From positions 1-64,000 of the forward strand of contig CAVUUR010000007.1 of the NCBI GenBank assembly GCA_963744715.1: a stretch of DNA of 64,000 nucleotides, given 5' to 3'. The stretch is from an uncultured bacterium (GTDB taxonomy: Bacteria > Babelota > Babeliae > Babelales > JACPOV01). The translations under genes and the position numbers were made by a program. The notes under the pieces are model-generated. The model did no database searches. It saw only the letters and a program-made list of their open reading frames with translations, and had not been told where the DNA came from. Shown piece by piece: positions 1-64,000 of the stretch (within the stretch, counting starts at the first letter, position 1; each line of letters opens with the position of its first letter).

Positions 1-1186
1 AATGTAACCATGCGGGATCTATCAAAAAAGGTTATGAATGCGCAAATGTCGGTTGGTGCATTCTTGATAGTATGCAAGCAATTGGGCTTGGCATTGTGGA
101 TGGGGTGATTGATGGGGTTTCTTCTAACAGCTTCCTACGCGCTAGAACATCCCATTGAACTTATTTTAACCGCCATTTTTACCAAGCCGATGCTCATCTA
201 TCATCTTACAAAATTAGCATGCTATGGAACCGCTGCTGCTTTTAATAAGTTATCAACTATTGATTATGAACACGCAACCGCTGATGACATTATCAGTGCA
301 TTGAATAATTCAAAACAAGCCTGCCTTCAAAGCTATCTTGATCTTAGGCAGATGCCACTTTAGAACGCTGGTCTCCCGTGGCGTTGCTTTTGCTACTGAG
401 TTTTATTTGCAAGGCAAACTCAACAAAGGAATCTCAAATTTCTATGAAAAAACGCAAGAAATTGCTGTTAAACGTGCCCACCAATTCGAGATAAAACTTC
501 TTGCACAAAATAATCTTAAACCTGCCCTCGCTAAGGTCTCTCATGCAAATCAACCGGCTCAAACATTAACACCACAAGAACACGTTTCGCACATCTCTAA
601 TAAAAATTCTTTAATTGAAACCGTTCCTCCCAAACAACTACCTCGCCTCGGACATTATTTTGATCCGGAAGGTCTGCCACTCAAAGCGCATATTATTGAG
701 GCTATTGAAAATGGCAGAGCTTATTTCCAAAAAAAGATCGCTCAGTATGAACAAAAAATTGTCAAACGAATACAAGAACTCCTCAAACAACAAGGCATAG
801 AATATACTCAACCTATCACGATCAAAGATATTGACTTCAAACATACTATTGTTGGGGATTGGAACCCACGAAGAAAACAACCAACTGGTCTACATTCAAC
901 TCGCTGGTGTTCTGAAAAGATAAAAGAAAATACAAGAGATACTTCCAATATATTTAAGGCTCAATGGCAAGCTAATGGAGTATCAAAAAAATCAACTTTT
1001 TTCCCTGCCTCATGGGATGAAAATAAAATTGCTGACGCAGCAATAGAAGCTTTACAAAATATTATCGAAGTTGCGGTTAATGATGATGGATTAAAAATAT
1101 GCGGACAAACATTAGAAAAAATTAAAATTAAATTTTATATCGACAATTTTGGCACAATAAAAACTTTTTATCCAAAATTAGATTAA
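1..1186 (+). CDS. Polymorphic toxin 1 (5'-truncated by window; two apparent 1-nt insertions near 118 and 360), C-terminal bacterial EndoU-type RNase
   Basis: Frame from nt 3 reads CNHAGSIKKGYECANVGWCILD and, through ORFs 109-363 and 338-1186, aligns closely with 37987-39930 up to SNKNSL. Tip has HTIVGD...TGLH...KKSTFFPASW...IKTFYP, typical of EndoU_bacteria toxins. Confidence 0.8.
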
Positions 1187-1195
1187 GAGAAATTT

Positions 1196-1558
1196 ATGAA
1201 TATATTACAAATAAAAAAATTAAGTAATCATAATTATTATACTATTGGAAAAGAAACGAATAAAAAAATAGAAATGCTTGGTGAATTTTTACTCGATTGT
1301 GGAAGCGACATTGAAGAAATTAAAATAATGATTAATAAATATAATACTTATAACGCCGACGCAACTCTTACAGAATTACAAGGTAATATCATTACTATTA
1401 GCCACTGGTACTTGAAGTACACTGACTTTATAATACAATACGATACCTTTCTTAAGTTCCTCGATGAATGGAAAGCGGTATACCAAACAAAACCATCAGA
1501 AATTATTATTACTATGGATGATCAGCATCAACATTTTACTATCCAAGCAATTCCTTGA
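1196..1558 (+). CDS. Putative cognate immunity protein of toxin 1
   Basis: 120-aa AT-rich ORF starting 9 nt after the toxin stop; decayed paralog at 42020-42380 in another toxin locus. Confidence 0.7.
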   Translation: MNILQIKKLSNHNYYTIGKETNKKIEMLGEFLLDCGSDIEEIKIMINKYNTYNADATLTELQGNIITISHWYLKYTDFIIQYDTFLKFLDEWKAVYQTKPSEIIITMDDQHQHFTIQAIP

Positions 1559-1755
1559 TTTTTACGTTTTTTACCGCAAGCCACCCAACGGCAACCTCTC
1601 ATAAAATTTTTCTTCATGTTAACTACACATGGCAATGCAGTGGCTACTTGCCTTTTGTAGGGTTAGGCGGGGAATATGAAATAACCAGTAATAAAAATAA
1701 TACTGCATTAAATCAATGGGGTTGTTGGATTAAAGGCGGGTTTACGTTTACCTAA
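1555..1755 (+). pseudogene. C-terminal remnant of a beta-barrel outer-membrane protein gene
   Basis: PTATSHKIFLHVNYTW...LPFVGLGGEYE...ALNQWGCWIKGGFTFT matches the C-terminus of 29471-31048 (PSAVSHKVFTNFAYTW...MPYLGVGGEVE...AFNQWGVWVQGGFAFS); the 5' part is absent. Confidence 0.8.
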
Positions 1756-1768
1756 AGAAGACTAGCCT

Positions 1769-2674
1769 TTAATCAGGTAAATCGCTAAGAGGTTTATTGT
1801 GGCTATATTCTCTAAAATACTTTCTTAATGTACTGCTTGCTCTGTAAATGGAGTATACACTCCGTCCGACAACTAAACCTGCAACCGCACAAAGGGAGTA
1901 TAAACTTATTTTTTCTTTAGTGGCTTCGTTTATTTCAAGCAATTCAAGTATCCTGTATCCATCATTAGCAATAATAGATATAGGAGCAAGGTTTACAAAA
2001 AGGTTCCAACCCATACCACTAGCAATAGTATTATATACAAAAAAATCATTATCCAAATTACGACCCAATGGATCTTTTTTCATTTGTTCAAAAGCCTTTT
2101 TTATATTTTTCTCTTTTTCGTAATACCGATATAGATTTATGCCTGCCAAACATATTGTATCAAATGCTAAACCAGCCAGCGAGCCTGCAGCAAAACCAAG
2201 GATTAGTTTATGTTTATCTTGCTTTGAAGGCGATTGTGTTATATTTGAAATTTTTTCTTTATTAAGCGTGGTATACCCGGCACGACCAATATCTAGAATG
2301 GCCAAAGGATCAAAATTTACATGAATACTCTCTGCAAGTCCAGGATAAAAGAAATTAAATGTGCAATAATGTCCAGCTTCATGAACAAAAGTGTTTGCTA
2401 ACTTCAAAAACACAAATATAGCCAACTGCGCTATGGTTAACCTCGATTTTTGCTTGTTATTGGAATCAACCGTTTGTACCGTTGGCTGCTCTCTATGTTT
2501 TTGTTGAACGCAAAAACTTCCCAATAATACACCGGGTGCCACAATGGAAAAATTTTTGTTTTCTTGAATGTATTTGCTTACACATGTTTTTTTTATTGCC
2601 AATGGCTTGCTCTGTGCATTAGCTGCACAAGCAGTAAACAATACAAAAACAATGTAACCATAACGCACTAACAT
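1769..2674 (-). CDS. M50 (site-2 protease-like) membrane metallopeptidase with signal peptide
   Basis: HEAGH next to a hydrophobic helix, AAGS/P segment and NLAPI...NDG motif; start set at MLVRYG by comparison with the paralog. Confidence 0.75.
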   Translation of the reverse strand: MLVRYGYIVFVLFTACAANAQSKPLAIKKTCVSKYIQENKNFSIVAPGVLLGSFCVQQKHREQPTVQTVDSNNKQKSRLTIAQLAIFVFLKLANTFVHEAGHYCTFNFFYPGLAESIHVNFDPLAILDIGRAGYTTLNKEKISNITQSPSKQDKHKLILGFAAGSLAGLAFDTICLAGINLYRYYEKEKNIKKAFEQMKKDPLGRNLDNDFFVYNTIASGMGWNLFVNLAPISIIANDGYRILELLEINEATKEKISLYSLCAVAGLVVGRSVYSIYRASSTLRKYFREYSHNKPLSDLPD

Positions 2675-2753
2675 TTTTATTCCCATAATCAATTCTTGTA
2701 GTATTTATTTTTTTTATATATAACAAAAATAGAATAGATTAATTTTCTGTAGC

Positions 2754-2850
2754 TATTGACTAGTATGCATTTTTAATTGATGTGTGTCAAAATCGACTTT
2801 TCTCAGGTAAAGAAATCAGGGTATTTGATAGCATATTGCTTTTTACTGTT
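2754..2850. repeat. Upstream non-coding element, copy 1 (copy 2 at 3794-3890)
   Basis: About 97 bp near-identical to 3794-3890; contains TTGAC...GTCAA inverted ends. Confidence 0.85.
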
Positions 2851-2891
2851 GCAAACAATGAAATTAAAGTGAACTATTAATAATGCTCTTT

Positions 2892-3715
2892 TTAATCGCC
2901 GAGACATTCTGAAGTAAAATATGCACTATATATACTGAATAGACCTGCTAAGAGCAAACAGCAATACGCCCCTATTTTTTCTGTAGTAGTTTCATGCATT
3001 CCGACACATTCCAATATTCTGTATCCATCAATTTCTTTTCGATAAGGAATAAATTGTGCAATATTGACTATCGCATTAAGTATAATAGTAGCTTTATATA
3101 TAAAATAATCATGATTTAAATTATAACCTAAGGGATCTTTTTTCATATTCTCAAAAGCTTTTTTTAAAGTACGTTCTTTTTTGTAATACTGATATAAATT
3201 TATGCCCCCCAAGCAAGCCATATTAAATGCCAAACCACCCAGCGGGCCGGCAGCAAGTCCTAAAGCTAATTTATATCTATCTTGTATCGAAGATGATTGC
3301 ATGATGTTTGAAAGTTTTTCTGTATTAACTACAGTACCTCCTCCTGCACCAATATTTAAAGGATTAAGAAAGTCCATATCTACAAAAATACCCCGTGCAA
3401 ATTTAGGAAAAAAGAAATTAAATGTGCAATAATGCCCAACTTCATAGCTAAAGTACTGCCACAATCAAAAAACCCTTTCGTAAACAATTGCACTACCGAA
3501 TGTATTAAACATGCCCTTTGATTTTTATCGGAAGGTGCGTAATACTTCATAGGAATTTTTTTTTGAATTTGAATATGAGGATAACCTAACGATACATCTG
3601 GCGGCAAAATTCCATTAATATTTAATTTATTTATCGGTACCAATGCACTACTTTGCGCATTAATCGCACACGCAGTAAACAATGAAAAAACAATATACCA
3701 ATAACGCAATAACAT
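2892..3715 (-). CDS. M50 peptidase paralog, split by a 1-nt deletion near 3447 (pseudogene or sequence error)
   Basis: ORFs 3380-3802 and 2892-3464 together match 1769-2674; restoring one C gives TLA-HEVGH. Confidence 0.7.
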
Positions 3716-3793
3716 TTTTACTCCATAATCAATTCTTGTAGCACTTATTACTTTATGCCAAAAATAGCTTAATATAATTAGATTTATATTACT

Positions 3794-3890
3794 TATTGAC
3801 AATTATACATTTTTAATTGATGTATGTCAAAAGCGACTTTTCACAGGTAAAGAAATCAGGGTATTTGATAGCAGATTGCTTTTTACTGTT
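3794..3890. repeat. Upstream non-coding element, copy 2
   Basis: Direct repeat of 2754-2850 at an offset of 1040 bp. Confidence 0.85.
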
Positions 3891-3954
3891 TTTATGATAA
3901 ATTTTGCGCACGATACTGTTTATTTTCTATCAAATCTAAAAAAAAGGGTATTTT

Positions 3955-4215
3955 ATGAAAAATACATTATTGTTAAGCATAATAATGCTTTCTGGGTTAT
4001 CATTAAAGGCTGACCAACCGGAACCAACAAGAACCTGTGACATGAGAACCGATGCCGTTATGATGCCAAGCGCAATGGTTGAAATGATGCTTGATAACCA
4101 AACTACCATTATCAACAATCAAGGTACTATCATGGAAGGCCAAGAAAGAATATTAAGAAATCAAGATACCATCCTTGCTAATCAAGGCACTATTTTAAAA
4201 AGAGTTACTAAATAA
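3955..4215 (+). CDS. Small secreted coiled-coil protein with IxxNQxx heptads
   Basis: Signal peptide; heptads MLDNQTT-IINNQGT-IMEGQER-ILRNQDT-ILANQGT-ILKRVTK; followed by a terminator. Confidence 0.75.
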   Translation: MKNTLLLSIIMLSGLSLKADQPEPTRTCDMRTDAVMMPSAMVEMMLDNQTTIINNQGTIMEGQERILRNQDTILANQGTILKRVTK

Positions 4216-4235
4216 ATAACAAAAACTACTCATAA

Positions 4236-4280
4236 AAAAGAGCTTTCTTATGCATGAAAAATGGTAAGAAGGCTCTTTTT
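4236..4280 (+). terminator. Rho-independent terminator
   Basis: AAAAGAGCTTTCTTA...TAAGAAGGCTCTTTT inverted repeat with T-tail after the 3955-4215 stop. Confidence 0.65.
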
Positions 4281-4426
4281 ATGCTGAAAAAACAATTAAA
4301 TCTTTAAAGTATTACCTTTATTTTGCATATTTATCAAAATATTTACAATCTGAATATTGAATTTGTATAATAACAGTAGGCTCCGTAATAAAAATAAAAA
4401 ATTTTATTAACTACAGTGGTACCGTT

Positions 4427-4924
4427 ATGGTAAAAACAAGTAAGATTATTATACTGTTTGGTCTTATCTCGATCACATCCTCTGTGCATAACCATGTAGT
4501 ATATGTAATGATGGGCTATATGTACCCATTAAAGCTTTTTTATAATGTACAACAAACCTGCCAACAACTTTTGGATGATCTTACTATTATCCTCAGCGAT
4601 ACTACTCTTGCTGAACAATTTTTTACTAAAACGCCCTATGTATATGAGCAATGTTGTGCTCTGCAAACAGCCATTGAGCTACTCTGTGCTTACAATGAAG
4701 ATCTTTATTTAACCGAAGAAATAACCGCATTGCTAGCAACCTGCGTTTGCTTACATGAAACGTTTGAAAAAGTATGCACGGTAGTTCCCGAAATATCTCA
4801 TAACGAAAACTACCGAGAAATACGGACTATGTTAGCACAAGCGTACCATTCATTACAGTATCTTTTAACCATTAATCAAGAAGTTGTGTTAACAACGCCA
4901 CGCAATATCAATCCCAACGTATAA
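4427..4924 (+). CDS. Hypothetical helical protein with N-terminal hydrophobic segment
   Basis: 165-aa ORF, no recognised motif. Confidence 0.55.
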   Translation: MVKTSKIIILFGLISITSSVHNHVVYVMMGYMYPLKLFYNVQQTCQQLLDDLTIILSDTTLAEQFFTKTPYVYEQCCALQTAIELLCAYNEDLYLTEEITALLATCVCLHETFEKVCTVVPEISHNENYREIRTMLAQAYHSLQYLLTINQEVVLTTPRNINPNV

Positions 4925-6169
4925 ATCATTTACGTTAGCGTTAAAAATTCTCTTGCCGCCAACAATCATTGTATAAAAGAAACCTATTCGCGGTAAATTA
5001 TCAGCATAATAGGTTGCCAAATCATACTCGGCCATAAAGTGAATACAATGCATATGCCAATTTTTGAACATTTCATCACGGTTAAGAAGAATTGCATCAA
5101 AATTTCCATTACGGGGAGAGATAATATCATGCTCTTTTTTATTGAATGAATAACCACATAATAAAGAAACTCCTTTAATAACATGATCGGCTTTTACGTA
5201 CAGACTTGCATCCCAAATAGTTCCTTCATCAACTGATGCCTTTGTTTTAACTAATTTGATAAATCCTTGTTGTTGATCTCCCGTTTTTATACGTACATAT
5301 TGATCTGCATTAAAGAAAAATAATGCACCGAGATGACATCCCAACGTAAGCCACTCCCACATACCTATTGAACAATCAAATTTTAAAGGAACACCAAAAT
5401 GGCCATTGTAGCCAAGGGGGAGATCAAAAATAAAATCTACATTCTGTTTTTTACCGGTTGGGAACAAAATGCCAATTTTTGCATCAACATCAATAAAATC
5501 AAGGAATGTTGTTTCTTCATAATTACGCGCCCAGCCACATAATAAACTTAAATCGCCCGCACCATTTTGCTGCCGTGCAAAAGGCATAATATTATAACGT
5601 TCTAGAATCTGCGGGAAAAATCGTAAAAAGGTTTGCCATTCCGGGGTGTTTTTATTCGGTGTTCCTTGTTCAGGTGATACATCAATAAACCTGGGTGTAT
5701 CAATTTTAAGAGCTCTAATAGGAAGATATGCTTGAAGAAAAAAACCGTTAACTAAATTTTGGTAGCCATTAAACACTATTTCTATACCATGAAAACTACT
5801 ACTCGTACTGAATTTACCAAAATTATCATTCGTTGGTAACTGCATGAGATTAATAAGAATTTGGTCCAAAAAATTGGTGGGATCAGTCGGAACGCCGCGC
5901 CCCAAAAATTGCATATCAGATAAACCATAGATATCTAATAACGGTACTTTTTTCCCATGATTATTACGCCCTATTTTGGTGCTTGCTCCCCCAAACGATA
6001 CATCAAGCGAACTTAACCATGATTGTTCAAACCGTGGTTCACCCCAAAAATAGGTAGCCCGATAAAAATGTGGATTATCAATTGCATAGAGCGGCAGACA
6101 AAAACTAACCGCTATAATAATACCTACTATGCTATATATACTCTTCATAGGCGGATCCTTTGTTGCCAC
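4889..6169 (-). CDS. Outer-membrane beta-barrel family protein (GxGD...PTG motif, COG4313/SphA-like)
   Basis: Signal peptide; GAGDLSLLCGW...ILFPTG...FDLPLGYNGH parallels GVADITLILGY...IAPTG...FEPVLGNGKH in 29471-31048; amphipathic C-terminal strand YVGIDIAW. Confidence 0.6.
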   Translation of the reverse strand: MATKDPPMKSIYSIVGIIIAVSFCLPLYAIDNPHFYRATYFWGEPRFEQSWLSSLDVSFGGASTKIGRNNHGKKVPLLDIYGLSDMQFLGRGVPTDPTNFLDQILINLMQLPTNDNFGKFSTSSSFHGIEIVFNGYQNLVNGFFLQAYLPIRALKIDTPRFIDVSPEQGTPNKNTPEWQTFLRFFPQILERYNIMPFARQQNGAGDLSLLCGWARNYEETTFLDFIDVDAKIGILFPTGKKQNVDFIFDLPLGYNGHFGVPLKFDCSIGMWEWLTLGCHLGALFFFNADQYVRIKTGDQQQGFIKLVKTKASVDEGTIWDASLYVKADHVIKGVSLLCGYSFNKKEHDIISPRNGNFDAILLNRDEMFKNWHMHCIHFMAEYDLATYYADNLPRIGFFYTMIVGGKRIFNANVNDLYVGIDIAWRC

Positions 6170-6326
6170 TAATTTTTTTAATTATATTGTATACAAGATA
6201 TCAAATGTTGCAAAAAAAGGTTATACTCTTACCATAATTTAATGTTTTGACTTGTCACCACTTATTGGTTTGATATAATTAATACTGTTTTTAATAATGT
6301 AGCTGATAAGCAGTAAGGTTTTCTTT

Positions 6327-6848
6327 ATGATACATGATGAAAAAAACTCTTCAGAAAATTCGCATGAACTACGTAATGATAGCACTCCTAACGATGCACA
6401 ATCTTTTGATGCACAGTTAAAAGAATGTCACATGCTGGTTCAAGAATGGAAAGATAAATATTTTCGCTTAACAGCAGATTTTGATAATTACAAAAAAAGA
6501 TTAGAAAAAGATCAGGTATCATGGCAACGCATGCTACAAACCGGTATATTGCTTGATGTTATTGCCATTGTTGATGATTTTGACCGAGCTTTTGCCGATC
6601 CATCGCTCAAAAAAGATACCCTGCCCGGCTTTGTATTAATCTATAAAAATTTGCAAAAATTATTAGATAAATATGGTGTTACTGAAATTAAAGAGCTGGG
6701 CAACTTTGATCCTCACTATCACGAAGCGGTTATGAATGTTCCGGCAGATGAAGAGCATAAATCAGGCACCGTCGTTCAAGTTCTGCAAAAAGGTTACACC
6801 TTCAAAGATCACGTATTACGGCCAGCCAAAGTAAGTATCGCGGAGTAA
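6327..6848 (+). CDS. grpE: Nucleotide exchange factor GrpE
   Basis: RLTADFDNYKKR, FDPHYHEAV, QKGY...VLRPAKV motifs. Confidence 0.97.
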   Translation: MIHDEKNSSENSHELRNDSTPNDAQSFDAQLKECHMLVQEWKDKYFRLTADFDNYKKRLEKDQVSWQRMLQTGILLDVIAIVDDFDRAFADPSLKKDTLPGFVLIYKNLQKLLDKYGVTEIKELGNFDPHYHEAVMNVPADEEHKSGTVVQVLQKGYTFKDHVLRPAKVSIAE

Positions 6849-6851
6849 ACC

Positions 6852-8321
6852 ATGAATAATACTCTGTTTACATTATACGCATTCCTAGCTCTCATAATAG
6901 GCACAATAACTATTCATGCAGACAATGTCACCGTAGATAAACAACCCGGATATATTGAATCCTGTATCAACTTCATAAAAAATTCCTATGAAGCCAGCAT
7001 TGAAAATGCTCTTAATAACCATGCGGCCCAGCAAGCGCGAACATGGAAACAGTCTCTCGATACCTTCCTTAGCAAGAATAGTCTTGGTGATATTTCTGAA
7101 CAAGAACGTACGTTTTTGAAAAAAATTTTTCTAACGCTAGGTAATGGATTAGAAGATAGAAAAACCTCGCTGAAATATTTTGAATATATACAAGCAGGTG
7201 CTATTGTTGTTACTCCTGAACTCGAGGAAGATTTAAAAGGCTATGATAAGCAAAAACTAACGCAAATAGTGCCAGCTATCGCCTATACTTTTGGTACCCT
7301 TCCACCGGTTAAATACCATTATTCTCCTGAACTTGAAAATCAAGTAACCCAAGATTGCGAACGTGCTATACAAAATGTTATGGCCAATAAAACCTTCACC
7401 AAACAACAAAAAAAGGAGGCGCTCGCGCAAATAGAGCAATATTACACAATCTTTGAACAACAGGGATTTAGATTACCAAATGTTACTAAAGAATGGGTTG
7501 ATAACACATCACGCTTATTTAAGCATTATGCAGAAATTCTGGATACTAAAGCTGCTACAAACAGTTTCAACATAAATGAGGATATGCTCAAAGATTTTAA
7601 AACTTATACACATAACGTACAAAAATTAGTGCCAGAATTAAAATTACATGATTATTTTGCAAAAAATAATCTTCAAATAATAACTGAAGTAATAAAATCT
7701 AATATTTCAAAGGTATTATCTCGAGATTTTTATAATAATACAGTTGTTCCGGCCTATAAAGTATTTAATCTTGATCCTATTGATCCTAATATTACACTTC
7801 AAGAACTTCTTACAAAAGACTCAGCAATGTATGAAAAATTAAATATTGCTGCTGATGCTGATCGTTCTCAAACATTAAAAGATATAATTAAAAGAAAAAA
7901 AAAGTATATGATGTTATCAGCGCATCCTGACAGACCAGGGGGAAACACCCAAGAAGCAACTGATATTAATGAAAAATTTAATATTATCCAAGATATTTTT
8001 GACAATAACGTTTCAATAGAATCTGCAAAAGAACAAAGTTATATTTTATCCACAGCCGTGAATCAGTTGAACTCTATTCTTGAAAATAAAGAAAAAAAAT
8101 ATCAGCAAGAAAGACAATTTTTAATGAATGGTATCGTTTTCCCTTTTTTGCGTGGAAAAAAGTGCTTACCATTATCTATACCCGAAGCAACTGACATTGA
8201 TATGGCCATGGAAGCAATAATAAAACCTACTCTAAATTTTAAAAGTTGTAAAAATAATCAAAAATATCTTCAATCATCGAGCACTAAATTTTTTCAAGGT
8301 CAATTGTTCTATGTACGATAA
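6852..8321 (+). CDS. Signal-peptide protein with an internal J-domain-like segment
   Basis: N-terminal signal (…ITIHA-D); IIKRKKKYMMLSAHPDRPGGNTQEATDINE resembles J-domain helix II-HPD-helix III. Confidence 0.6.
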   Translation: MNNTLFTLYAFLALIIGTITIHADNVTVDKQPGYIESCINFIKNSYEASIENALNNHAAQQARTWKQSLDTFLSKNSLGDISEQERTFLKKIFLTLGNGLEDRKTSLKYFEYIQAGAIVVTPELEEDLKGYDKQKLTQIVPAIAYTFGTLPPVKYHYSPELENQVTQDCERAIQNVMANKTFTKQQKKEALAQIEQYYTIFEQQGFRLPNVTKEWVDNTSRLFKHYAEILDTKAATNSFNINEDMLKDFKTYTHNVQKLVPELKLHDYFAKNNLQIITEVIKSNISKVLSRDFYNNTVVPAYKVFNLDPIDPNITLQELLTKDSAMYEKLNIAADADRSQTLKDIIKRKKKYMMLSAHPDRPGGNTQEATDINEKFNIIQDIFDNNVSIESAKEQSYILSTAVNQLNSILENKEKKYQQERQFLMNGIVFPFLRGKKCLPLSIPEATDIDMAMEAIIKPTLNFKSCKNNQKYLQSSSTKFFQGQLFYVR

Positions 8322-8394
8322 TTCTCGTAATTACTATGTTTTTAGCAATAAGTTACTATCATTAACGTATTTTATTTACTTAAAGACTCATGTT

Positions 8395-9504
8395 TTACTT
8401 TAAATATGATAAAACACCAACAACAAGCTCAATAAAAATCAAAACAATAACGAGCACTGATAGTAAGTCTTCTCGAATCGTATCGATTTTGTTTTGGTAC
8501 ACTTGATGAATATCGCGAACGATCGCTAATTTTTTATTAATCGATTCTTTCCAATTTTCTAAATCGAGTTTTTCCACTAAGAGCGTATAGGTTTCTGACG
8601 CGTATACATCTCCTGCCAATTTAACGCCACTCTCGATGCGTTCGATAATGGCAGAAATTTCCACTTTTAAGCGGTCTAAATCACCAATAGGATCTTTCAT
8701 CCAATTGCTAATAAAGGGAATGTACGCGGTAATGGGTAATGTCCATACTTCACGCAAATATACCACATTTAAATGTTGATCAAGTGAACGATCATAATAT
8801 TGCAACTCTAGTTGTTGAATGTTGGCATACTCAAAAAGATCTAAAATTGCTTCATAATCTTCGTCATACACAAAAGCGGCTTCGGTATCGATGATAACTA
8901 AATCGCCACGATAATATCCGGTTGCGGAATCAAGAATTGCATCCCTTTGGAATTCGGAAAGGCTTTCTGTTTCAAAACGCAATAATGAAGCAATTGTACC
9001 ACTATATTTTTCTTTTAATTCTATAACGCTTACGTTACTCGGTTGTTGTTGATCAACCTGAATAACAACGTACGATGTTCGTAAATGAAAAAAACGGGAT
9101 TGTTTAATAAATGATTTTATTTTGCCAAAAATAGCATGGGCATCGGCAACACTTTGTTCCCGATATTCAATGTCAATGGCCATTAATTTTTTTTTCAAAT
9201 TTTCCAGCGTATCATTAAATGGAATCTTATATACCAACGAAATAACGCCAAAATTATGAATTTTACTCCCAACACAATGCGTACTTGATTGCGGATACGG
9301 TAATTCAACCGCTAAAGGAATATGATAGTTTTTAAAATAGTTAGATAATGGTAATGGTTTAGTAAGTACTACTTGCGCGGCTTCTAACTTATTTAATGCA
9401 ATATCATCACCAACATCAAAAGCATAAAAAATAAAAACATTTCCCGAAAATGTGCGTGATTCTTGTGACGAATTTTCGTGTATCATACCTACAAACTCCC
9501 GCAT
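8395..9504 (-). CDS. Conserved hypothetical protein, DUF155/RMD1-like, C-terminal TM helix
   Basis: YAFDVG start, ANIQQLELQYYD, helical body, C-terminal LIVLIFIELV helix; abuts the lepA stop. Confidence 0.55.
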   Translation of the reverse strand: MREFVGMIHENSSQESRTFSGNVFIFYAFDVGDDIALNKLEAAQVVLTKPLPLSNYFKNYHIPLAVELPYPQSSTHCVGSKIHNFGVISLVYKIPFNDTLENLKKKLMAIDIEYREQSVADAHAIFGKIKSFIKQSRFFHLRTSYVVIQVDQQQPSNVSVIELKEKYSGTIASLLRFETESLSEFQRDAILDSATGYYRGDLVIIDTEAAFVYDEDYEAILDLFEYANIQQLELQYYDRSLDQHLNVVYLREVWTLPITAYIPFISNWMKDPIGDLDRLKVEISAIIERIESGVKLAGDVYASETYTLLVEKLDLENWKESINKKLAIVRDIHQVYQNKIDTIREDLLSVLVIVLIFIELVVGVLSYLK

Positions 9505-11341
9505 TTATGAATCTGATTTTTTTAAAATAGCAAGAAAGCTTCATGTGGAACTTCAACATTACCAAGTTGTTTCATCTTCTTTTTACCCTCTTTTTGCTTT
9601 TCGAGCAATTTTCGTTTTCGAGTAATATCACCACCATAACATTTTGCGGTTACATTTTTACGTAATGCAGAAACTGATTCTCGGGCAATAATTTTTGCAT
9701 CCAATTGCCGCTTGAATTGCAACTTCAAAAAGTTGTCGGTGAATAACTTCTTTTAACCTCTCAACTAATTCTTTACCAATATAATAAGCGTTATCTGCAT
9801 GTACAATAGTTGAAAATGCATCAACGGCTTTACCATTTAGTAAAATATCCATTTTTACTAGATCGGAAGCTTGATACCCAGCTTCTTCATAATCAAAACT
9901 TGCATAACCGGAGCTTAATGATTTGAGTTGATCATAAAAATCGGTAGCAACTTCATTGAGCGGAACTGTATATCGTAAAATAACGCGATCTTCATCAAAT
10001 AATTCATATCTTTTTGCTCACCACGTTTTTCTTGGCATAAGTTTCATAATATTGCCCAAATATTCTTTTGGCATAATAATGGTTGCATTAATCATAGGTT
10101 CCAAAATCTCTTCAATTTTTGGCGGTTCAGGAAAATCTGAAGGGTTTTCTATATCGATCAATTCGCCGAGTATGTTTAAGCTGAATTTTATATAAAACGC
10201 TCGGTGCCGTTACAATTGCTAGCAACATTATATTCTTGTTCAAGCCGTTGCTTAAAAACATCCATGTGCAGTAAGCCCAAAAATCCACAGCGAAACCCAA
10301 GTCCAAGTGCCACCGAAGTTTTTTTTTCAACATTAACACTGGCATCATTGAGCGTTAATTTTTCAATAGCATCACGTAATAGTTCAAATTCATGAATTAT
10401 CAACCGGATATATCCCGGCAAACACCATCGGTTTTGCCGGTTTAAATCCTGGAAATGGGGTAACCGGTTTTTTAGTATGAAAAATGGTGTCACCAACACG
10501 TGCTTCTTTGACCGTTTTCATGCCGGCAATAAGATACCCAACTTGCCCTGCATAAAGTGCCTGCATTGGTGTTTCGTTCAGGATACATAAGGCCGATTTC
10601 AAGAACTTCATAATTCATATCTGATTGAGCCAAGGTAATGATATCACCTTTTGTTATCACCCCATCTTTAAGTGCAATTAAACAGATAACCCCTCTATAT
10701 TCATCAAACCATGAATCAAAAAGAAGCGCTTTAAGTGGCTGCGTTACTGATCCTTTGGGTGCAGGAATGCGTTCAATAACTGCATCGAGAATATCATAAA
10801 TACCAATACCAGTCTTTGCTGAAGCTAAGATAATTTCTTCGGGAGTGAAATCGAATAATTTTCTTAATTTCTTGGGCAACACGTTCAGGATCGGCGTTGG
10901 TCAAATCAATTTTGTTAATAACCGGAATAATTGTTAAACCTTGCTCAAAAGCAAGATAAAAATTTGCCATCGTTTGCGCTTGAACCCCTTGCGCTGCATC
11001 CACTAACAAGAATGCTCCTTGGCAGGCATACAATGAACGAGAAACTTCATAGCTAAAATCAACATGCCCTGGGGTATCAATTAAATTAAGAAGATACGTT
11101 TCACCTTTATAGTCATAAAACATGGAGGCAGTTTGTGCCTTTACGGTGATACCCCGTTCTTTTTCCACTTGAAGCTTATCAAGGAATTGTTCATGTTTTA
11201 CTGTAGCCGATAAGTGTCCCCGTTGTTTCCAAGAGCCGATCAGATAAGAGTTGATTTACCATGATCGATATGGGCAATAATGGAAAAATTGCGAATATGA
11301 CTCGGCTTAAACGACTGTAGATTAATTTTTTTTACATCCAT
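9505..11341 (-). CDS. lepA: Elongation factor 4 (LepA), fragmented by many single-base indels
   Basis: MDVKK...[17 protein letters not shown] from 11341, [50 protein letters not shown] spread over at least 7 ORF pieces; corrected stop at 9505-9507. Confidence 0.95.
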
Positions 11342-11585
11342 ATGCGTAAACTATGCAGTGCCTTTATTTTTTTTCTCTTTAGTGTAGTGCAATGTTCCTT
11401 TTTTGTAAAATTAAAGAATATTGGTTGCACATGAAAATAGTTTTTTCCCCTAAAAGATAGCATCATTAGCTTGTCTATTTTTACTAGTTGAGGTATCTTA
11501 TAAACAGATAAAAATCTACTCTTAGTTTTTGCAGAACATCACTAAAAAAAGACATAGGAATTCTGTTGTTGAAAGGTCATAAAAC

Positions 11586-14204
11586 ATGGCATCTCCTCAT
11601 GAAGAAAAAATAGCCGGTTCTTTATTAAAACCGGTGCTCATTGAAGATGAATTAAAAGGGTTCGTTTCTTGAATATGCTATGTCGGTCGTGGTGGCACGT
11701 GCCTTACCTGACATCAGAGATGGCTTAAAACCGGTACATCGCCGTGTATTATATACCATGAACCAACTTGGTTTTCATTTTAATAAACCGTATCATAAGT
11801 CCGTACGTATCGTCGGTGAAGTACTTGGTAAGTATCACCCGCATGGTGACCAAGCCGTATATAATACCATGGTCGGGCTTGTACAAATTTTCTCAAAACG
11901 ATACCCGCTCCTTGATGGTCAAGGCAACTGGGGATCAGTTGATGGTGATAATGCAGCCGCTATGCGATACACTGAAGTCCGTATGGCTAAAATGGCCCAA
12001 GAATTATTAGCTGATTTGGATAAAGAGACCGTTCATTTTGTACCAAACTTTGATGAATCAACGGTAGAGCCGGTAGTATTGCCAAGCAGAGTGCCGCATC
12101 TTTTAGTTAACGGTGCTTCTGGTATTGCGGTTGGTATGGCAACGGCAGTTCCGCCTCATAATCTTGGTGAAGTGGTTGATGGCTGTTTGGCGTATTTAGC
12201 TAATGAACAGATTTCAGATGAAGAACTTTTTAACATAATACCAGCTCCTGATTTTCCAACCGGTGGTATTATCTGTGGAAGAGCTGGCATTGTCCGTGCG
12301 TACAAAACAGGCCGCGGCAATCTTATTTTACGCGCCGTTGTAGAAATTGAAGAAACCAAAAAAGGTAATGCTTTAATTGTTAACGAGTTGCCGTATCAAG
12401 TAAATAAAGCTGAACTCATTATTAAAATTGCTGATTTAGTAAAAGATAAAATTATTGATGGCATTTCCACCATTCGTGATGAATCAGATAAAAAAGGAAT
12501 GCGTTTAGTCATCGAACTCAAACGCGGCGAAATTCCAAACGTTGTCTTAAACCAGTTGTTTAAGTTTACTTCAATGGAAACCAGCGTTTCAATTCTCATG
12601 CTTGGGTTACTTGATAATAGACCGCTCATTTTTAGCTTGCGTGATTTAATTCGAGAATTCTTATTGCATCGCCAAGAAATTATTTATAAGCGAACGGTGT
12701 TCGATTTACAAAAAGCGCAGGCGCGTGAACATGTATTAGCTGGTTTTATTATTGCAATCAGCAACATTGATGAAGTGATTACCCTCATTAAACAATCACC
12801 GTCGGCAGAAGAAGCTATTATTAAGTTAAATAAACGCTTCTTGTTAACACCAGAACAAGGCAAAGCTATTTTAGAAATGCGTTTGCAACGTTTAACCGGC
12901 TTAGAACAAGAAAAAATACATGCCGAAATGGGAGAGATTAAAACAATTAATTAGTGAACTTAAATTAATTATAGCAGACAAAACCGTACTCAAACGTGAA
13001 ATAGAAAAAGAATTACTTGAAGTAAAACAAGAGTATGCCGATAAACGCCGCACAAAAATTGAAGGTGCTATTGATCTGCTTACTGAAGCTGACCTCATTC
13101 CGGATGAAGAAGTAGTGGTGACGTTAACCGATCAGTGGTTACATCAAACGCGTACCGCTTACTACCTATGGTGTTCAACATCGCGGCGGAAAAGGCAAAA
13201 TGGGCATGGCATCATTGGAACAATCAGAAGATATTATTCATGACGTTTTTGTTGCAAAAACCCATGATGAACTACTCTTCTTTACCAATTTAGGCCGCGT
13301 ATACAATATGCACGTGTTTCAAGTTCCGGAAGGTTCTCGTACCGCAAAAGGACGTGCTATCGTTAACTTGCTTGAATTGACTCCAAATGAACACGTGGTT
13401 AAGTTGCTCTGTACTCGTGATCTAGAAAATAAATTGCTCGTGATGCTCACCAAAAAAGGCATTATTAAGCGCACCGATGCTACCGCTTTTGAAAAAATCA
13501 GAAGTTCGGGTATTAGAGGTGTCAGCTTACGTGAAGACGATGAATTGGTATTCTGCGCTTTAAGCTCTGGCAATGATTCAATTGTTATTGCCTCGGCAAA
13601 AGGTCAGGGAATTCGCTTCAAAGAAACTGAAGTTCGTGTCATGGGCCGCCAAGCTGCCGGCGTCATGGGAATTCGCTTACGTTCTGGCGACCGGGTTGTT
13701 GGCATGGAAATTATTCCAGATGACCGTGATATTTTATTTGCCACCGAACGTGGTTATGGAAAACGAGTAAAAGCTGAAGATTTCCGCGTTGCTCATCGTG
13801 GTGGTTACGGTGTAAGAACCATACCAACCGATGAACGTAACGGCATGGTTATTGGCCTTGCTGGGGTCACGGATGCTTCAAACGTGTTACTCATTGACGC
13901 TGCAGGAAAAATGATTCGATTATTGCCAACGGAAATTAGAACCATGGGCCGCCAAGCAAAAGGTGTTCGTCTAATTAAACTAGATACGGATCAAATATTA
14001 GCCAACGTGATTGCTTTTGAAGAAGATCATCATGAAGGTGAAACTGAATCGGCTTCCACTCCGCCAACTACCGATGGCATAAAAACTAGTATGTTTGATG
14101 GTTCTTTGCCAGAGATGTTCCAAGCCGCTAGAGTAGATCATGATGAAGTAGATACCGAAACCGATGATCAATTTTCTGATGATACTGATGAAACAATAGG
14201 TTAA
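11586..14204 (+). CDS. gyrA: DNA gyrase subunit A (apparent frameshifts near 11660, 12945, 13130)
   Basis: [29 protein letters not shown], GyrA-box QHRGGKG and C-terminal pinwheel repeats. Confidence 0.97.
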
Positions 14205-14222
14205 AAAATATAAATACGTGCC

Positions 14223-15338
14223 ATGAATCCAACTAATATTCTTTTGCATCTTTCGCTTATTAAAGGAGTTGGCCCGGCATTTGTGGCACGTATATTAAAA
14301 TATATAACCATTGAAAATCTTGCTGACCTTTATCAGTACACTATTACCGATTTTATACACAAAATAGGATTAACAGAATCTGCAGCGCAGCTTGTTCATG
14401 CCGGATTAGCCGATAAAAAACCGCTTGACTATGAGTTGATGCTACTGGCAAAACATTCCTGTTCCATAGTAACGATAGTTGATCAAGAATATCCAGCACT
14501 GCTCAAACAAATTCATTTGCCGCCAACGGTTCTTTATTACCAAGGCGCGCCATTATCTAAACATTCTGCTCTGTTGGCCGTAGTCGGTTCACGCGAGGCA
14601 CATCAATATGCACAACGGGTAGTCGACAATATTATTCCTCCCTTAGTCAATAATGGTTGGGCCATTGTAAGCGGTGGTGCACGTGGTGCTGATACCATGG
14701 CACATTGGGCAACCATCAATACAGGTGGTAAAACTATTGCCGTGTTGGGCTCAGGATTGCTTCATCCTTATCCGGCATCTAATAAAAAACTTTTTGAAAC
14801 TATTATTGCATCCGGAGGAACCGTGGTAACTCCTTTTGCATTACAAGTACAAGCAATTCCGGGTAATTTTCCTGCGCGCAACAGAATTATTGCAGGTCTT
14901 TCGCGCGGTTGTATTGTTGTGCAAGCAGCACAAGAAAGTGGCGCGTCAATTACTGCTTTTTTTGCGTTAGAACAAGGCAGAGAAGTATTTGCTGTTCCAG
15001 GGCCCATTGATGATCTATTAAGTGCCGGATGCCATAAACTGATCCAACAAGGTGCAAAATTAATAACCAACGCTCATGATATTGTACAAGAATTTGGTCA
15101 AGAATTAGCGGATAAAGCATCAACGGCGTCAAGGGATACGGTTATTGCTGAAGTTGCTAACCTACAGCCTGACTCTCTAGAATATCGCATTACTCAGGCA
15201 TGTTATAAACCGGCAAGCCTTGATCAATTAGTTGAACTTTTGCAAGTTGACTTGTTTACCTTGCAGCAATGCTTGGTTGACTTACAATTGCAAGGAACTA
15301 TCGATCAAAATATGGCCGGGTTATGGCAAAAAATTTGA
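14223..15338 (+). CDS. dprA: DNA-processing protein DprA
   Basis: AVVGSR, IVSGGARGADT, FPARNRIIAGLS, GREVFAVPG. Confidence 0.95.
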   Translation: MNPTNILLHLSLIKGVGPAFVARILKYITIENLADLYQYTITDFIHKIGLTESAAQLVHAGLADKKPLDYELMLLAKHSCSIVTIVDQEYPALLKQIHLPPTVLYYQGAPLSKHSALLAVVGSREAHQYAQRVVDNIIPPLVNNGWAIVSGGARGADTMAHWATINTGGKTIAVLGSGLLHPYPASNKKLFETIIASGGTVVTPFALQVQAIPGNFPARNRIIAGLSRGCIVVQAAQESGASITAFFALEQGREVFAVPGPIDDLLSAGCHKLIQQGAKLITNAHDIVQEFGQELADKASTASRDTVIAEVANLQPDSLEYRITQACYKPASLDQLVELLQVDLFTLQQCLVDLQLQGTIDQNMAGLWQKI

Positions 15339-15421
15339 TCTCATTCTTATCAAAAAATATTTTTTCGCTATACTAGCATTATTAGTTTTTTAATCTTATA
15401 CACCATTACAAAAGGAATATT

Positions 15422-16117
15422 ATGAAATATATATTATTAGCATCGCTATTAACCGCTTCAATGATCAGTTTCGCTGACGAAGTAAAAAACCGCAAAACAC
15501 CACGCTATGAAAAAGCTTTAGCAAATAGAAACTTAATTGAAAAAATAATAGCTTACATAGGCAGTTTCTCATGTAATCATTTTGAGTTAGAAAATACTCC
15601 TTCGCAGGATGGTTCAGTACCATTGCACGACCATGTATCTTCGGCTTCTCTTGGCAAAGTTCAAGAATCTTTAGATAACGGTGCTCCTATAAATTATAAA
15701 AACAATAACAACTTATCTCCTCTCAACGCATTGGAGCCACTCGCAGAAAAATTCGTTGGACTTTCTGAAAGGCAAATTAAAGGATTAATTAATAGTCATC
15801 GTGCAGATTTTTTTTCAGGAAAACGTTTATCTGAAGATGATGAACTTTACTCTATATTGCTTGAATTAATAAACAACGGAGCATACGTTGATCATATGCA
15901 AGAGGTTGAAGGCAGAAAACCTGTCGTATTAGAACGCGGCCAAAAACCATTATCTGATAAAATACAAGAAGAAAAGGCAAAATGGTGCAAGGCATCTCCT
16001 AACAATGATGTTTGTACCTATTGTAAGGATATCGATACATTATTGCGTGAACGCATCAAAACTCAGCCTGATAATTTGCGTAACGAATACGAACAACCTC
16101 AAACAAACAAAAATTAA
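15422..16117 (+). CDS. Secreted ankyrin-like protein, tandem paralog 1
   Basis: Signal peptide; GSVPLH...SLDNGAPINYKN ankyrin-like repeat; WC-x8-C-x2-C. Confidence 0.7.
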   Translation: MKYILLASLLTASMISFADEVKNRKTPRYEKALANRNLIEKIIAYIGSFSCNHFELENTPSQDGSVPLHDHVSSASLGKVQESLDNGAPINYKNNNNLSPLNALEPLAEKFVGLSERQIKGLINSHRADFFSGKRLSEDDELYSILLELINNGAYVDHMQEVEGRKPVVLERGQKPLSDKIQEEKAKWCKASPNNDVCTYCKDIDTLLRERIKTQPDNLRNEYEQPQTNKN

Positions 16118-16137
16118 TCAATAGAAAGATCTAAACT

Positions 16138-16809
16138 ATGAAATATGCATTATTAACATCGCTATTAACAGTTTCTATGATCAGTGTTGCAAAAGACGAA
16201 ACACCGCGCTATCGAAATAGACATTTTATGGAAAAAGTGGCGAGATATTTTCGTTGCCGACAAGAAAGATTTGAGTTTGAAAATCACCCCGATATAGATG
16301 GCAATGTACCTTTACATGAGCATGTCCGCGAAAAGGATATTAAATCAATTCAGGATTCTTTAGATAATGGTGCTCCTATAAACTATAAAAACCACAAAAA
16401 TCTATCTCCTCTCAATGCGCTAGAAATATTGCCAATTGTCCCTACCAAAAATGAATCCTATGCCGATTATCTCTCAAAATACCTACGCAAGGAACAGATA
16501 GAAAAAAATTTAAACCTATTTGTTGAGCGCGAAGCAGATAATATTCTTCTTGTATTACTTGAACTACTAAATAATGGCGCATACGTTGATCATATGCAAG
16601 AAGTTGAAGGCAAAAAACCCGTTGACCTACAAAGAGGCGAAGAACCATTATTCGATCGAGTTCAAAAAGAAAAAACAAAGTGGTGTAAAAAAGATCCTAA
16701 GGGCACTGTTTGCACATATTGTACAAAAATGAATGATATATTGCGTGAGCGCATCAAAACTCAGCCACAGCATTTGTATGAAGAATATGCTCAATATCAA
16801 ACAGAGTAA
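16138..16809 (+). CDS. Secreted ankyrin-like protein, tandem paralog 2
   Basis: Same motifs as paralog 1. Confidence 0.7.
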   Translation: MKYALLTSLLTVSMISVAKDETPRYRNRHFMEKVARYFRCRQERFEFENHPDIDGNVPLHEHVREKDIKSIQDSLDNGAPINYKNHKNLSPLNALEILPIVPTKNESYADYLSKYLRKEQIEKNLNLFVEREADNILLVLLELLNNGAYVDHMQEVEGKKPVDLQRGEEPLFDRVQKEKTKWCKKDPKGTVCTYCTKMNDILRERIKTQPQHLYEEYAQYQTE

Positions 16810-16829
16810 AAATTAATAGAAAGATTTTA

Positions 16830-17480
16830 ATGATGAAATATATATTCTTTGCACTACTAACTTTTTCAACCATAAATTTTGCTGGTGAAGTAGAAAACGA
16901 CCAAACACCCCGCTACCGAAATAGAAATTTATTTAAAAAACTTCTAGCGCGCTTTGGTTACTTTGAGCACCAGAAATTTTGGGATGGCAGTATACCATTA
17001 CATGTACATGTATCCTTAGCTAATCTTCAAGCAGTTATAAAATCTTTAGATAATGGCGCACCCATAAATGAAAAAAACAATAATAAATTATCCGCTCTCA
17101 ATGCAATGCCAGTATTTCCAAATTTTCACTTTGGCAAACGTATAGACCTAGCCCGTGAGGTATTGAAAAACCTAAATTTATCAGTTCAAGATAATCAAGA
17201 AAATGTTTTTGCTATTTTGCATGAGCTCATACAAAATGGGGCATTTGTTGATCATACTCAAGAAGTTCAGGGCAGAAAACCTGCTGTATTAGAACGTATC
17301 GGTGAAAAGCCTTTATTTGATAGAGTTCAAAAAGAAAAAGCAAAGTGGTGCAAAGTAGATCCTAAGAGCACTGTTTGCTCATATTGTACAAAAATGGAAG
17401 AAATCTTGCGTACCCGCATTAAAGATCAGCCAGAGCAGTTGCGTGAAGAATATGCCCAACCTCAACAAGGTAAAAAGTAA
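16830..17480 (+). CDS. Secreted ankyrin-like protein, tandem paralog 3
   Basis: Same motifs as paralog 1. Confidence 0.7.
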   Translation: MMKYIFFALLTFSTINFAGEVENDQTPRYRNRNLFKKLLARFGYFEHQKFWDGSIPLHVHVSLANLQAVIKSLDNGAPINEKNNNKLSALNAMPVFPNFHFGKRIDLAREVLKNLNLSVQDNQENVFAILHELIQNGAFVDHTQEVQGRKPAVLERIGEKPLFDRVQKEKAKWCKVDPKSTVCSYCTKMEEILRTRIKDQPEQLREEYAQPQQGKK

Positions 17481-17583
17481 GGAATAATTGTTTTTTTCTG
17501 TATATCATGTACATTTATAGGGTATAAAATAGTGTTAATTGGCTTTTTTGCCACATTTTTACAATTTTTTGGAGTTTTTAACT

Positions 17584-17853
17584 ATGCCAGTACCAAAACG
17601 TAAGCGCTCCCGCGCCAGACGAGATTCACGATTCGCTAATAAAGGCCTTGATGTAAAAGCATTTACCGGCTGCAGTAACTGCAATGAGCCACTTGCTACG
17701 CACTCAGCCTGCTTAAATTGCGGTTTTTATAAAGGTCAAAAAGTTATGAAAACTAAGCTTGATCGTGGCGTTAAACGTCAAGAATTAAAGCAAGCGCAAG
17801 CCGCTAAACAAAAAACAGCAAAACCTGAGCAATCAGATGAATCAGCTACCTAA
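17584..17853 (+). CDS. rpmF: 50S ribosomal protein L32
   Basis: MPVPKRKRSRARRD, CxxC...HxxCxxCGFYKG; upstream of plsX. Confidence 0.95.
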   Translation: MPVPKRKRSRARRDSRFANKGLDVKAFTGCSNCNEPLATHSACLNCGFYKGQKVMKTKLDRGVKRQELKQAQAAKQKTAKPEQSDESAT

Positions 17854-17869
17854 TTAAGGGGTTGTTACT

Positions 17870-18934
17870 ATGATAGCCGTTGATGCAATGGGTGGTGATT
17901 TTGCCCCACGCGCGGTAGTGCATGGGGCTTTTTTAGCTGCTTCTCGTGGTATATCGCTGCGCCTCTATGGCGATAGTGTTCAACTTATCCCTTTACTTGA
18001 TCAATTAGACCCTGCATGGCAACGTTTGCCTATACTCATCGTGCATTGTTCAGAAGTTTTTGGCATGGAAGATGAACCTGCTCAGGGTTTTGTGCAGAAA
18101 AAAGACTCTTCGTTGGTCCGCGCAGCACATGCCGTTGCCAATGGCGAGGCCCAGGCTCTCTTTTCTGCGGGTAATACCGGCGCCGGATTAGTTTCCGGCA
18201 TGATGATTTTAGGTAAAGTGCCGGGCATTATGCGCCCAGCATTGGGTGAATTTTTGCCAACACAGACCGGTTCCGTTTTTTTCATAGATTTGGGTGCTAA
18301 TGTTGATTGTAAACCCGAACATTTAGAACAATTTGCGGTAATGGGGCATGTGTATGTAACGATGGTAAAACATATTCAAAACCCTAAAATTGCCTTATTG
18401 GCCAATGGTGCTGAATCTTCTAAAGGATCAAAAAATACGTTACAGGCGTACCAGTTGCTCAAACAATCCTCGTTGCATTTTATTGGTAATCGAGAACCGG
18501 CTGATATTCTGGCCGGCGCTGCTGATGTGGTGGTATGCGATGGATTTACCGGCAATATTATGCTCAAAACCATTGAAGCAATGGCTGAAGCTATTCCTGC
18601 ATGGATTCGCACCAAAGCAAAAAAATCTCCGTTCATAGGGCGCTTTATTAGTTTTATAGGTACTCGATTAATTGATAGCATGAAAAAAAAATTAACCAGC
18701 AATCAACAAGCGGGCGCTTTATTATTAGGGCTTAACAAACCATTAATTATTGCGCATGGGTCTTCTGATGCGCATGCCATTGAGCGCGCACTCATGTTTG
18801 CACACAGTGTAATAACAAGCCACCTTATTACTCGCTTTAATCAAGCACTTTCTGCACAGTTGATGGTCAATGAAAAAACTTCCGCCCAACCATCGGCGCA
18901 AACGGGCTATCAACAACCATCATCTTCCCTATAA
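17870..18934 (+). CDS. plsX: Phosphate acyltransferase PlsX
   Basis: IAVDAMGGDFAP, SAGNTGA, DLGANVD, VCDGFTGN, AHGSS. Confidence 0.96.
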   Translation: MIAVDAMGGDFAPRAVVHGAFLAASRGISLRLYGDSVQLIPLLDQLDPAWQRLPILIVHCSEVFGMEDEPAQGFVQKKDSSLVRAAHAVANGEAQALFSAGNTGAGLVSGMMILGKVPGIMRPALGEFLPTQTGSVFFIDLGANVDCKPEHLEQFAVMGHVYVTMVKHIQNPKIALLANGAESSKGSKNTLQAYQLLKQSSLHFIGNREPADILAGAADVVVCDGFTGNIMLKTIEAMAEAIPAWIRTKAKKSPFIGRFISFIGTRLIDSMKKKLTSNQQAGALLLGLNKPLIIAHGSSDAHAIERALMFAHSVITSHLITRFNQALSAQLMVNEKTSAQPSAQTGYQQPSSSL

Positions 18935-19022
18935 TCTGTGCAATTTACCTTGTTAGTTTTTTTAAGGTATGCTACGTTTTCTTGTATAAGATGTAATTTA
19001 GATATGCTCACGGAGTTGTGTT

Positions 19023-19691
19023 ATGACAATAGAAAAATTTTTCTCGTATGACTATTTAGTTAATTTTTTTGAAAAAAATAAAATCATTATTATCATTAGC
19101 GTTGCTGGTGTAGTAATTGCGGTCAGTATTGGTGTATACATTAATCTTTCACGCATTGCACGGGAAGAATCGGCGCAACTTGCGCTGTCTGAATCATTGC
19201 AAGAAATGAAAAATGCCGAACAAAATGCTGAATTATGGCAAGATGTTGATATTGCATCAAAAACTGGCTTTCGACAATATGCCCGTTCTTCGTTCGCTCC
19301 TTATTTCTTAGCATTACAAGCAGAAGCGTTAGCGCAAGAAGGCCAATTGCAAGAAGCATTGGTAATTATGGATGAATTTTTTAAGAATTTATCTTCAAAT
19401 TCACCATTTTATAATCTGTATAAAATAAAACAAGCACGCATGCAATTAGATAGCCCCGACACCACCGTTAATCAAGTGGGGTTACATACCTTACAAACAT
19501 TAGCCAACGATGCTCGTAACCAACAATATGATGAAGCGTTATATTATCTTGGTAACTACTACCAAGCGCGTAATCAACAAGAAAAAGCGCAAGAGGCATG
19601 GAAAATTATTATTGAGCGCAAAAAAGATAATGAGCAAGTCAATTCTCCTTGGAGTTCTCTAGCAGAAAAATCATTGTTGGAGCTTGCATGA
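19023..19691 (+). CDS. Membrane-anchored TPR protein (YfgM-like)
   Basis: Single N-terminal TM helix then TPR-like helices (ALYYLGNYY...A..AW). Confidence 0.6.
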   Translation: MTIEKFFSYDYLVNFFEKNKIIIIISVAGVVIAVSIGVYINLSRIAREESAQLALSESLQEMKNAEQNAELWQDVDIASKTGFRQYARSSFAPYFLALQAEALAQEGQLQEALVIMDEFFKNLSSNSPFYNLYKIKQARMQLDSPDTTVNQVGLHTLQTLANDARNQQYDEALYYLGNYYQARNQQEKAQEAWKIIIERKKDNEQVNSPWSSLAEKSLLELA

Positions 19692-21088
19692 ACCCTGTTC
19701 GCGTTCGTTTTGCGCCTTCTCCAACGGGGCATTTGCATATTGGTGGTTTGCGAACGGCGTTATTTAACTGGCTTTTTGCACGCAACCACGGCGGCATTTT
19801 TTTAGTACGCATAGAAGATACCGATCTTGTTCGATCACAGAAAGTATTTGAACAATCTATTATAGCATCACTGCAATGGGCAAATCTGGCCAGCGATGAA
19901 CCGATTGTTAAGCAAACTGACCGTATGGGATTATATAAACAAAAAATTGAGCAATTATTGCAGCAAGGAAAAGCATACCGTTGCTATTGCGCTACCGCTC
20001 CCCTAGAAACTACGGAAGAAAATTATTTTAAATATGACGGCCGATGCCGCACCCGTAAAACATTGCCGGAAGACGGGCATACTTCATACGTGGTTCGTAT
20101 CAAACTACCGCTTGAACAAAAAACTATAGAATTTAATGATATCATACGAGGGCCAATAGTTTTTGATATTAATCAACTTGATGATTTTATTATCGCACGC
20201 TCTGATGGCTCACCAATCTATAATTTTGTTGTGGTGGTTGATGATGCAGACATGGCAATAACCCATGTTATTCGTGGCGAAGATCATATTTCTAACACGC
20301 CAAAACAGATTGTTTTATATCAAGCATTTGGCTTCGATATTCCTTATTTTGCGCATTTACCACTCATTCTAGGGCCAACCGGTGCGCGTTTGAGCAAACG
20401 CGATGCTGCAACGGCGGTCACTGATTACAAAAATAACGGTTACCTTGCTGATGCGTTATGCAATTATTTGGTTCGGCTAGGATGGTCACATGGTGATCAG
20501 GAAATTTTTACGCGTCAGGAAATGACGGCGCTGTTTAGCTTAGAAGCCGTGGGCAAAAAGGGAGCAATTTTTGATCAAGATAAATTAGATTGGATTAACA
20601 GTACCTATATTAAACAACACACACCGGAACAGTTGCTTGATTATATTATCAATGATGTTGATCAACAGTTTTTATCAACCATGTCTGGTTGGGATATCAA
20701 AAAAGTTTGTGCTTTAATTACACTGTATCAAGAACGTGCAAAAACATTACGAGAAATGGTACAGGATATTACCGCTATCTATAATCAATCATATACCATC
20801 GCAGCGGAAGATAAACAACGCTGGCTTACACCAAAAACCTTGGAATGTTTAAAACAATTTATGATTTCATTACAAGCTCTTCCAGAATTTACAACCGATA
20901 TGATATCCTTGTGCGGTAAAGAAATTGCCAAAAAAGAAGGTGTTAAATTTGTTGAAGTGGCTCAACCAACACGCATTGCATTAACCGGCAAAGCAAATGG
21001 ACCTGGCGTCTTTGAATTGCTCGTAGTATTAGGTAAACAAGAAAGTATTGAGCGAATAGAGAAATTTTTGGCAATAAACCATAACTAA
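19688..21088 (+). CDS. gltX: Glutamate--tRNA ligase 1
   Basis: RFAPSPTGHLHIG, IRGEDH, LSKR. Confidence 0.96.
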   Translation: MNPVRVRFAPSPTGHLHIGGLRTALFNWLFARNHGGIFLVRIEDTDLVRSQKVFEQSIIASLQWANLASDEPIVKQTDRMGLYKQKIEQLLQQGKAYRCYCATAPLETTEENYFKYDGRCRTRKTLPEDGHTSYVVRIKLPLEQKTIEFNDIIRGPIVFDINQLDDFIIARSDGSPIYNFVVVVDDADMAITHVIRGEDHISNTPKQIVLYQAFGFDIPYFAHLPLILGPTGARLSKRDAATAVTDYKNNGYLADALCNYLVRLGWSHGDQEIFTRQEMTALFSLEAVGKKGAIFDQDKLDWINSTYIKQHTPEQLLDYIINDVDQQFLSTMSGWDIKKVCALITLYQERAKTLREMVQDITAIYNQSYTIAAEDKQRWLTPKTLECLKQFMISLQALPEFTTDMISLCGKEIAKKEGVKFVEVAQPTRIALTGKANGPGVFELLVVLGKQESIERIEKFLAINHN

Positions 21089-21112
21089 TTAGTTTTGTAA
21101 CCTGGAATAACG

Positions 21113-22069
21113 ATGAAAATTGGCATGTTGTTTCCTGATTATGGTAGCCAATACGTTGGCATGGGCAAAGAACTCTATGATAGTTCGCGATTAATGCAAG
21201 AATATTTTGAAGAGGCCTCCAACTGTTTATCGATTAATTTTGTAAAATTATGTTTTGCTTCTTCTGAAATTGAATTAGCCTCGATCGCTAACGCGTATCC
21301 GTCAATTTTTCTATTGAGCAGTGCCTTAGCCGGCGTTTTAAAAGAACAAGGAATTGTTCCGGATATTGTTGCCGGATGTGGCCTTGGAGAATATGCAGCA
21401 ATTCACACCGCCGGTGGCCTCACCTTGCCTGATGGCCTCTATTTTTTATCTAAATTTGCACAATTTTATCAAGAATTATTGGCAACAGTATCAGTACGCG
21501 CCATAGCACTTTCCCAAATAACCGTACGCAGTGTAAAAAAAATCTGCACAACAATAGATGAAGAAAATCAACCGTATATCAGCGTTTATTATTCAGATAA
21601 TTATTGTGTTGTAGTCGGTGATGATACCAGTATTGAACAGGTTAAAGAACTGGCGGTCAAAGCCGGCGCACGTTGTCAGGAAGCATTACTTGAATCCGGA
21701 TTGCATTCTATGTTAATGGAACAGGTAGCTACGCAGTTACGTATTTACGTAGAAAAAATAGATTTTCATGATCTTAAAGTGCCATTACTTGCCAACGTTG
21801 ATGGAAAAACTGTTAGTAAAGGAACTATGGTTCGTGATCGCATAATTAAACAAATCACTCAACCGATTCGATGGGATATGGTGCTCCACAATATCAAGGA
21901 TTGGGATATTATTGTGGAAATTGGCCCGGGCAACTCTTTGCAAAAAATAACCAGTACTATTTATCCAACTAAGCCGTATTTTACCATTAATCAACAAAGT
22001 GATATACAACTGTTACTAGATTATATTGCGAAACTGCGTTCTTCAGAACATACTGATACGGTTCATTAA
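21113..22069 (+). CDS. fabD: FabD-like malonyl-CoA:ACP transacylase homolog lacking the catalytic Ser
   Basis: FPDYGSQYVGMG, AGCGLGEY (canonical GHSLGEY), EIGPG; precedes acpP. Confidence 0.85.
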   Translation: MKIGMLFPDYGSQYVGMGKELYDSSRLMQEYFEEASNCLSINFVKLCFASSEIELASIANAYPSIFLLSSALAGVLKEQGIVPDIVAGCGLGEYAAIHTAGGLTLPDGLYFLSKFAQFYQELLATVSVRAIALSQITVRSVKKICTTIDEENQPYISVYYSDNYCVVVGDDTSIEQVKELAVKAGARCQEALLESGLHSMLMEQVATQLRIYVEKIDFHDLKVPLLANVDGKTVSKGTMVRDRIIKQITQPIRWDMVLHNIKDWDIIVEIGPGNSLQKITSTIYPTKPYFTINQQSDIQLLLDYIAKLRSSEHTDTVH

Positions 22070-22142
22070 AAAATTTGAGTGTTAGTTTAAAGCACAATAT
22101 ACTAGAATAATAAATAGATTTTTTATCGTTAGTGGGGTATTT

Positions 22143-22391
22143 ATGGCATTTGATAATCAAGATACATATAACAAAATAGTTACCGTTGTTGCTGATGCAT
22201 TACATATTGATAAAGCAACGATAACACCTTCTTCAACGTTGGATAGCCTCGGTGCTGACTCATTAGACAAACTTGAAATTATTATGAAATTGGAAGAAAC
22301 GTTTGGCATAGAAATAAATGATGAACAAGCAGCACAAATCAATACTATTCAAGAAGCTATTGATAAAATAAATGCATTACGCACTAAATAA
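22143..22391 (+). CDS. acpP: Acyl carrier protein
   Basis: LGADSLD phosphopantetheine site, LEETFGIEI. Confidence 0.96.
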   Translation: MAFDNQDTYNKIVTVVADALHIDKATITPSSTLDSLGADSLDKLEIIMKLEETFGIEINDEQAAQINTIQEAIDKINALRTK

Positions 22392-22397
22392 TAGATT

Positions 22398-23216
22398 TTA
22401 GCATGACTGAATTTGTTTGTTATTCAATTGGGCAACGATATCTCGAGCTATTTGCAAGCGCTTTGAATGTTTAGGATGCGTTATTCCCGGATTATCACCA
22501 GCTAATAATTTTTGCTGTACAAATTCTACATAACCTTGTGCATATTCTTTATTTTTTAGCGCTGTTTGAATATCAGCACGTTCTTCTTTAAAACGACAAT
22601 ATACATTAAGAGGTTCGTTTTGCGCAGCACAATCGACAGTATGACGTTTAAGCACTTCTTGCAACACATCACTCATAAAGAAATCTTGATGTTTCATATG
22701 CTGAAGTTCATGACCAATTACAAATTTTTTTGCTCTATACGAAAGCTCATTGAATCGTTTTTCATTAACAAAAATAATATTATTATTCACGCCTGCACAT
22801 GAATGGTCATCCCATGAGGTAATACTAATTTTACTGGGATCAATATCAAAATCTTTTAATACCGAACGAATTAACGTGCATGTATCAGCGGAAATAGTTG
22901 AGTTTTTATCTAGTTTATTCTTTTTATGATCATTCCGAGCACATTCTTTTTTTCTCTGCTCGCATGCCTCGCGCGTAACACCATATGCATGCGCGAGACC
23001 ATTCCATGCATCAATTTCAAACTTTTTAATATAATGAGCATAGTTGATATGATCACTAATAACGCGTTGTTGTGCTGGCTGATGACCACTACGGTGCGTA
23101 ATAGCTGGTTGCTCAATACTGTGCGTAGTATTTGAATAATCAAAAAGTGCTTTTCCTACGCACAACCCGAGTGCTAAAACTAATACAATTTTCGATATGT
23201 TTTTATTATGCGTCAT
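22398..23216 (-). CDS. M48-like zinc metallopeptidase, array member 5
   Basis: N-terminal anchor, GHELQH, EERAD, THP. Confidence 0.8.
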   Translation of the reverse strand: MTHNKNISKIVLVLALGLCVGKALFDYSNTTHSIEQPAITHRSGHQPAQQRVISDHINYAHYIKKFEIDAWNGLAHAYGVTREACEQRKKECARNDHKKNKLDKNSTISADTCTLIRSVLKDFDIDPSKISITSWDDHSCAGVNNNIIFVNEKRFNELSYRAKKFVIGHELQHMKHQDFFMSDVLQEVLKRHTVDCAAQNEPLNVYCRFKEERADIQTALKNKEYAQGYVEFVQQKLLAGDNPGITHPKHSKRLQIARDIVAQLNNKQIQSC

Positions 23217-23234
23217 AGCAAATCTCCTTATTTC

Positions 23235-23987
23235 TTACGCCGTTCTATCTTGATGTGATTGCAAAATATCTTGAGCCATCAACAGTCGCTCGGAATATTT
23301 TGGATAGCCCACATGCTCGTCGTCTCCATCTTCTTCAAGACACGTTGCTGAGAATTCCAGCAATCCTTGAGCGTAATCTTTACCTTTTGATGCTGCTAAA
23401 AAGTCTGCGCGTTGTTCGGTAAAACAAGCATAATACGCAAATGCTTCTTCAGCATCCTTTTTATCACAATCTGCTTCACCGCTTAATACCCGCAACGCAT
23501 GCCGCATAAAATAATCATTATGAATAATATGTTGCAATTCATGCCCAATAAGAAAACGAAGGGCTAACTCAGAATAATGACTGCACGCTTGCTCATCAAT
23601 AAAGATGGTGTCATGACCTGCTGCGGCGGGAGAGTGATAATGATATGCCTGTAATTTTATCATGTCACGGTCAACGTTAAAATCCGGCAGTACCGAATAT
23701 ATAATGTTGCGTATATATTCAGGTATTGGTTTTTCAGATAACGGTAGTTTTAATCTTGGTTTTTCCGAAAGATTATTTAAAAAATTCTGGCATTTTTCTT
23801 TGGTAATACCGCATTTTTCTAATTTTATCCAAACTTGTTGTTCCAAAGGCGCCAAGTAATCAAGAACTTTTTGTTCTGCTATATTAGTAGACGGCGGCGT
23901 AGCAATTGGCATTTGTTGTGTTATGCCATAAACAAATAAACTGCCCAACCCGTATAAAAAAATAAATAGTAATTTTTTAGTTATCAT
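23235..23987 (-). CDS. M48-like zinc metallopeptidase, array member 4
   Basis: GHELQH, EQRAD, GYP. Confidence 0.8.
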   Translation of the reverse strand: MITKKLLFIFLYGLGSLFVYGITQQMPIATPPSTNIAEQKVLDYLAPLEQQVWIKLEKCGITKEKCQNFLNNLSEKPRLKLPLSEKPIPEYIRNIIYSVLPDFNVDRDMIKLQAYHYHSPAAAGHDTIFIDEQACSHYSELALRFLIGHELQHIIHNDYFMRHALRVLSGEADCDKKDAEEAFAYYACFTEQRADFLAASKGKDYAQGLLEFSATCLEEDGDDEHVGYPKYSERLLMAQDILQSHQDRTA

Positions 23988-24005
23988 AGTAAATCCCCTT
24001 ATTTC

Positions 24006-24758
24006 TTACGCAATCCTATCTTGATGTAATTGTAAAACATTCTGAGCCATCAACAGACGCTTGGAATTTTTTGGATAGCCCATATGCTCGTCGTCTCCAT
24101 CTTCTTCAAGACACGCTGCCGAGAATTCCAGCAATCCTTGAGCATAATCTTTATCTTTTGATGCAGTTAAAAGGTCTGCGCGTTGTTCAGTAAAACAAGT
24201 ATAATATGCCAATGCTTCTTCAATATCCTTTTTATCACAATCTGATTTTTTGCTTAATTCTTCTAATGAATATTTCGTCACATAATCATGGTTGATAATA
24301 TGCTGCACTTCATGCCCAATAATAAAACGCAAAACTAAATCAGAATAATGATTGCATTCCTTCTCATCAATAAAAATAGTGTCATGACCAGCTGCGGCAG
24401 GGGAGTAATAATAATATGCTTGTAATTTTATCGTGGCAGGATCAACGTTAAAATCCTGCAATACCGAATGTATAATGTTGCGTACATGCGCAGGAATTGG
24501 TTGGTCAGACAACGGCACTTCTATTCTTGGTTTTACCAAAAGATTATCTAAAAAATTTTGACATTTTTCTTTGGTAATACCACATTGTTCTAATTTTATC
24601 CACGCCTGTTTTTCCAATGAATCTAAATAATCAATTGTTTTTTGATCTATTTGACGATTGGTTTTTATCGTAGCAATTGGCATTTGTTGTGTTATGCCAT
24701 AAACAAATAAACTGCCTAACCCGTATAAAAAAATAAATAATAATTTTTTAGTTATCAT
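24006..24758 (-). CDS. M48-like zinc metallopeptidase, array member 3
   Basis: GHEVQH, EQRAD; close duplicate of member 4. Confidence 0.8.
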   Translation of the reverse strand: MITKKLLFIFLYGLGSLFVYGITQQMPIATIKTNRQIDQKTIDYLDSLEKQAWIKLEQCGITKEKCQNFLDNLLVKPRIEVPLSDQPIPAHVRNIIHSVLQDFNVDPATIKLQAYYYYSPAAAGHDTIFIDEKECNHYSDLVLRFIIGHEVQHIINHDYVTKYSLEELSKKSDCDKKDIEEALAYYTCFTEQRADLLTASKDKDYAQGLLEFSAACLEEDGDDEHMGYPKNSKRLLMAQNVLQLHQDRIA

Positions 24759-24772
24759 AATAAATCCCTGTT

Positions 24773-25540
24773 TTAACATTGTTGCAACGTACTATTATGA
24801 TTTGATTGCAAAATATCTTTGGCCATTAACAATCGCTTTGAATATTTTGGATGGGTTATCCCACCCTTTTTCTCATCTGACGTATCGCCAGCAATGACTC
24901 TTTCCATGTATGCTACATACCCTCTGGCATAGCGTTCATTTTTAAGTGCCGCTTTAATATCAGCACGCTCCTCGGTAAAACGAGAATACATATTTAAAGC
25001 ATGTTGTAGCTCTTCTTTTGTTTTTTGATTATCACACTGCTTCATAGCATACTTTGTTGATCCATCTTCATGGATTACGTGTTGAATTTCATGACCTATA
25101 ACAAAATACTGCTCATCAGGTGTTAGTGTATTAAATCGCAATTCATTAACATAAACGCCAAATTCAGTTGCACCAGCACAACAATGATGATTTATTGGTA
25201 TAACGCTAATCCTGTTTTGATTAACACCAAAATCGTCTAAAACAGTACGTACTATTGTTTCAGTTTTTGGAGATACCTGATCTTTTGCCTGAGCGCGAAC
25301 CTCTTCTTTTAAGTCATCAATATAGATAGATTTATGTTTTTCGCATTCTTGTACCTTTATACCAACATCATTCAGTGCACGCCATGCTTTATCTTCATAA
25401 TCTTTGAGATAATCGATATAATTAGCGTGTTGTCCGATAACAGGTTCGATAGAATTGGAATTATGCAAAAGCACTTTTCCTAGAACTATTCCAATTATTA
25501 ACACTAGTATGATTTTGAATGTTTTTTTATTATGTATCAT
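24773..25540 (-). CDS. M48-like zinc metallopeptidase, array member 2
   Basis: GHEIQH, EERAD, THP. Confidence 0.8.
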   Translation of the reverse strand: MIHNKKTFKIILVLIIGIVLGKVLLHNSNSIEPVIGQHANYIDYLKDYEDKAWRALNDVGIKVQECEKHKSIYIDDLKEEVRAQAKDQVSPKTETIVRTVLDDFGVNQNRISVIPINHHCCAGATEFGVYVNELRFNTLTPDEQYFVIGHEIQHVIHEDGSTKYAMKQCDNQKTKEELQHALNMYSRFTEERADIKAALKNERYARGYVAYMERVIAGDTSDEKKGGITHPKYSKRLLMAKDILQSNHNSTLQQC

Positions 25541-25553
25541 AGTAACTTCCTTT

Positions 25554-26300
25554 TTAACAAGACTGAATTAAGATGTTGTTTTTCCACTGATGGAAAATAT
25601 CTTCCGCCATTTGTATTCGTTTTGAATTTTTAGGATGCGTTATTCCTGGATTATCACCGACTAATAACTTTTGCTGAGCATATTCCACGTACCCTTGTGC
25701 GTATTCTTTATTTTTTAAGGCTGCTTGAATATCAGCACGTTCTTCTTTAAAACGGGCATATACGTTAATCGCTTCATCTACTGATTTACCATCAATAGGA
25801 CGATCTTTAATGCGCTCATTTAAGACTTCTCTCATTAAGAAATCTTGATTTTTCATATGTTGAAGTTCATGGCCGATTACAAACTTTTTTGCTTTAGGAG
25901 AAAGCTCATTAAAAATTTTTTCATTAACGAAAATAATATTATGATCTGTTCTTGCCGATGTATTATCATTACATGCTGTAATAATGATAGTTTTCGGATC
26001 AACGTCAAAATCTTTTAATACTGAACGAATTAAAGTGCAGTTATCTAGTGAAACGAATTTTTTATCTACGTTACTGCTTTTTGTAAGATTTTTACGTAAC
26101 TCTTGCTTTCTTTGTTCACATTCTTCGCGTGTAAGATCATATGAATGCGCGAGGCTATTCCATGCATTAACCTCAGATGCTTGTATATAATCAACGTAAT
26201 TTACACGACCAGGAATCGAACCTGTAGGTATCTTTCCTATCGCTATGCCAAGTACTAAGGCTACACCCATACTGGCTATTCTTCTGTAATTGTAATTCAT
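25554..26300 (-). CDS. M48-like zinc metallopeptidase, array member 1
   Basis: GHELQH, EERAD, THP; closest to member 5. Confidence 0.8.
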   Translation of the reverse strand: MNYNYRRIASMGVALVLGIAIGKIPTGSIPGRVNYVDYIQASEVNAWNSLAHSYDLTREECEQRKQELRKNLTKSSNVDKKFVSLDNCTLIRSVLKDFDVDPKTIIITACNDNTSARTDHNIIFVNEKIFNELSPKAKKFVIGHELQHMKNQDFLMREVLNERIKDRPIDGKSVDEAINVYARFKEERADIQAALKNKEYAQGYVEYAQQKLLVGDNPGITHPKNSKRIQMAEDIFHQWKNNILIQSC

Positions 26301-26581
26301 ATCAATCCTTTTTTAACTATCAAAAAACCCCTTAATCTTCATCATTCTTTACTAAGAATAACAAATATATTCAAATTGTCAATAAAGATATGCTATACTA
26401 GAAGGCTTTTTAGTAAAAAGAGGTGTTTATCGTTAAAAACAGCTAAGAAAAGGGCTAAAAAGGCCCTCTGTATAAAAAAGCTTTAAAAATACACGTTATT
26501 TTAGCAAAAAGGCTCTGGAGGGCTTAATTTTCGCTAATTTTAGGCCTTTTTAGTCTCAGGGGTTTATTTATACGGTAAATT

Positions 26582-26613
26582 AAAAAAAGAAAGGGCCTTT
26601 TAAAAAGACCCTT
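26582..26613 (-). terminator. Terminator-like hairpin
   Basis: Minus strand AAGGGTCTTTTTAAAAGGCCCTT followed by TCTTTTTTT. Confidence 0.5.
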
Positions 26614-26747
26614 AATAATGTTAGGTGCTCTCTAGATACCTAAAAAAAATTTATACTATACATCTTTAATTTGATTTTTCTACTATTAATTATACAATGT
26701 AGTAAATTTTATAAAAAAATTTTAACGATTATAAGGATCATTATCCT

Positions 26748-27014
26748 ATGAATAATATCACACTATCATTATTATTATTACAGCTAACAATAACTCCCCT
26801 ATACAGCATGGAACAACGGGAACCAAAAAAAACCGATAAAGAAGTATCCCACAATATCACAACTAAAAACTCTGAAAAAAAATCATCTAATGGCAATTGC
26901 ATTGCAGTTCCTGCTACTAAGCAAACATCGACACCTGTACAAAAAAACATTAAAAAATTAGATTCACCGGTTCAAAATATTTCTGAAATTAACCTAACGG
27001 GTCGTTTTCCATAA
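26748..27014 (+). CDS. Small secreted low-complexity protein (possibly a truncated gene)
   Basis: AAGGA RBS, signal peptide ending LYS-ME, Lys/Thr-rich tail. Confidence 0.5.
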   Translation: MNNITLSLLLLQLTITPLYSMEQREPKKTDKEVSHNITTKNSEKKSSNGNCIAVPATKQTSTPVQKNIKKLDSPVQNISEINLTGRFP

Positions 27015-27026
27015 ACATTAAACGTA

Positions 27027-28427
27027 TTATTGCTTCTCAATGTTTGGCAATTGCCACTGACCGTTAAAGACTAATTGCTTGGGCATATATAAACGCAGCG
27101 TTACATTAAAATTACCATCAGGTGCCGGAAGCCAGTTATTCTCTTTATCTTTTCCGGGAGAATTATGCTGCACATACATATCTAATGATCCATCGGGATT
27201 GTAGATAAGGTTATCACGATCACCCAGTGCATAGCGATTGATTGGGTTTTTAATTAAGAATCCATCCATACCATACATGGTCAATGACCAAAAGGCATCA
27301 ACCGGTGGTGTTTGCCCTGCTGGAAAATGTATACGATACGTATGCGAGCCTGAAAGTTGATTGCCTGCGCTGTCTAAAAACGTTGTTGGATATACGGCGA
27401 TATGGGAAGGTAACATACCGATTCCTTGTAATGCCACAACCGCACGTTGGGCGTAGTTAGTTCCGTAACTATCTTCTACATCTTTAATAACTAACCATCC
27501 ATCTTCGCGAGAGAGCACGGTATTTAGTTGTTGAGCCATCGACGTAAGTGTTGCAGCGGGCACGCAAACAAGCTCTTTTTGAATCTTCTTATCCAAATTC
27601 TTAACATTAAATGTTGTAGATGGAATAAGCCCAATGGTTGCCATCTGTTCTAGAATATTGTTATCTTGTGCCGGCGGTGGATTTTGTGCCATTAACTGCA
27701 TGAGGTTAGTAAAAAATTGTTCTGCATTCATATCCGCAACTAAATCCATAGGTTTTTTTGTAGGAGTTGATGGTGGAACACTTTCTGCTAATGATGTTGT
27801 CTCTTGAGTATCTCCATTGAATGTACTTAATGGCGTTAAATGATATTGCTGTTGAATGGTGCGTACGTTATCAAGATCAGCTGCACCATTAATTTGTGTC
27901 CTGCCAAGAATCCATACATAATTTCCTGGCGCTTTAACTTCTTTAACATGTTCAGGTAATGTGCCGCTCCATTGCGGACCGGTAATGGCAAAATCACCTT
28001 CTTTAGTGCCGGTAGTTGGTTTTCCAATAACCGCAAAAACGTTAGTATACATATCGTATAAGGGCATTACATAAAAACGATCATGCGTATCAGGAACATG
28101 CAAAATAATCGGTTCTCTTGAAAGATCAAGCCATGCATTTGAATAGAGGGTGTCGACATTTGCTCTGACAATATCAGTATACTGATACGTTGGTGTAGTC
28201 GTTACGTGACCAAAATGATTAAGGGGAGCATGACTCATGATGCCAGACCCATCGGTCATAACTTTTTTTGTTTCGTTCATCAGAACTAATGGATAACCGT
28301 AGATGTATGCACGTTGCCCAATGCCCGTTACTGTAAATTGTTTATAATAATTGATAGCATAGAATAGTAGAACAATTGCCGCCATAAGAGCAGTCAACAA
28401 TCCCAAAAAAGTACAAATATTTCTCAT
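27027..28427 (-). CDS. DUF1254/DUF1214 domain exported protein
   Basis: AYIYGYPLV, NVDTLYSNAWLDL, PPVDAFWSLTMY, NWLPAP, LRLYMP. Confidence 0.9.
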   Translation of the reverse strand: MRNICTFLGLLTALMAAIVLLFYAINYYKQFTVTGIGQRAYIYGYPLVLMNETKKVMTDGSGIMSHAPLNHFGHVTTTPTYQYTDIVRANVDTLYSNAWLDLSREPIILHVPDTHDRFYVMPLYDMYTNVFAVIGKPTTGTKEGDFAITGPQWSGTLPEHVKEVKAPGNYVWILGRTQINGAADLDNVRTIQQQYHLTPLSTFNGDTQETTSLAESVPPSTPTKKPMDLVADMNAEQFFTNLMQLMAQNPPPAQDNNILEQMATIGLIPSTTFNVKNLDKKIQKELVCVPAATLTSMAQQLNTVLSREDGWLVIKDVEDSYGTNYAQRAVVALQGIGMLPSHIAVYPTTFLDSAGNQLSGSHTYRIHFPAGQTPPVDAFWSLTMYGMDGFLIKNPINRYALGDRDNLIYNPDGSLDMYVQHNSPGKDKENNWLPAPDGNFNVTLRLYMPKQLVFNGQWQLPNIEKQ

Positions 28428-28685
28428 TTACCAACAATCACAATCAACCAGCGATGTTTCTGGAATACAATGCTCGGGACATTCCCAAGAATAGGTGATG
28501 TGTTTTACTCTTTTAGCTGGAAACGTTTGCCGCACATAGCGCACACAGCATGGTGGTTGGCCACATGGATCTTCTTCAACGCGATCACAACAATAATCGT
28601 CACACGATGCTCGTCGGTAACGCGCATTAACGTCAACCGTTATTAATACCGATCCCAAGAACAACATAACCATAAACTTTTTCAT
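28428..28685 (-). CDS. Small cysteine-rich secreted protein B
   Basis: GGGGGA RBS, signal peptide, 10 Cys in the mature part, CCxRVEExPCGxPPCCV shared with 28828-29094. Confidence 0.8.
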   Translation of the reverse strand: MKKFMVMLFLGSVLITVDVNARYRRASCDDYCCDRVEEDPCGQPPCCVRYVRQTFPAKRVKHITYSWECPEHCIPETSLVDCDCW

Positions 28686-28778
28686 ATAATTCCCCCCGCA
28701 ATAAGTCGTTCATGGTAAACTTACTATAGGAGATGATGTATTTGCAAGGGATAATAAGTGTATTGAAAAAAAAAGAAA

Positions 28779-28808
28779 TGAAAGTCCCCAATAATATGGG
28801 GACTTTCA
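28779..28808 (-). terminator. Rho-independent terminator after Cys-rich protein A
   Basis: TGAAAGTCCCCA-6nt-TGGGGACTTTCA perfect stem with a T-rich tail on the minus strand. Confidence 0.8.
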
Positions 28809-28827
28809 AAACTTAATCTAACAGGAA

Positions 28828-29094
28828 TTAGCTTTGAGCAGCGATAGCATTTTCCATATCGCAATCGGCAGGACATTCCCATTTATATTCAATATGTTTT
28901 ACTCGTGTAGCAGGTTCAGTTACCTTTTTGTATTTTACGCAACAAGGTGGCTTACCGCATGGAGCTTCTTCAACACGTTCGCAACATCTGTTTTTGACTT
29001 CTTCAGTCGCGCAACATCCACGTCTGAAACGTGCATCAGCGTCCATAGATACTAACGCAGCTACCGCAAATAAAGCTAACATAAGCTTCTTCAT
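28828..29094 (-). CDS. Small cysteine-rich secreted protein A
   Basis: AAGGAG RBS, signal peptide (…ADA-R), 9 Cys in the mature part. Confidence 0.85.
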   Translation of the reverse strand: MKKLMLALFAVAALVSMDADARFRRGCCATEEVKNRCCERVEEAPCGKPPCCVKYKKVTEPATRVKHIEYKWECPADCDMENAIAAQS

Positions 29095-29398
29095 ATGATT
29101 CTCCTTTAAAATAAAGGTTGTTAATAAATACATTTTTTAAATTTAGATGTACATTTTCATGTTTACATCTACTACTATTTTCTTACAAATAGACATTAAA
29201 AAGCAATAGTTTTGATTAAAAAATGTTATTTTTGAAATAATTGATACAAAAAACATTATAGGGAAATTACCTGTCAATCAGGGTACTTTTTCAGAAAATA
29301 AAGAGTTTTTAGTTGGAAAAGGACCGGTTTTAAATGATCGTGATATAATTCAGGGGAAAAACAGCAGAAAAACTGATATAAGAGAACGGAGAATCAAT

Positions 29399-29432
29399 AA
29401 AAAAAGGCCCCGGAAAACCGGAGCCTTTTTTT
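29399..29432 (-). terminator. Rho-independent (bidirectional-type) terminator
   Basis: AAAAAGGCCCCGG-AAAA-CCGGAGCCTTTTT downstream of 29471-31048. Confidence 0.8.
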
Positions 29433-29470
29433 AGTACTAAATTTTGTTTGTAAGTTAAATCCTTCTAGGT

Positions 29471-31048
29471 TCAGGAGAATGCAAATCCACCTTGTACCCA
29501 AACGCCCCATTGATTGAAGGCGCTCTTGTTGTTGCTACCACAGAATTCAACTTCACCACCTACGCCAAGATATGGCATATAATCACAAGTTTCCCAGGTA
29601 TAAGCAAAGTTGGTAAATACTTTATGAGAAACGGCGCTTGGTGCTGCCGCTGAATCCGGGTTCAAGCTCGCTGTGGTAATAGTAACCGCAGGAGTTTCTG
29701 CCACTGCCGGTTCAAAATTACCGTTAATGGTAGTTAAACTTTGGGTAGAATTATCGGTTGCTCCAGGTCCAGGAGGTGTTCCCAGTGCTGTTGTATCACC
29801 TTGCACGCCAAAGGTATTAGGTAAAATATTACCGATTATTTTAACTTTATCCTTTGAGCGACCCCATACGTTATAACCTATGTCAAATGAGAATCCGCAA
29901 CTGGTATAATCAAACATAAGTGCGGCATCGCCATGAACATCGTTTTGAACGTTACATTCGAGGGTTGTTACGTTTGGACCAAAGAGAACTTCTCCAGCAT
30001 ACGCAGTAGCAGGAGATGCTGCACCATTAAATCTCTTGAGCAAGAGATAGCGGCTACCCACACCATTGGCTGTTAAGTCAAACGTACGTCTTTGGCGCGC
30101 TCTGAATGCATGATAAGCATAACCTTCTAACCATACACTGAAGGATTGGTCACAACCATTATCCCAGAGTACATAACTAGCGGTAATACCACCACCAACT
30201 TCTACGTGTTTACCATTACCTAACACCGGTTCAAACAGGAATTCGCCTTTTGGACGGTTACCGGTAGGTGCAATAACGGCAGCTTGAATACCGAAATGGC
30301 CACATTCGCTAACCCAGAAATTATAACCAAGAATTAAGGTAATATCTGCTACACCAGCTTTGCTGTGTTTTCCGTCCATACGAGCAAATCTCAATGGTTC
30401 CTTGATAGCAGGAAACACTGCTGGATTTAATGTTTGTCCATTAACCGCAGCAAGAAGATTGCCTCCATACGGTGAAGGGGCTACAGCAGCATTTCCTAAG
30501 GCATCTGCAGCAATGGTGGTACCCGGTGTTATAGTACTTGCTGTTAAACGTAGATCCCAGCGAGTCCAGTTAACCGGAACGTCAATTTGGAACCACAATC
30601 CTTTTATCCATTCATCTAATCCAAGATAAAAATTAATATCCAAGACAAAATTTTCTACGCGTGGATTAAATATTAACGTACCATTGAAATCGTCGTTAAG
30701 GAAAAAGTTTCGTCCAAAGATTGTTGTAGTAGGACTAGCAGTACCACCAGTATTTGCAGGACCGAAGGTCATAGTTGGTGTTCCGTTGAAGGACAAGTAT
30801 TTTGCCAAGTCGTGTCCACGAAATGTTCTTCCATATTCAGCGACAATTTTAAGATCAGCACTCAGGCAATCTTCATCAGGAAAATAACGGTGCCCAACAT
30901 AGCCAGCCATCCAGCGAGCCATATTAGAACCTTGTGATCGTCCAGAAAAGAACGATTTCCCTATAATCTTTGGGGTTTCTGCTGCATTGAGAGCAGGAAC
31001 CGCGCATAGCAAGGCTATGCTAAAAAAACGTTTAAGCGTTTGATTCAT
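29471..31048 (-). CDS. Large outer-membrane beta-barrel protein, candidate major OMP
   Basis: Signal peptide, alternating aromatic strands, ADI...APTG motif, C-terminal VQGGFAFS; own RBS and terminator. Confidence 0.7.
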   Translation of the reverse strand: MNQTLKRFFSIALLCAVPALNAAETPKIIGKSFFSGRSQGSNMARWMAGYVGHRYFPDEDCLSADLKIVAEYGRTFRGHDLAKYLSFNGTPTMTFGPANTGGTASPTTTIFGRNFFLNDDFNGTLIFNPRVENFVLDINFYLGLDEWIKGLWFQIDVPVNWTRWDLRLTASTITPGTTIAADALGNAAVAPSPYGGNLLAAVNGQTLNPAVFPAIKEPLRFARMDGKHSKAGVADITLILGYNFWVSECGHFGIQAAVIAPTGNRPKGEFLFEPVLGNGKHVEVGGGITASYVLWDNGCDQSFSVWLEGYAYHAFRARQRRTFDLTANGVGSRYLLLKRFNGAASPATAYAGEVLFGPNVTTLECNVQNDVHGDAALMFDYTSCGFSFDIGYNVWGRSKDKVKIIGNILPNTFGVQGDTTALGTPPGPGATDNSTQSLTTINGNFEPAVAETPAVTITTASLNPDSAAAPSAVSHKVFTNFAYTWETCDYMPYLGVGGEVEFCGSNNKSAFNQWGVWVQGGFAFS

Positions 31049-31552
31049 ATCGTAACTCCCTTTTAAATCCTTGTGGATTTAACGTACATAATTCATTTTT
31101 TGATATGATAAGCATACATAGGTTAGTACACTTTAAACATGATATTAATATGGTAATCGCCTCTCTATCTCCTCCTTTCGCTCAGTAAGTACATTACTCA
31201 ATACGTAAGTAACAGTATAACTTTACATGCTAGCTCAAACGCTAATACATTCCTACGCATTCGTCAACCCTTTGTTTATAGATCATTCATTAAGTACACA
31301 CAGTATAGTTGATGAAATGCAAGAATTATAAGCATTTTAATCAAATCCAATAAAGAATAGTAATTTTTTTATATACTTCTGATGCATAATTAAGAACGCT
31401 CGTACATTATTTATAATAAAAAAACACAGATTACAATACAAATTAAAAAAATATACTTTTTTATTTTATCAATATTGTGCATCTGGTAGCATAGAGTGAC
31501 ATAAAATTATTATTGTATATGGTGCACTCCATTACTTATGAAGGGATTTCCC

Positions 31553-32179
31553 ATGAACGTTAAAAAAAAATTTTTGTTATGTATACTGGTGTTATCGGGA
31601 TGTAGCATATCCTCACAGGTACCTTCTACCAAAAACAATGCGCAATCTCCTCATGTAGTGCTACCGGAAAATCTGCCAGGAATTTCCGGATTGTTTGCTC
31701 TGTATCCTAAAACAGCACAACCACTCAAACAATTAGCACAGATTTTATTACGAGGCGAATCAACCCTATCAGCAGGAGAACGCGAACTCATCGCATCGTA
31801 TGTTTCCTATTTAAACAATTGTATTTTTTGCTGCAATTGCCATAGTGCCGCCGCAGATTATTTACTCGATGATGATACGATATTCCAAGCAGTAAAGGAG
31901 AATATTGTTACCGCATCAATTTCAAACAAACTAAAAGCATTATTGATGATAGCAGGCAACGTTCAACAAAGCGGTACCTCAGTCACGTTAGAAGATATCG
32001 CACGAGCTCGCGCGCATGGTGCTACCGATCAGGAAATTCATGATACGGTTTTAATCGCCGCTGCTTTTTGCATGTATAATCGTTATGTTGATGGCCTCGC
32101 TGCATGGACCCCAACTGACCCTGCGCTATATGATCAGATAGGAGAACAACTTGCACAACATGGTTATGTGAAAGCATAA
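31553..32179 (+). CDS. AhpD/carboxymuconolactone decarboxylase family peroxidase-like lipoprotein
   Basis: ERELIA..VS..N.CIFCCNCH (CxxCxxxH), MYNRYVDG; lipobox LSGC. Confidence 0.85.
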   Translation: MNVKKKFLLCILVLSGCSISSQVPSTKNNAQSPHVVLPENLPGISGLFALYPKTAQPLKQLAQILLRGESTLSAGERELIASYVSYLNNCIFCCNCHSAAADYLLDDDTIFQAVKENIVTASISNKLKALLMIAGNVQQSGTSVTLEDIARARAHGATDQEIHDTVLIAAAFCMYNRYVDGLAAWTPTDPALYDQIGEQLAQHGYVKA

Positions 32180-32186
32180 TGAGCCT

Positions 32187-33755
32187 TTATTTTACTTTAC
32201 GCGCTTTGAGTAAATCGACCGCAAATAAAAAACCTTGATTATTTTGTTCCGTGGCTTGCTGTAACGCCGTTTTACCCTTTCTATTTTTTATTTTCATACT
32301 TGCTCCCCATTCAAGCAGAAACTTTGTAATATCAGAGGTTTTTGCGTAATGCAATGGTGTATTACCTTCAACATCCTGAATATTCATACGTGCGTTATGC
32401 TTTAATAAAAATGCTGTTGTTTCGGGTAAACTTTTTTCAACTGCATAAAACAGCAATGTTTTCATACTCCCATCACGCACATTGATAAAATCGATAAAGG
32501 TTTTGGAGGATTTTTTATAGAAATCCTCTAATTTCTTAAGTGCTTCTTGATCAAAAAGTTCATTCTCTTCTTTTGTCGATGGTTGAAAATCATCTATTAG
32601 ATCACGCAGGTTAATAAAAGAATTCCAAATATTATCATCGGCAAGATTAATGAATGGTTTTCTGTTTGCTTTAAAACGCTTCAATGATTTCTGTGGATTT
32701 TCCGCCAAATAAAACCAGGTTCTGGGCGAAAGAACAGGAATAAATGATGCTTCTTGATCAGTTACCCTACTATCAATTCTAAACGCTTTATCCGTACCAA
32801 GATCAATAACTTCACTACCACCAAACTTATCAACTAACAATTGTGCAACTGCCCTACAATGATCTCCGCCGGCATAAACGATGGTATGTTTATAGAATTG
32901 AGCAAATATTTTTATAAGAAATTCTATATCGGCTATGTCTAGAAATGACACAATCATTTTTGATACTTTTTCTTCTTCCTTATTTTTGCTCATTATATCT
33001 CTGGCTTCTCCAATTGTTATATTGGGATTTTGCAAAAACATTTTGTTTAAATATCTATACAACGGCTGTATCTTTTCTTTGGTATAAACAAGCCACAAAT
33101 CAGATAAAGTCTTGTAATAATTTTTAAATACGGATGCTTTAACATCTTTTAAATCTTTTGTAGCTTCAGATACGGTTCCGAGTAATGCTTTAAGTTCATC
33201 AAACTTAAAAAATTCTTTTAAAGGAACGTCCAATAAGTCTTCTTGCTGCAACATACTAATCGAAAAGGCATCTGGGCTTAGATATAATAATCCCTTGACC
33301 TCCAAACGGTATGTATCGCCATTGTTAAATACGATCGATTTGCCTTTATCTACAGAAAATTCACTTTCCAATTCATTACCATAAAGCATCCAATGAATTA
33401 CAGGATCATTAATGGTTTTCAATTTCCAAGTACTGTAGGGTTCATGTTCCCATAAAAGTTGTATAGGTGCGCCTTGTTTGGCCAATTTTCTTAACGTAAT
33501 CAGTAGTGTTCGTTCTGCCGTAGTAAAAGCGCCTTTTTCTTCCTTTGAAAGATACGCCTGTTGATTTCGGGATGGATTTTTAACCAATTCATGCAACGGT
33601 TCATGAAAATCAGAAATTAAATCAATAACTTTAATAATAACATTATTCTTATCGATGATAATAATTCTTTTAAATTCAAAAGGGAGCGCTCTTATTTCCT
33701 GCAAATTAAGGGCGTTTATTACCATAAGTACTACTAATTTTTTACAAAAATTCAT
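32187..33755 (-). CDS. Secreted protein with C-terminal ankyrin repeats, paralog B
   Basis: Start MNFCKK identical to paralog A; TLLFYA, GNTPLHYA, GKTAL ankyrin motifs. Confidence 0.85.
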   Translation of the reverse strand: MNFCKKLVVLMVINALNLQEIRALPFEFKRIIIIDKNNVIIKVIDLISDFHEPLHELVKNPSRNQQAYLSKEEKGAFTTAERTLLITLRKLAKQGAPIQLLWEHEPYSTWKLKTINDPVIHWMLYGNELESEFSVDKGKSIVFNNGDTYRLEVKGLLYLSPDAFSISMLQQEDLLDVPLKEFFKFDELKALLGTVSEATKDLKDVKASVFKNYYKTLSDLWLVYTKEKIQPLYRYLNKMFLQNPNITIGEARDIMSKNKEEEKVSKMIVSFLDIADIEFLIKIFAQFYKHTIVYAGGDHCRAVAQLLVDKFGGSEVIDLGTDKAFRIDSRVTDQEASFIPVLSPRTWFYLAENPQKSLKRFKANRKPFINLADDNIWNSFINLRDLIDDFQPSTKEENELFDQEALKKLEDFYKKSSKTFIDFINVRDGSMKTLLFYAVEKSLPETTAFLLKHNARMNIQDVEGNTPLHYAKTSDITKFLLEWGASMKIKNRKGKTALQQATEQNNQGFLFAVDLLKARKVK

Positions 33756-33878
33756 ACTTTTAACCTCATCACTATTTATTAAAAAAAATAATTTCAGTTT
33801 TAATAATAATACGCCACTAATTTTAAAATCAACAATCTTTTTAAAACCAACATTAATTACTACATGGTGACTGTTTTT
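33475..33878. repeat. About 400-bp near-identical direct repeat (5' end plus upstream region), copy 1
   Basis: Matches 35126-35529 at an offset of 1651 bp with few mismatches. Confidence 0.9.
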
Positions 33879-33891
33879 AAATAAAAATAGG

Positions 33892-35406
33892 TCAGGTTCT
33901 TTTTTCCGTAGCTTGTTTAGAAGCCATTTTACCCTCTTTATTTCCGATATCTGATTTTGTGCCGTGCTCGAGCAGAAGCTTTTTAATATCGGATGTTTTC
34001 GCATAATGCAATGGCGTATTGCCTTCAACGTCTTGAATATTCATACGTGCATTATGCTTTAATAAAAATGCTGTTGTTTCGGGTAAACTTTTTTCAACTG
34101 CATAAAACAGCAGTGTTTTCATACTCCCATCACGCACATTGATAAAATCAATAAAGGTTTTAGAAGCCTCTATATAAAAGTTCTTTAACTTCTGCAGCGT
34201 TTCTTGATCAAAAAGTTCATTCTCTTCTTTTGTTGATAGTTGAAAATCTGCCATGAGATCTCGTAGGGCAAAGAAGGAATTCCACATATCATCGCCAGCC
34301 AAATTAATGAATGGTTTTCTGTTTGCTTTAAAACGCTTCAATGATTTCTGTGGATTTTCTGCCAAATAAAACCAGGTTCTTGGCGAAAGAACAGGAGTAA
34401 ATAATGCCTCTCTATCAGTTACCCTATCATCAACTCTGAATGATTCCATGGTAGTACCAAGATTAACAACTTCAATACCACCAAAGTTATCTCGCAATAG
34501 TTTTGCAATTTTTCTACAATGATCTCCTCCTGCGTAAACGATAGTATGTTTATATGATTGAGCAAACATTTTTATAATAAGTTCCACATCAGCAATTTCC
34601 ATAAATGAACCAACTAATGTTGATAGTTCTTCCTCATTGTTTTGTTTGCTGATTATACTTCTAAATTCTCCGAGTGTCATAGTCGGGTTCAGTAATAACA
34701 TTTTATTAAGATATCTATACAACGGCTGTACCTTTTCTTTGGCATAACTACGCCACAAATCGGATAAACGCTCATAATAATCTTTAAATACGGATACCTT
34801 AACATCCTCCAAATCTTTTGTAGATTTGGATGCAGTAGCTTTGTTAATAAATTCAACAAATTTTTTTAAAGGAGTATCTAGTAAATTGTTTTGTTGCAAC
34901 TGTTGATCAGTAAATTCCGCTGATAATAAATATTCTGGATCAGTTTTTACATTGATACGGTAAGTATCGCCATTGGTAAAAACAATAGACTTACCTTTAT
35001 CCGCAGAAAATTCATCTTGTAAAGTATTACTATAGAGAGTCCAATCAGTTCTTGGATCATTAAGAGCTCGTGATTGCCAATTACTATACGGCGTATGTTC
35101 CCATAAAAGCTGTATAAGCATACCCTGTTTGGCTAATTTTCTTAACGTAATCAGTAATGTTCGTTCTGCCGTAGTAAAAGCGCCTTTTTCTTCCTTTGAA
35201 AGATACGCCTGTTGATTTCGGGATGGATTTTTAACCAATTCATGCAACGGTTCATGAAAATCAGAAATTAAATCAATAACTTTAATAATAACATTATTCT
35301 TATCGATGATAATAATTCTTTTAAATTCAAAAGGGAGCGCTCTTATTTCCTGCAAATTAAGGGCGTTTATTACCATAAGTACTACTAATTTTTTACAAAA
35401 ATTCAT
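33892..35406 (-). CDS. Secreted protein with C-terminal ankyrin repeats, paralog A
   Basis: Same architecture; SDFHE and IVYAGGDHC motifs. Confidence 0.85.
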   Translation of the reverse strand: MNFCKKLVVLMVINALNLQEIRALPFEFKRIIIIDKNNVIIKVIDLISDFHEPLHELVKNPSRNQQAYLSKEEKGAFTTAERTLLITLRKLAKQGMLIQLLWEHTPYSNWQSRALNDPRTDWTLYSNTLQDEFSADKGKSIVFTNGDTYRINVKTDPEYLLSAEFTDQQLQQNNLLDTPLKKFVEFINKATASKSTKDLEDVKVSVFKDYYERLSDLWRSYAKEKVQPLYRYLNKMLLLNPTMTLGEFRSIISKQNNEEELSTLVGSFMEIADVELIIKMFAQSYKHTIVYAGGDHCRKIAKLLRDNFGGIEVVNLGTTMESFRVDDRVTDREALFTPVLSPRTWFYLAENPQKSLKRFKANRKPFINLAGDDMWNSFFALRDLMADFQLSTKEENELFDQETLQKLKNFYIEASKTFIDFINVRDGSMKTLLFYAVEKSLPETTAFLLKHNARMNIQDVEGNTPLHYAKTSDIKKLLLEHGTKSDIGNKEGKMASKQATEKRT

Positions 35407-35529
35407 ACTTTTAACCTCATCACTATTTATTAAAAAAAATAATTTCAGTTTTAATAATAATACGCCAATCTTTTTAAAATCAACAATCTTTTTAAAACCA
35501 ACATTAATTACTACATGGTGACTATTTTT
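35126..35529. repeat. About 400-bp direct repeat, copy 2
   Basis: See copy 1. Confidence 0.9.
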
Positions 35530-35698
35530 AGTTTTTTAAAAGAACCAATCGTATCTTAAACAGGTTAACAACTTTAATTAATGCCCTATAAGAGCTAACC
35601 CAATTGCCTAAAATAAAAAAACCGCTAGATTAGTTAATATAAAGAGCAATATTAAAAAATTAATATTAATTCTTTTAGAAATAAATAGAGGTTTTTAT

Positions 35699-37243
35699 AT
35701 GCACATATCATACTTAGTTATCTTTTTTACACTGTTATTAGCTCCCTATTCTTTCAGCAATGCTTCTGATGCCAGCTTGAATGAACCCTTAAAGGATTTA
35801 TCAACCTACATTGGCCAAGGATTACAAGAAGGAATTGCCGGCGGTGTTTCCACCGGTTTAGCAGAAGGAATACCTGCTGCAATCAATGCGGGTGCAGAAT
35901 CCTTTAAAAATCAGTTTGAGGAAACCGGCGATGCTCATCAAGGGATTTCCAATATTTTTAAGTCTCTGGGTAATCAATTTGAACACCATGGTGAGGGGCG
36001 TCATGCCATGCAAAATTTTTTCGGCGCCGTCAGTGATGAATTGGATGAAAACGGTCAAGGCAGAAAAATGGCATTAAATGCTGCCGACACCACCAGCGCG
36101 TACGTTAATAATGTTGGTAAAACCGTTGGCTCTGTTATTACAAACATAGTAATAAAAAATTCACTTATTACGGTTCTCAGCGCCTTGGGAATTGCTACGA
36201 TGTGGTATGGTTCTAAAGTATTATGGAATTTCATTGAGCGAAAACTTAAACAACCGACTCTTATCATAGAATCTTCACGTAAAAATGTTTTTCAACGCAT
36301 GAAAGGTGCATTTACCCGTAAACAAGAGCCGGTTAAACGTCCTATGATTTTTGAACAAGCAACACAAGAGCGCTTACAAGCACTTATTGAAACGACTAAA
36401 AATATTAATACCAATATTAAACGTGGTAAAAAAAATATCGCCTACAGAAATCTTTTGCTCTACGGGCCTCCCGGAACTGGTAAAACATTATTTGCGCAAC
36501 AATTAGCGCAACAATCAAATATGGAATTTGCTATAACAAGCGGTGCATCATTTTCTAAAAAAGGTGCTCTTGAAGCAATGGATGATCTTTTTGCCTGGGC
36601 AAATAAAAGCAAGGGACTTATTTTATTTATTGATGAGGCAGAATCACTGATGCCGGATAGAAACAATCTCAATCCTGATAGTGATAGTTATCGCATATTT
36701 ACGAGCTTCCTTAATTATACCGGAACGCGCAGCAATAGATTTATGATTGTTATGGCAACCAATCGTTTAAACGTCATTGATGAAGCGATGCATCGCCGTA
36801 TTGATGATTTAGTTGAGTTGTCACTCCCAGAAATTTCGCAACGAATTGCTATACTACAAATATACCGTGACGTTATTCTCTTTGACACCAATAATAATGA
36901 ACACGCCTTTGCTTATTCTGCTAAAAACATTCTAACCAATGCCAAGATAGAACAGATTGCAGCGCAATTAGAAGGTTTTTCAAACGGTGATCTTGAAGGG
37001 CTTATTAATATGATAAAAACCGATGCCGACAGTACTCCCGCTGGCATTATAACGGAATCCATTGTTGATACCGCCGTTACGCGAATGCTCATTAAACATG
37101 CAACCCTCAAAAAAATAGAACTGCCTAACAATAAGAATAACCAAACCACAAACTACTGGATAACGATAAAAAGCTATGTAGGAAGTTTTTTTGATTGGGT
37201 ATGTTCTTTCATACAATGGCCATTTGCAACACAAAAAAAATAG
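35699..37243 (+). CDS. AAA+ ATPase resembling eukaryotic ATAD3, with signal peptide and TM helix
   Basis: RNLLLYGPPGTGKT, LFAWANKSKGLILFIDEAE, FLNYTG, ATNR...RRID; pre-AAA ERKLKQPTLIIESSR. Confidence 0.8.
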   Translation: MHISYLVIFFTLLLAPYSFSNASDASLNEPLKDLSTYIGQGLQEGIAGGVSTGLAEGIPAAINAGAESFKNQFEETGDAHQGISNIFKSLGNQFEHHGEGRHAMQNFFGAVSDELDENGQGRKMALNAADTTSAYVNNVGKTVGSVITNIVIKNSLITVLSALGIATMWYGSKVLWNFIERKLKQPTLIIESSRKNVFQRMKGAFTRKQEPVKRPMIFEQATQERLQALIETTKNINTNIKRGKKNIAYRNLLLYGPPGTGKTLFAQQLAQQSNMEFAITSGASFSKKGALEAMDDLFAWANKSKGLILFIDEAESLMPDRNNLNPDSDSYRIFTSFLNYTGTRSNRFMIVMATNRLNVIDEAMHRRIDDLVELSLPEISQRIAILQIYRDVILFDTNNNEHAFAYSAKNILTNAKIEQIAAQLEGFSNGDLEGLINMIKTDADSTPAGIITESIVDTAVTRMLIKHATLKKIELPNNKNNQTTNYWITIKSYVGSFFDWVCSFIQWPFATQKK

Positions 37244-37400
37244 ATAGTTTTGAAAAAAATTAATCTATTTTTTGGACTCAAATTGTATATATTCAGCGGT
37301 TTGAAGCAATTTGACCCCTTCATTTTTTTATGCTAAATTGAATAATATTTTAAAAAAATGCCCAATTAGGGGAAAGTACCAGTATTTTAAGGGTTACATT

Positions 37401-37844
37401 ATGAAATTACATTCTATAGTATTAACAGTATTTGTTAGTATCGCTGTTATAGGTCAACTATACGCGCAACCCACAAATGATAAGGACCATATAAAAATAG
37501 AACTAGAATCTATTCTAGTAAAATCACCTACAAATTATATAGATATCCTTCGAGAAATTAAACCAAAGCCACTTCTGGAAATTGCTCTCGTAGCCACATC
37601 ATTATCCATGGCTGCAGTCATGAGATCCATGAATGTCGTGGGTGAAGTTAAAGACGATTGGCGAATATTAAAAAAGGATTTCAACGTACTAAAAAATGCA
37701 AAAAACTTTGGCTCATTGCGCCGCGCTGCCTTATCAGCTTATATTCTTACTGCATCTGGAACTATTACTTTGGCTAGTACGGTTGCAATATCCGGTGGCT
37801 TTTTCTTAGGAATGAAAAACCTCCTTGGATCTAAAAACAAATAA
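37401..37844 (+). CDS. Hypothetical secreted/membrane protein
   Basis: Signal peptide MKLHSIV...LYA; two hydrophobic segments. Confidence 0.55.
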   Translation: MKLHSIVLTVFVSIAVIGQLYAQPTNDKDHIKIELESILVKSPTNYIDILREIKPKPLLEIALVATSLSMAAVMRSMNVVGEVKDDWRILKKDFNVLKNAKNFGSLRRAALSAYILTASGTITLASTVAISGGFFLGMKNLLGSKNK

Positions 37845-37986
37845 ATTCATTAAAGAATAGACACTATGTGCTTGCAACAGGCACTTCTAAATCAACGTTA
37901 ATACATAAAAATATCATAAAATAATTTCGCTCGCATACCTTCAATTTTTTTAGTAGCTTCAAAAAAAAGCTAAAAAAGGAAGTGTA

Positions 37987-39930
37987 ATGCGAGCATTTTA
38001 TTTTTTGATTATACTTTGGGCTATTTCTTGTTGTGCACAGGAAATATTCTCGAGTCCTCCAACCGGTTTTCTTCTCGCTCACTACAAAGCAAATGATGTT
38101 CCATCGCGGCATTCTGAATGCGCTGATCGTTTGCACGCCATAGTTAAATCAACCGATCGGCAAAAATCTTATGAATTGGATGAACAGCGCCGGCGCATAC
38201 CACAACCACGGCTTGCATCCTTATCTCTTTCTGAACAATACCGTACTCTGATCAATCAAGCCTACGCAATTGACCAATCAGCACCACAAGAAGTACTTAA
38301 CATTGTACAAGAACTTGTCGATGTTAATGCGTATATCAATGATCCATGTGCAACGGTTGATTTTCTGATAACGCGTGCCGATGGCAGTCAGCCAATTCGT
38401 ACTACTTTTTTTAACGAGCAAGGAATAATTAAAGGATTTTCTCGTGCAAACAAAAATATTGCGCAGCATCCTGAAGCATGCCGTGCATTTATGTATTGCG
38501 ATGCATTATTTGCCGATTCACAAGGAATTATCCATGAAAAATCTCGAACAGCGCTCATCGCCATCAATGAATATTTGAGTTCTGATGAACTTCCCGGACC
38601 TCCCGGAAGTTATGCAAGTGTGCTCTATGATTTGTTACGCACCTGCCATCCAGAATTAGAAACTTCTTTGCAACATGAATGCGATGAAGTTGCAATAACC
38701 TTTCTTAATTATGATGAGCCCGATAATGGATACAATAATCTTTCCGCAGCGCGAGAACAAGCAGCAAAAGTATATCACGAAGAACACGGTGCAAAACAGC
38801 AATGTTTCGTTCAATTACATGCAACATCGCGCGCTCTCCTGCGCGAGCATAACTATGATTATCGCAAATTTACGTTCATCAATGGTAATGCTTTGCAACG
38901 CCAACTCCTTGATGAAACCGGACAGCTGATTAATCAGATTGCAAGTTATTCCGAATTATACAACGAGCCAATTGCACATTTGTTAGTTGACATGGCCGAT
39001 GTTGCTGCCGAATGCAATCATGCAGGTTCCATCAAAAAAGGTTACGAATGTGCAAATGTCGGTTGGTACATTCTTGATATCATGCAAGCCGTCGGGCTTG
39101 GCATCGTAGAAGGTCTTATTGATGGTGTTCGCTTAACTGCAACATATATCAAACAACATCCCATTGAATTTGCATTAAGTGCTATGTTTACAAAACCAAT
39201 GCTTGCGTATCATCTTGCAAAATTGGTCATACGCAGTGCATCAGTTGCTTTTGATCTGTTATCAACCATTGATTATGAAAATGTAACGTTTGATGATGTG
39301 CTAACCTCCATCGATAATGCAAAGCAAACTTGTTATACCGGGTATCAAACGCTCAGGAAAATGCCACTCAAAACATTGGTTGCCGGCGGCGTTGCGTTTG
39401 CCACTGATTGTTACTTGCAAGGTAAATGCGCTAAGGGCGTTTCCGCGTTTTATGAGAAAACACAAGAAATCTTACTTAAGCATGCACAAAAATTTGATTG
39501 GAAAGCCTACTTTAACGATCATCTCAGACCCGGCTTTATTAATGTTTTTCCTCGAGGTAAGCAACCGGTTAAAAACCCCCAAGAAAATTTTGCGCAAACC
39601 TCGAATAAAAATTCACTTGAAGCACCAAAAAACATACTAAAAGTTCATACTATGAAAGAGTTTTTTGAAAATACTCTTTTTGGACAGGAATTAAAAAATA
39701 AGGTAATAAAGACAAACTATTTTTATAAAAATCAGCCAATTTACAAATTACAACAAAAAGTACAAAGTCATACCATAAGCAAAGGTGATTATTTTTATCT
39801 CGATAATTTACATTTTGATCATATAGAAGTTTTTGATCAAAGTGGCTCAATGAAATCAGTGCTAAATTTTGATGGAACAATTAATATAGAAAAAACAAAA
39901 AAAGCTTACGGAAGAACTATTAAACTTTAA
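37987..39930 (+). CDS. Polymorphic toxin 2, full length, signal peptide; C-terminal putative colicin E3/BECR-like RNase
   Basis: Signal MRAFYFLIILWAISCCAQE; scaffold shared with toxin 1; AT-rich tip GDYFYLDNLHFDHIEVFD...VLNFDG...KT..A.GR.I resembles tips of MafB/CdiA-type toxins. Confidence 0.75.
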   Translation: MRAFYFLIILWAISCCAQEIFSSPPTGFLLAHYKANDVPSRHSECADRLHAIVKSTDRQKSYELDEQRRRIPQPRLASLSLSEQYRTLINQAYAIDQSAPQEVLNIVQELVDVNAYINDPCATVDFLITRADGSQPIRTTFFNEQGIIKGFSRANKNIAQHPEACRAFMYCDALFADSQGIIHEKSRTALIAINEYLSSDELPGPPGSYASVLYDLLRTCHPELETSLQHECDEVAITFLNYDEPDNGYNNLSAAREQAAKVYHEEHGAKQQCFVQLHATSRALLREHNYDYRKFTFINGNALQRQLLDETGQLINQIASYSELYNEPIAHLLVDMADVAAECNHAGSIKKGYECANVGWYILDIMQAVGLGIVEGLIDGVRLTATYIKQHPIEFALSAMFTKPMLAYHLAKLVIRSASVAFDLLSTIDYENVTFDDVLTSIDNAKQTCYTGYQTLRKMPLKTLVAGGVAFATDCYLQGKCAKGVSAFYEKTQEILLKHAQKFDWKAYFNDHLRPGFINVFPRGKQPVKNPQENFAQTSNKNSLEAPKNILKVHTMKEFFENTLFGQELKNKVIKTNYFYKNQPIYKLQQKVQSHTISKGDYFYLDNLHFDHIEVFDQSGSMKSVLNFDGTINIEKTKKAYGRTIKL

Positions 39931-39935
39931 TACTT

Positions 39936-41081
39936 ATGATAAATGAAATAAAACAATTACTATCACTTTTGAGCAATTTTACACAAAAATATGCAACGAA
40001 TACGCAATTTCTTACAAAAAATATTACAGAAAAGGAACAAGAAGCTGATGAACTTATAATACTATATAAACAACTTGATGAAAAAATTACATCTTTTAAG
40101 AAAAGCCTATCTGATAAAAACAAAGCCGTTGATGTGTTGGTTGAAATAGCGGTTCTTTACTCCTATTATGTAGAATATTTTGAAAGCATTAAAGATCTCG
40201 TAACTAATATTATTCAGTCAAACCAGGAAGATCAAAAAAATACACATGAGATAGCATCTGATATTTTATACAGGAAACAATATGTAACCTATGATACAAA
40301 ACGTGACCTCTATCTCTTAACGTACACGTCCGAAAATATAATTATTAATTATAATTATAAAGGCATCGCACTATTAAATAATGATTTGAAAAATTCTCGT
40401 GATATTTTTTTATTTCAAGGAATTTCAATTACCCATGTCTATAAACACTTTTTTTATCCTCATTTAATAGCTTTGTATTGTGCAGAAAATCAATGTATTA
40501 TACAGCTTGATTTAAATAATTTTTATCCCAAAAATATACCATTACCTTTTAAGCAAGATGATGTCTTTCTTTCATCAATTTATTTCTGGATGGAATCGAC
40601 CTTAATAATTGCCACAACTCATGCATTATTTTATGAACTAAATATGGAATTAAAAACGATTCAACCTATTGCTCAACATTATATAAAAAATCGTTTTGAA
40701 CTTTTATATGAGTTCACTCAATCTGTTTTACAGAATAATAATGTATATGATATACATTCAGATGATTATACATTCATCATTAAAGATACAATCAAAAATA
40801 CGTTTTCACGGATTGATATGATTGCCAATACTATCACAAATACGTTGTATTATAATGCAGAAGTCCATGATATTAGATACGATAATGGATTTTTCATGTT
40901 TATTCATGAAAATTTTATCGTAATTGAACATGATAAAAAAATTATTGCAACAATACATGCGGCTCAAGGCCGAAGATTTTTACGTGCATCGTTTCTAGAT
41001 AGCTACACAAAAATCGTAGTACTTAGTGATTCGCAGGCCAATTATCATTGCGCATTAGCATTATACGATCTTTGTTTATAA
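39936..41081 (+). CDS. Putative cognate immunity of toxin 2 (N-terminal helical domain plus beta-rich extension)
   Basis: Starts 5 nt after the toxin stop; the first ~100 aa resemble 41094-41393 (YSYYVEYFESIKDLVTNII vs YSYMVWHFEQIDNLIKKIL). Confidence 0.55.
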   Translation: MINEIKQLLSLLSNFTQKYATNTQFLTKNITEKEQEADELIILYKQLDEKITSFKKSLSDKNKAVDVLVEIAVLYSYYVEYFESIKDLVTNIIQSNQEDQKNTHEIASDILYRKQYVTYDTKRDLYLLTYTSENIIINYNYKGIALLNNDLKNSRDIFLFQGISITHVYKHFFYPHLIALYCAENQCIIQLDLNNFYPKNIPLPFKQDDVFLSSIYFWMESTLIIATTHALFYELNMELKTIQPIAQHYIKNRFELLYEFTQSVLQNNNVYDIHSDDYTFIIKDTIKNTFSRIDMIANTITNTLYYNAEVHDIRYDNGFFMFIHENFIVIEHDKKIIATIHAAQGRRFLRASFLDSYTKIVVLSDSQANYHCALALYDLCL

Positions 41082-41093
41082 CTATGGAAATCC

Positions 41094-41393
41094 ATGGAAA
41101 AATTATTATTTAAAACTATCCAAGTTTTAGAAATTTTAAATAAACAGATACCTTATCAAGCAATAACTAAACAAGAATTCAATGAAGAGAAAGAAAATAT
41201 TGGGGATCTTTTGGTATTACAACAGAAAATTGATGGATTACTAGAACACCTTACAAACAAAGAAGTTGTACAGAATAAAGATTTAGTCAACGAATATCTT
41301 GTTCATATGTACCTTAACTATTCGTATATGGTATGGCATTTTGAGCAAATTGATAATCTTATAAAAAAAATACTTACAACGTACCCAGATTAA
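41094..41393 (+). CDS. Putative immunity paralog
   Basis: 99-aa helical ORF related to the N-terminus of 39936-41081. Confidence 0.55.
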   Translation: MEKLLFKTIQVLEILNKQIPYQAITKQEFNEEKENIGDLLVLQQKIDGLLEHLTNKEVVQNKDLVNEYLVHMYLNYSYMVWHFEQIDNLIKKILTTYPD

Positions 41394-41429
41394 TTATTTT
41401 TATTAATCTCAATTGCTAAGATAATTTTT

Positions 41430-42032
41430 TTGATATGCAGTATGCAAAGTAAAAAAATGCCTAACTATACACTAGATATCTTCAAAACTACTCCAATCCC
41501 ATATTCTTGGGCTACTTTGTACGTTGGAAGACAATTACACATACTTGACTGGAAACAGCTCGAACGTTACGCAATCGAATATTTAGAGCAAAATCCAGCT
41601 TGCAATGATCCTTCTATTTCTGAACTTGCATATGGCGTTAAAGAGATAGAATCTGATGAATTACTCGTCGCAATAGTTAGAAGCATCAATTCAACTATGG
41701 AAAAAGATGGCCCGATTTGGAATTTAGAAAAAAGAAAATGGCGCTATTGTTTATTACAAGAATTAAAATTCTTATTACCAGATCCATTTAATTTTTCTCA
41801 ACAATACCGTATAATTTACGCTGATTTTGGATATCCAGAGGATATGTGGGATTTTTTATATAAAATTTCGCCAGATGATAACTATACTGATTCCATCGAA
41901 AACAATATAAAAATTGATGAGAGAAAGCTGGATATATTTTTAGAAAAAGAGAAAAAGAAAATAAATGAAAAATCTCCAGATTGGCCTCTATCTGATTATT
42001 ATCCACCAATTGAGTCGCAATGCAAACTTTAA
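41430..42032 (+). CDS. DUF2247-like protein, putative orphan immunity
   Basis: SWATLYVG, RKWRYCLL, IYADFGYPEDM motifs. Confidence 0.65.
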   Translation: MICSMQSKKMPNYTLDIFKTTPIPYSWATLYVGRQLHILDWKQLERYAIEYLEQNPACNDPSISELAYGVKEIESDELLVAIVRSINSTMEKDGPIWNLEKRKWRYCLLQELKFLLPDPFNFSQQYRIIYADFGYPEDMWDFLYKISPDDNYTDSIENNIKIDERKLDIFLEKEKKKINEKSPDWPLSDYYPPIESQCKL

Positions 42033-42380
42033 AATTAGTAAAAATTCAACGAAGCTATAGTGAATTTTTTACCAGCAACAGAAGAGCTATGGACACTTGG
42101 TGAATTTTTACTTGATTGTGGTAGAAACGTTGAAGATGTTAAAACAACTATTAAAAATTACGGAGATTATAATGCTCATCCTACTCTGGCTGATTTGCAA
42201 GGTAATACTATTGTTATTGACCATTAGTGTGCGACTTCTCCGGATTTTGTCATAAAGTATGACACCTGTATTAAATTTCTTGATCAATGGGAAACGCTAT
42301 ACGAAAAAAGACCGTCAGAAATTATTATTACTATGGATGATCAGCACGAACATTTTACCATTCGAGCAATTCCTCAATAA
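42020..42380 (+). pseudogene. Decayed paralog of the toxin 1 immunity gene (not in ORF track)
   Basis: MQTLKLVK…(frameshift)…LGEFLLDCG...QGNTIVIDH*...KFLDQW...PSEIIITMDDQHEHFTIRAIPQ; TAG at 42225-42227 replaces the Trp codon of 1196-1558. Confidence 0.9.
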
Positions 42381-42460
42381 ACATTTACGTAGTGATTTTC
42401 ACAACAATGATTTTGACTTCTTAAAGAGTACATGAATTATCGCGATACGTCGTACTAAAT

Positions 42461-42491
42461 AAAAAAAGCACGGCTTTTTAAAGCCGTGCTT
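42461..42491 (-). terminator. Rho-independent terminator
   Basis: AAGCACGGCTTT-TT-AAAGCCGTGCTT with T-tail on the minus strand. Confidence 0.8.
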
Positions 42492-42514
42492 AATCAACTT
42501 AATTTTCAGTAAAA

Positions 42515-43117
42515 TTATTGTTGTTCTTTAGATGAGTATATTTGCTTATAAGCATTTTTGCCAAACCAATAAGTACCATATGCACAACCTGCGGCTGCAA
42601 AACCATACGCTGCAATACGACGAGATGACGCTGAAAGTTTTGTTAGGCATCCAGTTTTGTTAATTTGCCAGGCATTATGGGCATCTAACGAGCTATCTGC
42701 AAGGACATGCGCTATCTTCTTGCGAACTTGTAGATAATCTTCAATTTTTTTCATATTGGTATCTGATACACCAGATCCAAATGTTTGTTTTCCCTTAACA
42801 ATTAAAGCTATGTCTTTGATATGTTTTGCATAGCTACCTCTTAATGCTTGAGCTTCTTTAAGCGCAGCATTTGCCATTTTTTCCGCATTCTGGAGATCCA
42901 TAACATGACGTTGGACTTCTTTAAGTTCACGGTACGCAGGCGATCCAAAAAATGCTGTTCCTAATACAAATCCTATTGAACATGCACTATAAGCTGCAAA
43001 AGCCGTCGTGCGATTATCTAAATCATTGTTTTGATTATCTGCTTTTTCCCCAGTGGGAAAAACTGGCGCAAAAGCTATTAAGGTTGCTATTATAGTAGTT
43101 AATACAGAACGTTTCAT
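42515..43117 (-). CDS. Hypothetical secreted/membrane protein with central coiled coil
   Basis: AGGAG RBS, MKRSVL signal, two small-residue hydrophobic helices flanking a coiled coil. Confidence 0.65.
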   Translation of the reverse strand: MKRSVLTTIIATLIAFAPVFPTGEKADNQNNDLDNRTTAFAAYSACSIGFVLGTAFFGSPAYRELKEVQRHVMDLQNAEKMANAALKEAQALRGSYAKHIKDIALIVKGKQTFGSGVSDTNMKKIEDYLQVRKKIAHVLADSSLDAHNAWQINKTGCLTKLSASSRRIAAYGFAAAGCAYGTYWFGKNAYKQIYSSKEQQ

Positions 43118-43309
43118 AAATAAATATCTCCTGCGCATTGTTTAAAAATAATCTTAACTGCATTCTAATCTAATAATACCTAGAAAATACTATTTATCAA
43201 TAAAAATATATTAATTTAATAGCATCACCCTAATCAGCTACATGCATTATGCAATGCGTACTAATAAAAAAAGCAACAATTCAAAAAGTTAAACTAACCC
43301 AATAATTAT

Positions 43310-43464
43310 TTATATCAATATCATAAGACCTATGCTCAATGGTATTGAAAAAATAGTACCCGTAGTGCCCTACGGCAATAGGATTTGGTGCTACCGTAAT
43401 AAGAGTATTACCCTTTTGTGATCCAGAAAAATAATGCTTCTACTTGCAGATAAAATACTCATAA
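43310..43464 (-). pseudogene. Degenerate copy of the 3' end of the beta-barrel gene 44510-45250
   Basis: TATATCAATATCATAA...AAAAAATAGTACCCGTAGTGCC...GGATTTGGTGCTACCGTAAT matches 44510-44665 with indels. Confidence 0.85.
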
Positions 43465-43586
43465 CAGAAAATTTCCTCATCATTAACAGCTGCAATCTTT
43501 GCTTATTTCGATTGTTTCATTATCCTTACTTTGCTAAAATATGAAAATCTAATTTTAAGTAATAACTTTTTTCTCCATAAAAAATT

Positions 43587-44477
43587 TTGGCTTGCATTAT
43601 GATCTATATTTTATGCATGTACGCCTTTTTGGCGATTACATTTATAGCTAGTAAGGATTTACTCAGCGTTATTAATCCCTTCTTGATGCTTTTTATACGC
43701 ATGGGTGCATGTAGTATTATATTTGGTATTTGCATACTGGCAAAACAATCTCGTGACCGATACCGATTAAATATTCACTATATTTTTTATCTTTTAATTT
43801 TAAGTTTTTTTAATATATATGCTGCCAATATCTTCCAACTTATTGGGTTACAATACATCGATCCAGTCAATGCAAGTTTATGGTATAATAGCACACCATT
43901 TGTTATTGCACTTTTTGATTTCTTGATATATAAGACAAAAATTAGTTCATTAAAAGCACTTTCACTTTGTATCGGGTGGATTGGCTTTTTTCCTCTTGTT
44001 TGGCAAGCACAACAATATAATGTTTTGCGTTTTTATCTCTATGGCGCAATTTTATTTTTATTATCGGCTTGCGCCATGGCACTGAGTGGCCTTCTTTTGG
44101 AAAAAAATAGAGAAATTTCTTTATACCCAATAAATTTAACTAATAGCTTGAGTATGGGAATTGGCTCAGTACTTGCTCTTATACATTACATTTTTTTTGA
44201 TCAACCAATAGATTATTCCTTATCTTTATCATTAAATAATTATACTATGCTTGCGCTCGTTATTGGCAGTACAGCACTATGTTCTACACTGTACATTTAT
44301 TTTGTAAGAAAACATAATGCGTTACTCGTTACCTTTGCTGGTTTTTCATTACCATTATTTTCAATTTTTTTTGAATTCGTACTGGGAGAAAAAATTGATA
44401 TAACGTTCCCAATGATTATTTCAGGAATTCTAATCACGCTCGCTCTATATCTTTTTACACGCAAGGTTTCTTATTAA
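43587..44477 (+). CDS. DMT/EamA family transporter
   Basis: About 10 TM helices; GLQY..P..ASL.Y...PF..ALF motif. Confidence 0.85.
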   Translation: MACIMIYILCMYAFLAITFIASKDLLSVINPFLMLFIRMGACSIIFGICILAKQSRDRYRLNIHYIFYLLILSFFNIYAANIFQLIGLQYIDPVNASLWYNSTPFVIALFDFLIYKTKISSLKALSLCIGWIGFFPLVWQAQQYNVLRFYLYGAILFLLSACAMALSGLLLEKNREISLYPINLTNSLSMGIGSVLALIHYIFFDQPIDYSLSLSLNNYTMLALVIGSTALCSTLYIYFVRKHNALLVTFAGFSLPLFSIFFEFVLGEKIDITFPMIISGILITLALYLFTRKVSY

Positions 44478-44509
44478 ATTGATTCAAAAATTCTATTTTT
44501 TGACCCTTT

Positions 44510-45250
44510 TTATATCAATATCATAAAACCTATACTCAACGGTACTGAAAAAATAGTACCCGTAGTGCCAACTACGGTAATAGGATTTGGTGCTACCGTA
44601 ATAATTGCATTACTTTTTTGTGGTCCTGAAAATAATGCCTCTGCCTGAAGATAAATACTCATAAACCGGCAAACTTGTATGTTAAATCCACCTTGTATGC
44701 TACCGCTAACGGCTGAGTTTCTTTTAAAAAAAGTAAAGATGGTCATCGTTGCAGGATCATTATTCGTTACCATAGTAGCAAGAACTCTGTTTCGACTTTG
44801 TACACCAAATTTTCCACCAATATAGGGCACAAACCACCGACAGTATAGATCCCCATAATAACGAATCCCTACATAAGCACCAAATGCTTGAAAATTAGAA
44901 AAATCCTGCGATACCATCACTTCTTGGCTAATAAATTCAATTTTCTTTCCCCGTGCACGCGTATAATTAAGATCGAGAAAAATATCTAGATTATCAGCTA
45001 TTTCATATCCTATGTCGCCCCCTATATACAACGGCGTATTAAATTGTTTACTGAATTGCGGAATTTTGATTTGGCTGCTCAAGCCTGCACTTCCTGATAC
45101 CTGAGAAAAGGTCAGTGTAGCGGTCCTACTTCCGTACCATGCTGGGTTAATACCTATTTTCGGACCAAAACTCCAAGGGCGATCGCAGGGACAATCTGCT
45201 TTCATACTAGTAACTACCATCAAAAAAACTAAAAAATATAATTTTTTCAT
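44510..45250 (-). CDS. Small outer-membrane beta-barrel (OmpW/opacity-like)
   Basis: Signal peptide, YVGIRYY, FVPYIGGKFG, terminal strand LSIGFMILI. Confidence 0.7.
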   Translation of the reverse strand: MKKLYFLVFLMVVTSMKADCPCDRPWSFGPKIGINPAWYGSRTATLTFSQVSGSAGLSSQIKIPQFSKQFNTPLYIGGDIGYEIADNLDIFLDLNYTRARGKKIEFISQEVMVSQDFSNFQAFGAYVGIRYYGDLYCRWFVPYIGGKFGVQSRNRVLATMVTNNDPATMTIFTFFKRNSAVSGSIQGGFNIQVCRFMSIYLQAEALFSGPQKSNAIITVAPNPITVVGTTGTIFSVPLSIGFMILI

Positions 45251-45483
45251 TACGAAACCCTTTATATTTTTATACAAGTAACTGATTATGAAACATACAC
45301 TATAGTCCACCAATCATACTATAATTCTTATTGATTTATCAGATGTTATCTTTTTGGCAAACTATTTTTAACCATAGTTTTTTTGTAACTATTGGGCAAC
45401 CATTGCTAAATGCAAGGTTTATGGCAAACTAAGAGTGTAAAATAGTATTATTATGATATTCGTTAATGCGCAGGAGTTTTTTT

Positions 45484-46080
45484 ATGAAAAAAAGCGATTT
45501 AGAGCTTGTTCAACAATTACGTGAACGAACCGGTGTCGGTATGATGGATTGCAAAAATGCACTCATCGCGACTGAAGGAAATCTTGAAAAAGCGGTTGAT
45601 TTGCTTCGTAAAAAAGGCGCTGATATCGCCGCAAAACGAGGTTCAAATCAAACTGCAGAGGGACTCGTTCATGCCTATATTCATCCGGGAAGCCGCATCG
45701 GTGTATTGCTCGAAGTCAACTGCGAAACCGATTTTGTTGCTAACACCGATGACATGAAACGATTCGCTGCCGACGTTTGTTTGCATATTGCCGCTCTTAA
45801 GCCACTTTATTTAACCTCAGCTGACGTCGATCCTAAATTTTTGGAACATGAACATACTATCATGCGTGAGCAATTAGCGACTTCAGGAAAACCTGAAAAA
45901 ATCATAGAACAAATCATTCAAGGAAAAACAAAGAGTTTATATACCCAAATTTGTCTCTTGAATCAGCCTTTTGTTAAAAATGATCAGCTCACTATCGATG
46001 ATTTATTAAAAGAATTAATTGCGCGCGTTGGTGAAAATATAAAAATAAGCAGATTTGCACGTTTTGAAATTGGCACGTAA
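45484..46080 (+). CDS. tsf: Elongation factor Ts (short form)
   Basis: LRERTGVGMMDCKNAL, EVNCETDFVA, ENIKISRFARFEIG. Confidence 0.97.
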   Translation: MKKSDLELVQQLRERTGVGMMDCKNALIATEGNLEKAVDLLRKKGADIAAKRGSNQTAEGLVHAYIHPGSRIGVLLEVNCETDFVANTDDMKRFAADVCLHIAALKPLYLTSADVDPKFLEHEHTIMREQLATSGKPEKIIEQIIQGKTKSLYTQICLLNQPFVKNDQLTIDDLLKELIARVGENIKISRFARFEIGT

Positions 46081-46105
46081 CCATTAATGGTACCTACTGG
46101 CAAAT

Positions 46106-46822
46106 ATGAACTCGAAAAAAAATATCTTATTAAAAATAACGGGTGAATTGTTATTAGCTTCTGACAAACAATCGGAAAACAGTTTGCTCATTCGTTCTCT
46201 TGCGCAACAAATAAAAGCTTTGGCGAGCAGCCATTATTTTGCAATAGTTATTGGTGGCGGTAACTTTTTTAGAGGAAACAATCAAGGCAAGGCCTTAGGT
46301 ATTACATCAAACACGAGTCATTATGTTGGTATGTTTGCAACTATAATGAATGGTTTATTGATTACCGATATTTTTCAGCAAGAAGGTCTGATTACAACCT
46401 TATTATCTGCCTTATCGATCCCTGAAGTTGGCTTACCAATTTCTCCGCACACTATTGAATGTGCCATGCGCACTACCAACACTATAGTATTTGCCGGAGG
46501 CACCGGAAATCCTTTTTTTACTACTGATACCGCAGCCATATTAAGAGGATTACAAATAAAAGCAGATGAAGTTTGGAAAGGAACCATTGTTGATGCTATT
46601 TATGACGCAGATCCTAAAAAGGTATTGCATGCTCAACAAATCAAAAAAATTTCACATCAAGAGGTACTTAATAAGAATTTAGCATTTATGGATACAACAG
46701 CAATAACATTGGCGCAAGAACATTGCATGCCGATAAGAGTTTTTAATATTTTTCAACCAAACGCTCTTATTACGGCTGCATCTGATATATCATTTGGTAG
46801 TATCGTTATTACCAATTCATAG
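46106..46822 (+). CDS. pyrH: Uridylate kinase
   Basis: LLKITGE, GGGNFFRG, GTGNPFFTTDTAA; between tsf and frr. Confidence 0.93.
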   Translation: MNSKKNILLKITGELLLASDKQSENSLLIRSLAQQIKALASSHYFAIVIGGGNFFRGNNQGKALGITSNTSHYVGMFATIMNGLLITDIFQQEGLITTLLSALSIPEVGLPISPHTIECAMRTTNTIVFAGGTGNPFFTTDTAAILRGLQIKADEVWKGTIVDAIYDADPKKVLHAQQIKKISHQEVLNKNLAFMDTTAITLAQEHCMPIRVFNIFQPNALITAASDISFGSIVITNS

Positions 46823-46854
46823 TAAAAAAAATAATTTTTTTTAAAGGATCGATT

Positions 46855-47438
46855 ATGGCAGAACTAAAATTAACCGATCAAAATATTAAAGATTTTGAAA
46901 AAGCGATGAACCAAGAAATGGATAAACCGCTTAAACATTTTGAACGGGAATTAATTACCATTAGAACCGGACGTGCTCACCCCGCACTCGTGGAAGATAT
47001 AAAAGTAAATTGTTATGGCTCAATAATGAAAATTCGTGAGCTAGCTTCCATTACAACACCTGAAGCACGATTAATTGTTATTCAGCCATGGGATACGGCA
47101 GTAATTGGTGAAATAGAAAAAACCGTTACCAATTCAGAGCTTGGTGTAACACCGGTCAATGATGGTGCATTAATTAGAATTGTTTTACCAGAAATGTCTA
47201 GCGCTCGCCGCGAAGAATTAAGTAAAATTTTGAACAAAAAATTAGAAGATGCTCGCGTTAGTATACGAAACGTTCGAAAAGATTTTCATAATTTAGTGCG
47301 TGATTCGCAAAAATCAAAAGCAATATCTGAGGATCATGCACGCAGACTCGTGATCTTTTACAAAAAATAACTGATACCTTCATTGAAAAAGTAGAAGCAT
47401 TGGCAGAAAAAAAAGAAAAAGAAATTAGAACGGTATAA
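46855..47438 (+). CDS. frr: Ribosome recycling factor (apparent 1-nt deletion near 47350)
   Basis: IRTGRAHP, IQPWD, RVSIRNVR; the shifted frame continues LQKITDTFIEKVEALAEKKEKEIRTV*. Confidence 0.95.
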
Positions 47439-47528
47439 TTGACGTTTAAACGCTACCGTATTATTCTAAAACACAATACATTCTTACTTGATGATCAAAA
47501 AAAATATGATAGTATAAGAATTTACGTA

Positions 47529-47604
47529 GGGCCGCTAGCTCAATTGGTAGAGCAACAGACTCTTAATCTGCAGGTTCTTGGTTCGATTCCAAGGCGGCCC
47601 ACCA
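47529..47604 (+). tRNA. tRNA-Lys(CTT)
   Basis: GGGCCGC/GCGGCCC acceptor stem, anticodon loop CTCTTAA, GTTCGAT T-loop, encoded CCA. Confidence 0.95.
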
Positions 47605-47616
47605 GAAACTTTGTGT

Positions 47617-47703
47617 GCAAGAGTGGCGGAATTGGTAGACGCACTGGACTTAGGATCCAGTTCCCGAAAGGGAATGGGGGTTCGAGTCCCTTCTCTTGCA
47701 CCA
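47617..47703 (+). tRNA. tRNA-Leu(TAG)
   Basis: GCAAGAG/CTCTTGC stem, loop CTTAGGA, long variable arm, encoded CCA. Confidence 0.95.
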
Positions 47704-47726
47704 TCTTAAAAAGGAGAGAGCAAGTG

Positions 47727-49025
47727 ATGACTATCAATGAAGGTTCTTTACAATTTTCTACCAATCAGGTGAATCAACATTTTTGTTATGCCACCATTAC
47801 GGTGCCCAATATGTACGTTCGTACCATATATGAAGAAGCCGCATTAGCACAAAAACAGTCTGTTAGCACGTATGGCTTTTCACGCGGCACAACGCCGTTG
47901 GGATATATAAAAAATCATTATAAAATTAATTTACTTGAACACGTTAAAGAGTTTTTATTCAAATATTTTGTTATTAGTTTTTTATATAATCAGATACAGG
48001 AACATAAACTTTATTTAGCTGGCGAACCTAATTTACACGAAGTTATCGTGGATCCGGAACATGACGCCGTGTTTATTTTTGAACTTTCATTGGCAACACC
48101 AATCGATTTTCGTGAATGGAAAAATTTTGTATTCAAAGCACCTAAACGAAAAAATTATAAAGATATTGATCGCCAAGTTGAGCTTTTCGTTATGGAAGAA
48201 GAGGAATATGTAAAGAATCCATTAGAAACGATACAAGTTGGTGATTGGGTGTGTTTTGATATGTTCCTCATGGCTGAAAACAATAAACCGGTATTTGGTT
48301 CATATAAAGAAAATGTCTGGATCAAAATTGGCAATGAAGAAGCAGATGTTCCATTTCAAGAACTTTTTGTTGGTAAAAAAGCTGGCGATTCTTTTTCTTC
48401 TCAACATCATTGTCTACAAGAATATTTCAGCAATCAACTCGATACACGTTATTTTTTTGGCATTATAATTCAAGAGACTATTCCTCAAATATATTTTTCA
48501 TTTGAACACTTCAAACATCATTTTCGATTAAAAACGAATAAAGATGTCCATCAAAAATTAATTGAAGTATTTTCTTATCGCAACGATCTGTCTCAACGAC
48601 GAAGCATGGTTGAGGAAGCGCTAAAATTATTACTATCAAAACATCATGTTGAGGTTCCTAATTATTTAGTATTACGCCAACAAAAATTAGTGTTAGAATC
48701 GGTGCAACATAATCCTGATTATAATGTGTATAAAACTCAAAATAATTTTAAAGATACTATTAAACAGTTAGCCGCAAAACAAGCAAAAGAAATTATATTT
48801 ATTGATCAACTAGCCCATAATGAAAATCTTAAAGTGTCTAATCTTGATATTAAAAGCTATCTTAATCTCATTAAACGAGCACGCACTAAAGAATTTATTT
48901 ATTTCAATCAACCTCCGACAAAAATTCAGGGGCAAGAAATGCCACTCCCCGGAGAAGTATTAAAAAAATCATGCTTGCGAGAAAAAACATTAAATCATGT
49001 TATTTATCATTTAACAAGGAAATAA
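47727..49025 (+). CDS. tig: Divergent trigger factor
   Basis: AAGGAG RBS; GFSRGTTP variant of GFRxGxxP; GDWVCFD FKBP-like segment; LREKTL ending; follows tRNA-Leu. Confidence 0.75.
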   Translation: MTINEGSLQFSTNQVNQHFCYATITVPNMYVRTIYEEAALAQKQSVSTYGFSRGTTPLGYIKNHYKINLLEHVKEFLFKYFVISFLYNQIQEHKLYLAGEPNLHEVIVDPEHDAVFIFELSLATPIDFREWKNFVFKAPKRKNYKDIDRQVELFVMEEEEYVKNPLETIQVGDWVCFDMFLMAENNKPVFGSYKENVWIKIGNEEADVPFQELFVGKKAGDSFSSQHHCLQEYFSNQLDTRYFFGIIIQETIPQIYFSFEHFKHHFRLKTNKDVHQKLIEVFSYRNDLSQRRSMVEEALKLLLSKHHVEVPNYLVLRQQKLVLESVQHNPDYNVYKTQNNFKDTIKQLAAKQAKEIIFIDQLAHNENLKVSNLDIKSYLNLIKRARTKEFIYFNQPPTKIQGQEMPLPGEVLKKSCLREKTLNHVIYHLTRK

Positions 49026-49027
49026 CC

Positions 49028-49957
49028 ATGAATGATTCAACGCGTAAACTCATTATTCTTGGTTCTGGCCCTGCAGGCTTAACGGCCGGTATTTATGCCG
49101 CTCGGGCAAATTTACAACCTATTATCTTTGAGGGATCAACGCCCGGTGGGCAACTCATGAGTACCTCGTATGTTGATAACTGGCCCGGAGAAAAACATAT
49201 TTTGGGCCCTACGTTAATGAGCAACATGCGTGAACATGCAAAAGAAACTGGTTGTACCATAATTTCGCAAACCGTAACCTGCGTGGATTTTTCTAAAAAA
49301 CCGTTCATCATTACAACAAAGGAAGATTCCTATACCGCCCATGCTGTTATTCTTGCCATGGGAGCAACACCAAAACGTTTGCAGTGCCCGGGAGAAGATG
49401 ACTATTGGGGCAAAGGGGTTACGAGCTGTGCGGTATGTGATGGCCCTTTGTATAAAGATAAGAAAGTTGTTATTGTTGGCGGCGGGGATACTGCCATGGA
49501 AGATGCCTCATTTATGACCTGTTACACCAACGATATTACTATTATACACATTCAAGACCGGTTAACAGCATCGGCCGCAATGCAAAAACCAATTTTGCAG
49601 AATAAACAGATAAAAATTATCTATAGCAGTACCGTAACGAGCATTCAAGGAAACAAATCGCATATTACTGAGATTTCGGTAACGAATCAAAAGACGCATG
49701 AAACAACACCATTAAAAACTGATGTCCTCTTTGTCGCTATTGGATTAACACCAAATACCAGTATCTTAAAGCAATCCATACGCTTAAATAATTACGGATA
49801 TATTCAAATAGAAAAAAATACAAACACCTCTATTCCTGGTATATTCGCTGCTGGAGATATCGCTGATGATCGTTACCGCCAAGCCATTACTTCTGCAGGA
49901 ACCGGGTGTATGGCTGCTTTGGATGCAGAACGCTACCTAAAAGATTTATCTTTGTAA
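49028..49957 (+). CDS. trxB: Thioredoxin-disulfide reductase
   Basis: GSGPAG, GVTSCAVCDG, GGGDTAME, FAAGD, YRQAITSAG. Confidence 0.96.
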   Translation: MNDSTRKLIILGSGPAGLTAGIYAARANLQPIIFEGSTPGGQLMSTSYVDNWPGEKHILGPTLMSNMREHAKETGCTIISQTVTCVDFSKKPFIITTKEDSYTAHAVILAMGATPKRLQCPGEDDYWGKGVTSCAVCDGPLYKDKKVVIVGGGDTAMEDASFMTCYTNDITIIHIQDRLTASAAMQKPILQNKQIKIIYSSTVTSIQGNKSHITEISVTNQKTHETTPLKTDVLFVAIGLTPNTSILKQSIRLNNYGYIQIEKNTNTSIPGIFAAGDIADDRYRQAITSAGTGCMAALDAERYLKDLSL

Positions 49958-50045
49958 GACAACTATTTGAAAAAAATCTTTTTTAGTTTTACAATAAGTA
50001 GATCTAGAGTTTTTATTATTAGTGAGCATTGTATAAGGAATCATC

Positions 50046-50186
50046 ATGTCGGTTACCTATAAACCAAGTCGTATAAAAAGAAGCAGAAAACACGGATTTC
50101 GTAAACGTATGGCTACCCATGACGGACGTAAAATTATTAATCGCCGCCGCGCTAAGGGGCGAAAGCGTTTAACCGTTTGTGCATAA
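50046..50186 (+). CDS. rpmH: 50S ribosomal protein L34 (not in ORF track)
   Basis: [46 protein letters not shown]. Confidence 0.96.
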
Positions 50187-50523
50187 CCATGCTCAAAAGC
50201 CCTATACCTTAATTTTTAGATTTTCCAAAAAAGAAGCTGCCGATCTCTTTGAACGTGCGCGCATACAGCAACGACGTAACGGGCTTGAAATTCGTACTGC
50301 ACCCAAAACTGGTACGTTAGCCCGTTTGCTTATCGTTATAGGCAGAAAGGCAGGAAATGCACCTCAGCGCAATTTAATGCGCCGCCGCCTAAAAAACATT
50401 TTTTATCAGCAAGCACTCTATAATGGAAAACTGGATGGCATTATTCTTGTTTACCATGAAGCAATTTTATTATCATTTCAAGAGTTGACGGCCCGAATGC
50501 TTAAGGTGTTTAGTGATACTTAA
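50179..50523 (+). CDS. rnpA: Ribonuclease P protein component (start uncertain)
   Basis: [20 protein letters not shown]-like motif; follows rpmH. Confidence 0.85.
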
Positions 50524-50707
50524 TACGCTCTGTATTCTACTTATTAAAACAATTCGTCCACTACTAGGCCCTGCTTGCTGTAAATTTTACATTTCATGTA
50601 CTACCTATGCAATAATGCAATTCGATGAAAAACCATTTCTACCGGCACTCTGGTCTACCGTTAAACGAGTTTTTTCATGTAATCCATTTTCCAGGAATAT
50701 TGAGTGA
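50513..50707 (+). CDS. yidD: Membrane protein insertion efficiency factor YidD
   Basis: CKF..SC..YA...KR..SCNPF; follows rnpA. Confidence 0.8.
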   Translation: MILNTLCILLIKTIRPLLGPACCKFYISCTTYAIMQFDEKPFLPALWSTVKRVFSCNPFSRNIE

Positions 50708-51273
50708 AAGTGTATGCAATCGTTGCTCATGATCAGAAACATTCGTTAACGCAGCATATTTTCAACAATATTACTACCGTTATGGCTGAGCAACCTGGTA
50801 TTTTTGTTGAGCCTCTTGATTTGTATGATCATGCTGAACATATTCCATTTTATACGCACAATAAAGCCACCTTGCAGGCAAATCCCTTTTTTAAACAAAA
50901 TAAAGAGAATTTCATGACGGCTGACCGTTTATTATTGGTATTTCCGACCTATTGGTATAGCACGCCGGGAATTTTAAAATGTTGGATTGATCTCATTACA
51001 TCATATGCGTGGCACTATAATGGCAATCGTTATGCACAACCTCTTCATCGAATCAAAAAAATATTAATTATACCACTAACGATGACATCCTGGTGGCAGA
51101 ATACCTTTATTTTTGGCAATCCGGTCAATCAACAACTAAAACACACGTTCAAATTTATGGGGATACCAAGCATTACTTTTTATACCATTGATCGTGCACA
51201 AGCGATGACTCCCCTTCTTTTTGAACGCCATCTGGCTAAAATCAGAAAAATAAGTAAAAACTTTTTATCGTAA
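50704..51273 (+). CDS. Flavodoxin-fold NAD(P)H-dependent oxidoreductase
   Basis: AH...SLT, DLY, AD.L..VFPTYWYSTPGILKCWID. Confidence 0.85.
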   Translation: MKVYAIVAHDQKHSLTQHIFNNITTVMAEQPGIFVEPLDLYDHAEHIPFYTHNKATLQANPFFKQNKENFMTADRLLLVFPTYWYSTPGILKCWIDLITSYAWHYNGNRYAQPLHRIKKILIIPLTMTSWWQNTFIFGNPVNQQLKHTFKFMGIPSITFYTIDRAQAMTPLLFERHLAKIRKISKNFLS

Positions 51274-51305
51274 ATTTTCAAAAAATCGAATCCTCAATCT
51301 ATGGA

Positions 51306-52382
51306 TTACGCAACTTTTAATGCCATCCAAATATTGTTTATGGTATTCTCATCGATCACTGATCTGAAAAAATCAAGATTAGTAGCGCGATGCGCGTTAA
51401 TAATTGCTTGATGCGCACCGGCCTGTTCAAGTAACGTAAAAAATTCTTGAGTAACCGGGAAAAATGGATATTTTTCAAAATGATGTTTCAACACATCAGG
51501 ACGAAATAAATAATTAATAAATTGATAAACAAGATCATCTTTTTTGCAGGCAGCTGAAATAACCAGATTATCAATAAGCATAAAGCTTCCCTCTTTGGGT
51601 ATTATAAAATCAATATCCGGATTATTTTTTAAGGTATTAATGATAAATGGCGTTGCAATAATAACTACCGGTGATATGCCTGAAGTTAATAAATAATCTG
51701 CACGAACATCCGCATCAACATACGCCTCAACATGCTTTTTTTGTTCAATTAATACCTTTTTGATCATATCAAGTTGCGTTAAAGACAAATTATCAATAGT
51801 GCCAAAAAGATATTGCGCCGTAATTAACAGTGCTTCTCGCGGGGCATTTAACATTGCCACCGTAGAATTTTTAGGAAATGCATCAAAAAGCAATCCCCAG
51901 GTCGGCTCTACTGCATGGTTAAAATAGCGTTTGTTAATGCCTAATCCATAGATAGCCCAATAATACGGAATGGAAAACGTATTGGTTGGATCATAAAATT
52001 TTCCTACAAGATTTGGGTTAATCCTATCCCAAAACAATAATCGTTTTTTATCTAATGGTTTTAATAAAGAATATGAACGCAATTTTTCTATACTATAATC
52101 AGAAGGGATAATCAGATCAAAACCTTCTGCGCGGCTGGTGAGTAATTTTACGAATAATTCTTCATTGCTTTCAAAAAAACAGACGTTAACTTTAATACCC
52201 GTTTCCCGCTCAAAATCATGTATTATCGCAGGATCAATCATTTCAGCCCACGTTAAGATGGTGATGCTTTTTTGAGAAATCATTCGCATTTTTGTAGGTA
52301 TATAGAGAATAAACATCAATATAATTATCCAAAAAATAATCATACCGGTACGAACAATAATACGATACATGTTGTCTGTCAT
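51306..52382 (-). CDS. potD: Spermidine/putrescine ABC substrate-binding protein
   Basis: FERETGIKV, FESNEEL, DLIIPSDY, SIPYYW, PKEGS. Confidence 0.88.
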   Translation of the reverse strand: MTDNMYRIIVRTGMIIFWIIILMFILYIPTKMRMISQKSITILTWAEMIDPAIIHDFERETGIKVNVCFFESNEELFVKLLTSRAEGFDLIIPSDYSIEKLRSYSLLKPLDKKRLLFWDRINPNLVGKFYDPTNTFSIPYYWAIYGLGINKRYFNHAVEPTWGLLFDAFPKNSTVAMLNAPREALLITAQYLFGTIDNLSLTQLDMIKKVLIEQKKHVEAYVDADVRADYLLTSGISPVVIIATPFIINTLKNNPDIDFIIPKEGSFMLIDNLVISAACKKDDLVYQFINYLFRPDVLKHHFEKYPFFPVTQEFFTLLEQAGAHQAIINAHRATNLDFFRSVIDENTINNIWMALKVA

Positions 52383-52394
52383 AACAATACCAAT

Positions 52395-53171
52395 TTAAAA
52401 TATTCTCATGCGAAGTTGCAGCGAAGAAAATAATACAATAAAAATACTACTTAAAAGTAGTAACAACGTTGATAATGCATTGATTGATGGTGAAACACCA
52501 CCACGAATCATAGCAAAAATATACAACGATAACGTTTGCGCAGAACTGCCGGCACAAAAAAAAGAAATTAAAAAATCATCTAATGAAATAATAAACACCA
52601 GCAATCCTGCCGCAATAATTGCAGGCATCAACATAGGTAACACAACACGTAAAAATGTTTGATTGAGTGAAGCACCTAAATCTAATGAGGCTTCAATAAC
52701 ACTGTAATCTAATTCCGCAAAACGTGCCGATAAAATAGGAACAACATACCCCAATCCCAACACCGTATGCCCAACAATTAAAGTAGATAGCCCCAGAGGA
52801 ATTGAGCAGAAGGTAAATAGGGTCAGTAACCCCACACCGATTATTATTTCGGGAACCATTAAATTTGCATAAAAAATTACCCACCATGAACGCAATCTTG
52901 TTTGTGCACTATAAAAAACAAACATCATGCCAATAGTCAAACTCAATAACATTGAACTACTTGCTACTATTAAAGAATTTTTGAGTGCGTCCCAAATAAG
53001 TGGCGATTGAAATAATTCAACGTACCAGCGGGAAGAAAAAGATACCCATCGGTAGGGAAAAGTAACGCTATTGAATGAAAAAATAACTAACACAATAATG
53101 GGGATATATAGAAAAATATATCCACTAACAACAATCAGCGGTACACAATAATGCGACAAGCGTTTAATCAT
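52395..53171 (-). CDS. potC: Polyamine ABC permease
   Basis: FLYIPI..L..FSFN, EASLDLGA, SLDDF. Confidence 0.9.
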   Translation of the reverse strand: MIKRLSHYCVPLIVVSGYIFLYIPIIVLVIFSFNSVTFPYRWVSFSSRWYVELFQSPLIWDALKNSLIVASSSMLLSLTIGMMFVFYSAQTRLRSWWVIFYANLMVPEIIIGVGLLTLFTFCSIPLGLSTLIVGHTVLGLGYVVPILSARFAELDYSVIEASLDLGASLNQTFLRVVLPMLMPAIIAAGLLVFIISLDDFLISFFCAGSSAQTLSLYIFAMIRGGVSPSINALSTLLLLLSSIFIVLFSSLQLRMRIF

Positions 53172-54051
53172 GAATGTACCTTTGACCTATAAATAATCTT
53201 TTTAAAATCCAATGTAACACAACAATAACGGCTAATAATATTACCCCACTCAAACAAGTAAATGCTGCTCCTGCAGAATTATTAGAAGCCGTTAATATGT
53301 AATGAGAAATGGCGTTGCCAACGAACATATATTTGTCACCGCCCATTAATAATGGAATAACAAATTCGCCAAATGCTACAACGAAAACTAAAAAATACCC
53401 GGTGCGAATACCAGAAAAACTTAGTGGTACAATAATATGAAAAAATGTTTGGCGAACCGTTGCCCCTAAATCAAATGACGATTCAATGAGCGTTATATCA
53501 ATTTTTTCTAAGCTGCTAAAAATAGGCATTATCATGAATGGTAAATAACAATACATCATAACCAACGCAACACCATAGATACTATTTAAAAGCATAATTG
53601 GTTCATTAATGATCCCTAAATGCATGAGTGCATAATTGAGCAAACCATCTTTATCAAGGATAAAAAACCAGGCATATATCAAAATAAGAAGATTGCTCCA
53701 AAATGGTATAATCAAAAAAAATAGTAATATATTTTTAATCCGTTTTGCTTTCAGTGCTAAAAAATATGCGATAGGATATCCAATTAACAAACAACTGGAG
53801 GCCGTTGTCCATGCCAATAATAGAGAATATCCGATAATTTTAAAATGAACGTTATCAAATAAGTTTTGATAATGTGATAGCGTAAACGATAACGGAAAGA
53901 ATGGTGACAGATCGGAATTCAAAAAGCTCACCATAACAATAATACACAGCGGTGAAAAAACAAAAAATATTTGCCATAATAACGCCGGCACCATCATAAA
54001 AAAAGAAAATTGTGATAAAATATGATGCTTAATCGTTTGTAGTGTATTCAT
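53164..54051 (-). CDS. potB: Polyamine ABC permease
   Basis: IIPFWSN, YLPFMIMP, ESSFDLGA, FVIP.LMGG. Confidence 0.9.
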   Translation of the reverse strand: MNTLQTIKHHILSQFSFFMMVPALLWQIFFVFSPLCIIVMVSFLNSDLSPFFPLSFTLSHYQNLFDNVHFKIIGYSLLLAWTTASSCLLIGYPIAYFLALKAKRIKNILLFFLIIPFWSNLLILIYAWFFILDKDGLLNYALMHLGIINEPIMLLNSIYGVALVMMYCYLPFMIMPIFSSLEKIDITLIESSFDLGATVRQTFFHIIVPLSFSGIRTGYFLVFVVAFGEFVIPLLMGGDKYMFVGNAISHYILTASNNSAGAAFTCLSGVILLAVIVVLHWILKRLFIGQRYIHD

Positions 54052-55142
54052 CGTTCCAATAAAAGAGCGTTTTCTTTTTGCCAATATATATTAACCTCAT
54101 TACCGTAATCAATCTCTTCCCGTGGAAAATGTTCTTCATTTTGTTCAAAAATACAAACAATATGATTGTTTTTTAAACGAACATTATATTGCGTAGAACG
54201 ACCGTGATAAACGATCGATTCAACAATACCTACCAAATGATTTGAAAAACCTTCAGTTAATTTTTTACTAATTAAAATTTTCTCTGGACGCAAACTCATA
54301 AAAACCTCTTTGCCGTCTACCATCCAATCTTTTTTCTCAGGAATAAAAACGCAGAACAAGCCCAAATCTTTAATTTCCAGGAATGCTTCATGTTCCTTTA
54401 ATTGTAAAACTCCTTTTACAATATTAGTTGTTCCTACAAAGCGAGCAACAAAAGAAGATACTGGAAATTCATAAATTTCTTTAGGAGTGCCCTGTTGTTC
54501 AATATGTCCATCATGATTCATAATTGCCATTTGATCAGCTACCGTTAATGCTTCAAACTGATCGTGCGTTACATAAACAAAGGTAGTTTGTAACTTACTT
54601 TGTAGTTCAATCAACTCTATCAACATTTTTTCGCGAAGTTTTAAATCGAGCGCCGCTAATGGTTCATCTAATAACAAAACATCCGGCTCATTAATTATTG
54701 CTCGTGCCAAGGCAACTCGTTGACGTTGCCCCCCAGATAGCTGTGCAATTGATTTATAAATATGCGCTTCTAAATGTACCGTTTTTAATATTTTAATTAC
54801 TTTCTGCTCAATAACATCTGCCGGCAAATTTTTAATTTTCTGACTATACGCAATATTGTCAAAAACGTTTAAGTGAGGAAATAATGCATAATTTTGAAAT
54901 ACCGTATTAATGCGGCGTTTATTAATTGCAACGTCCGTAATATCTTCATTACCTAAAAAAATCTTCCCTTCATCTACCGTTTCAAATCCAGCAATAAGCC
55001 GCAATAAGGTTGTTTTACCACAACCACTCGGGCCTAGGAGGGCAAAAAACTGTCCGGATGGAATCTCCAAGGAAAGATTATCCAATATCTCCTGACCATT
55101 ATATAATTTTTTTATATGTTCGAGCCTAATGCTCTTTTTCAT
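54048..55142 (-). CDS. potA: Polyamine ABC ATP-binding protein
   Basis: GPSGCGKTT, VFQNYALFPH, LSGGQRQR, LLLDEP. Confidence 0.93.
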   Translation of the reverse strand: MKKSIRLEHIKKLYNGQEILDNLSLEIPSGQFFALLGPSGCGKTTLLRLIAGFETVDEGKIFLGNEDITDVAINKRRINTVFQNYALFPHLNVFDNIAYSQKIKNLPADVIEQKVIKILKTVHLEAHIYKSIAQLSGGQRQRVALARAIINEPDVLLLDEPLAALDLKLREKMLIELIELQSKLQTTFVYVTHDQFEALTVADQMAIMNHDGHIEQQGTPKEIYEFPVSSFVARFVGTTNIVKGVLQLKEHEAFLEIKDLGLFCVFIPEKKDWMVDGKEVFMSLRPEKILISKKLTEGFSNHLVGIVESIVYHGRSTQYNVRLKNNHIVCIFEQNEEHFPREEIDYGNEVNIYWQKENALLLER

Positions 55143-55825
55143 ACCTTTTTCTCCGACCGCGCAACAAGAACAGGAACAATAATATCTGCAAGCGTACACG
55201 GAACAACAACGGCTATAATAAGAATAACGAATAAAGCACCCATCTGTGGATACCAATGACCAAACCCTTCGGAAACTAAATAAAACAGCGATGCAAGTGA
55301 ACTTGATAAAATATGACCAACATGCATACCTAAAGAATAAAATCCTTTATTTATGGCCGTATTCTTACTAATAACTAATCCGTTTAAAAGCCCTATCCCC
55401 AAGAAAGGAACAATATTATGCATCTCTGATATGAGGCAAATATGGAATCGCATTGATACCCCTAAAAATCTTCCAGCCACATACGGCAAAATAATATCCG
55501 AAAGGGTACAAAAAATTAATGCCGAAAGCAATGCTACAATAAAACCTTTCATAATGTTATTAGAATAACGAGAGAACATTACTAAAGCCCCCGTAGAAGC
55601 AAAAACAAGATGTAAAAAATGAAAGCTATGGAAAAGCATATGCATGCCTTTTGCCGGCGCACCGCCCACACCTTTAGTTAACCCGGAAAATTCTAAAAGG
55701 CTTAATACAATTAAACCTAGTGCCGCTGAAAAAATAGCGTACGGAAAATGGCACATAAGCTCATCAATCAATGAACCTTTATGATTTTCATGGTTATGTA
55801 CCTGACAAGAACTTTTATGACTCAT
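55139..55825 (-). CDS. Membrane protein with His-rich N-terminus and duplicated HxxH/CTLxD motifs
   Basis: About 6 TM helices; HFLH...CTLSDIILP and HVGH...CTLADIIVP. Confidence 0.7.
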   Translation of the reverse strand: MSHKSSCQVHNHENHKGSLIDELMCHFPYAIFSAALGLIVLSLLEFSGLTKGVGGAPAKGMHMLFHSFHFLHLVFASTGALVMFSRYSNNIMKGFIVALLSALIFCTLSDIILPYVAGRFLGVSMRFHICLISEMHNIVPFLGIGLLNGLVISKNTAINKGFYSLGMHVGHILSSSLASLFYLVSEGFGHWYPQMGALFVILIIAVVVPCTLADIIVPVLVARSEKKV

Positions 55826-55967
55826 GGTAATTTAATCCTAATTAATATGTTGTTAAAAAAAGCGTATCTTTTATGGTTAAATATAAAACTTTTTTTCCAA
55901 TTAATCAAAAAAAACAAAAAAAGCGTCAATCTGAAATATTTTCTTATTATCTCTAACGTTTTATCTT

Positions 55968-58841
55968 TTAGAAAGCCTGGCCTAAGGTTAAAAAACAGGC
56001 AAACCAGGATTCTTCTATCTCATTTTTTCGCCATTTCCAACCGATATCAAATCGCAGAGGACCTATTGGGGTGTTATAACGTACACCAAAACCCGTTGCT
56101 CCTAACCACTTTCCTCCTTTAATTTCACTTATGGCATGTTCTACTAAAATACCAACATCTTGAAAAATAGCACCGGTAAAATTTCTAAACAACGGAAACC
56201 TGACCTCAATATTACCGTTTAACATTGATTTCCCCCCTTGTGGAACCAAATGACTTTTTTCTTTTTCATCAATATAACAACCCAACGGAGGCGCCATGTT
56301 AGGACTATAGGCACGCAGCGAGTTCTCACCACCCAAATAAAAACGATCTGAAGGCATTACGCGCGCAAAACGTTCATTAAAAATGTGTCCTACCCGAATT
56401 CTAAGCCCTAAGACTAACGGTGTCAGCGGAATAAAAAATGATTGCTCAGCAAGTAATTTAAAAAATTTAATACCACGATTATCCCATGGAAACCGACCTT
56501 TGCAAACTACTACGGTAAGAAATCCTCGTGTTGGATTGAGCTGATCATCTAAATAATCAATAAAAAGATTCGGCTCAAAGAAAAAATAGAGAACTTTTTT
56601 ATCAACTAACGTCGGTGCAAAATTAATAGCATGTGCTAATTGCTCAGATACAACACTTGTTTTAAAAAATTCTAAACCAATATTACATCCCCAGTCAATA
56701 CAACTATATTTACGCGAAAGACCGACTAAAAATCCTTGCTGTGTTGCTTTATATAATGGTTTATCATGACCGATAGCAACCGGTTGCACATAAATATTAT
56801 CATATCCTTTAAGAATCAGTGAAATTGGTCTGTTAAAATTCCAGGGCCGTACATAGCTACCAGATATATTTTGATAAAATCGCGTTACATCAGCATCCAC
56901 CGTAATGCTATCTCCCACATTACCAGGATTTTTATAACACAATGAACCACCTATCTTATAGGTAGTTCCATTTCTAAACGTTAAATTTTTACTAATTTGC
57001 TGAAACCCCGCACGTAAACGAACTTCAAATGGGTCGTCTTCCACCAATTTTAACATAACAGCTTTTTCAGATTCATGTTCTGCAATGGCATCCGGATAGG
57101 CATGAATCGTTTCAAAAATATCGAAATTTCGTAAATGGCCAAATGATTTTTCAAGTTCTTCTTTATTCCACGGAGCACCTTCTTTATCTTGCATAAATCG
57201 CATTGCAATCGAAAATGGAAAAGTAGTATCGCCAATAATAATTGTTTTACCAAAGGTCACTTGTTGTTCTTTGATACGTATATGCCATATAAGATCAACC
57301 AACTCATCATGTTCGATTAACTCTGATGTAACATCGGCATACCAATATCCCTGTTTCTGGAAATAATCAACAAGCCACTGCTTTTGCTCTTGAATACATT
57401 CTACGTTAAACGGAATAAGCTTATGAGTATTATGCTTGAATGGCCCTATAGAAAGCAAATCGGGAAACCCTTCAATAGTTATACTAGAAAGATAGCGTCG
57501 CTTCCCTTCCTCAATATTAATTTCTAAACAATATAATTCCGAATGTGGTACCTGAGTAAATGATTGTTTCAGTACCTTTACATCCCAAAAGCCTTCTTTT
57601 TTATAAAAGTTTATAAGATTAATAATCGATTTTTTGACAACGTCAACATCAAAATACAAACCTTTTTTAAAGAATCCAAAATATTTTTTATTGAGCGATA
57701 GCGCATCAAAGGCCTGTATTCCTTGCAAAACAACATGATTAATTCTTGCACGAGGACCTTCTCGTATTAAAAAAAAATATCGATTATCTTCCTGCTTTGA
57801 TTCTATAGTAACCTGCCAAAAACCTTTTTTATTATAAGCCTGAATAATTTCTTCTGCCAAAAGAGAAAGTGGCAGAAGATATAATGAACGACCAAATACC
57901 AGTACATGATCGAGCAACTGTTGTTTTGAAAAAAAATGATTACCAAAAAAGATAAAGGTTCGTTTTGCATCAAATTTGATAATGAATCGGAGTGCAACTT
58001 TTTGCGTTTGATAATCGATGGATTCATGAAGTTCTATTGAAGCATTGAGAAATCCTTTTTTATATAAATAATCTTTCAAACGTTGTGCTTCTTTATTAAT
58101 CATTGTTTTTGAATAATAAGATCGAATAATTTTAGATGAAAAAATTCTATCTATTTTTTTTAGTAAACCATCATGAGAAATCTTATTTGAATCATTCTGC
58201 TCTTCAAATAGTATCTGATCAACGATAAAACGTAATCCCGGAGTAAGAATTAAGGTAGCATTAACCGTTTTTGTTTGATGATCATAATCCAAATAATCCC
58301 CCACATGCGCTTTGCAATATCCATCTCTTTTGAGGGCATCTTCAACTTGTTTAACACTATACGTATGCCGTTGTATATCAAAAATATTACCTGATTCACC
58401 TACGTATTGTTGCCGATACATCTCCTTATTACCAAAAGATCCTTGAAATCTCACTTTGCCAAAGGTCCATAGCCCTATTAAATCAAAATGAACTTCTGCG
58501 CCATCGGCAGATTGCGTAATAGTTAAGGTTATTGTTTCAAATTTGTTTTTTTTCTTAAGATAACTACATGCCTTTTTTATCTGCTCAATGGTAACGTATG
58601 ATCCTTTGGGAATGCTCACTAAATAGTCAAACTCCTCTTTTTGTAATAAAACATCAGAATCAAACGTAACGTTTTTAACCAGTAAAGGTTGTTTAATGGA
58701 AGCCTCTAACGTATCAAACCATAGTTGTGAACTATCTAATACAATACTTTCACATATAGTTTCATCTGAGAAGAGAGGCCAACAAAATAAAATAGAAAAA
58801 ATAAAAATTAAATAAAAAAAATGAGCACCTGTAGTACGCAC
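55968..58841 (-). CDS. Omp85 family (BamA/TamA) outer-membrane protein
   Basis: Multiple POTRA-like repeats; RFYLGGENSLRAY; GFGVRYNTPIGPLRFDIG; terminal LGQAF. Confidence 0.9.
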   Translation of the reverse strand: MRTTGAHFFYLIFIFSILFCWPLFSDETICESIVLDSSQLWFDTLEASIKQPLLVKNVTFDSDVLLQKEEFDYLVSIPKGSYVTIEQIKKACSYLKKKNKFETITLTITQSADGAEVHFDLIGLWTFGKVRFQGSFGNKEMYRQQYVGESGNIFDIQRHTYSVKQVEDALKRDGYCKAHVGDYLDYDHQTKTVNATLILTPGLRFIVDQILFEEQNDSNKISHDGLLKKIDRIFSSKIIRSYYSKTMINKEAQRLKDYLYKKGFLNASIELHESIDYQTQKVALRFIIKFDAKRTFIFFGNHFFSKQQLLDHVLVFGRSLYLLPLSLLAEEIIQAYNKKGFWQVTIESKQEDNRYFFLIREGPRARINHVVLQGIQAFDALSLNKKYFGFFKKGLYFDVDVVKKSIINLINFYKKEGFWDVKVLKQSFTQVPHSELYCLEINIEEGKRRYLSSITIEGFPDLLSIGPFKHNTHKLIPFNVECIQEQKQWLVDYFQKQGYWYADVTSELIEHDELVDLIWHIRIKEQQVTFGKTIIIGDTTFPFSIAMRFMQDKEGAPWNKEELEKSFGHLRNFDIFETIHAYPDAIAEHESEKAVMLKLVEDDPFEVRLRAGFQQISKNLTFRNGTTYKIGGSLCYKNPGNVGDSITVDADVTRFYQNISGSYVRPWNFNRPISLILKGYDNIYVQPVAIGHDKPLYKATQQGFLVGLSRKYSCIDWGCNIGLEFFKTSVVSEQLAHAINFAPTLVDKKVLYFFFEPNLFIDYLDDQLNPTRGFLTVVVCKGRFPWDNRGIKFFKLLAEQSFFIPLTPLVLGLRIRVGHIFNERFARVMPSDRFYLGGENSLRAYSPNMAPPLGCYIDEKEKSHLVPQGGKSMLNGNIEVRFPLFRNFTGAIFQDVGILVEHAISEIKGGKWLGATGFGVRYNTPIGPLRFDIGWKWRKNEIEESWFACFLTLGQAF

Positions 58842-58999
58842 AACACCGTAATCCTAAAATAATAATCTCATTAATATAGCGTACCACAAATGGGAATTTG
58901 TACTATTATTTTAACGTATTTTGTCATTAAAATTATTTACACAATAATGAGAAATAGATTCTTAAATATTCTAATATCATGTAAAACGTAATAATATCA

Positions 59000-59488
59000 T
59001 TATTGGTACTTATTACTCTTACGAAAACAAAATTTCTGATAACAACTTCCAATTTCTTGCAAATCTTTAGGAACGTGAGCAGTACCTATTGGCTTATTGA
59101 GTATCCCCAATTCAGTCTTCAATTTATCTTGAAGAATAACTACATTGCTCGGTAAATTTACACTCCCAGATACTACCCTTAATTTTGATAATTCTTTTTC
59201 TCTTAAAACCTCAAGAATCTTACAACACCAATCTTGTGATGAAATTACACATTCAATCAATTTATTATTATTATCATTTTCAACTATAGACAATGGAAAA
59301 ACATCACAATAATTTTGTTTCTCAATTAATAATATTTGCAACCTTCCAACCCACTTGTTTGGCCATAATTGTTCTAGTCCACGCGGGTCATCCATTTTAT
59401 ACCATATCTGTATCGGTAATCTAGGAATCATGTCCATACTATGCAAAGCAAAAAAACAATTAATAATAACTATTAAAAATATATACAT
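59000..59488 (-). CDS. Hypothetical secreted protein
   Basis: GAGG RBS, signal ending LHS-MD; AT-rich. Confidence 0.5.
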   Translation of the reverse strand: MYIFLIVIINCFFALHSMDMIPRLPIQIWYKMDDPRGLEQLWPNKWVGRLQILLIEKQNYCDVFPLSIVENDNNNKLIECVISSQDWCCKILEVLREKELSKLRVVSGSVNLPSNVVILQDKLKTELGILNKPIGTAHVPKDLQEIGSCYQKFCFRKSNKYQ

Positions 59489-59710
59489 AACTATTACCTC
59501 AACTATAAATACCTGAAAAACTATTAAAAATACTTTATTGTTGATCAACAATATCATTGTTTTTAAAATTTTAATAGTATTTATTTTAAAATAATAATGC
59601 TCTGTATTTATAGTAAAAACAAACACACTTCTCTATTAGTATAATAAAAAATTGTTTTTAATAGTTAAGAAAACAACTTTTTCAACAATAAAAATAAACG
59701 TTACATTTTT

Positions 59711-59986
59711 CTATTCAATAATTCTAAAAACACCCCGATAATCTTTTGTTTTTACAAAAGGTTCTATCGCTATATTTTTCACGGATTTTTTAGCAGCTTC
59801 TTGATGAAGCATATCTACCAAATCATCCAAACGATCTTTAGTGCCACATACAATAATCATTAACGTAGTAGGTTGGGTTGCTTGAACAATTCCTTCAAGC
59901 CCCAATTCACGTGCTTTTTTTTGAATATTTATTGGCAAAAGCTTCGCAGCTTCAACAGAAAGAGTGATATGTAAACATTGACTCAT
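59711..59986 (-). CDS. Acylphosphatase-fold protein, catalytic motif degenerate
   Basis: A.ELGLEG.V....V.I..CG....L..L...L pattern and terminal F.I; lacks VQGVGFR. Confidence 0.6.
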   Translation of the reverse strand: MSQCLHITLSVEAAKLLPINIQKKARELGLEGIVQATQPTTLMIIVCGTKDRLDDLVDMLHQEAAKKSVKNIAIEPFVKTKDYRGVFRIIE

Positions 59987-60166
59987 AGGCTTCTCCTTTT
60001 TAATGACCTTGTTCAAAAGGAAGGTAGCAAAATAATACTAGTAATGTCAAAAAAAATAGCAGTATATACTAGTAATTATCATAAACGATTAACTAGACGC
60101 ATGAGCAGTATATTAGTACAATATACTTACTATGTATACGATCAAGCCTTACAACAAGGATTATTC

Positions 60167-61618
60167 ATGGAAATGAATCATGTGCGCGTGAGATTCGCCC
60201 CTTCTCCAACAGGCCTCATGCATTTGGGCGGTGTCAGAACCGCACTTTTTAATTATCTTTTTGCAAAAAAATATAATGGAACGTTTATTATTCGTATAGA
60301 AGATACCGATTTAGAAAGAAATTTTGATCCGGGTGGCAAAGAAATTCTTAAAGATTTGGCATGGCTTGGATTAGCACATGAAGAAGGGCCTGACAATGGT
60401 GGCCCCTATGCCCCGTATTTGCAATCAGAACGATCAGCATTGTATCAAGAAAAACTTACTTTTTTACACCAGCACCATTTCATTTATCGTTGCTTTTGTA
60501 CGGTTGAAGAATTAGAACGAAAAAGAAAACGTCAAATTGCACTCAAGTTACCGCCGCGCTACGATCGAACCTGCTGTGCACTTCCCGCCGACGCCGTAGA
60601 AGAAAAATTAAAGAATGGTACTCCTTTTATTTGGCGATTTAAAATTGATATCGAAAAAAAAGTAGAATTTATCGATCTTGCCCGTGGCACCATAGTTTTT
60701 GATTTAAGTCATTTTTCTGATTTTCCTTTAACACGCCAAGACGGAAGTTTTACGTTTTTGTTTGTTAACGCGGTTGATGATATTGTTATGAACATCTCTC
60801 ATGTGCTGCGAGGAGAGGATCATCTTTCAAATACCGCCAGCCAAGTTACTCTGTATCATGCTTTTAATCATCAACTTCCAATTTTTTGGCATTTGCCAAT
60901 CATTTGCAACGTTGAAGGTAAAAAGCTTTCCAAAAGAGATTTTGGATTCTCATTGAAAGATCTTCAACAAGCAGGTTTTTTGCCTGAAGCATTATGTAAC
61001 TACCTTGCCATTATTGGTAGTTCATTTAAACAAGAAATTATGAGTTTAACGCAATTGGCTGATGCTATTGATTTTGCCGCCATTCATTCAACCGGAGCAA
61101 TTCGGTATGATTTGGAAAAACTCAAATGGGTTAACCAACAATGGATCGCTACGCAATACACGCCTGAACAATTAACCACCATAGCAACTCCTTTTTTGGT
61201 AAGCGTTTATCCGCAAGCTGCTCAACTACCCCACGCTACCATGCTAACGTTAATTAAAACAATCCAAGCAGAATTGGTTACACTTAAAGATATTCCACAC
61301 GTATTACAATTCTACTTTGAAGAGCCAATTGTTACGCATGAAAAACTTCTTGAACATGTTCCACAACCATTACTTGATCAATCATTGGCTATCATAGAAG
61401 CGCAGTATACCGCTCTTTCCTCATTTGATCTTTTTTTTACTCACATTAAAGAGCAATGCAAAGCGCACAACGTTCCTTTAAAAACTGTTTTGATAACGCT
61501 GAGATTATTATTGAGCGGCTCTCCACAAGGACCGAGTATTAAAGAAATGATTACGTTGTTAGGCAATGAGGTTGCGCAACGTCGCTTACTCAAAACACTT
61601 GCCGATGCACGAGCATGA
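60167..61618 (+). CDS. gltX: Glutamate--tRNA ligase 2
   Basis: RFAPSPTGLMHLG, LRGEDH, KLSKR; full anticodon-binding domain, so not GluQ. Confidence 0.93.
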   Translation: MEMNHVRVRFAPSPTGLMHLGGVRTALFNYLFAKKYNGTFIIRIEDTDLERNFDPGGKEILKDLAWLGLAHEEGPDNGGPYAPYLQSERSALYQEKLTFLHQHHFIYRCFCTVEELERKRKRQIALKLPPRYDRTCCALPADAVEEKLKNGTPFIWRFKIDIEKKVEFIDLARGTIVFDLSHFSDFPLTRQDGSFTFLFVNAVDDIVMNISHVLRGEDHLSNTASQVTLYHAFNHQLPIFWHLPIICNVEGKKLSKRDFGFSLKDLQQAGFLPEALCNYLAIIGSSFKQEIMSLTQLADAIDFAAIHSTGAIRYDLEKLKWVNQQWIATQYTPEQLTTIATPFLVSVYPQAAQLPHATMLTLIKTIQAELVTLKDIPHVLQFYFEEPIVTHEKLLEHVPQPLLDQSLAIIEAQYTALSSFDLFFTHIKEQCKAHNVPLKTVLITLRLLLSGSPQGPSIKEMITLLGNEVAQRRLLKTLADARA

Positions 61619-61655
61619 AAATTATTTTTCTAAATAACAAAAGATCTGAGTCTCG

Positions 61656-62324
61656 CTAGTCTTTTAACATTTTTTCAATAACATCGATAACCACGTGATT
61701 CGGATAATTATTTTGAACGTAATGCCGGAAAAAAGATTTAGGATTTATATCATCGTACAGCAATTGCTCAGTGATAGGCCCCTTTATATTTTTTAGGCCC
61801 ATTCTTAATGCAGCACGTGCTTGAACAATTTTATTTTGCTCGAAGTAATAAGTACCAAGATCGATATAATGCTGAACGTAATCAGGAAAAAATTCTATGG
61901 CATTTAATAATGATTGTTCATATTCATTTTTATCATTTTTTTTATAATACCATGATTTTGAAAGCTCAATCATCGATTGCATTTCTTTATTACAAATTTC
62001 AAGCGCACATAATTTTTTAAAAAGTACAGCATCAACCCCATCAACCCATATGTCCTGCAAATATGCCAGCAATAAAGCAATTGAAGAATCACTATAATGG
62101 TTTAAAAAACAGGTTAAATATCTAATACTTTCATCGAGACTGTTAAAGGGTCCTATATACAAAGCAAGAGCAAAACGTATTAATATTTCAGAGTCATAGG
62201 GATGTTGTGTAATACAATTTTCACAATCTTTTTTGAGTATTAAAATATTGTGCGGTATCATATTTGATTTTTTATAGTTTATATAATATTGCTCTAATAG
62301 CCGTATTAAGTCATTTTTTCTCAT
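61656..62324 (-). CDS. TPR-like helical protein in toxin 3 locus (putative orphan immunity)
   Basis: AT-rich; L..AI...P.YV..Y..LG..Y TPR pattern; second gene after toxin 3. Confidence 0.5.
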   Translation of the reverse strand: MRKNDLIRLLEQYYINYKKSNMIPHNILILKKDCENCITQHPYDSEILIRFALALYIGPFNSLDESIRYLTCFLNHYSDSSIALLLAYLQDIWVDGVDAVLFKKLCALEICNKEMQSMIELSKSWYYKKNDKNEYEQSLLNAIEFFPDYVQHYIDLGTYYFEQNKIVQARAALRMGLKNIKGPITEQLLYDDINPKSFFRHYVQNNYPNHVVIDVIEKMLKD

Positions 62325-62379
62325 AATATTCTATTACATATACGCAGCAATAATATTATTAAAAATAAAATTATGCTAA

Positions 62380-62679
62380 CTATGAACAATAATCCATTAT
62401 CTCAGGAAAATCATTATCATTCAATGCTCTGATAACTTTAATAATTACGGGGCCCAGCATTTTTCCATCTATACCAGGAACATTAAAAATTTCTTCAGGA
62501 TTCGTTAAATCAATGGTTTTTATAGGGTTAACAAATTTTTTCGTATTATAGAATGTTATATTTTTTTTATTTAAGTTAATACTTATATAGAAATTTTTTT
62601 CATGATATTCATCTTCAACTAAATAATAGAGGTTATTGTTTTCATTTAAAATTTTTCTGATTTTTACATAGATTCCCAT
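62380..62679 (-). CDS. Putative cognate immunity protein of toxin 3
   Basis: 99-aa AT-rich ORF starting 8 nt after the toxin stop; ends DFPEIMDYCS. Confidence 0.65.
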   Translation of the reverse strand: MGIYVKIRKILNENNNLYYLVEDEYHEKNFYISINLNKKNITFYNTKKFVNPIKTIDLTNPEEIFNVPGIDGKMLGPVIIKVIRALNDNDFPEIMDYCS

Positions 62680-62687
62680 AAAGCATC

Positions 62688-63998
62688 CTATAATTGATCA
62701 TCCCAATTATATATTTTTTTACTTTCATAATGTGCTGTTCGCCAATCTATATTATTTTCCATAATGATAGATTCAGCTAATTCATGCAGTAGTAATCTTA
62801 GATCTGATTGAAAAAAATTTCCATCGATTAATCTTTTCCAAGCCTGCGCCATGTCTATATCTGGATCAAAACGTTTTACGCCCCCTGCAAGAATATGCTC
62901 TCTATAAAAAATATGATCTTTTATTTTTTTTATTATATTTTCTGGAATATTGCTATTTTTAGATATACTAATTGTATCAGTTGTTATAGCTCTAATGTAG
63001 TCATAAAAGTTTATCGCTTCTTTCTCCAATTTCATAAATTTTTCAGCAGATACTCTATCTATGATTGCACCAAATCGCACATCGGGAATTTTATTATTCA
63101 TAGAGTTAACAATTTTATTTAGTTCGAGTAACTCTAATGATTCATTTAATATTGTATTTATTTTTTCTTCTGTAACTAAAAATTTATTAAAGGCTCTTAA
63201 AGGTTTTAAACGTATATCGACATTTTGAGAGAATGATTCGAGTGGTATCTCATCTAAAGTGTTAATAATGCCAAGCTCATTCTCTAATGCTTTGCCCAAG
63301 CTCTGTATTTGTGCGCGTCGCATTGGGTGGCCAGCAATACATTCGGTCTCCTCCAGTACACGCATAGTACGACATAAATTACTTAATACATTTTTAAGGG
63401 GCTTTAAAGTAGTAATTAATTTATGCTGCAAAAAACCGCTAGTGATATAATGAATTCCTAACGTAAATTTTTCTTCTCGTGGCAAATTCATTAAAAAAGT
63501 GCATAATTCTTGCTCTTCTTGCAAATGGTCAAAAATGCTGTCCCAATGCTGTAATGCATAAGAGCTATCATAATCAACGGAAGCTAATTTTCCTAAAGAC
63601 CATAAAACCTTACCAGTCCCTTTAATAATATTATAAGCCGTCGCAATTGGATGTCGTATGTCATTACTGAGATCAATAGCTACTTTAACGGTTTCTAATG
63701 CTCCAATGCTTATGTATTTACATATCGATATGCCAGATGCTAAACAGTGAATGCCCAAATCCTGCTTAGGCTGCGCACCCTTTTTCATGTATGATAAATA
63801 AAGATGCTTAATGCGATTGTTAGTTTCTCGCACGATAGCAGATTGCAATTCATTCAATTGATTGATTAAACCATTTGAATAAGTATCTAACTGATTATTT
63901 TTTAGTTCAACTTCTTGTAAAATATTTTTTACAACGCCAAGTAACGCATGGTCACTAATCAGGTCTTCCAATACGATAGGATCAAAATGTATTTTGTG
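62688..63998 (-). CDS. Polymorphic toxin 3 (5'-truncated by window), tip with RFDPD...MAQAW.RL..G...D..LL.HELAE...AH motif
   Basis: Frame open to the window edge; remote scaffold similarity to toxins 1/2; tip pattern recalled from variable C-termini of other polymorphic toxins. Confidence 0.65.
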   Translation of the reverse strand, partial: HKIHFDPIVLEDLISDHALLGVVKNILQEVELKNNQLDTYSNGLINQLNELQSAIVRETNNRIKHLYLSYMKKGAQPKQDLGIHCLASGISICKYISIGALETVKVAIDLSNDIRHPIATAYNIIKGTGKVLWSLGKLASVDYDSSYALQHWDSIFDHLQEEQELCTFLMNLPREEKFTLGIHYITSGFLQHKLITTLKPLKNVLSNLCRTMRVLEETECIAGHPMRRAQIQSLGKALENELGIINTLDEIPLESFSQNVDIRLKPLRAFNKFLVTEEKINTILNESLELLELNKIVNSMNNKIPDVRFGAIIDRVSAEKFMKLEKEAINFYDYIRAITTDTISISKNSNIPENIIKKIKDHIFYREHILAGGVKRFDPDIDMAQAWKRLIDGNFFQSDLRLLLHELAESIIMENNIDWRTAHYESKKIYNWDDQL

Positions 63999-64000
63999 GA

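Follow-up and report, generated by a model that had tools for sequence, protein, structure and literature searches.

We analysed a 64,000-nucleotide stretch of DNA (the window) on contig C7 of a genome belonging to the Babeliales (Dependentiae/TM6) and estimated to be 86% complete. Three toxin loci, here called T1, T2 and T3, lie in the window, and the genome bears seven such loci. The features of the window loci are as follows:

1..1186, plus strand: toxin T1, 3′ part only (contig start), with the second half of the conserved domain, linker and tip
833..1177, plus strand: T1 tip, bacterial EndoU nuclease PF14436 (E 3e-11, 44.2 bits, cut-off 25.3)
1196..1558, plus strand: predicted T1 cognate immunity gene, 120 aa (homologs behind EndoU tips)
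1576..1759, plus strand: 94% copy of a 184-bp repeat, the 3′ end of the gene preceding the toxin N-terminal piece on C12
37987..39930, plus strand: toxin T2, complete, 647 aa (signal-like segment aa 1–17, variable region, domain, linker, tip)
38770..39531, plus strand: conserved pre-tip domain, T2 aa 262–515 (profile searches, structure model)
39622..39927, plus strand: T2 tip, predicted colicin-E3-like RNase with YLDxLHxDHxE (profile–profile comparison)
39936..41081, plus strand: predicted T2 cognate immunity gene, 381 aa, two fused modules
41094..41393, plus strand: second copy of the helical immunity family, 99 aa (similarity to genes behind T2-type tips)
41430..42032, plus strand: DUF2247 (Imm38), orphan at T2 (E 2.6e-18)
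42060..42374, plus strand: disrupted homolog of the immunity gene of T1 (DNA 74% identical to window 1277–1555)
61656..62324, minus strand: TPR-like gene, 222 aa (TPR_17 24.3 bits, just below cut-off)
62380..62679, minus strand: predicted T3 cognate immunity gene, 99 aa (homologs in loci picked by T3 similarity)
62688..64000, minus strand: toxin T3, 3′ part, with a remote version of the conserved domain at about 63399–63680
62691..63050, minus strand: T3 tip, unnamed family (conserved K.H.F, D, W.RL, HE..E and AH residues)

A preliminary description of the window had reported closely similar sequence at 1–613 and 39011–39618, and alignment reproduced this (1–609 to 39011–39614, 68.8% identity over 618 columns, E 3e-55). 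Since the identity between T1 and T2 falls along the block, from about 85% over the first 100 nt to 56–76% up to about nt 450 and below 50% after nt 500, "closely similar" is a fair wording but "near-identical" would not be. The T1 sequence is divided among three frames by single-base breaks, perhaps assembly errors, at about nt 125 and 360. Window nt 99–400 is 96–100% identical to the copy at C7:81112–83040, and identity among T1, T2 and that copy is mosaic. The N-terminal piece of T1 is probably C12:373–2; if C12 and C7 are joined as we infer, the 184-bp copies would bracket the T1 module as a direct repeat. The T1 immunity protein had no match in Pfam, and its homologs follow EndoU tips at C9:79106 and at loci L019, L041 and L050 (E 3e-7 to 2e-5).

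The complete T2 protein opens, as previously noted, with a hydrophobic signal-like segment, and it had no match in Pfam or NCBIfam over its 647 aa. Profile–profile comparison related its tip to a group anchored by a PF09000 match (91%, E 1e-6, 40 columns), and the tip is 46% identical to that of an LXG toxin. The predicted 381-aa immunity protein combines a helical module typical for the T2 tip with a module found behind colicin-E3-like tips elsewhere, while the 99-aa protein encoded next to it matches genes behind T2-type tips, a Metabacillus LXG locus included (E 4e-6). DUF2247, listed as Imm38 (PMC3482391), holds the cognate position at the C7:81112 toxin. Complex prediction for the T2 tip and its partner module scored 0.17 against a mark of 0.32, in a comparison without folded controls, and is given no weight in either direction. 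Four immunity-type genes are arrayed at this locus, an arrangement that the preliminary description did not mention.

The whole T3 gene encodes 768 aa (C7:64994–62688) and reaches past the window. Direct BLAST of its block against the 647-aa protein was not significant (E 0.47–0.57). A profile built from 146 domains of other genomes nevertheless recovered it at E=0.004 in a search of 4340 six-frame ORFs of the genome, where the next non-member scored 0.44 and the best control with reversed sequence 0.43. This bears out the claim that 62688–64000 holds a remote version of the block. T3 aa 340–560 alone found nothing among 13 loci picked by T3 similarity and, at E<0.01, matched just 4 of the 249 proteins that bear the domain; because this segment finds so few of them, we assign T3 to the family with moderate confidence. 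The T3 tip also caps PT-TG, haemagglutinin-repeat and MuF proteins, and homologs of the predicted T3 immunity protein occur in 11 of the 13 loci chosen by T3 similarity (E 3e-17 to 4e-7). The 222-aa TPR-like gene is a probable orphan immunity gene; in L017, an Ntox35-like member is immediately followed by a homolog of it (E 4e-14).

The preliminary description placed the sequence shared by the toxins in a signal-peptide scaffold with a conserved N-terminus. The conserved block is real, but it is a pre-tip domain and not the N-terminus, which varies after the signal peptide. It forms a helical domain of ~250 residues directly before the tip; the variable region ahead of it spans 50–1155 aa, and 139 N-terminal regions fell into 33 clusters, the biggest with 94. 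The domain had no accepted match in Pfam or NCBIfam, and its profile had none among PDB sequences. An overlap with DNA_processg_A in one of 144 representatives (E 1.4e-4) was below cut-off and was set aside. Foldseek with either domain model returned nothing at E<=0.001, and VIA structure comparison gave a best Z of 8.1 over 71 residues and no clear fold; for these models, the absence of a structural match does not establish a new fold. As modelled, a confident helical subdomain leads into a Gly/Ala-rich, moderately hydrophobic helical stretch around an HP motif, followed by helices. The mean hydropathy of the Gly/Ala-rich stretch tops at 1.0, under that of a plain membrane anchor, and the stretch was modelled with pLDDT under 50; that the domain might act as a membrane carrier is a guess. 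A self-cleaving protease employing conserved H, E, D and C residues was considered and dropped, since three of them (H, D and C) are missing from T2.

Of the phylum's 261 genomes, 127 gave matches to the domain profile (up to 11 per genome), and the domain is present in 16 of the 21 families. The profile also hit 998 protein clusters. Word-based searches, a method of low sensitivity, had returned two own-genome copies only with T2 aa 20–535 and five proteins only with the first alignment, both results being superseded by the profile searches. One domain sequence, used as the single query of a weak search, had no match in plasmids and phages. The taxonomy of relatives supports the earlier view of the host bacterium as an intracellular protist parasite. 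The family is a large and apparently undescribed group of putatively exported proteins of obligate protist-dwelling bacteria; the scaffold matched no described delivery family, and we found neither this scaffold nor polymorphic toxins in this phylum described in the literature. The polymorphic design itself (signal peptide, lineage-specific domain, variable tip) is an already known class (PMC3482391).

Mutual BLAST of the three window tips yielded no pair at E<=0.01, as expected from the earlier claim that they are unrelated. Across the family, homologs do not carry one common C-terminus: 137 representatives fell into 36 tip clusters, and where domains were at least 80% identical, 127 of 172 pairs (which are not independent) had different tips. 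A Pfam-named tip was present in 31 of 144 representatives, all 31 being predicted RNases (EndoU 9, Ntox17 7, Ntox21 7, Ntox35 4, DUF4258 2, barnase-type 1, Cytotoxic 1); the other 113 had no named tip. The tips had no match among PDB sequences and weak matches only in PHROGs. LXG, CDI-type, PT-TG and MuF toxins likewise end in tips found in this genome, twice with the same downstream partner families.

An AT-rich ORF had been reported within 10 nt of each window toxin. These ORFs start 9, 5 and 8 nt past the stops, with GC contents of 28.1, 27.6 and 24.3% compared with 35% for contig C7. Among 28 loci with a full C-terminus, 24 have a same-strand ORF that begins no more than 34 nt ahead of the stop and no more than 25 nt past it, and four have no close downstream gene. 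Named partners are CdiI_ImmP, CdiI_N, DUF2247 and DUF6980. At the level of genomic association, the partner family tracks the tip family: the T2 tip and the helical immunity family travel together across phyla, and the C7:81112 tip is paired with DUF2247 in four Bacillus plasmids. Orphan tip and immunity repeats follow three EndoU members of this genome. Tip diversity, immunity pairing and orphan cassettes all support the proposal of a polymorphic toxin system.

A crude hydropathy test detected a signal-like start in 100 of 131 members; of the genome's long ORFs, 233 of 434 gave the same result. Because such starts are common in the genome, and signal peptides in the phylum, the presence of one says little for a dedicated export route; in Chromulinavorax, 44% of genes are reported to have signal-like starts (PMC6561590). 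The C7:81112 paralog shares with T2 a Cys at residue 15, because of which the T2 signal, like that of the paralog, may be of the lipoprotein type. The genome encodes two secretins and two strong T2SSE ATPases. VipB, GPD and TrbI were not found in the 86% complete assembly, positive controls for the T6SS markers GPD and VipB having matched; searches of the genome for ShlB and TPS gave no match, and their positive controls were likewise silent. In the window toxins, Pfam scans detected no Rhs/YD, haemagglutinin, VENN, PAAR, LXG or Hint, in agreement with the preliminary description.

Several known systems resemble this family. Neisseria MafB (DUF1020) and Microscilla-N toxins, of the Sec/T2SS-exported class, share its putative signal peptide, lineage-restricted domain, variable nuclease tips, downstream immunity and orphan cassettes, and EndoU, Ntox17, Ntox21 and Ntox35 are listed as MafB tips (PMC3482391). 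Unlike MafB, the family has no DUF1020 (MafB-N) match in Pfam or NCBIfam, its conserved domain adjoins the tip behind the variable region, it has no conserved upstream gene for a MafA-like lipoprotein (upstream genes differ by eye among the loci examined), and it extends through a whole phylum of intracellular parasites. APD1 and APD2 of Amoebophilus, also a protist endosymbiont, likewise combine a signal peptide, putative in our family, with a conserved domain and polymorphic C-termini, but are described as following a lipobox and carrying host-directed domains (PMC3482391), whereas our family has antibacterial-type nuclease tips, immunity genes and replacement cassettes. CdiA/VENN, LXG, PT-TG and MuF toxins have tip families, and in part immunity families, in common with it. 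The TPS domain, haemagglutinin repeats and VENN of CDI are absent from the 144 representatives and the genome's own members, as are the Rhs/YD repeats, PAAR and VgrG of Rhs/T6SS effectors from the members scanned; LXG/WXG and Phage_Mu_F are absent from members, yet were detected in outside toxins with the same tips. Three genes of the same genome combine a signal peptide with pre-toxin Hint and use the same tip pool. One hybrid, P0077, bears both Hint and the conserved domain, whereas Hint had no match in the other 143 of the 144 representatives or in any window member. Ca. Bodocaedibacter vickermanii, an intracellular protist symbiont, also has polymorphic toxins and orphan modules, but belongs to another phylum, has other tips and possesses a T6SS (PMC8163844).

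Given its sequence features, we consider it likely that this is a Babelota-wide polymorphic toxin family serving conflict between strains, with predicted delivery and toxicity. The gene plan comprises a signal-like N-terminus, a variable region, the helical domain of ~250 aa, a brief linker and a swappable nuclease-type tip; a small gene for a predicted cytoplasmic partner follows, often with more tip and immunity cassettes. The toxin would be exported by Sec and released via type II secretion machinery or outer-membrane vesicles, the variable region would recognize the target, and the Gly/Ala-rich hydrophobic helices of the conserved domain would carry the tip across the target membrane, where it would cut tRNA or rRNA. 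The partner protein would protect the producer and its clones, and recombination within the conserved domain or immediately after it would swap tips, leaving old immunity genes in arrays. Given these immunity arrays, we think the main target more likely to be rival bacteria than the host; host-directed polymorphic toxins of amoebal endosymbionts are described as having no immunity genes (PMC3482391). The victims are likely to be related Babeliae or other bacteria sharing the host cell or food vacuole, and we found no documentation in the literature of how obligate intracellular cells meet rivals. Swapped RNase tips, each beside an antidote gene, suggest that the parasites fight rival strains for the host cell. 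Several loci are given over to such toxins in roughly half of the genomes, which would imply frequent competition between strains for the host cell, a subject that we did not find discussed in the literature on these bacteria.

Mitochondrial ribosomes are of bacterial type, and the RNase tips could act as host-directed effectors that break down host or mitochondrial RNA, with the partners protecting the producer before export only. Babeliae secrete many host effectors, and in Chromulinavorax, which is wrapped by the host mitochondrion, an endoU has been interpreted as a host-degrading nuclease (PMC6561590); the Amoebophilus APD1/2 effectors also pair a conserved N-terminus with varied tips (PMC3482391). 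We nevertheless regard host-directed effectors as unlikely. Orphan immunity against tips of other loci (DUF2247 and the T1 partner homolog behind T2) and rapid tip replacement fit conflict with kin, the tips are common to antibacterial LXG, CDI-type and MuF toxins, and ubiquitin-system or ankyrin C-termini were absent from the 144 representatives scanned.

It is decidedly unlikely that the conserved domain is a diverged PT-TG-like or CAMP-factor-like module and the family an ordinary branch of a described delivery system. A PT-TG cluster was the second match in the ESM Atlas, but its score of 0.87 lies below the 0.9 mark, PT-TG had no match in the 144 representatives or, at E<=10, in 17 domains, and comparison of the domain profile with one PT-TG toxin gave a probability of 0.2%; a distant kinship with PT-TG may still exist. 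Three CAMP-factor chains align over model residues 1–108 (rmsd 3.2–3.7), with Z values of 7.2–7.6 that are within the range common for helical bundles.

That the loci are selfish addiction modules, mobile toxin–antidote cassettes retained because losing them damages the cell or its host, and in which the conserved domain is mainly a recombination anchor or surface stalk, seems highly improbable: the apparent 184-bp direct repeat around T1, the unrelated gene neighbourhoods of the toxin loci with their patchy presence (127/261) and the addiction role suggested for the polymorphic toxins in the endosymbiont of Bodo (PMC8163844) would suit it, but no flanking repeats were found at the genome's six other loci, most members have the signal-like start, the antidote is downstream and predicted to be cytoplasmic, and the cultured Babeliae of the literature are parasites, one lysing its host, and ill-suited to addiction.

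Beyond a toxin family serving strain conflict, we can only tentatively entertain, and rather doubt, that the conserved domain is a new Babelota-only membrane-translocation module delivering RNases into rivals without T5SS, T6SS or T7SS, and that the toxins may also reach the host mitochondrion. Such a module would point to superinfection exclusion by warfare inside a shared protist host, and mitochondrial reach would make the bacterial-type ribosomes and tRNAs of the mitochondrion surrounding the parasite the targets. Under the likelier reading as strain-conflict toxins, this would be the first family of polymorphic toxins reported for an entire phylum of obligate parasites of protists, bacteria with 1-Mb genomes, whose "endoU" genes could be re-read as probable antibacterial weapons. 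With about 1000 sequence clusters, the unannotated putative delivery domain offers bait for new tips and immunity families, and the tips and partners are small, hence suited to testing in E. coli.

The preliminary description had proposed three toxin loci in the window, and all three are present:

1..1186 (+), T1, 3′ part of a toxin gene, with its predicted immunity gene at 1196..1558
37987..39930 (+), T2, complete 647-aa toxin
62688..64000 (−), T3, toxin gene of 768 aa truncated by the window edge

Their proposed layout also held: nucleotides 1–609 match 39011–39614 at 68.8%, and an ORF of 24–28% GC begins 5–9 nt past each toxin gene. The genome, G000 (1.26 Mb, 12 contigs, 86% complete; the window is C7:1-64000), carries seven such loci, the others being a T2 paralog at C7:81112-83040 and three paralogs at C9:77060, C7:143326 and C11:9525, each with an EndoU tip (the exchangeable C-terminal domain, predicted to be toxic), an immunity gene and then one or two further repeats of partial tip plus immunity gene. 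The C7:81112 copy and T2 share 66% identity across aa 1–535 and are unrelated beyond. T1 is 96–100% identical to the C7:81112 copy at window nt 99–400; past nt 400, T2 and that copy become the closer pair (88–92%) for about 100 nt, after which all three diverge. Judged from these alignments, the pattern is a recombination mosaic. Full-length members stand in tandem in other genomes of the phylum: four in 9 kb (G232:C1:1007383-1016377), three in 9 kb (G025:C1:427678-436424) and two in 4 kb (G027:C1:770535-774146).

The T1 coding sequence spans three frames. Because gyrA (window 11680–14204) is likewise broken across three frames, the breaks in T1 are likely assembly indels, and the gyrA split itself points to indel errors in the assembly of G000. 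The start of contig C12 carries an N-terminal piece with 92% identity to the T2 5′ end, and the 184 bp past the T1 immunity gene (window 1576–1759) repeat C12:389-571, the end of the gene preceding that piece. Together these two observations suggest that T1 is probably a single gene, of which ~680 nt are unassembled; the direct repeat would then lie on both sides of the T1 module, as if this had inserted into the end of a gene. The small contigs C1 and C8 have 61% and 46% GC versus ~35% elsewhere, for which rRNA or contamination are possible readings.

The part conserved across genomes is T2 aa 262–515, just before the tip. At E<=0.001, a 17-sequence profile matched 127 of 261 genomes from the phylum (94, counted by hand, at E<=1e-10), covering 16 of 21 families. 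The same profile gave 998 matches among 1.84 billion 50%-cluster representatives, the best 150 of which form the listed set. Those homologs that carry an organism name are all Ca. Babeliales (such names exist for 2, 2 and 0 members of three sets of 10, and for 4 of 111 in a larger set), which places G000 in Babelota. T3 is the weakest member: an independent profile gives it E=0.004, distinctly better than the scores of non-members and reversed controls. Its N-terminal region has a match in a clear member (E 6e-7), and aa 434–766 align to a protein whose domain scores 8e-49; on these comparisons we accept T3 as a putative remote family member.

Pfam was run on 144 of the best 150 matches, leaving out one copy from G000 and five others, mostly short. 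Among these 144 representatives, the conserved domain had no credible match, Rhs, haemagglutinin, VENN, PAAR, LXG, PT-TG, MafB and MuF domains were absent, and one had an N-terminal PT-HINT; NCBIfam gave nothing near cut-off for the 24 proteins scanned. The region from signal to domain varies from 50 to 1155 aa and groups into 33 clusters. In 164 of 225 members the domain–linker border carries a T[PAI][ED]G motif, against a background of 0.0002 per sequence window; T2, T3 and two further G000 copies tested lack it. By these sequence searches, the system matches none of the delivery families tested.

The better structure model of the domain (118 sequences; mean pLDDT 74.5) predicts a confident helical subdomain at residues 11–100, a poorly placed stretch at 114–158 and more helices after it. 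Across the family, hydropathy rises (0.5–1.0) over residues 85 to ~163, which are Gly/Ala-rich, and the end is basic. Fold searches with the domain models returned no outstanding match; CAMP-factor chains align at Z 7.2–7.6, a likeness of the predicted fold that we treat as a lead only.

A tip of at least 50 aa was found in 137 of 153 proteins, forming 36 clusters; in a larger set, tips differ in 127 of 172 pairs whose domains are >=80% identical. All 31 Pfam-named tips belong to RNase-type families; colicin E3 and barnase are RNase-type. The T1 tip is EndoU. The T2 tip has profile likeness to colicin-E3-type tips, and it shares 46% identity with a Metabacillus LXG toxin's tip and 42% with an ORF in a Duffyella VENN/haemagglutinin cassette array. 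The T3 tip is also C-terminal in a PT-TG protein, a haemagglutinin-repeat protein and phage MuF proteins. The C7:81112 tip is paired with DUF2247 in G000 and in four Bacillus plasmids. DUF2247 is Imm38, the Ntox19 partner, in the tables of PMC3482391, and this tip ends in HxxF, a probable likeness to the Ntox19 ending. Functions of the tip families follow those tables and the BECR preprint 10.64898/2026.08.28.747851. T2-type tips also occur on Babeliae proteins lacking the conserved domain (L070, L071, L073, L076-L078, L084, L093; and L079-L081, L087, L088, L091, L092); seven have Hint matches, and at least one more unnamed scaffold group is present (L071, L073, L078, L084).

Of the 28 loci whose C-terminus is complete, 24 have a closely linked downstream ORF (30 counted, two dropped as running off the contig). 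The four exceptions were a transposase-like ORF past a shortened tip, a lost tip, a 145-nt gap and one with none seen. The ORF at L038:2691-3705, transposase-like by eye, lies directly past a shortened Ntox35-like tip. T2 is followed by the predicted cognate fusion, another copy of the helical type, DUF2247 and the T1 partner in broken form, and the C7:81112 toxin by DUF2247 and an intact T1-partner homolog. Partners of the T2 tip across Babeliae fall into two to three families (helical, DUF6980-like, beta-rich); 11 of 13 loci carry the T3 partner.

At the level of sequence, these loci show every genomic hallmark of a polymorphic toxin system. Babelota (Dependentiae, TM6) are described as strictly intracellular in protists (PMC12172432), with type II the sole secretion system found in Babela (PMC4378268; PMC4776705) and vesicles observed in Chromulinavorax (PMC6561590). 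The toxins may be exported by Sec and type II machinery, which would fit both that statement on Babela and the two secretins and T2SSE ATPases of G000. Among the papers listed, two of them judged by title and abstract, we found none linking polymorphic toxins to Dependentiae, TM6 or Babel; such proteins could still figure in extensive supplementary tables or in subscription papers. In the text searched, the word 'toxin' does not occur in PMC6561590, PMC12172432 or PMC4776705, and in PMC4378268 it stands for toxin-antitoxin pairs; Babelota go unmentioned in PMC13483458 and the BECR preprint. NCBI labels one Hint-bearing member a polymorphic toxin-type Hint protein. The design class is already known; the domain and its phylum-wide use appear undescribed.

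G000 also encodes a second toxin family with a signal-like start, PT-HINT, a Gly-rich hydrophobic stretch and a tip:

C2:54851-56050 (+), Ntox21 tip
C9:143360-142251 (−), Cytotoxic tip, followed by six immunity-like genes, CdiI_N first
C9:2771-1728 (−), unnamed tip

Further genes in the window were as follows:

1769-3802 (−), two ORFs that are paralogous, look secreted and have an HExxH-like motif; the second seems to be split over two frames
22398-26300 (−), five tandem ORFs of 248–272 aa, three with weak Peptidase_M48 matches
32187-35406 (−) and 35699-37243 (+), just upstream of T2, two proteins with ankyrin tails and an AAA ATPase that weakly matches ATAD3_N

Follow-up and report, generated by a model that had tools for sequence, protein, structure and literature searches.

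Colicin E3 and the CdiA-CT toxin of Enterobacter cloacae (ECL) are the best fold matches to the predicted model of the toxin tip described here. Both cleave 16S rRNA at A1493/G1494, colicin E3 is counted among the BECR folds, and related folds attack diverse RNAs (PMC9086364). The catalytic residues of colicin E3 are D55, H58 and E62, accompanied by a conserved H72 (numbering as in PMC3482391), and the CdiA-CT/Ntox21 domain (PF15526; PDB 4ntq) exemplifies the use of a 16S rRNase as a polymorphic tip (PMC9086364). In Gram-positive bacteria, the S8-PTS and ABP toxins combine a Sec signal peptide and an N-terminal domain with a basic toxin domain, their tips including ColD, ColE3, Ntox21 and Ntox35 (PMC9424270, PMC12582261), and ABP toxins enter cells by means of an amphipathic helix and the cationic tip (PMC12582261). 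On the immunity side, DUF2247 corresponds to Imm38, the partner of Ntox19 (PMC3482391).

Published accounts present Babelota (Dependentiae/TM6) as reduced parasites that depend on a host, and interpret the proteins they secrete as means of manipulating it (PMC6561590, PMC4776705). Searching the literature outside subscription journals and supplements, we found neither a description of the present toxin system nor a link between Dependentiae and polymorphic toxins; in the accessible portions of the respective texts, TM6 was not mentioned in Zhang 2012 (PMC3482391) and neither of two papers on TM6 genomes used the word 'toxin' (PMC6561590, PMC4776705). Here we describe a family of polymorphic toxins that, as sequence comparisons indicate, extends across the lineage; its trunk domain has no name and, in the gene under study, carries a colicin E3-like tip.

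The toxin gene and its paralogues

The window, that is, the whole 64-kb stretch of DNA analysed, lies at the beginning of contig C7, in a genome that measures 1.26 Mb and is 86% complete; features of the window are given on the plus strand unless stated otherwise. An ORF call at 37987..39930 yields a polymorphic toxin gene of 647 aa, with a purine-rich, Shine-Dalgarno-like stretch directly 5′ of its ATG. It looks like a real gene with a polymorphic toxin layout, and neighbouring genes encode an AAA ATPase and a small protein that is secreted. Pfam and NCBIfam contained no significant family for the 647-aa protein, PDB sequence searches with the whole protein or the tip returned nothing significant, and a full-length homologue search recovered three proteins only.

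GC content falls from 0.41–0.42 over aa 1–491 to 0.27 over aa 526–647, bearing out the AT rise at the tip that the initial annotation had reported. Over aa 1–535 the protein shares 66% identity with its paralogue C7:81112, which ends in an unrelated tip; at the DNA level (blastn), the 75% identity ends at base 39566. Because this similarity stops where GC drops, we place the tip crossover point near base 39566, at about aa 526, within a linker (39460..39621) in which paralogue similarity and high GC both end near 39562–39566. The delivery region of about 530 aa proposed at the outset therefore stands as a trunk length, while the new domain within it covers only aa ~255–491.

A core profile search of the genome identified six long ORFs carrying the trunk, among them C7:37987 itself (647 aa), C7:81112 (642 aa), C7:143329 (676 aa), C9:77063 (676 aa) and an ORF on C11 (671 aa) whose EndoU tip is a few residues short. 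The sixth is a divergent family member of 767 aa (C7:64994–62688, minus strand; E 7e-23), which is cut solely by the window edge at 64000; with two small genes downstream of it, it takes up 61656..64000 of the window. The gene at 37987 is accordingly the only full-length toxin within the window, as first noted, but one of six long trunk ORFs in the genome. Fragments accompany these copies. A paralogous locus at the contig end (3..1558) retains a broken trunk piece, an EndoU tip (to 1186; PF14436, E 3e-11) and a likely immunity gene (1196–1558); an N-terminal trunk piece, 90% identical, runs off contig C12; and orphan EndoU tips lie at C7:145678–146753, C9:79497 and C11:6871. Unlike MafB of Neisseria, the trunk-family copies are scattered across the genome rather than gathered in islands, and their variable region precedes the conserved core.

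A colicin E3-like tip

The toxin tip (aa 546–647; 39622..39930) is basic (pI 9.5), has a predicted colicin E3 fold (model pLDDT 95) and is a predicted RNase. In a structure search of 48,161 chains, the best match to the model was the colicin E3 RNase (Z 6.8, rmsd 2.9, 82 aligned), followed by the CdiA-CT of E. cloacae (Z 4.8, rmsd 2.7, 65 aligned), with all other chains at Z 3.7 or less. A second structure comparison placed the colicin E3 cytotoxic domain (PF09000; PDB 1jch, 1e44, 4v5k) in all of its top five rows at Z 6.8–7.5, four of them with rmsd 2.5–2.9 over 77–82 residues; even the highest of these scores, 7.5, falls under the tool's caution line of Z 8. Foldseek, which the initial annotation had suggested as a check against colicin E3, gave no significant match (E 0.3–0.9 for colicin E3).

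Searching 1.84 billion representatives with HMMER returned 456 matches to the tip at E ≤ 0.001. In the 150 matches listed, D606, H612, E614 and G630 never vary, 149 retain Y604 and 149 retain K636, R643 is kept in 147 and H609 in 146, and the match, read by eye, reaches the C-terminus or nearly so in almost all. When 37 of these 150 were scanned with Pfam, 12 carried LXG, RHS, PT-HINT, PT-VENN, haemagglutinin or S-pyocin domains. One cluster of tip homologues (168) bears the name Bacillus subtilis LXG toxins, and the tip was also found on a Metabacillus LXG gene and in a CDI orphan array of Duffyella; we did not find it in phages. Its occurrence on LXG, RHS, CdiA and pyocin carriers therefore marks it as a mobile toxin domain without a Pfam family.

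Placement within known families was assessed by several sequence-based comparisons. Pfam searches did not detect PF09000 in the whole protein at E ≤ 1 or in the tail at E ≤ 0.05, and found no PF15526 (Ntox21) in the toxin; other members of the trunk family carry true Ntox21 tips. PF09000 clusters reached just 0.88–0.89 in Atlas features of the tip, and a profile comparison with a PF09000-positive tip aligned 17 columns at a probability of 15%. The PF09000-positive tip of L008 itself gave no PDB sequence match. We read the modelled tip as a distinct colicin E3-like family rather than a member of PF09000, and this family may already be catalogued somewhere under another name. Two other candidates were rejected: MafB2 of N. 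meningitidis B16B6, which has an RNase A fold with His335/402/409 (PMC9970974), and an SRLase1-type toxin, whose motif differs (R70, D72, H85, H97, N99; 10.64898/2026.09.18.752725).

An alignment of the homologues defines a candidate active-site motif, Y604-L-D606-x2-H609-x2-H612-x-E614 (39796..39828), which overlaps the D..H..H.EVFD signature picked out initially and present in the protein. Like colicin E3, the tip is basic and C-terminal, and its model carries a D-x2-H...E motif on the same kind of sheet. Unlike colicin E3 (D55-x2-H58-x3-E62), it reads D-x2-H-x4-E, with one residue more between His and Glu; H612 is an extra invariant His, and H72 of colicin E3 has no obvious counterpart in the alignment. 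These departures, together with identities of just 13–17% in the structural alignments and the range of RNAs attacked by related folds (PMC9086364), would suit a toxin with the same delivery and another substrate, its tip sharing no more than the scaffold with colicin E3 and cutting tRNA, or RNA without specificity. Against this, the two 16S rRNases are the sole structural neighbours above background, and a beta-rich protein encoded next to the tip is common to PF09000-type tips, as detailed below; we consider a different substrate unlikely. The model supports a tip that is colicin E3-like by fold, and we predict from it an RNase that cuts rRNA as colicin E3 does.

Candidate immunity genes behind the tip

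Directly behind the toxin gene lies a likely fused immunity protein of 381 aa (39936..41081), comprising a helical domain (aa 1–100) and a beta-rich domain (aa ~122–369). It is followed by a 99-aa acidic helical protein (41094..41393; pI 5.1), the best candidate for the cognate immunity protein. A profile of a ~100-aa helical family, assembled from genes that follow related tips in this phylum and excluding both 41094–41393 and the Metabacillus gene, matched the 99-aa protein at E 9e-20 and, at E 1e-14, the gene that follows the tip-bearing LXG toxin of Metabacillus; the helical part of the fused protein is a divergent copy of the same family (profile E 6e-8). The beta-rich part is 30% identical to the gene behind the PF09000-positive tip in L008. 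This domain sits directly behind colicin E3-like tips in L008, whose tip passes the PF09000 cut-off, in L036, whose tip stays below it, and in L116, whose tip falls in the same cluster; in L074 and L078 it also follows the tip class of the 37987 gene. Being common to this tip class and to PF09000 tips, it provides a link to colicin E3 that is independent of the model, and in combination with the fold match it sustains the colicin E3-like assignment of the initial annotation. Neither the helical nor the beta-rich neighbour proteins matched Pfam. Their charge is complementary to that of the tip (pI 4.7–5.1 versus 9.5), and judging from gene order and family membership, two cognate immunity domains likely stand behind the tip. 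Where tips of this class are more distantly related, a DUF6980 gene takes this place.

Two further genes downstream fit sibling toxins, by sequence similarity, rather than the colicin E3-like tip. The first is an orphan DUF2247/Imm38 immunity gene (41457..42032, with its start at 41442 or 41457; Pfam E 2.6e-18), 44% identical to the gene at C7:83046 that follows the Ntox19-like tip of C7:81112. That paralogue has a D,H,D,E,HxxF-type tip and then DUF2247, as tabulated for the Ntox19–Imm38 pair (PMC3482391), whereas Imm38 at the 37987 locus is an orphan without that tip. The second is a broken orphan immunity gene of the EndoU-following type (42020..42380; 60% identity over 93 aa to 1196–1558), with a frame change near its 5′ end and an internal stop at 42225–42227.

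Across the family, 70 of 82 toxin genes are accompanied by an adjacent gene on the same strand, at a distance between −45 and +50 bases, and specific tip-to-neighbour pairings recur. Scanning 41 downstream genes identified four from named immunity families (two DUF2247, one CdiI_N and one CdiI_ImmP), two DUF6980 and one transposase. Gene neighbourhoods of this kind indicate two features by which polymorphic toxins are recognized, namely a tip-specific immunity gene directly downstream and orphan tip or immunity cassettes.

Exchange of tips between trunks

Clustering covered the 73 ORFs, out of 86 distinct ones bearing the core, whose core is nearly complete and whose closed tail reaches at least 120 aa, and gave 21 tip clusters. 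Near-identical trunks carry unrelated tips in L001/L007, L017/L086, L090/L091 and L030/L045, as do the closely similar trunks of the 37987 gene and C7:81112. On the trunk tree, the tip class studied here (5 rows) requires 4 changes, at least 3 of which are forced by supported branches. Tip labels as a whole change 31 times versus 40.6 when shuffled, meaning that they are more clustered than chance; several branches of the tree are long.

Tails mostly extend 133–307 aa beyond the core. Curated cut-offs were passed by 28 of 79 (17/43 in one set, 11/36 in another), leaving 51 of 79 without a curated toxin family; the assigned families were EndoU (10), Ntox17 (7), Ntox35 (5), Ntox21 (4), Colicin D (1) and Cytotoxic (1). 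The scan covered closed tails, leaving out those of <40 residues in the 17/43 set or ≤60 in the 11/36 set, 3′-open tails and the 72-aa tail of L057. At the level of sequence, these comparisons establish a pattern of tip swaps between sister trunks and reveal a conserved trunk with variable C-terminal toxin domains, a further hallmark of polymorphic toxins.

Swapped tips and arrayed immunity genes also bear on the possibility that the toxin is a host-directed effector, cutting the mitochondrial (bacteria-like) or cytosolic rRNA of the protist while immunity genes guard the producer only. The lifestyle is compatible with such a role: Dependentiae live inside cells, Chromulinavorax multiplies up against the mitochondrion of its host and releases both nucleases and vesicles (PMC6561590), and amoebal endosymbionts use toxin domains as host effectors (PMC3482391). 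Host-directed versions, however, are described as lacking immunity genes (PMC3482391), whereas cognate-type and orphan immunity genes are arrayed here and tips are swapped among 21 clusters. Orphan immunity to the tips of relatives is sensible only if relatives attack, and we regard a purely host-directed role as distinctly improbable.

An unnamed core domain in the trunk

The trunk domain that defines the family is an unnamed conserved helical core (aa ~255–491; 38749..39459). A core query of aa 234–448 alone found 51 of 261 phylum genomes, and a core profile (34 rows) found 107 of 261 (41%), representing 75 of 145 genera, with 262 matches. Seventeen core loci came from named genomes (6 Babeliales or Dependentiae, 9 'bacterium' and 2 'uncultured Pseudomonadota'), and the 4 of 95 core protein matches with an organism name were all Babeliales or Dependentiae. 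We found no core relatives in viral contigs or plasmids, and the core profile did not match the LXG, RHS and CdiA carriers of the tip. Neither Pfam nor NCBIfam yielded a match to the core at curated level, and its PDB matches were not specific.

In a 75-row alignment, core conservation spans R256 to K480. No column is invariant; the conserved ones (R256, G300-N-x-L-Q304, E310, N344, G347, W360, G372, G376 and H391-P392) look structural. The model consists of a confident helical bundle with two short strands (aa ~255–365), a low-confidence Gly-rich stretch (aa 371–422) and then more helices. Fold searches with the core returned generic helical bundles only, with a best Z of 7.6 without a clear leader and a best Foldseek E of 0.15; we therefore assign no fold and do not claim fold novelty. 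A kinesin-light-chain-like repeat protein (PDB profile match, E 3e-5) and PT-TG (Atlas match 0.88, 90 shared features) were taken as weak leads and not adopted.

Ahead of the core, phmmer matches to the N-terminal region (aa 19–254; 38041..38748) were confined to paralogues in the same genome and two same-family genomes, L018 and L035, and in other family members the first residue of the core ranges in position from 131 to 897. Because the core start shifts and aa 19–250 are lineage-limited, we define the new domain as the ~235 aa behind this variable region. Parsing the N-terminus, as had been proposed, therefore resolves a signal peptide, a lineage-variable part and the helical core. The earlier idea of a new N-terminal delivery domain holds insofar as the conserved domain is unnamed and lacks a curated match, but its extent shrinks to ~235 aa and its role in delivery is suggested by architecture: the core would deliver the tip into the target. 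The variable part could conceivably act in receptor binding or specificity.

The helical region had been described as scattered with cysteines. Twelve Cys do occur in aa 19–526 (2.4%; among the 249 ORFs in this genome with ≥400 aa, 7% are at least as rich in Cys), but no Cys of the 647-aa toxin forms a conserved column in the 75-row alignment. The Gly-rich, moderately hydrophobic helices at aa 355–422 (39049..39252) are a candidate membrane-entry element. A transmembrane hairpin calls for two adjacent segments with a 19-residue hydropathy of about 1.6 or more. The Gly-rich segment stays under this value, with a maximum 19-residue Kyte-Doolittle hydropathy of 1.45 (family median 1.32; 13 of 86 members reach 1.6), and pLDDT is <50 over most of aa 371–422. 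The segment initially likened to a translocation hairpin is thus present and conserved, including G372, G376 and H391-P392, but is no clear transmembrane hairpin.

Among described systems, the S8-PTS and ABP toxins offer the best functional analogy for entry. They need a co-encoded protease, whereas none is conserved upstream in the trunk family; the core is predicted to be almost all helical, which may set it apart from the BetaH domain as described (PMC9424270, PMC12582261); and the bacteria carrying the trunk family are diderm and intracellular. Colicin receptor and translocation domains were not detected in the toxin and, unlike CdiA of CdiA/CdiB systems, it has no haemagglutinin repeats or VENN motif by Pfam search.

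Proposed export of the toxin

Residues 1–~18 (37987..38040) form a predicted Sec signal peptide. The N-terminus read initially as a signal peptide is hydrophobic, with a 19-residue Kyte-Doolittle window of 1.81 at aa 3–21. Hydrophobic N-termini were found in 63 of 67 family members, versus 154 of 249 large ORFs of the genome and 49 of 249 internal windows, an enrichment that falls short of proof against a genome background in which hydrophobic N-termini are common anyway.

The lipobox consensus is [LVI][ASTVI][GAS]C. The AISC of the toxin, raised initially as a weak lipobox option, misses it at the first position, and a consensus lipobox is present in just 2 of 67 family N-termini, making a lipoprotein signal unlikely. 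These counts weigh on a surface-tethered, contact-dependent toxin (a lipoprotein or MafB-like protein), in which the trunk would be an anchor or stalk rather than an entry module. Such a toxin would account for the retention of Cys15 in three in-genome paralogues, one of them with a consensus lipobox, for the presence of signal peptidase II in the genome, and for a length and layout resembling MafB (PMC9970974). Yet no MafA- or CdiB-like upstream partner accompanies the gene, DUF1020, haemagglutinin and VENN had no match, and lipoboxes are rare in the family; we give tethering little weight.

The genome encodes two secretins, in line with the two gspD copies reported in all TM6 genomes (PMC4776705), and vesicles have been seen in Chromulinavorax (PMC6561590). 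VipB, TolC-type proteins and VirB4 had no match in this 86%-complete genome, and a TpsB/ShlB search was negative, with control genomes equally silent. No conserved upstream partner emerged, as 25 same-strand upstream ORFs at 74 loci fell into 24 clusters. Export would run through Sec, followed by type II secretion or vesicles; we infer this second step because no dedicated transporter is encoded alongside.

Selfish toxin-antitoxin cassettes attached to an otherwise unremarkable secreted protein that is never delivered into other cells might explain the AT-rich, foreign-looking sequence of the tip and of the genes downstream, as well as the broken state of several copies, but this is highly improbable, as many unrelated toxin families are fused in frame at a steady distance from one core in 75 of 145 genera, hard to obtain by chance, and most members have a hydrophobic N-terminus.

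A model for the toxin and its implications

We consider it probable that the gene product is an antibacterial RNase toxin that is exported and directed against bacteria living in the same protist. In this model, the signal peptide is predicted to direct passage through Sec, and release from the periplasm would rely on the type II secretion system or on outer-membrane vesicles. The variable residues 19–254 might then set which cells are bound, and the core, probably through its flexible Gly-rich helices, would move the basic tip across the target membrane. Inside, D606, H609, H612 and E614 would cut RNA, most likely at the 16S decoding site as for colicin E3. The targets are likely other bacteria in the same protist host, kin included, and the tip is likely blocked by the small proteins encoded directly behind the gene. 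Tips appear to be swapped together with immunity genes by recombination near aa 526, the swap pattern itself being visible across the family, and orphan immunity genes would protect against the tips of relatives.

A bolder version is possible but doubtful. The ~235-aa core could be a new, self-sufficient membrane-entry module confined to Babelota that, once released within a protist through type II secretion or vesicles, carries any one of 20+ nuclease tips into co-infecting bacteria, possibly also into the bacteria-like host mitochondrion, and serves these minimal-genome parasites as the main weapon for sole occupancy of a host. If true, core-mediated entry would be a new protein delivery route.

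New elements are the trunk domain, a tip family that resembles colicin E3, lacks a name and is shared with LXG toxins of Bacillus and with RHS and CdiA toxins, and two candidate families of immunity proteins, likewise unnamed. The EndoU genes of Chromulinavorax, which have been read as host-degrading nucleases (PMC6561590), may be such tips. Babelota bearing the trunk family likely live inside protists, and the presence of six long trunk copies and orphan cassettes in 1.26 Mb, with the trunk in 41% of the phylum genomes searched, points to conflict of bacterium against bacterium inside these hosts, a form of conflict that we did not find described in the literature searched.

Shared toxin tips on two chassis

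Besides the trunk family, whose conserved helical domain carries exchangeable C-terminal toxin tips, this lineage has a second toxin chassis that combines a hydrophobic N-terminus, a PT-HINT-like domain and a common pool of tips. It is encoded elsewhere in the lineage at loci L064, L065, L072, L079, L080 and L082, and probably in the same genome at C2:54851-56050 (+) and C9:143360-142251 (-), two ORFs that have their N-terminal 60 aa in common but end in unlike tips. In a Pfam scan of eight proteins from other loci, six matched the PT-HINT-like domain (E 6e-4 to 2e-9). The second chassis draws its tips from the pool used by the trunk family, and small genes lie downstream.

Within the trunk family, three near-identical trunks, in the loci C7:143326-147292, C9:77060-80092 and C11:9525-6470, each carry a different EndoU variant, and each is followed by orphan tip and immunity cassettes. 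A broken EndoU-tipped paralogue occupies the contig end (window 1-1186), and C12:373-2, running off the start of C12, is a 5′ piece of the toxin at 37987-39930 (92% identical); the two are likely a single locus, cut by the assembly at a repeat. The genes that we take from their sequences to be lepA-like (10188-11168, -) and gyrA-like (11680-14204, +) are each broken into several ORFs in the window ORF list, which hints at assembly indel errors or decay, and breaks in the toxin cassettes of GCA_963744715.1 should be read in that light.

Companion and neighboring genes

A Pfam scan of the tail of the divergent 767-aa trunk-family member found no family for its tip. Behind it lie two small genes (61656-62324 and 62380-62679, both -), one of them TPR-like (E 3e-5), and other trunk-family tips likewise have TPR-like genes behind them. 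Helical candidate immunity genes stand in tandem pairs or fours at L055, L057, L058, L063, L075 and window 39936-41393, as two alternating subtypes that are fused in some cases, and the paired subtypes may form a heterodimer.

Similar secreted-looking genes form tandem arrays of three (15422-17480), five (22398-26300) and two copies (32187-35406), as read off sequence common to the listed ORFs; both members of the two-copy array presumably end in ankyrin-like repeats, judging from their sequence pattern. Similar long secreted proteins with an aromatic last residue (4889-6169, -; 29471-31048, -; C7:65659-67047; C12:1678-386) may together constitute a lineage-specific family of outer-membrane barrels; the gene for one of them immediately precedes the toxin piece on C12.

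Finally, an AAA ATPase with a hydrophobic N-terminus (35699-37243, +) has a weak match, short of the cut-off at E 0.003, to the mitochondrial ATAD3 N-terminal domain, a resemblance of interest because some Dependentiae associate with mitochondria.
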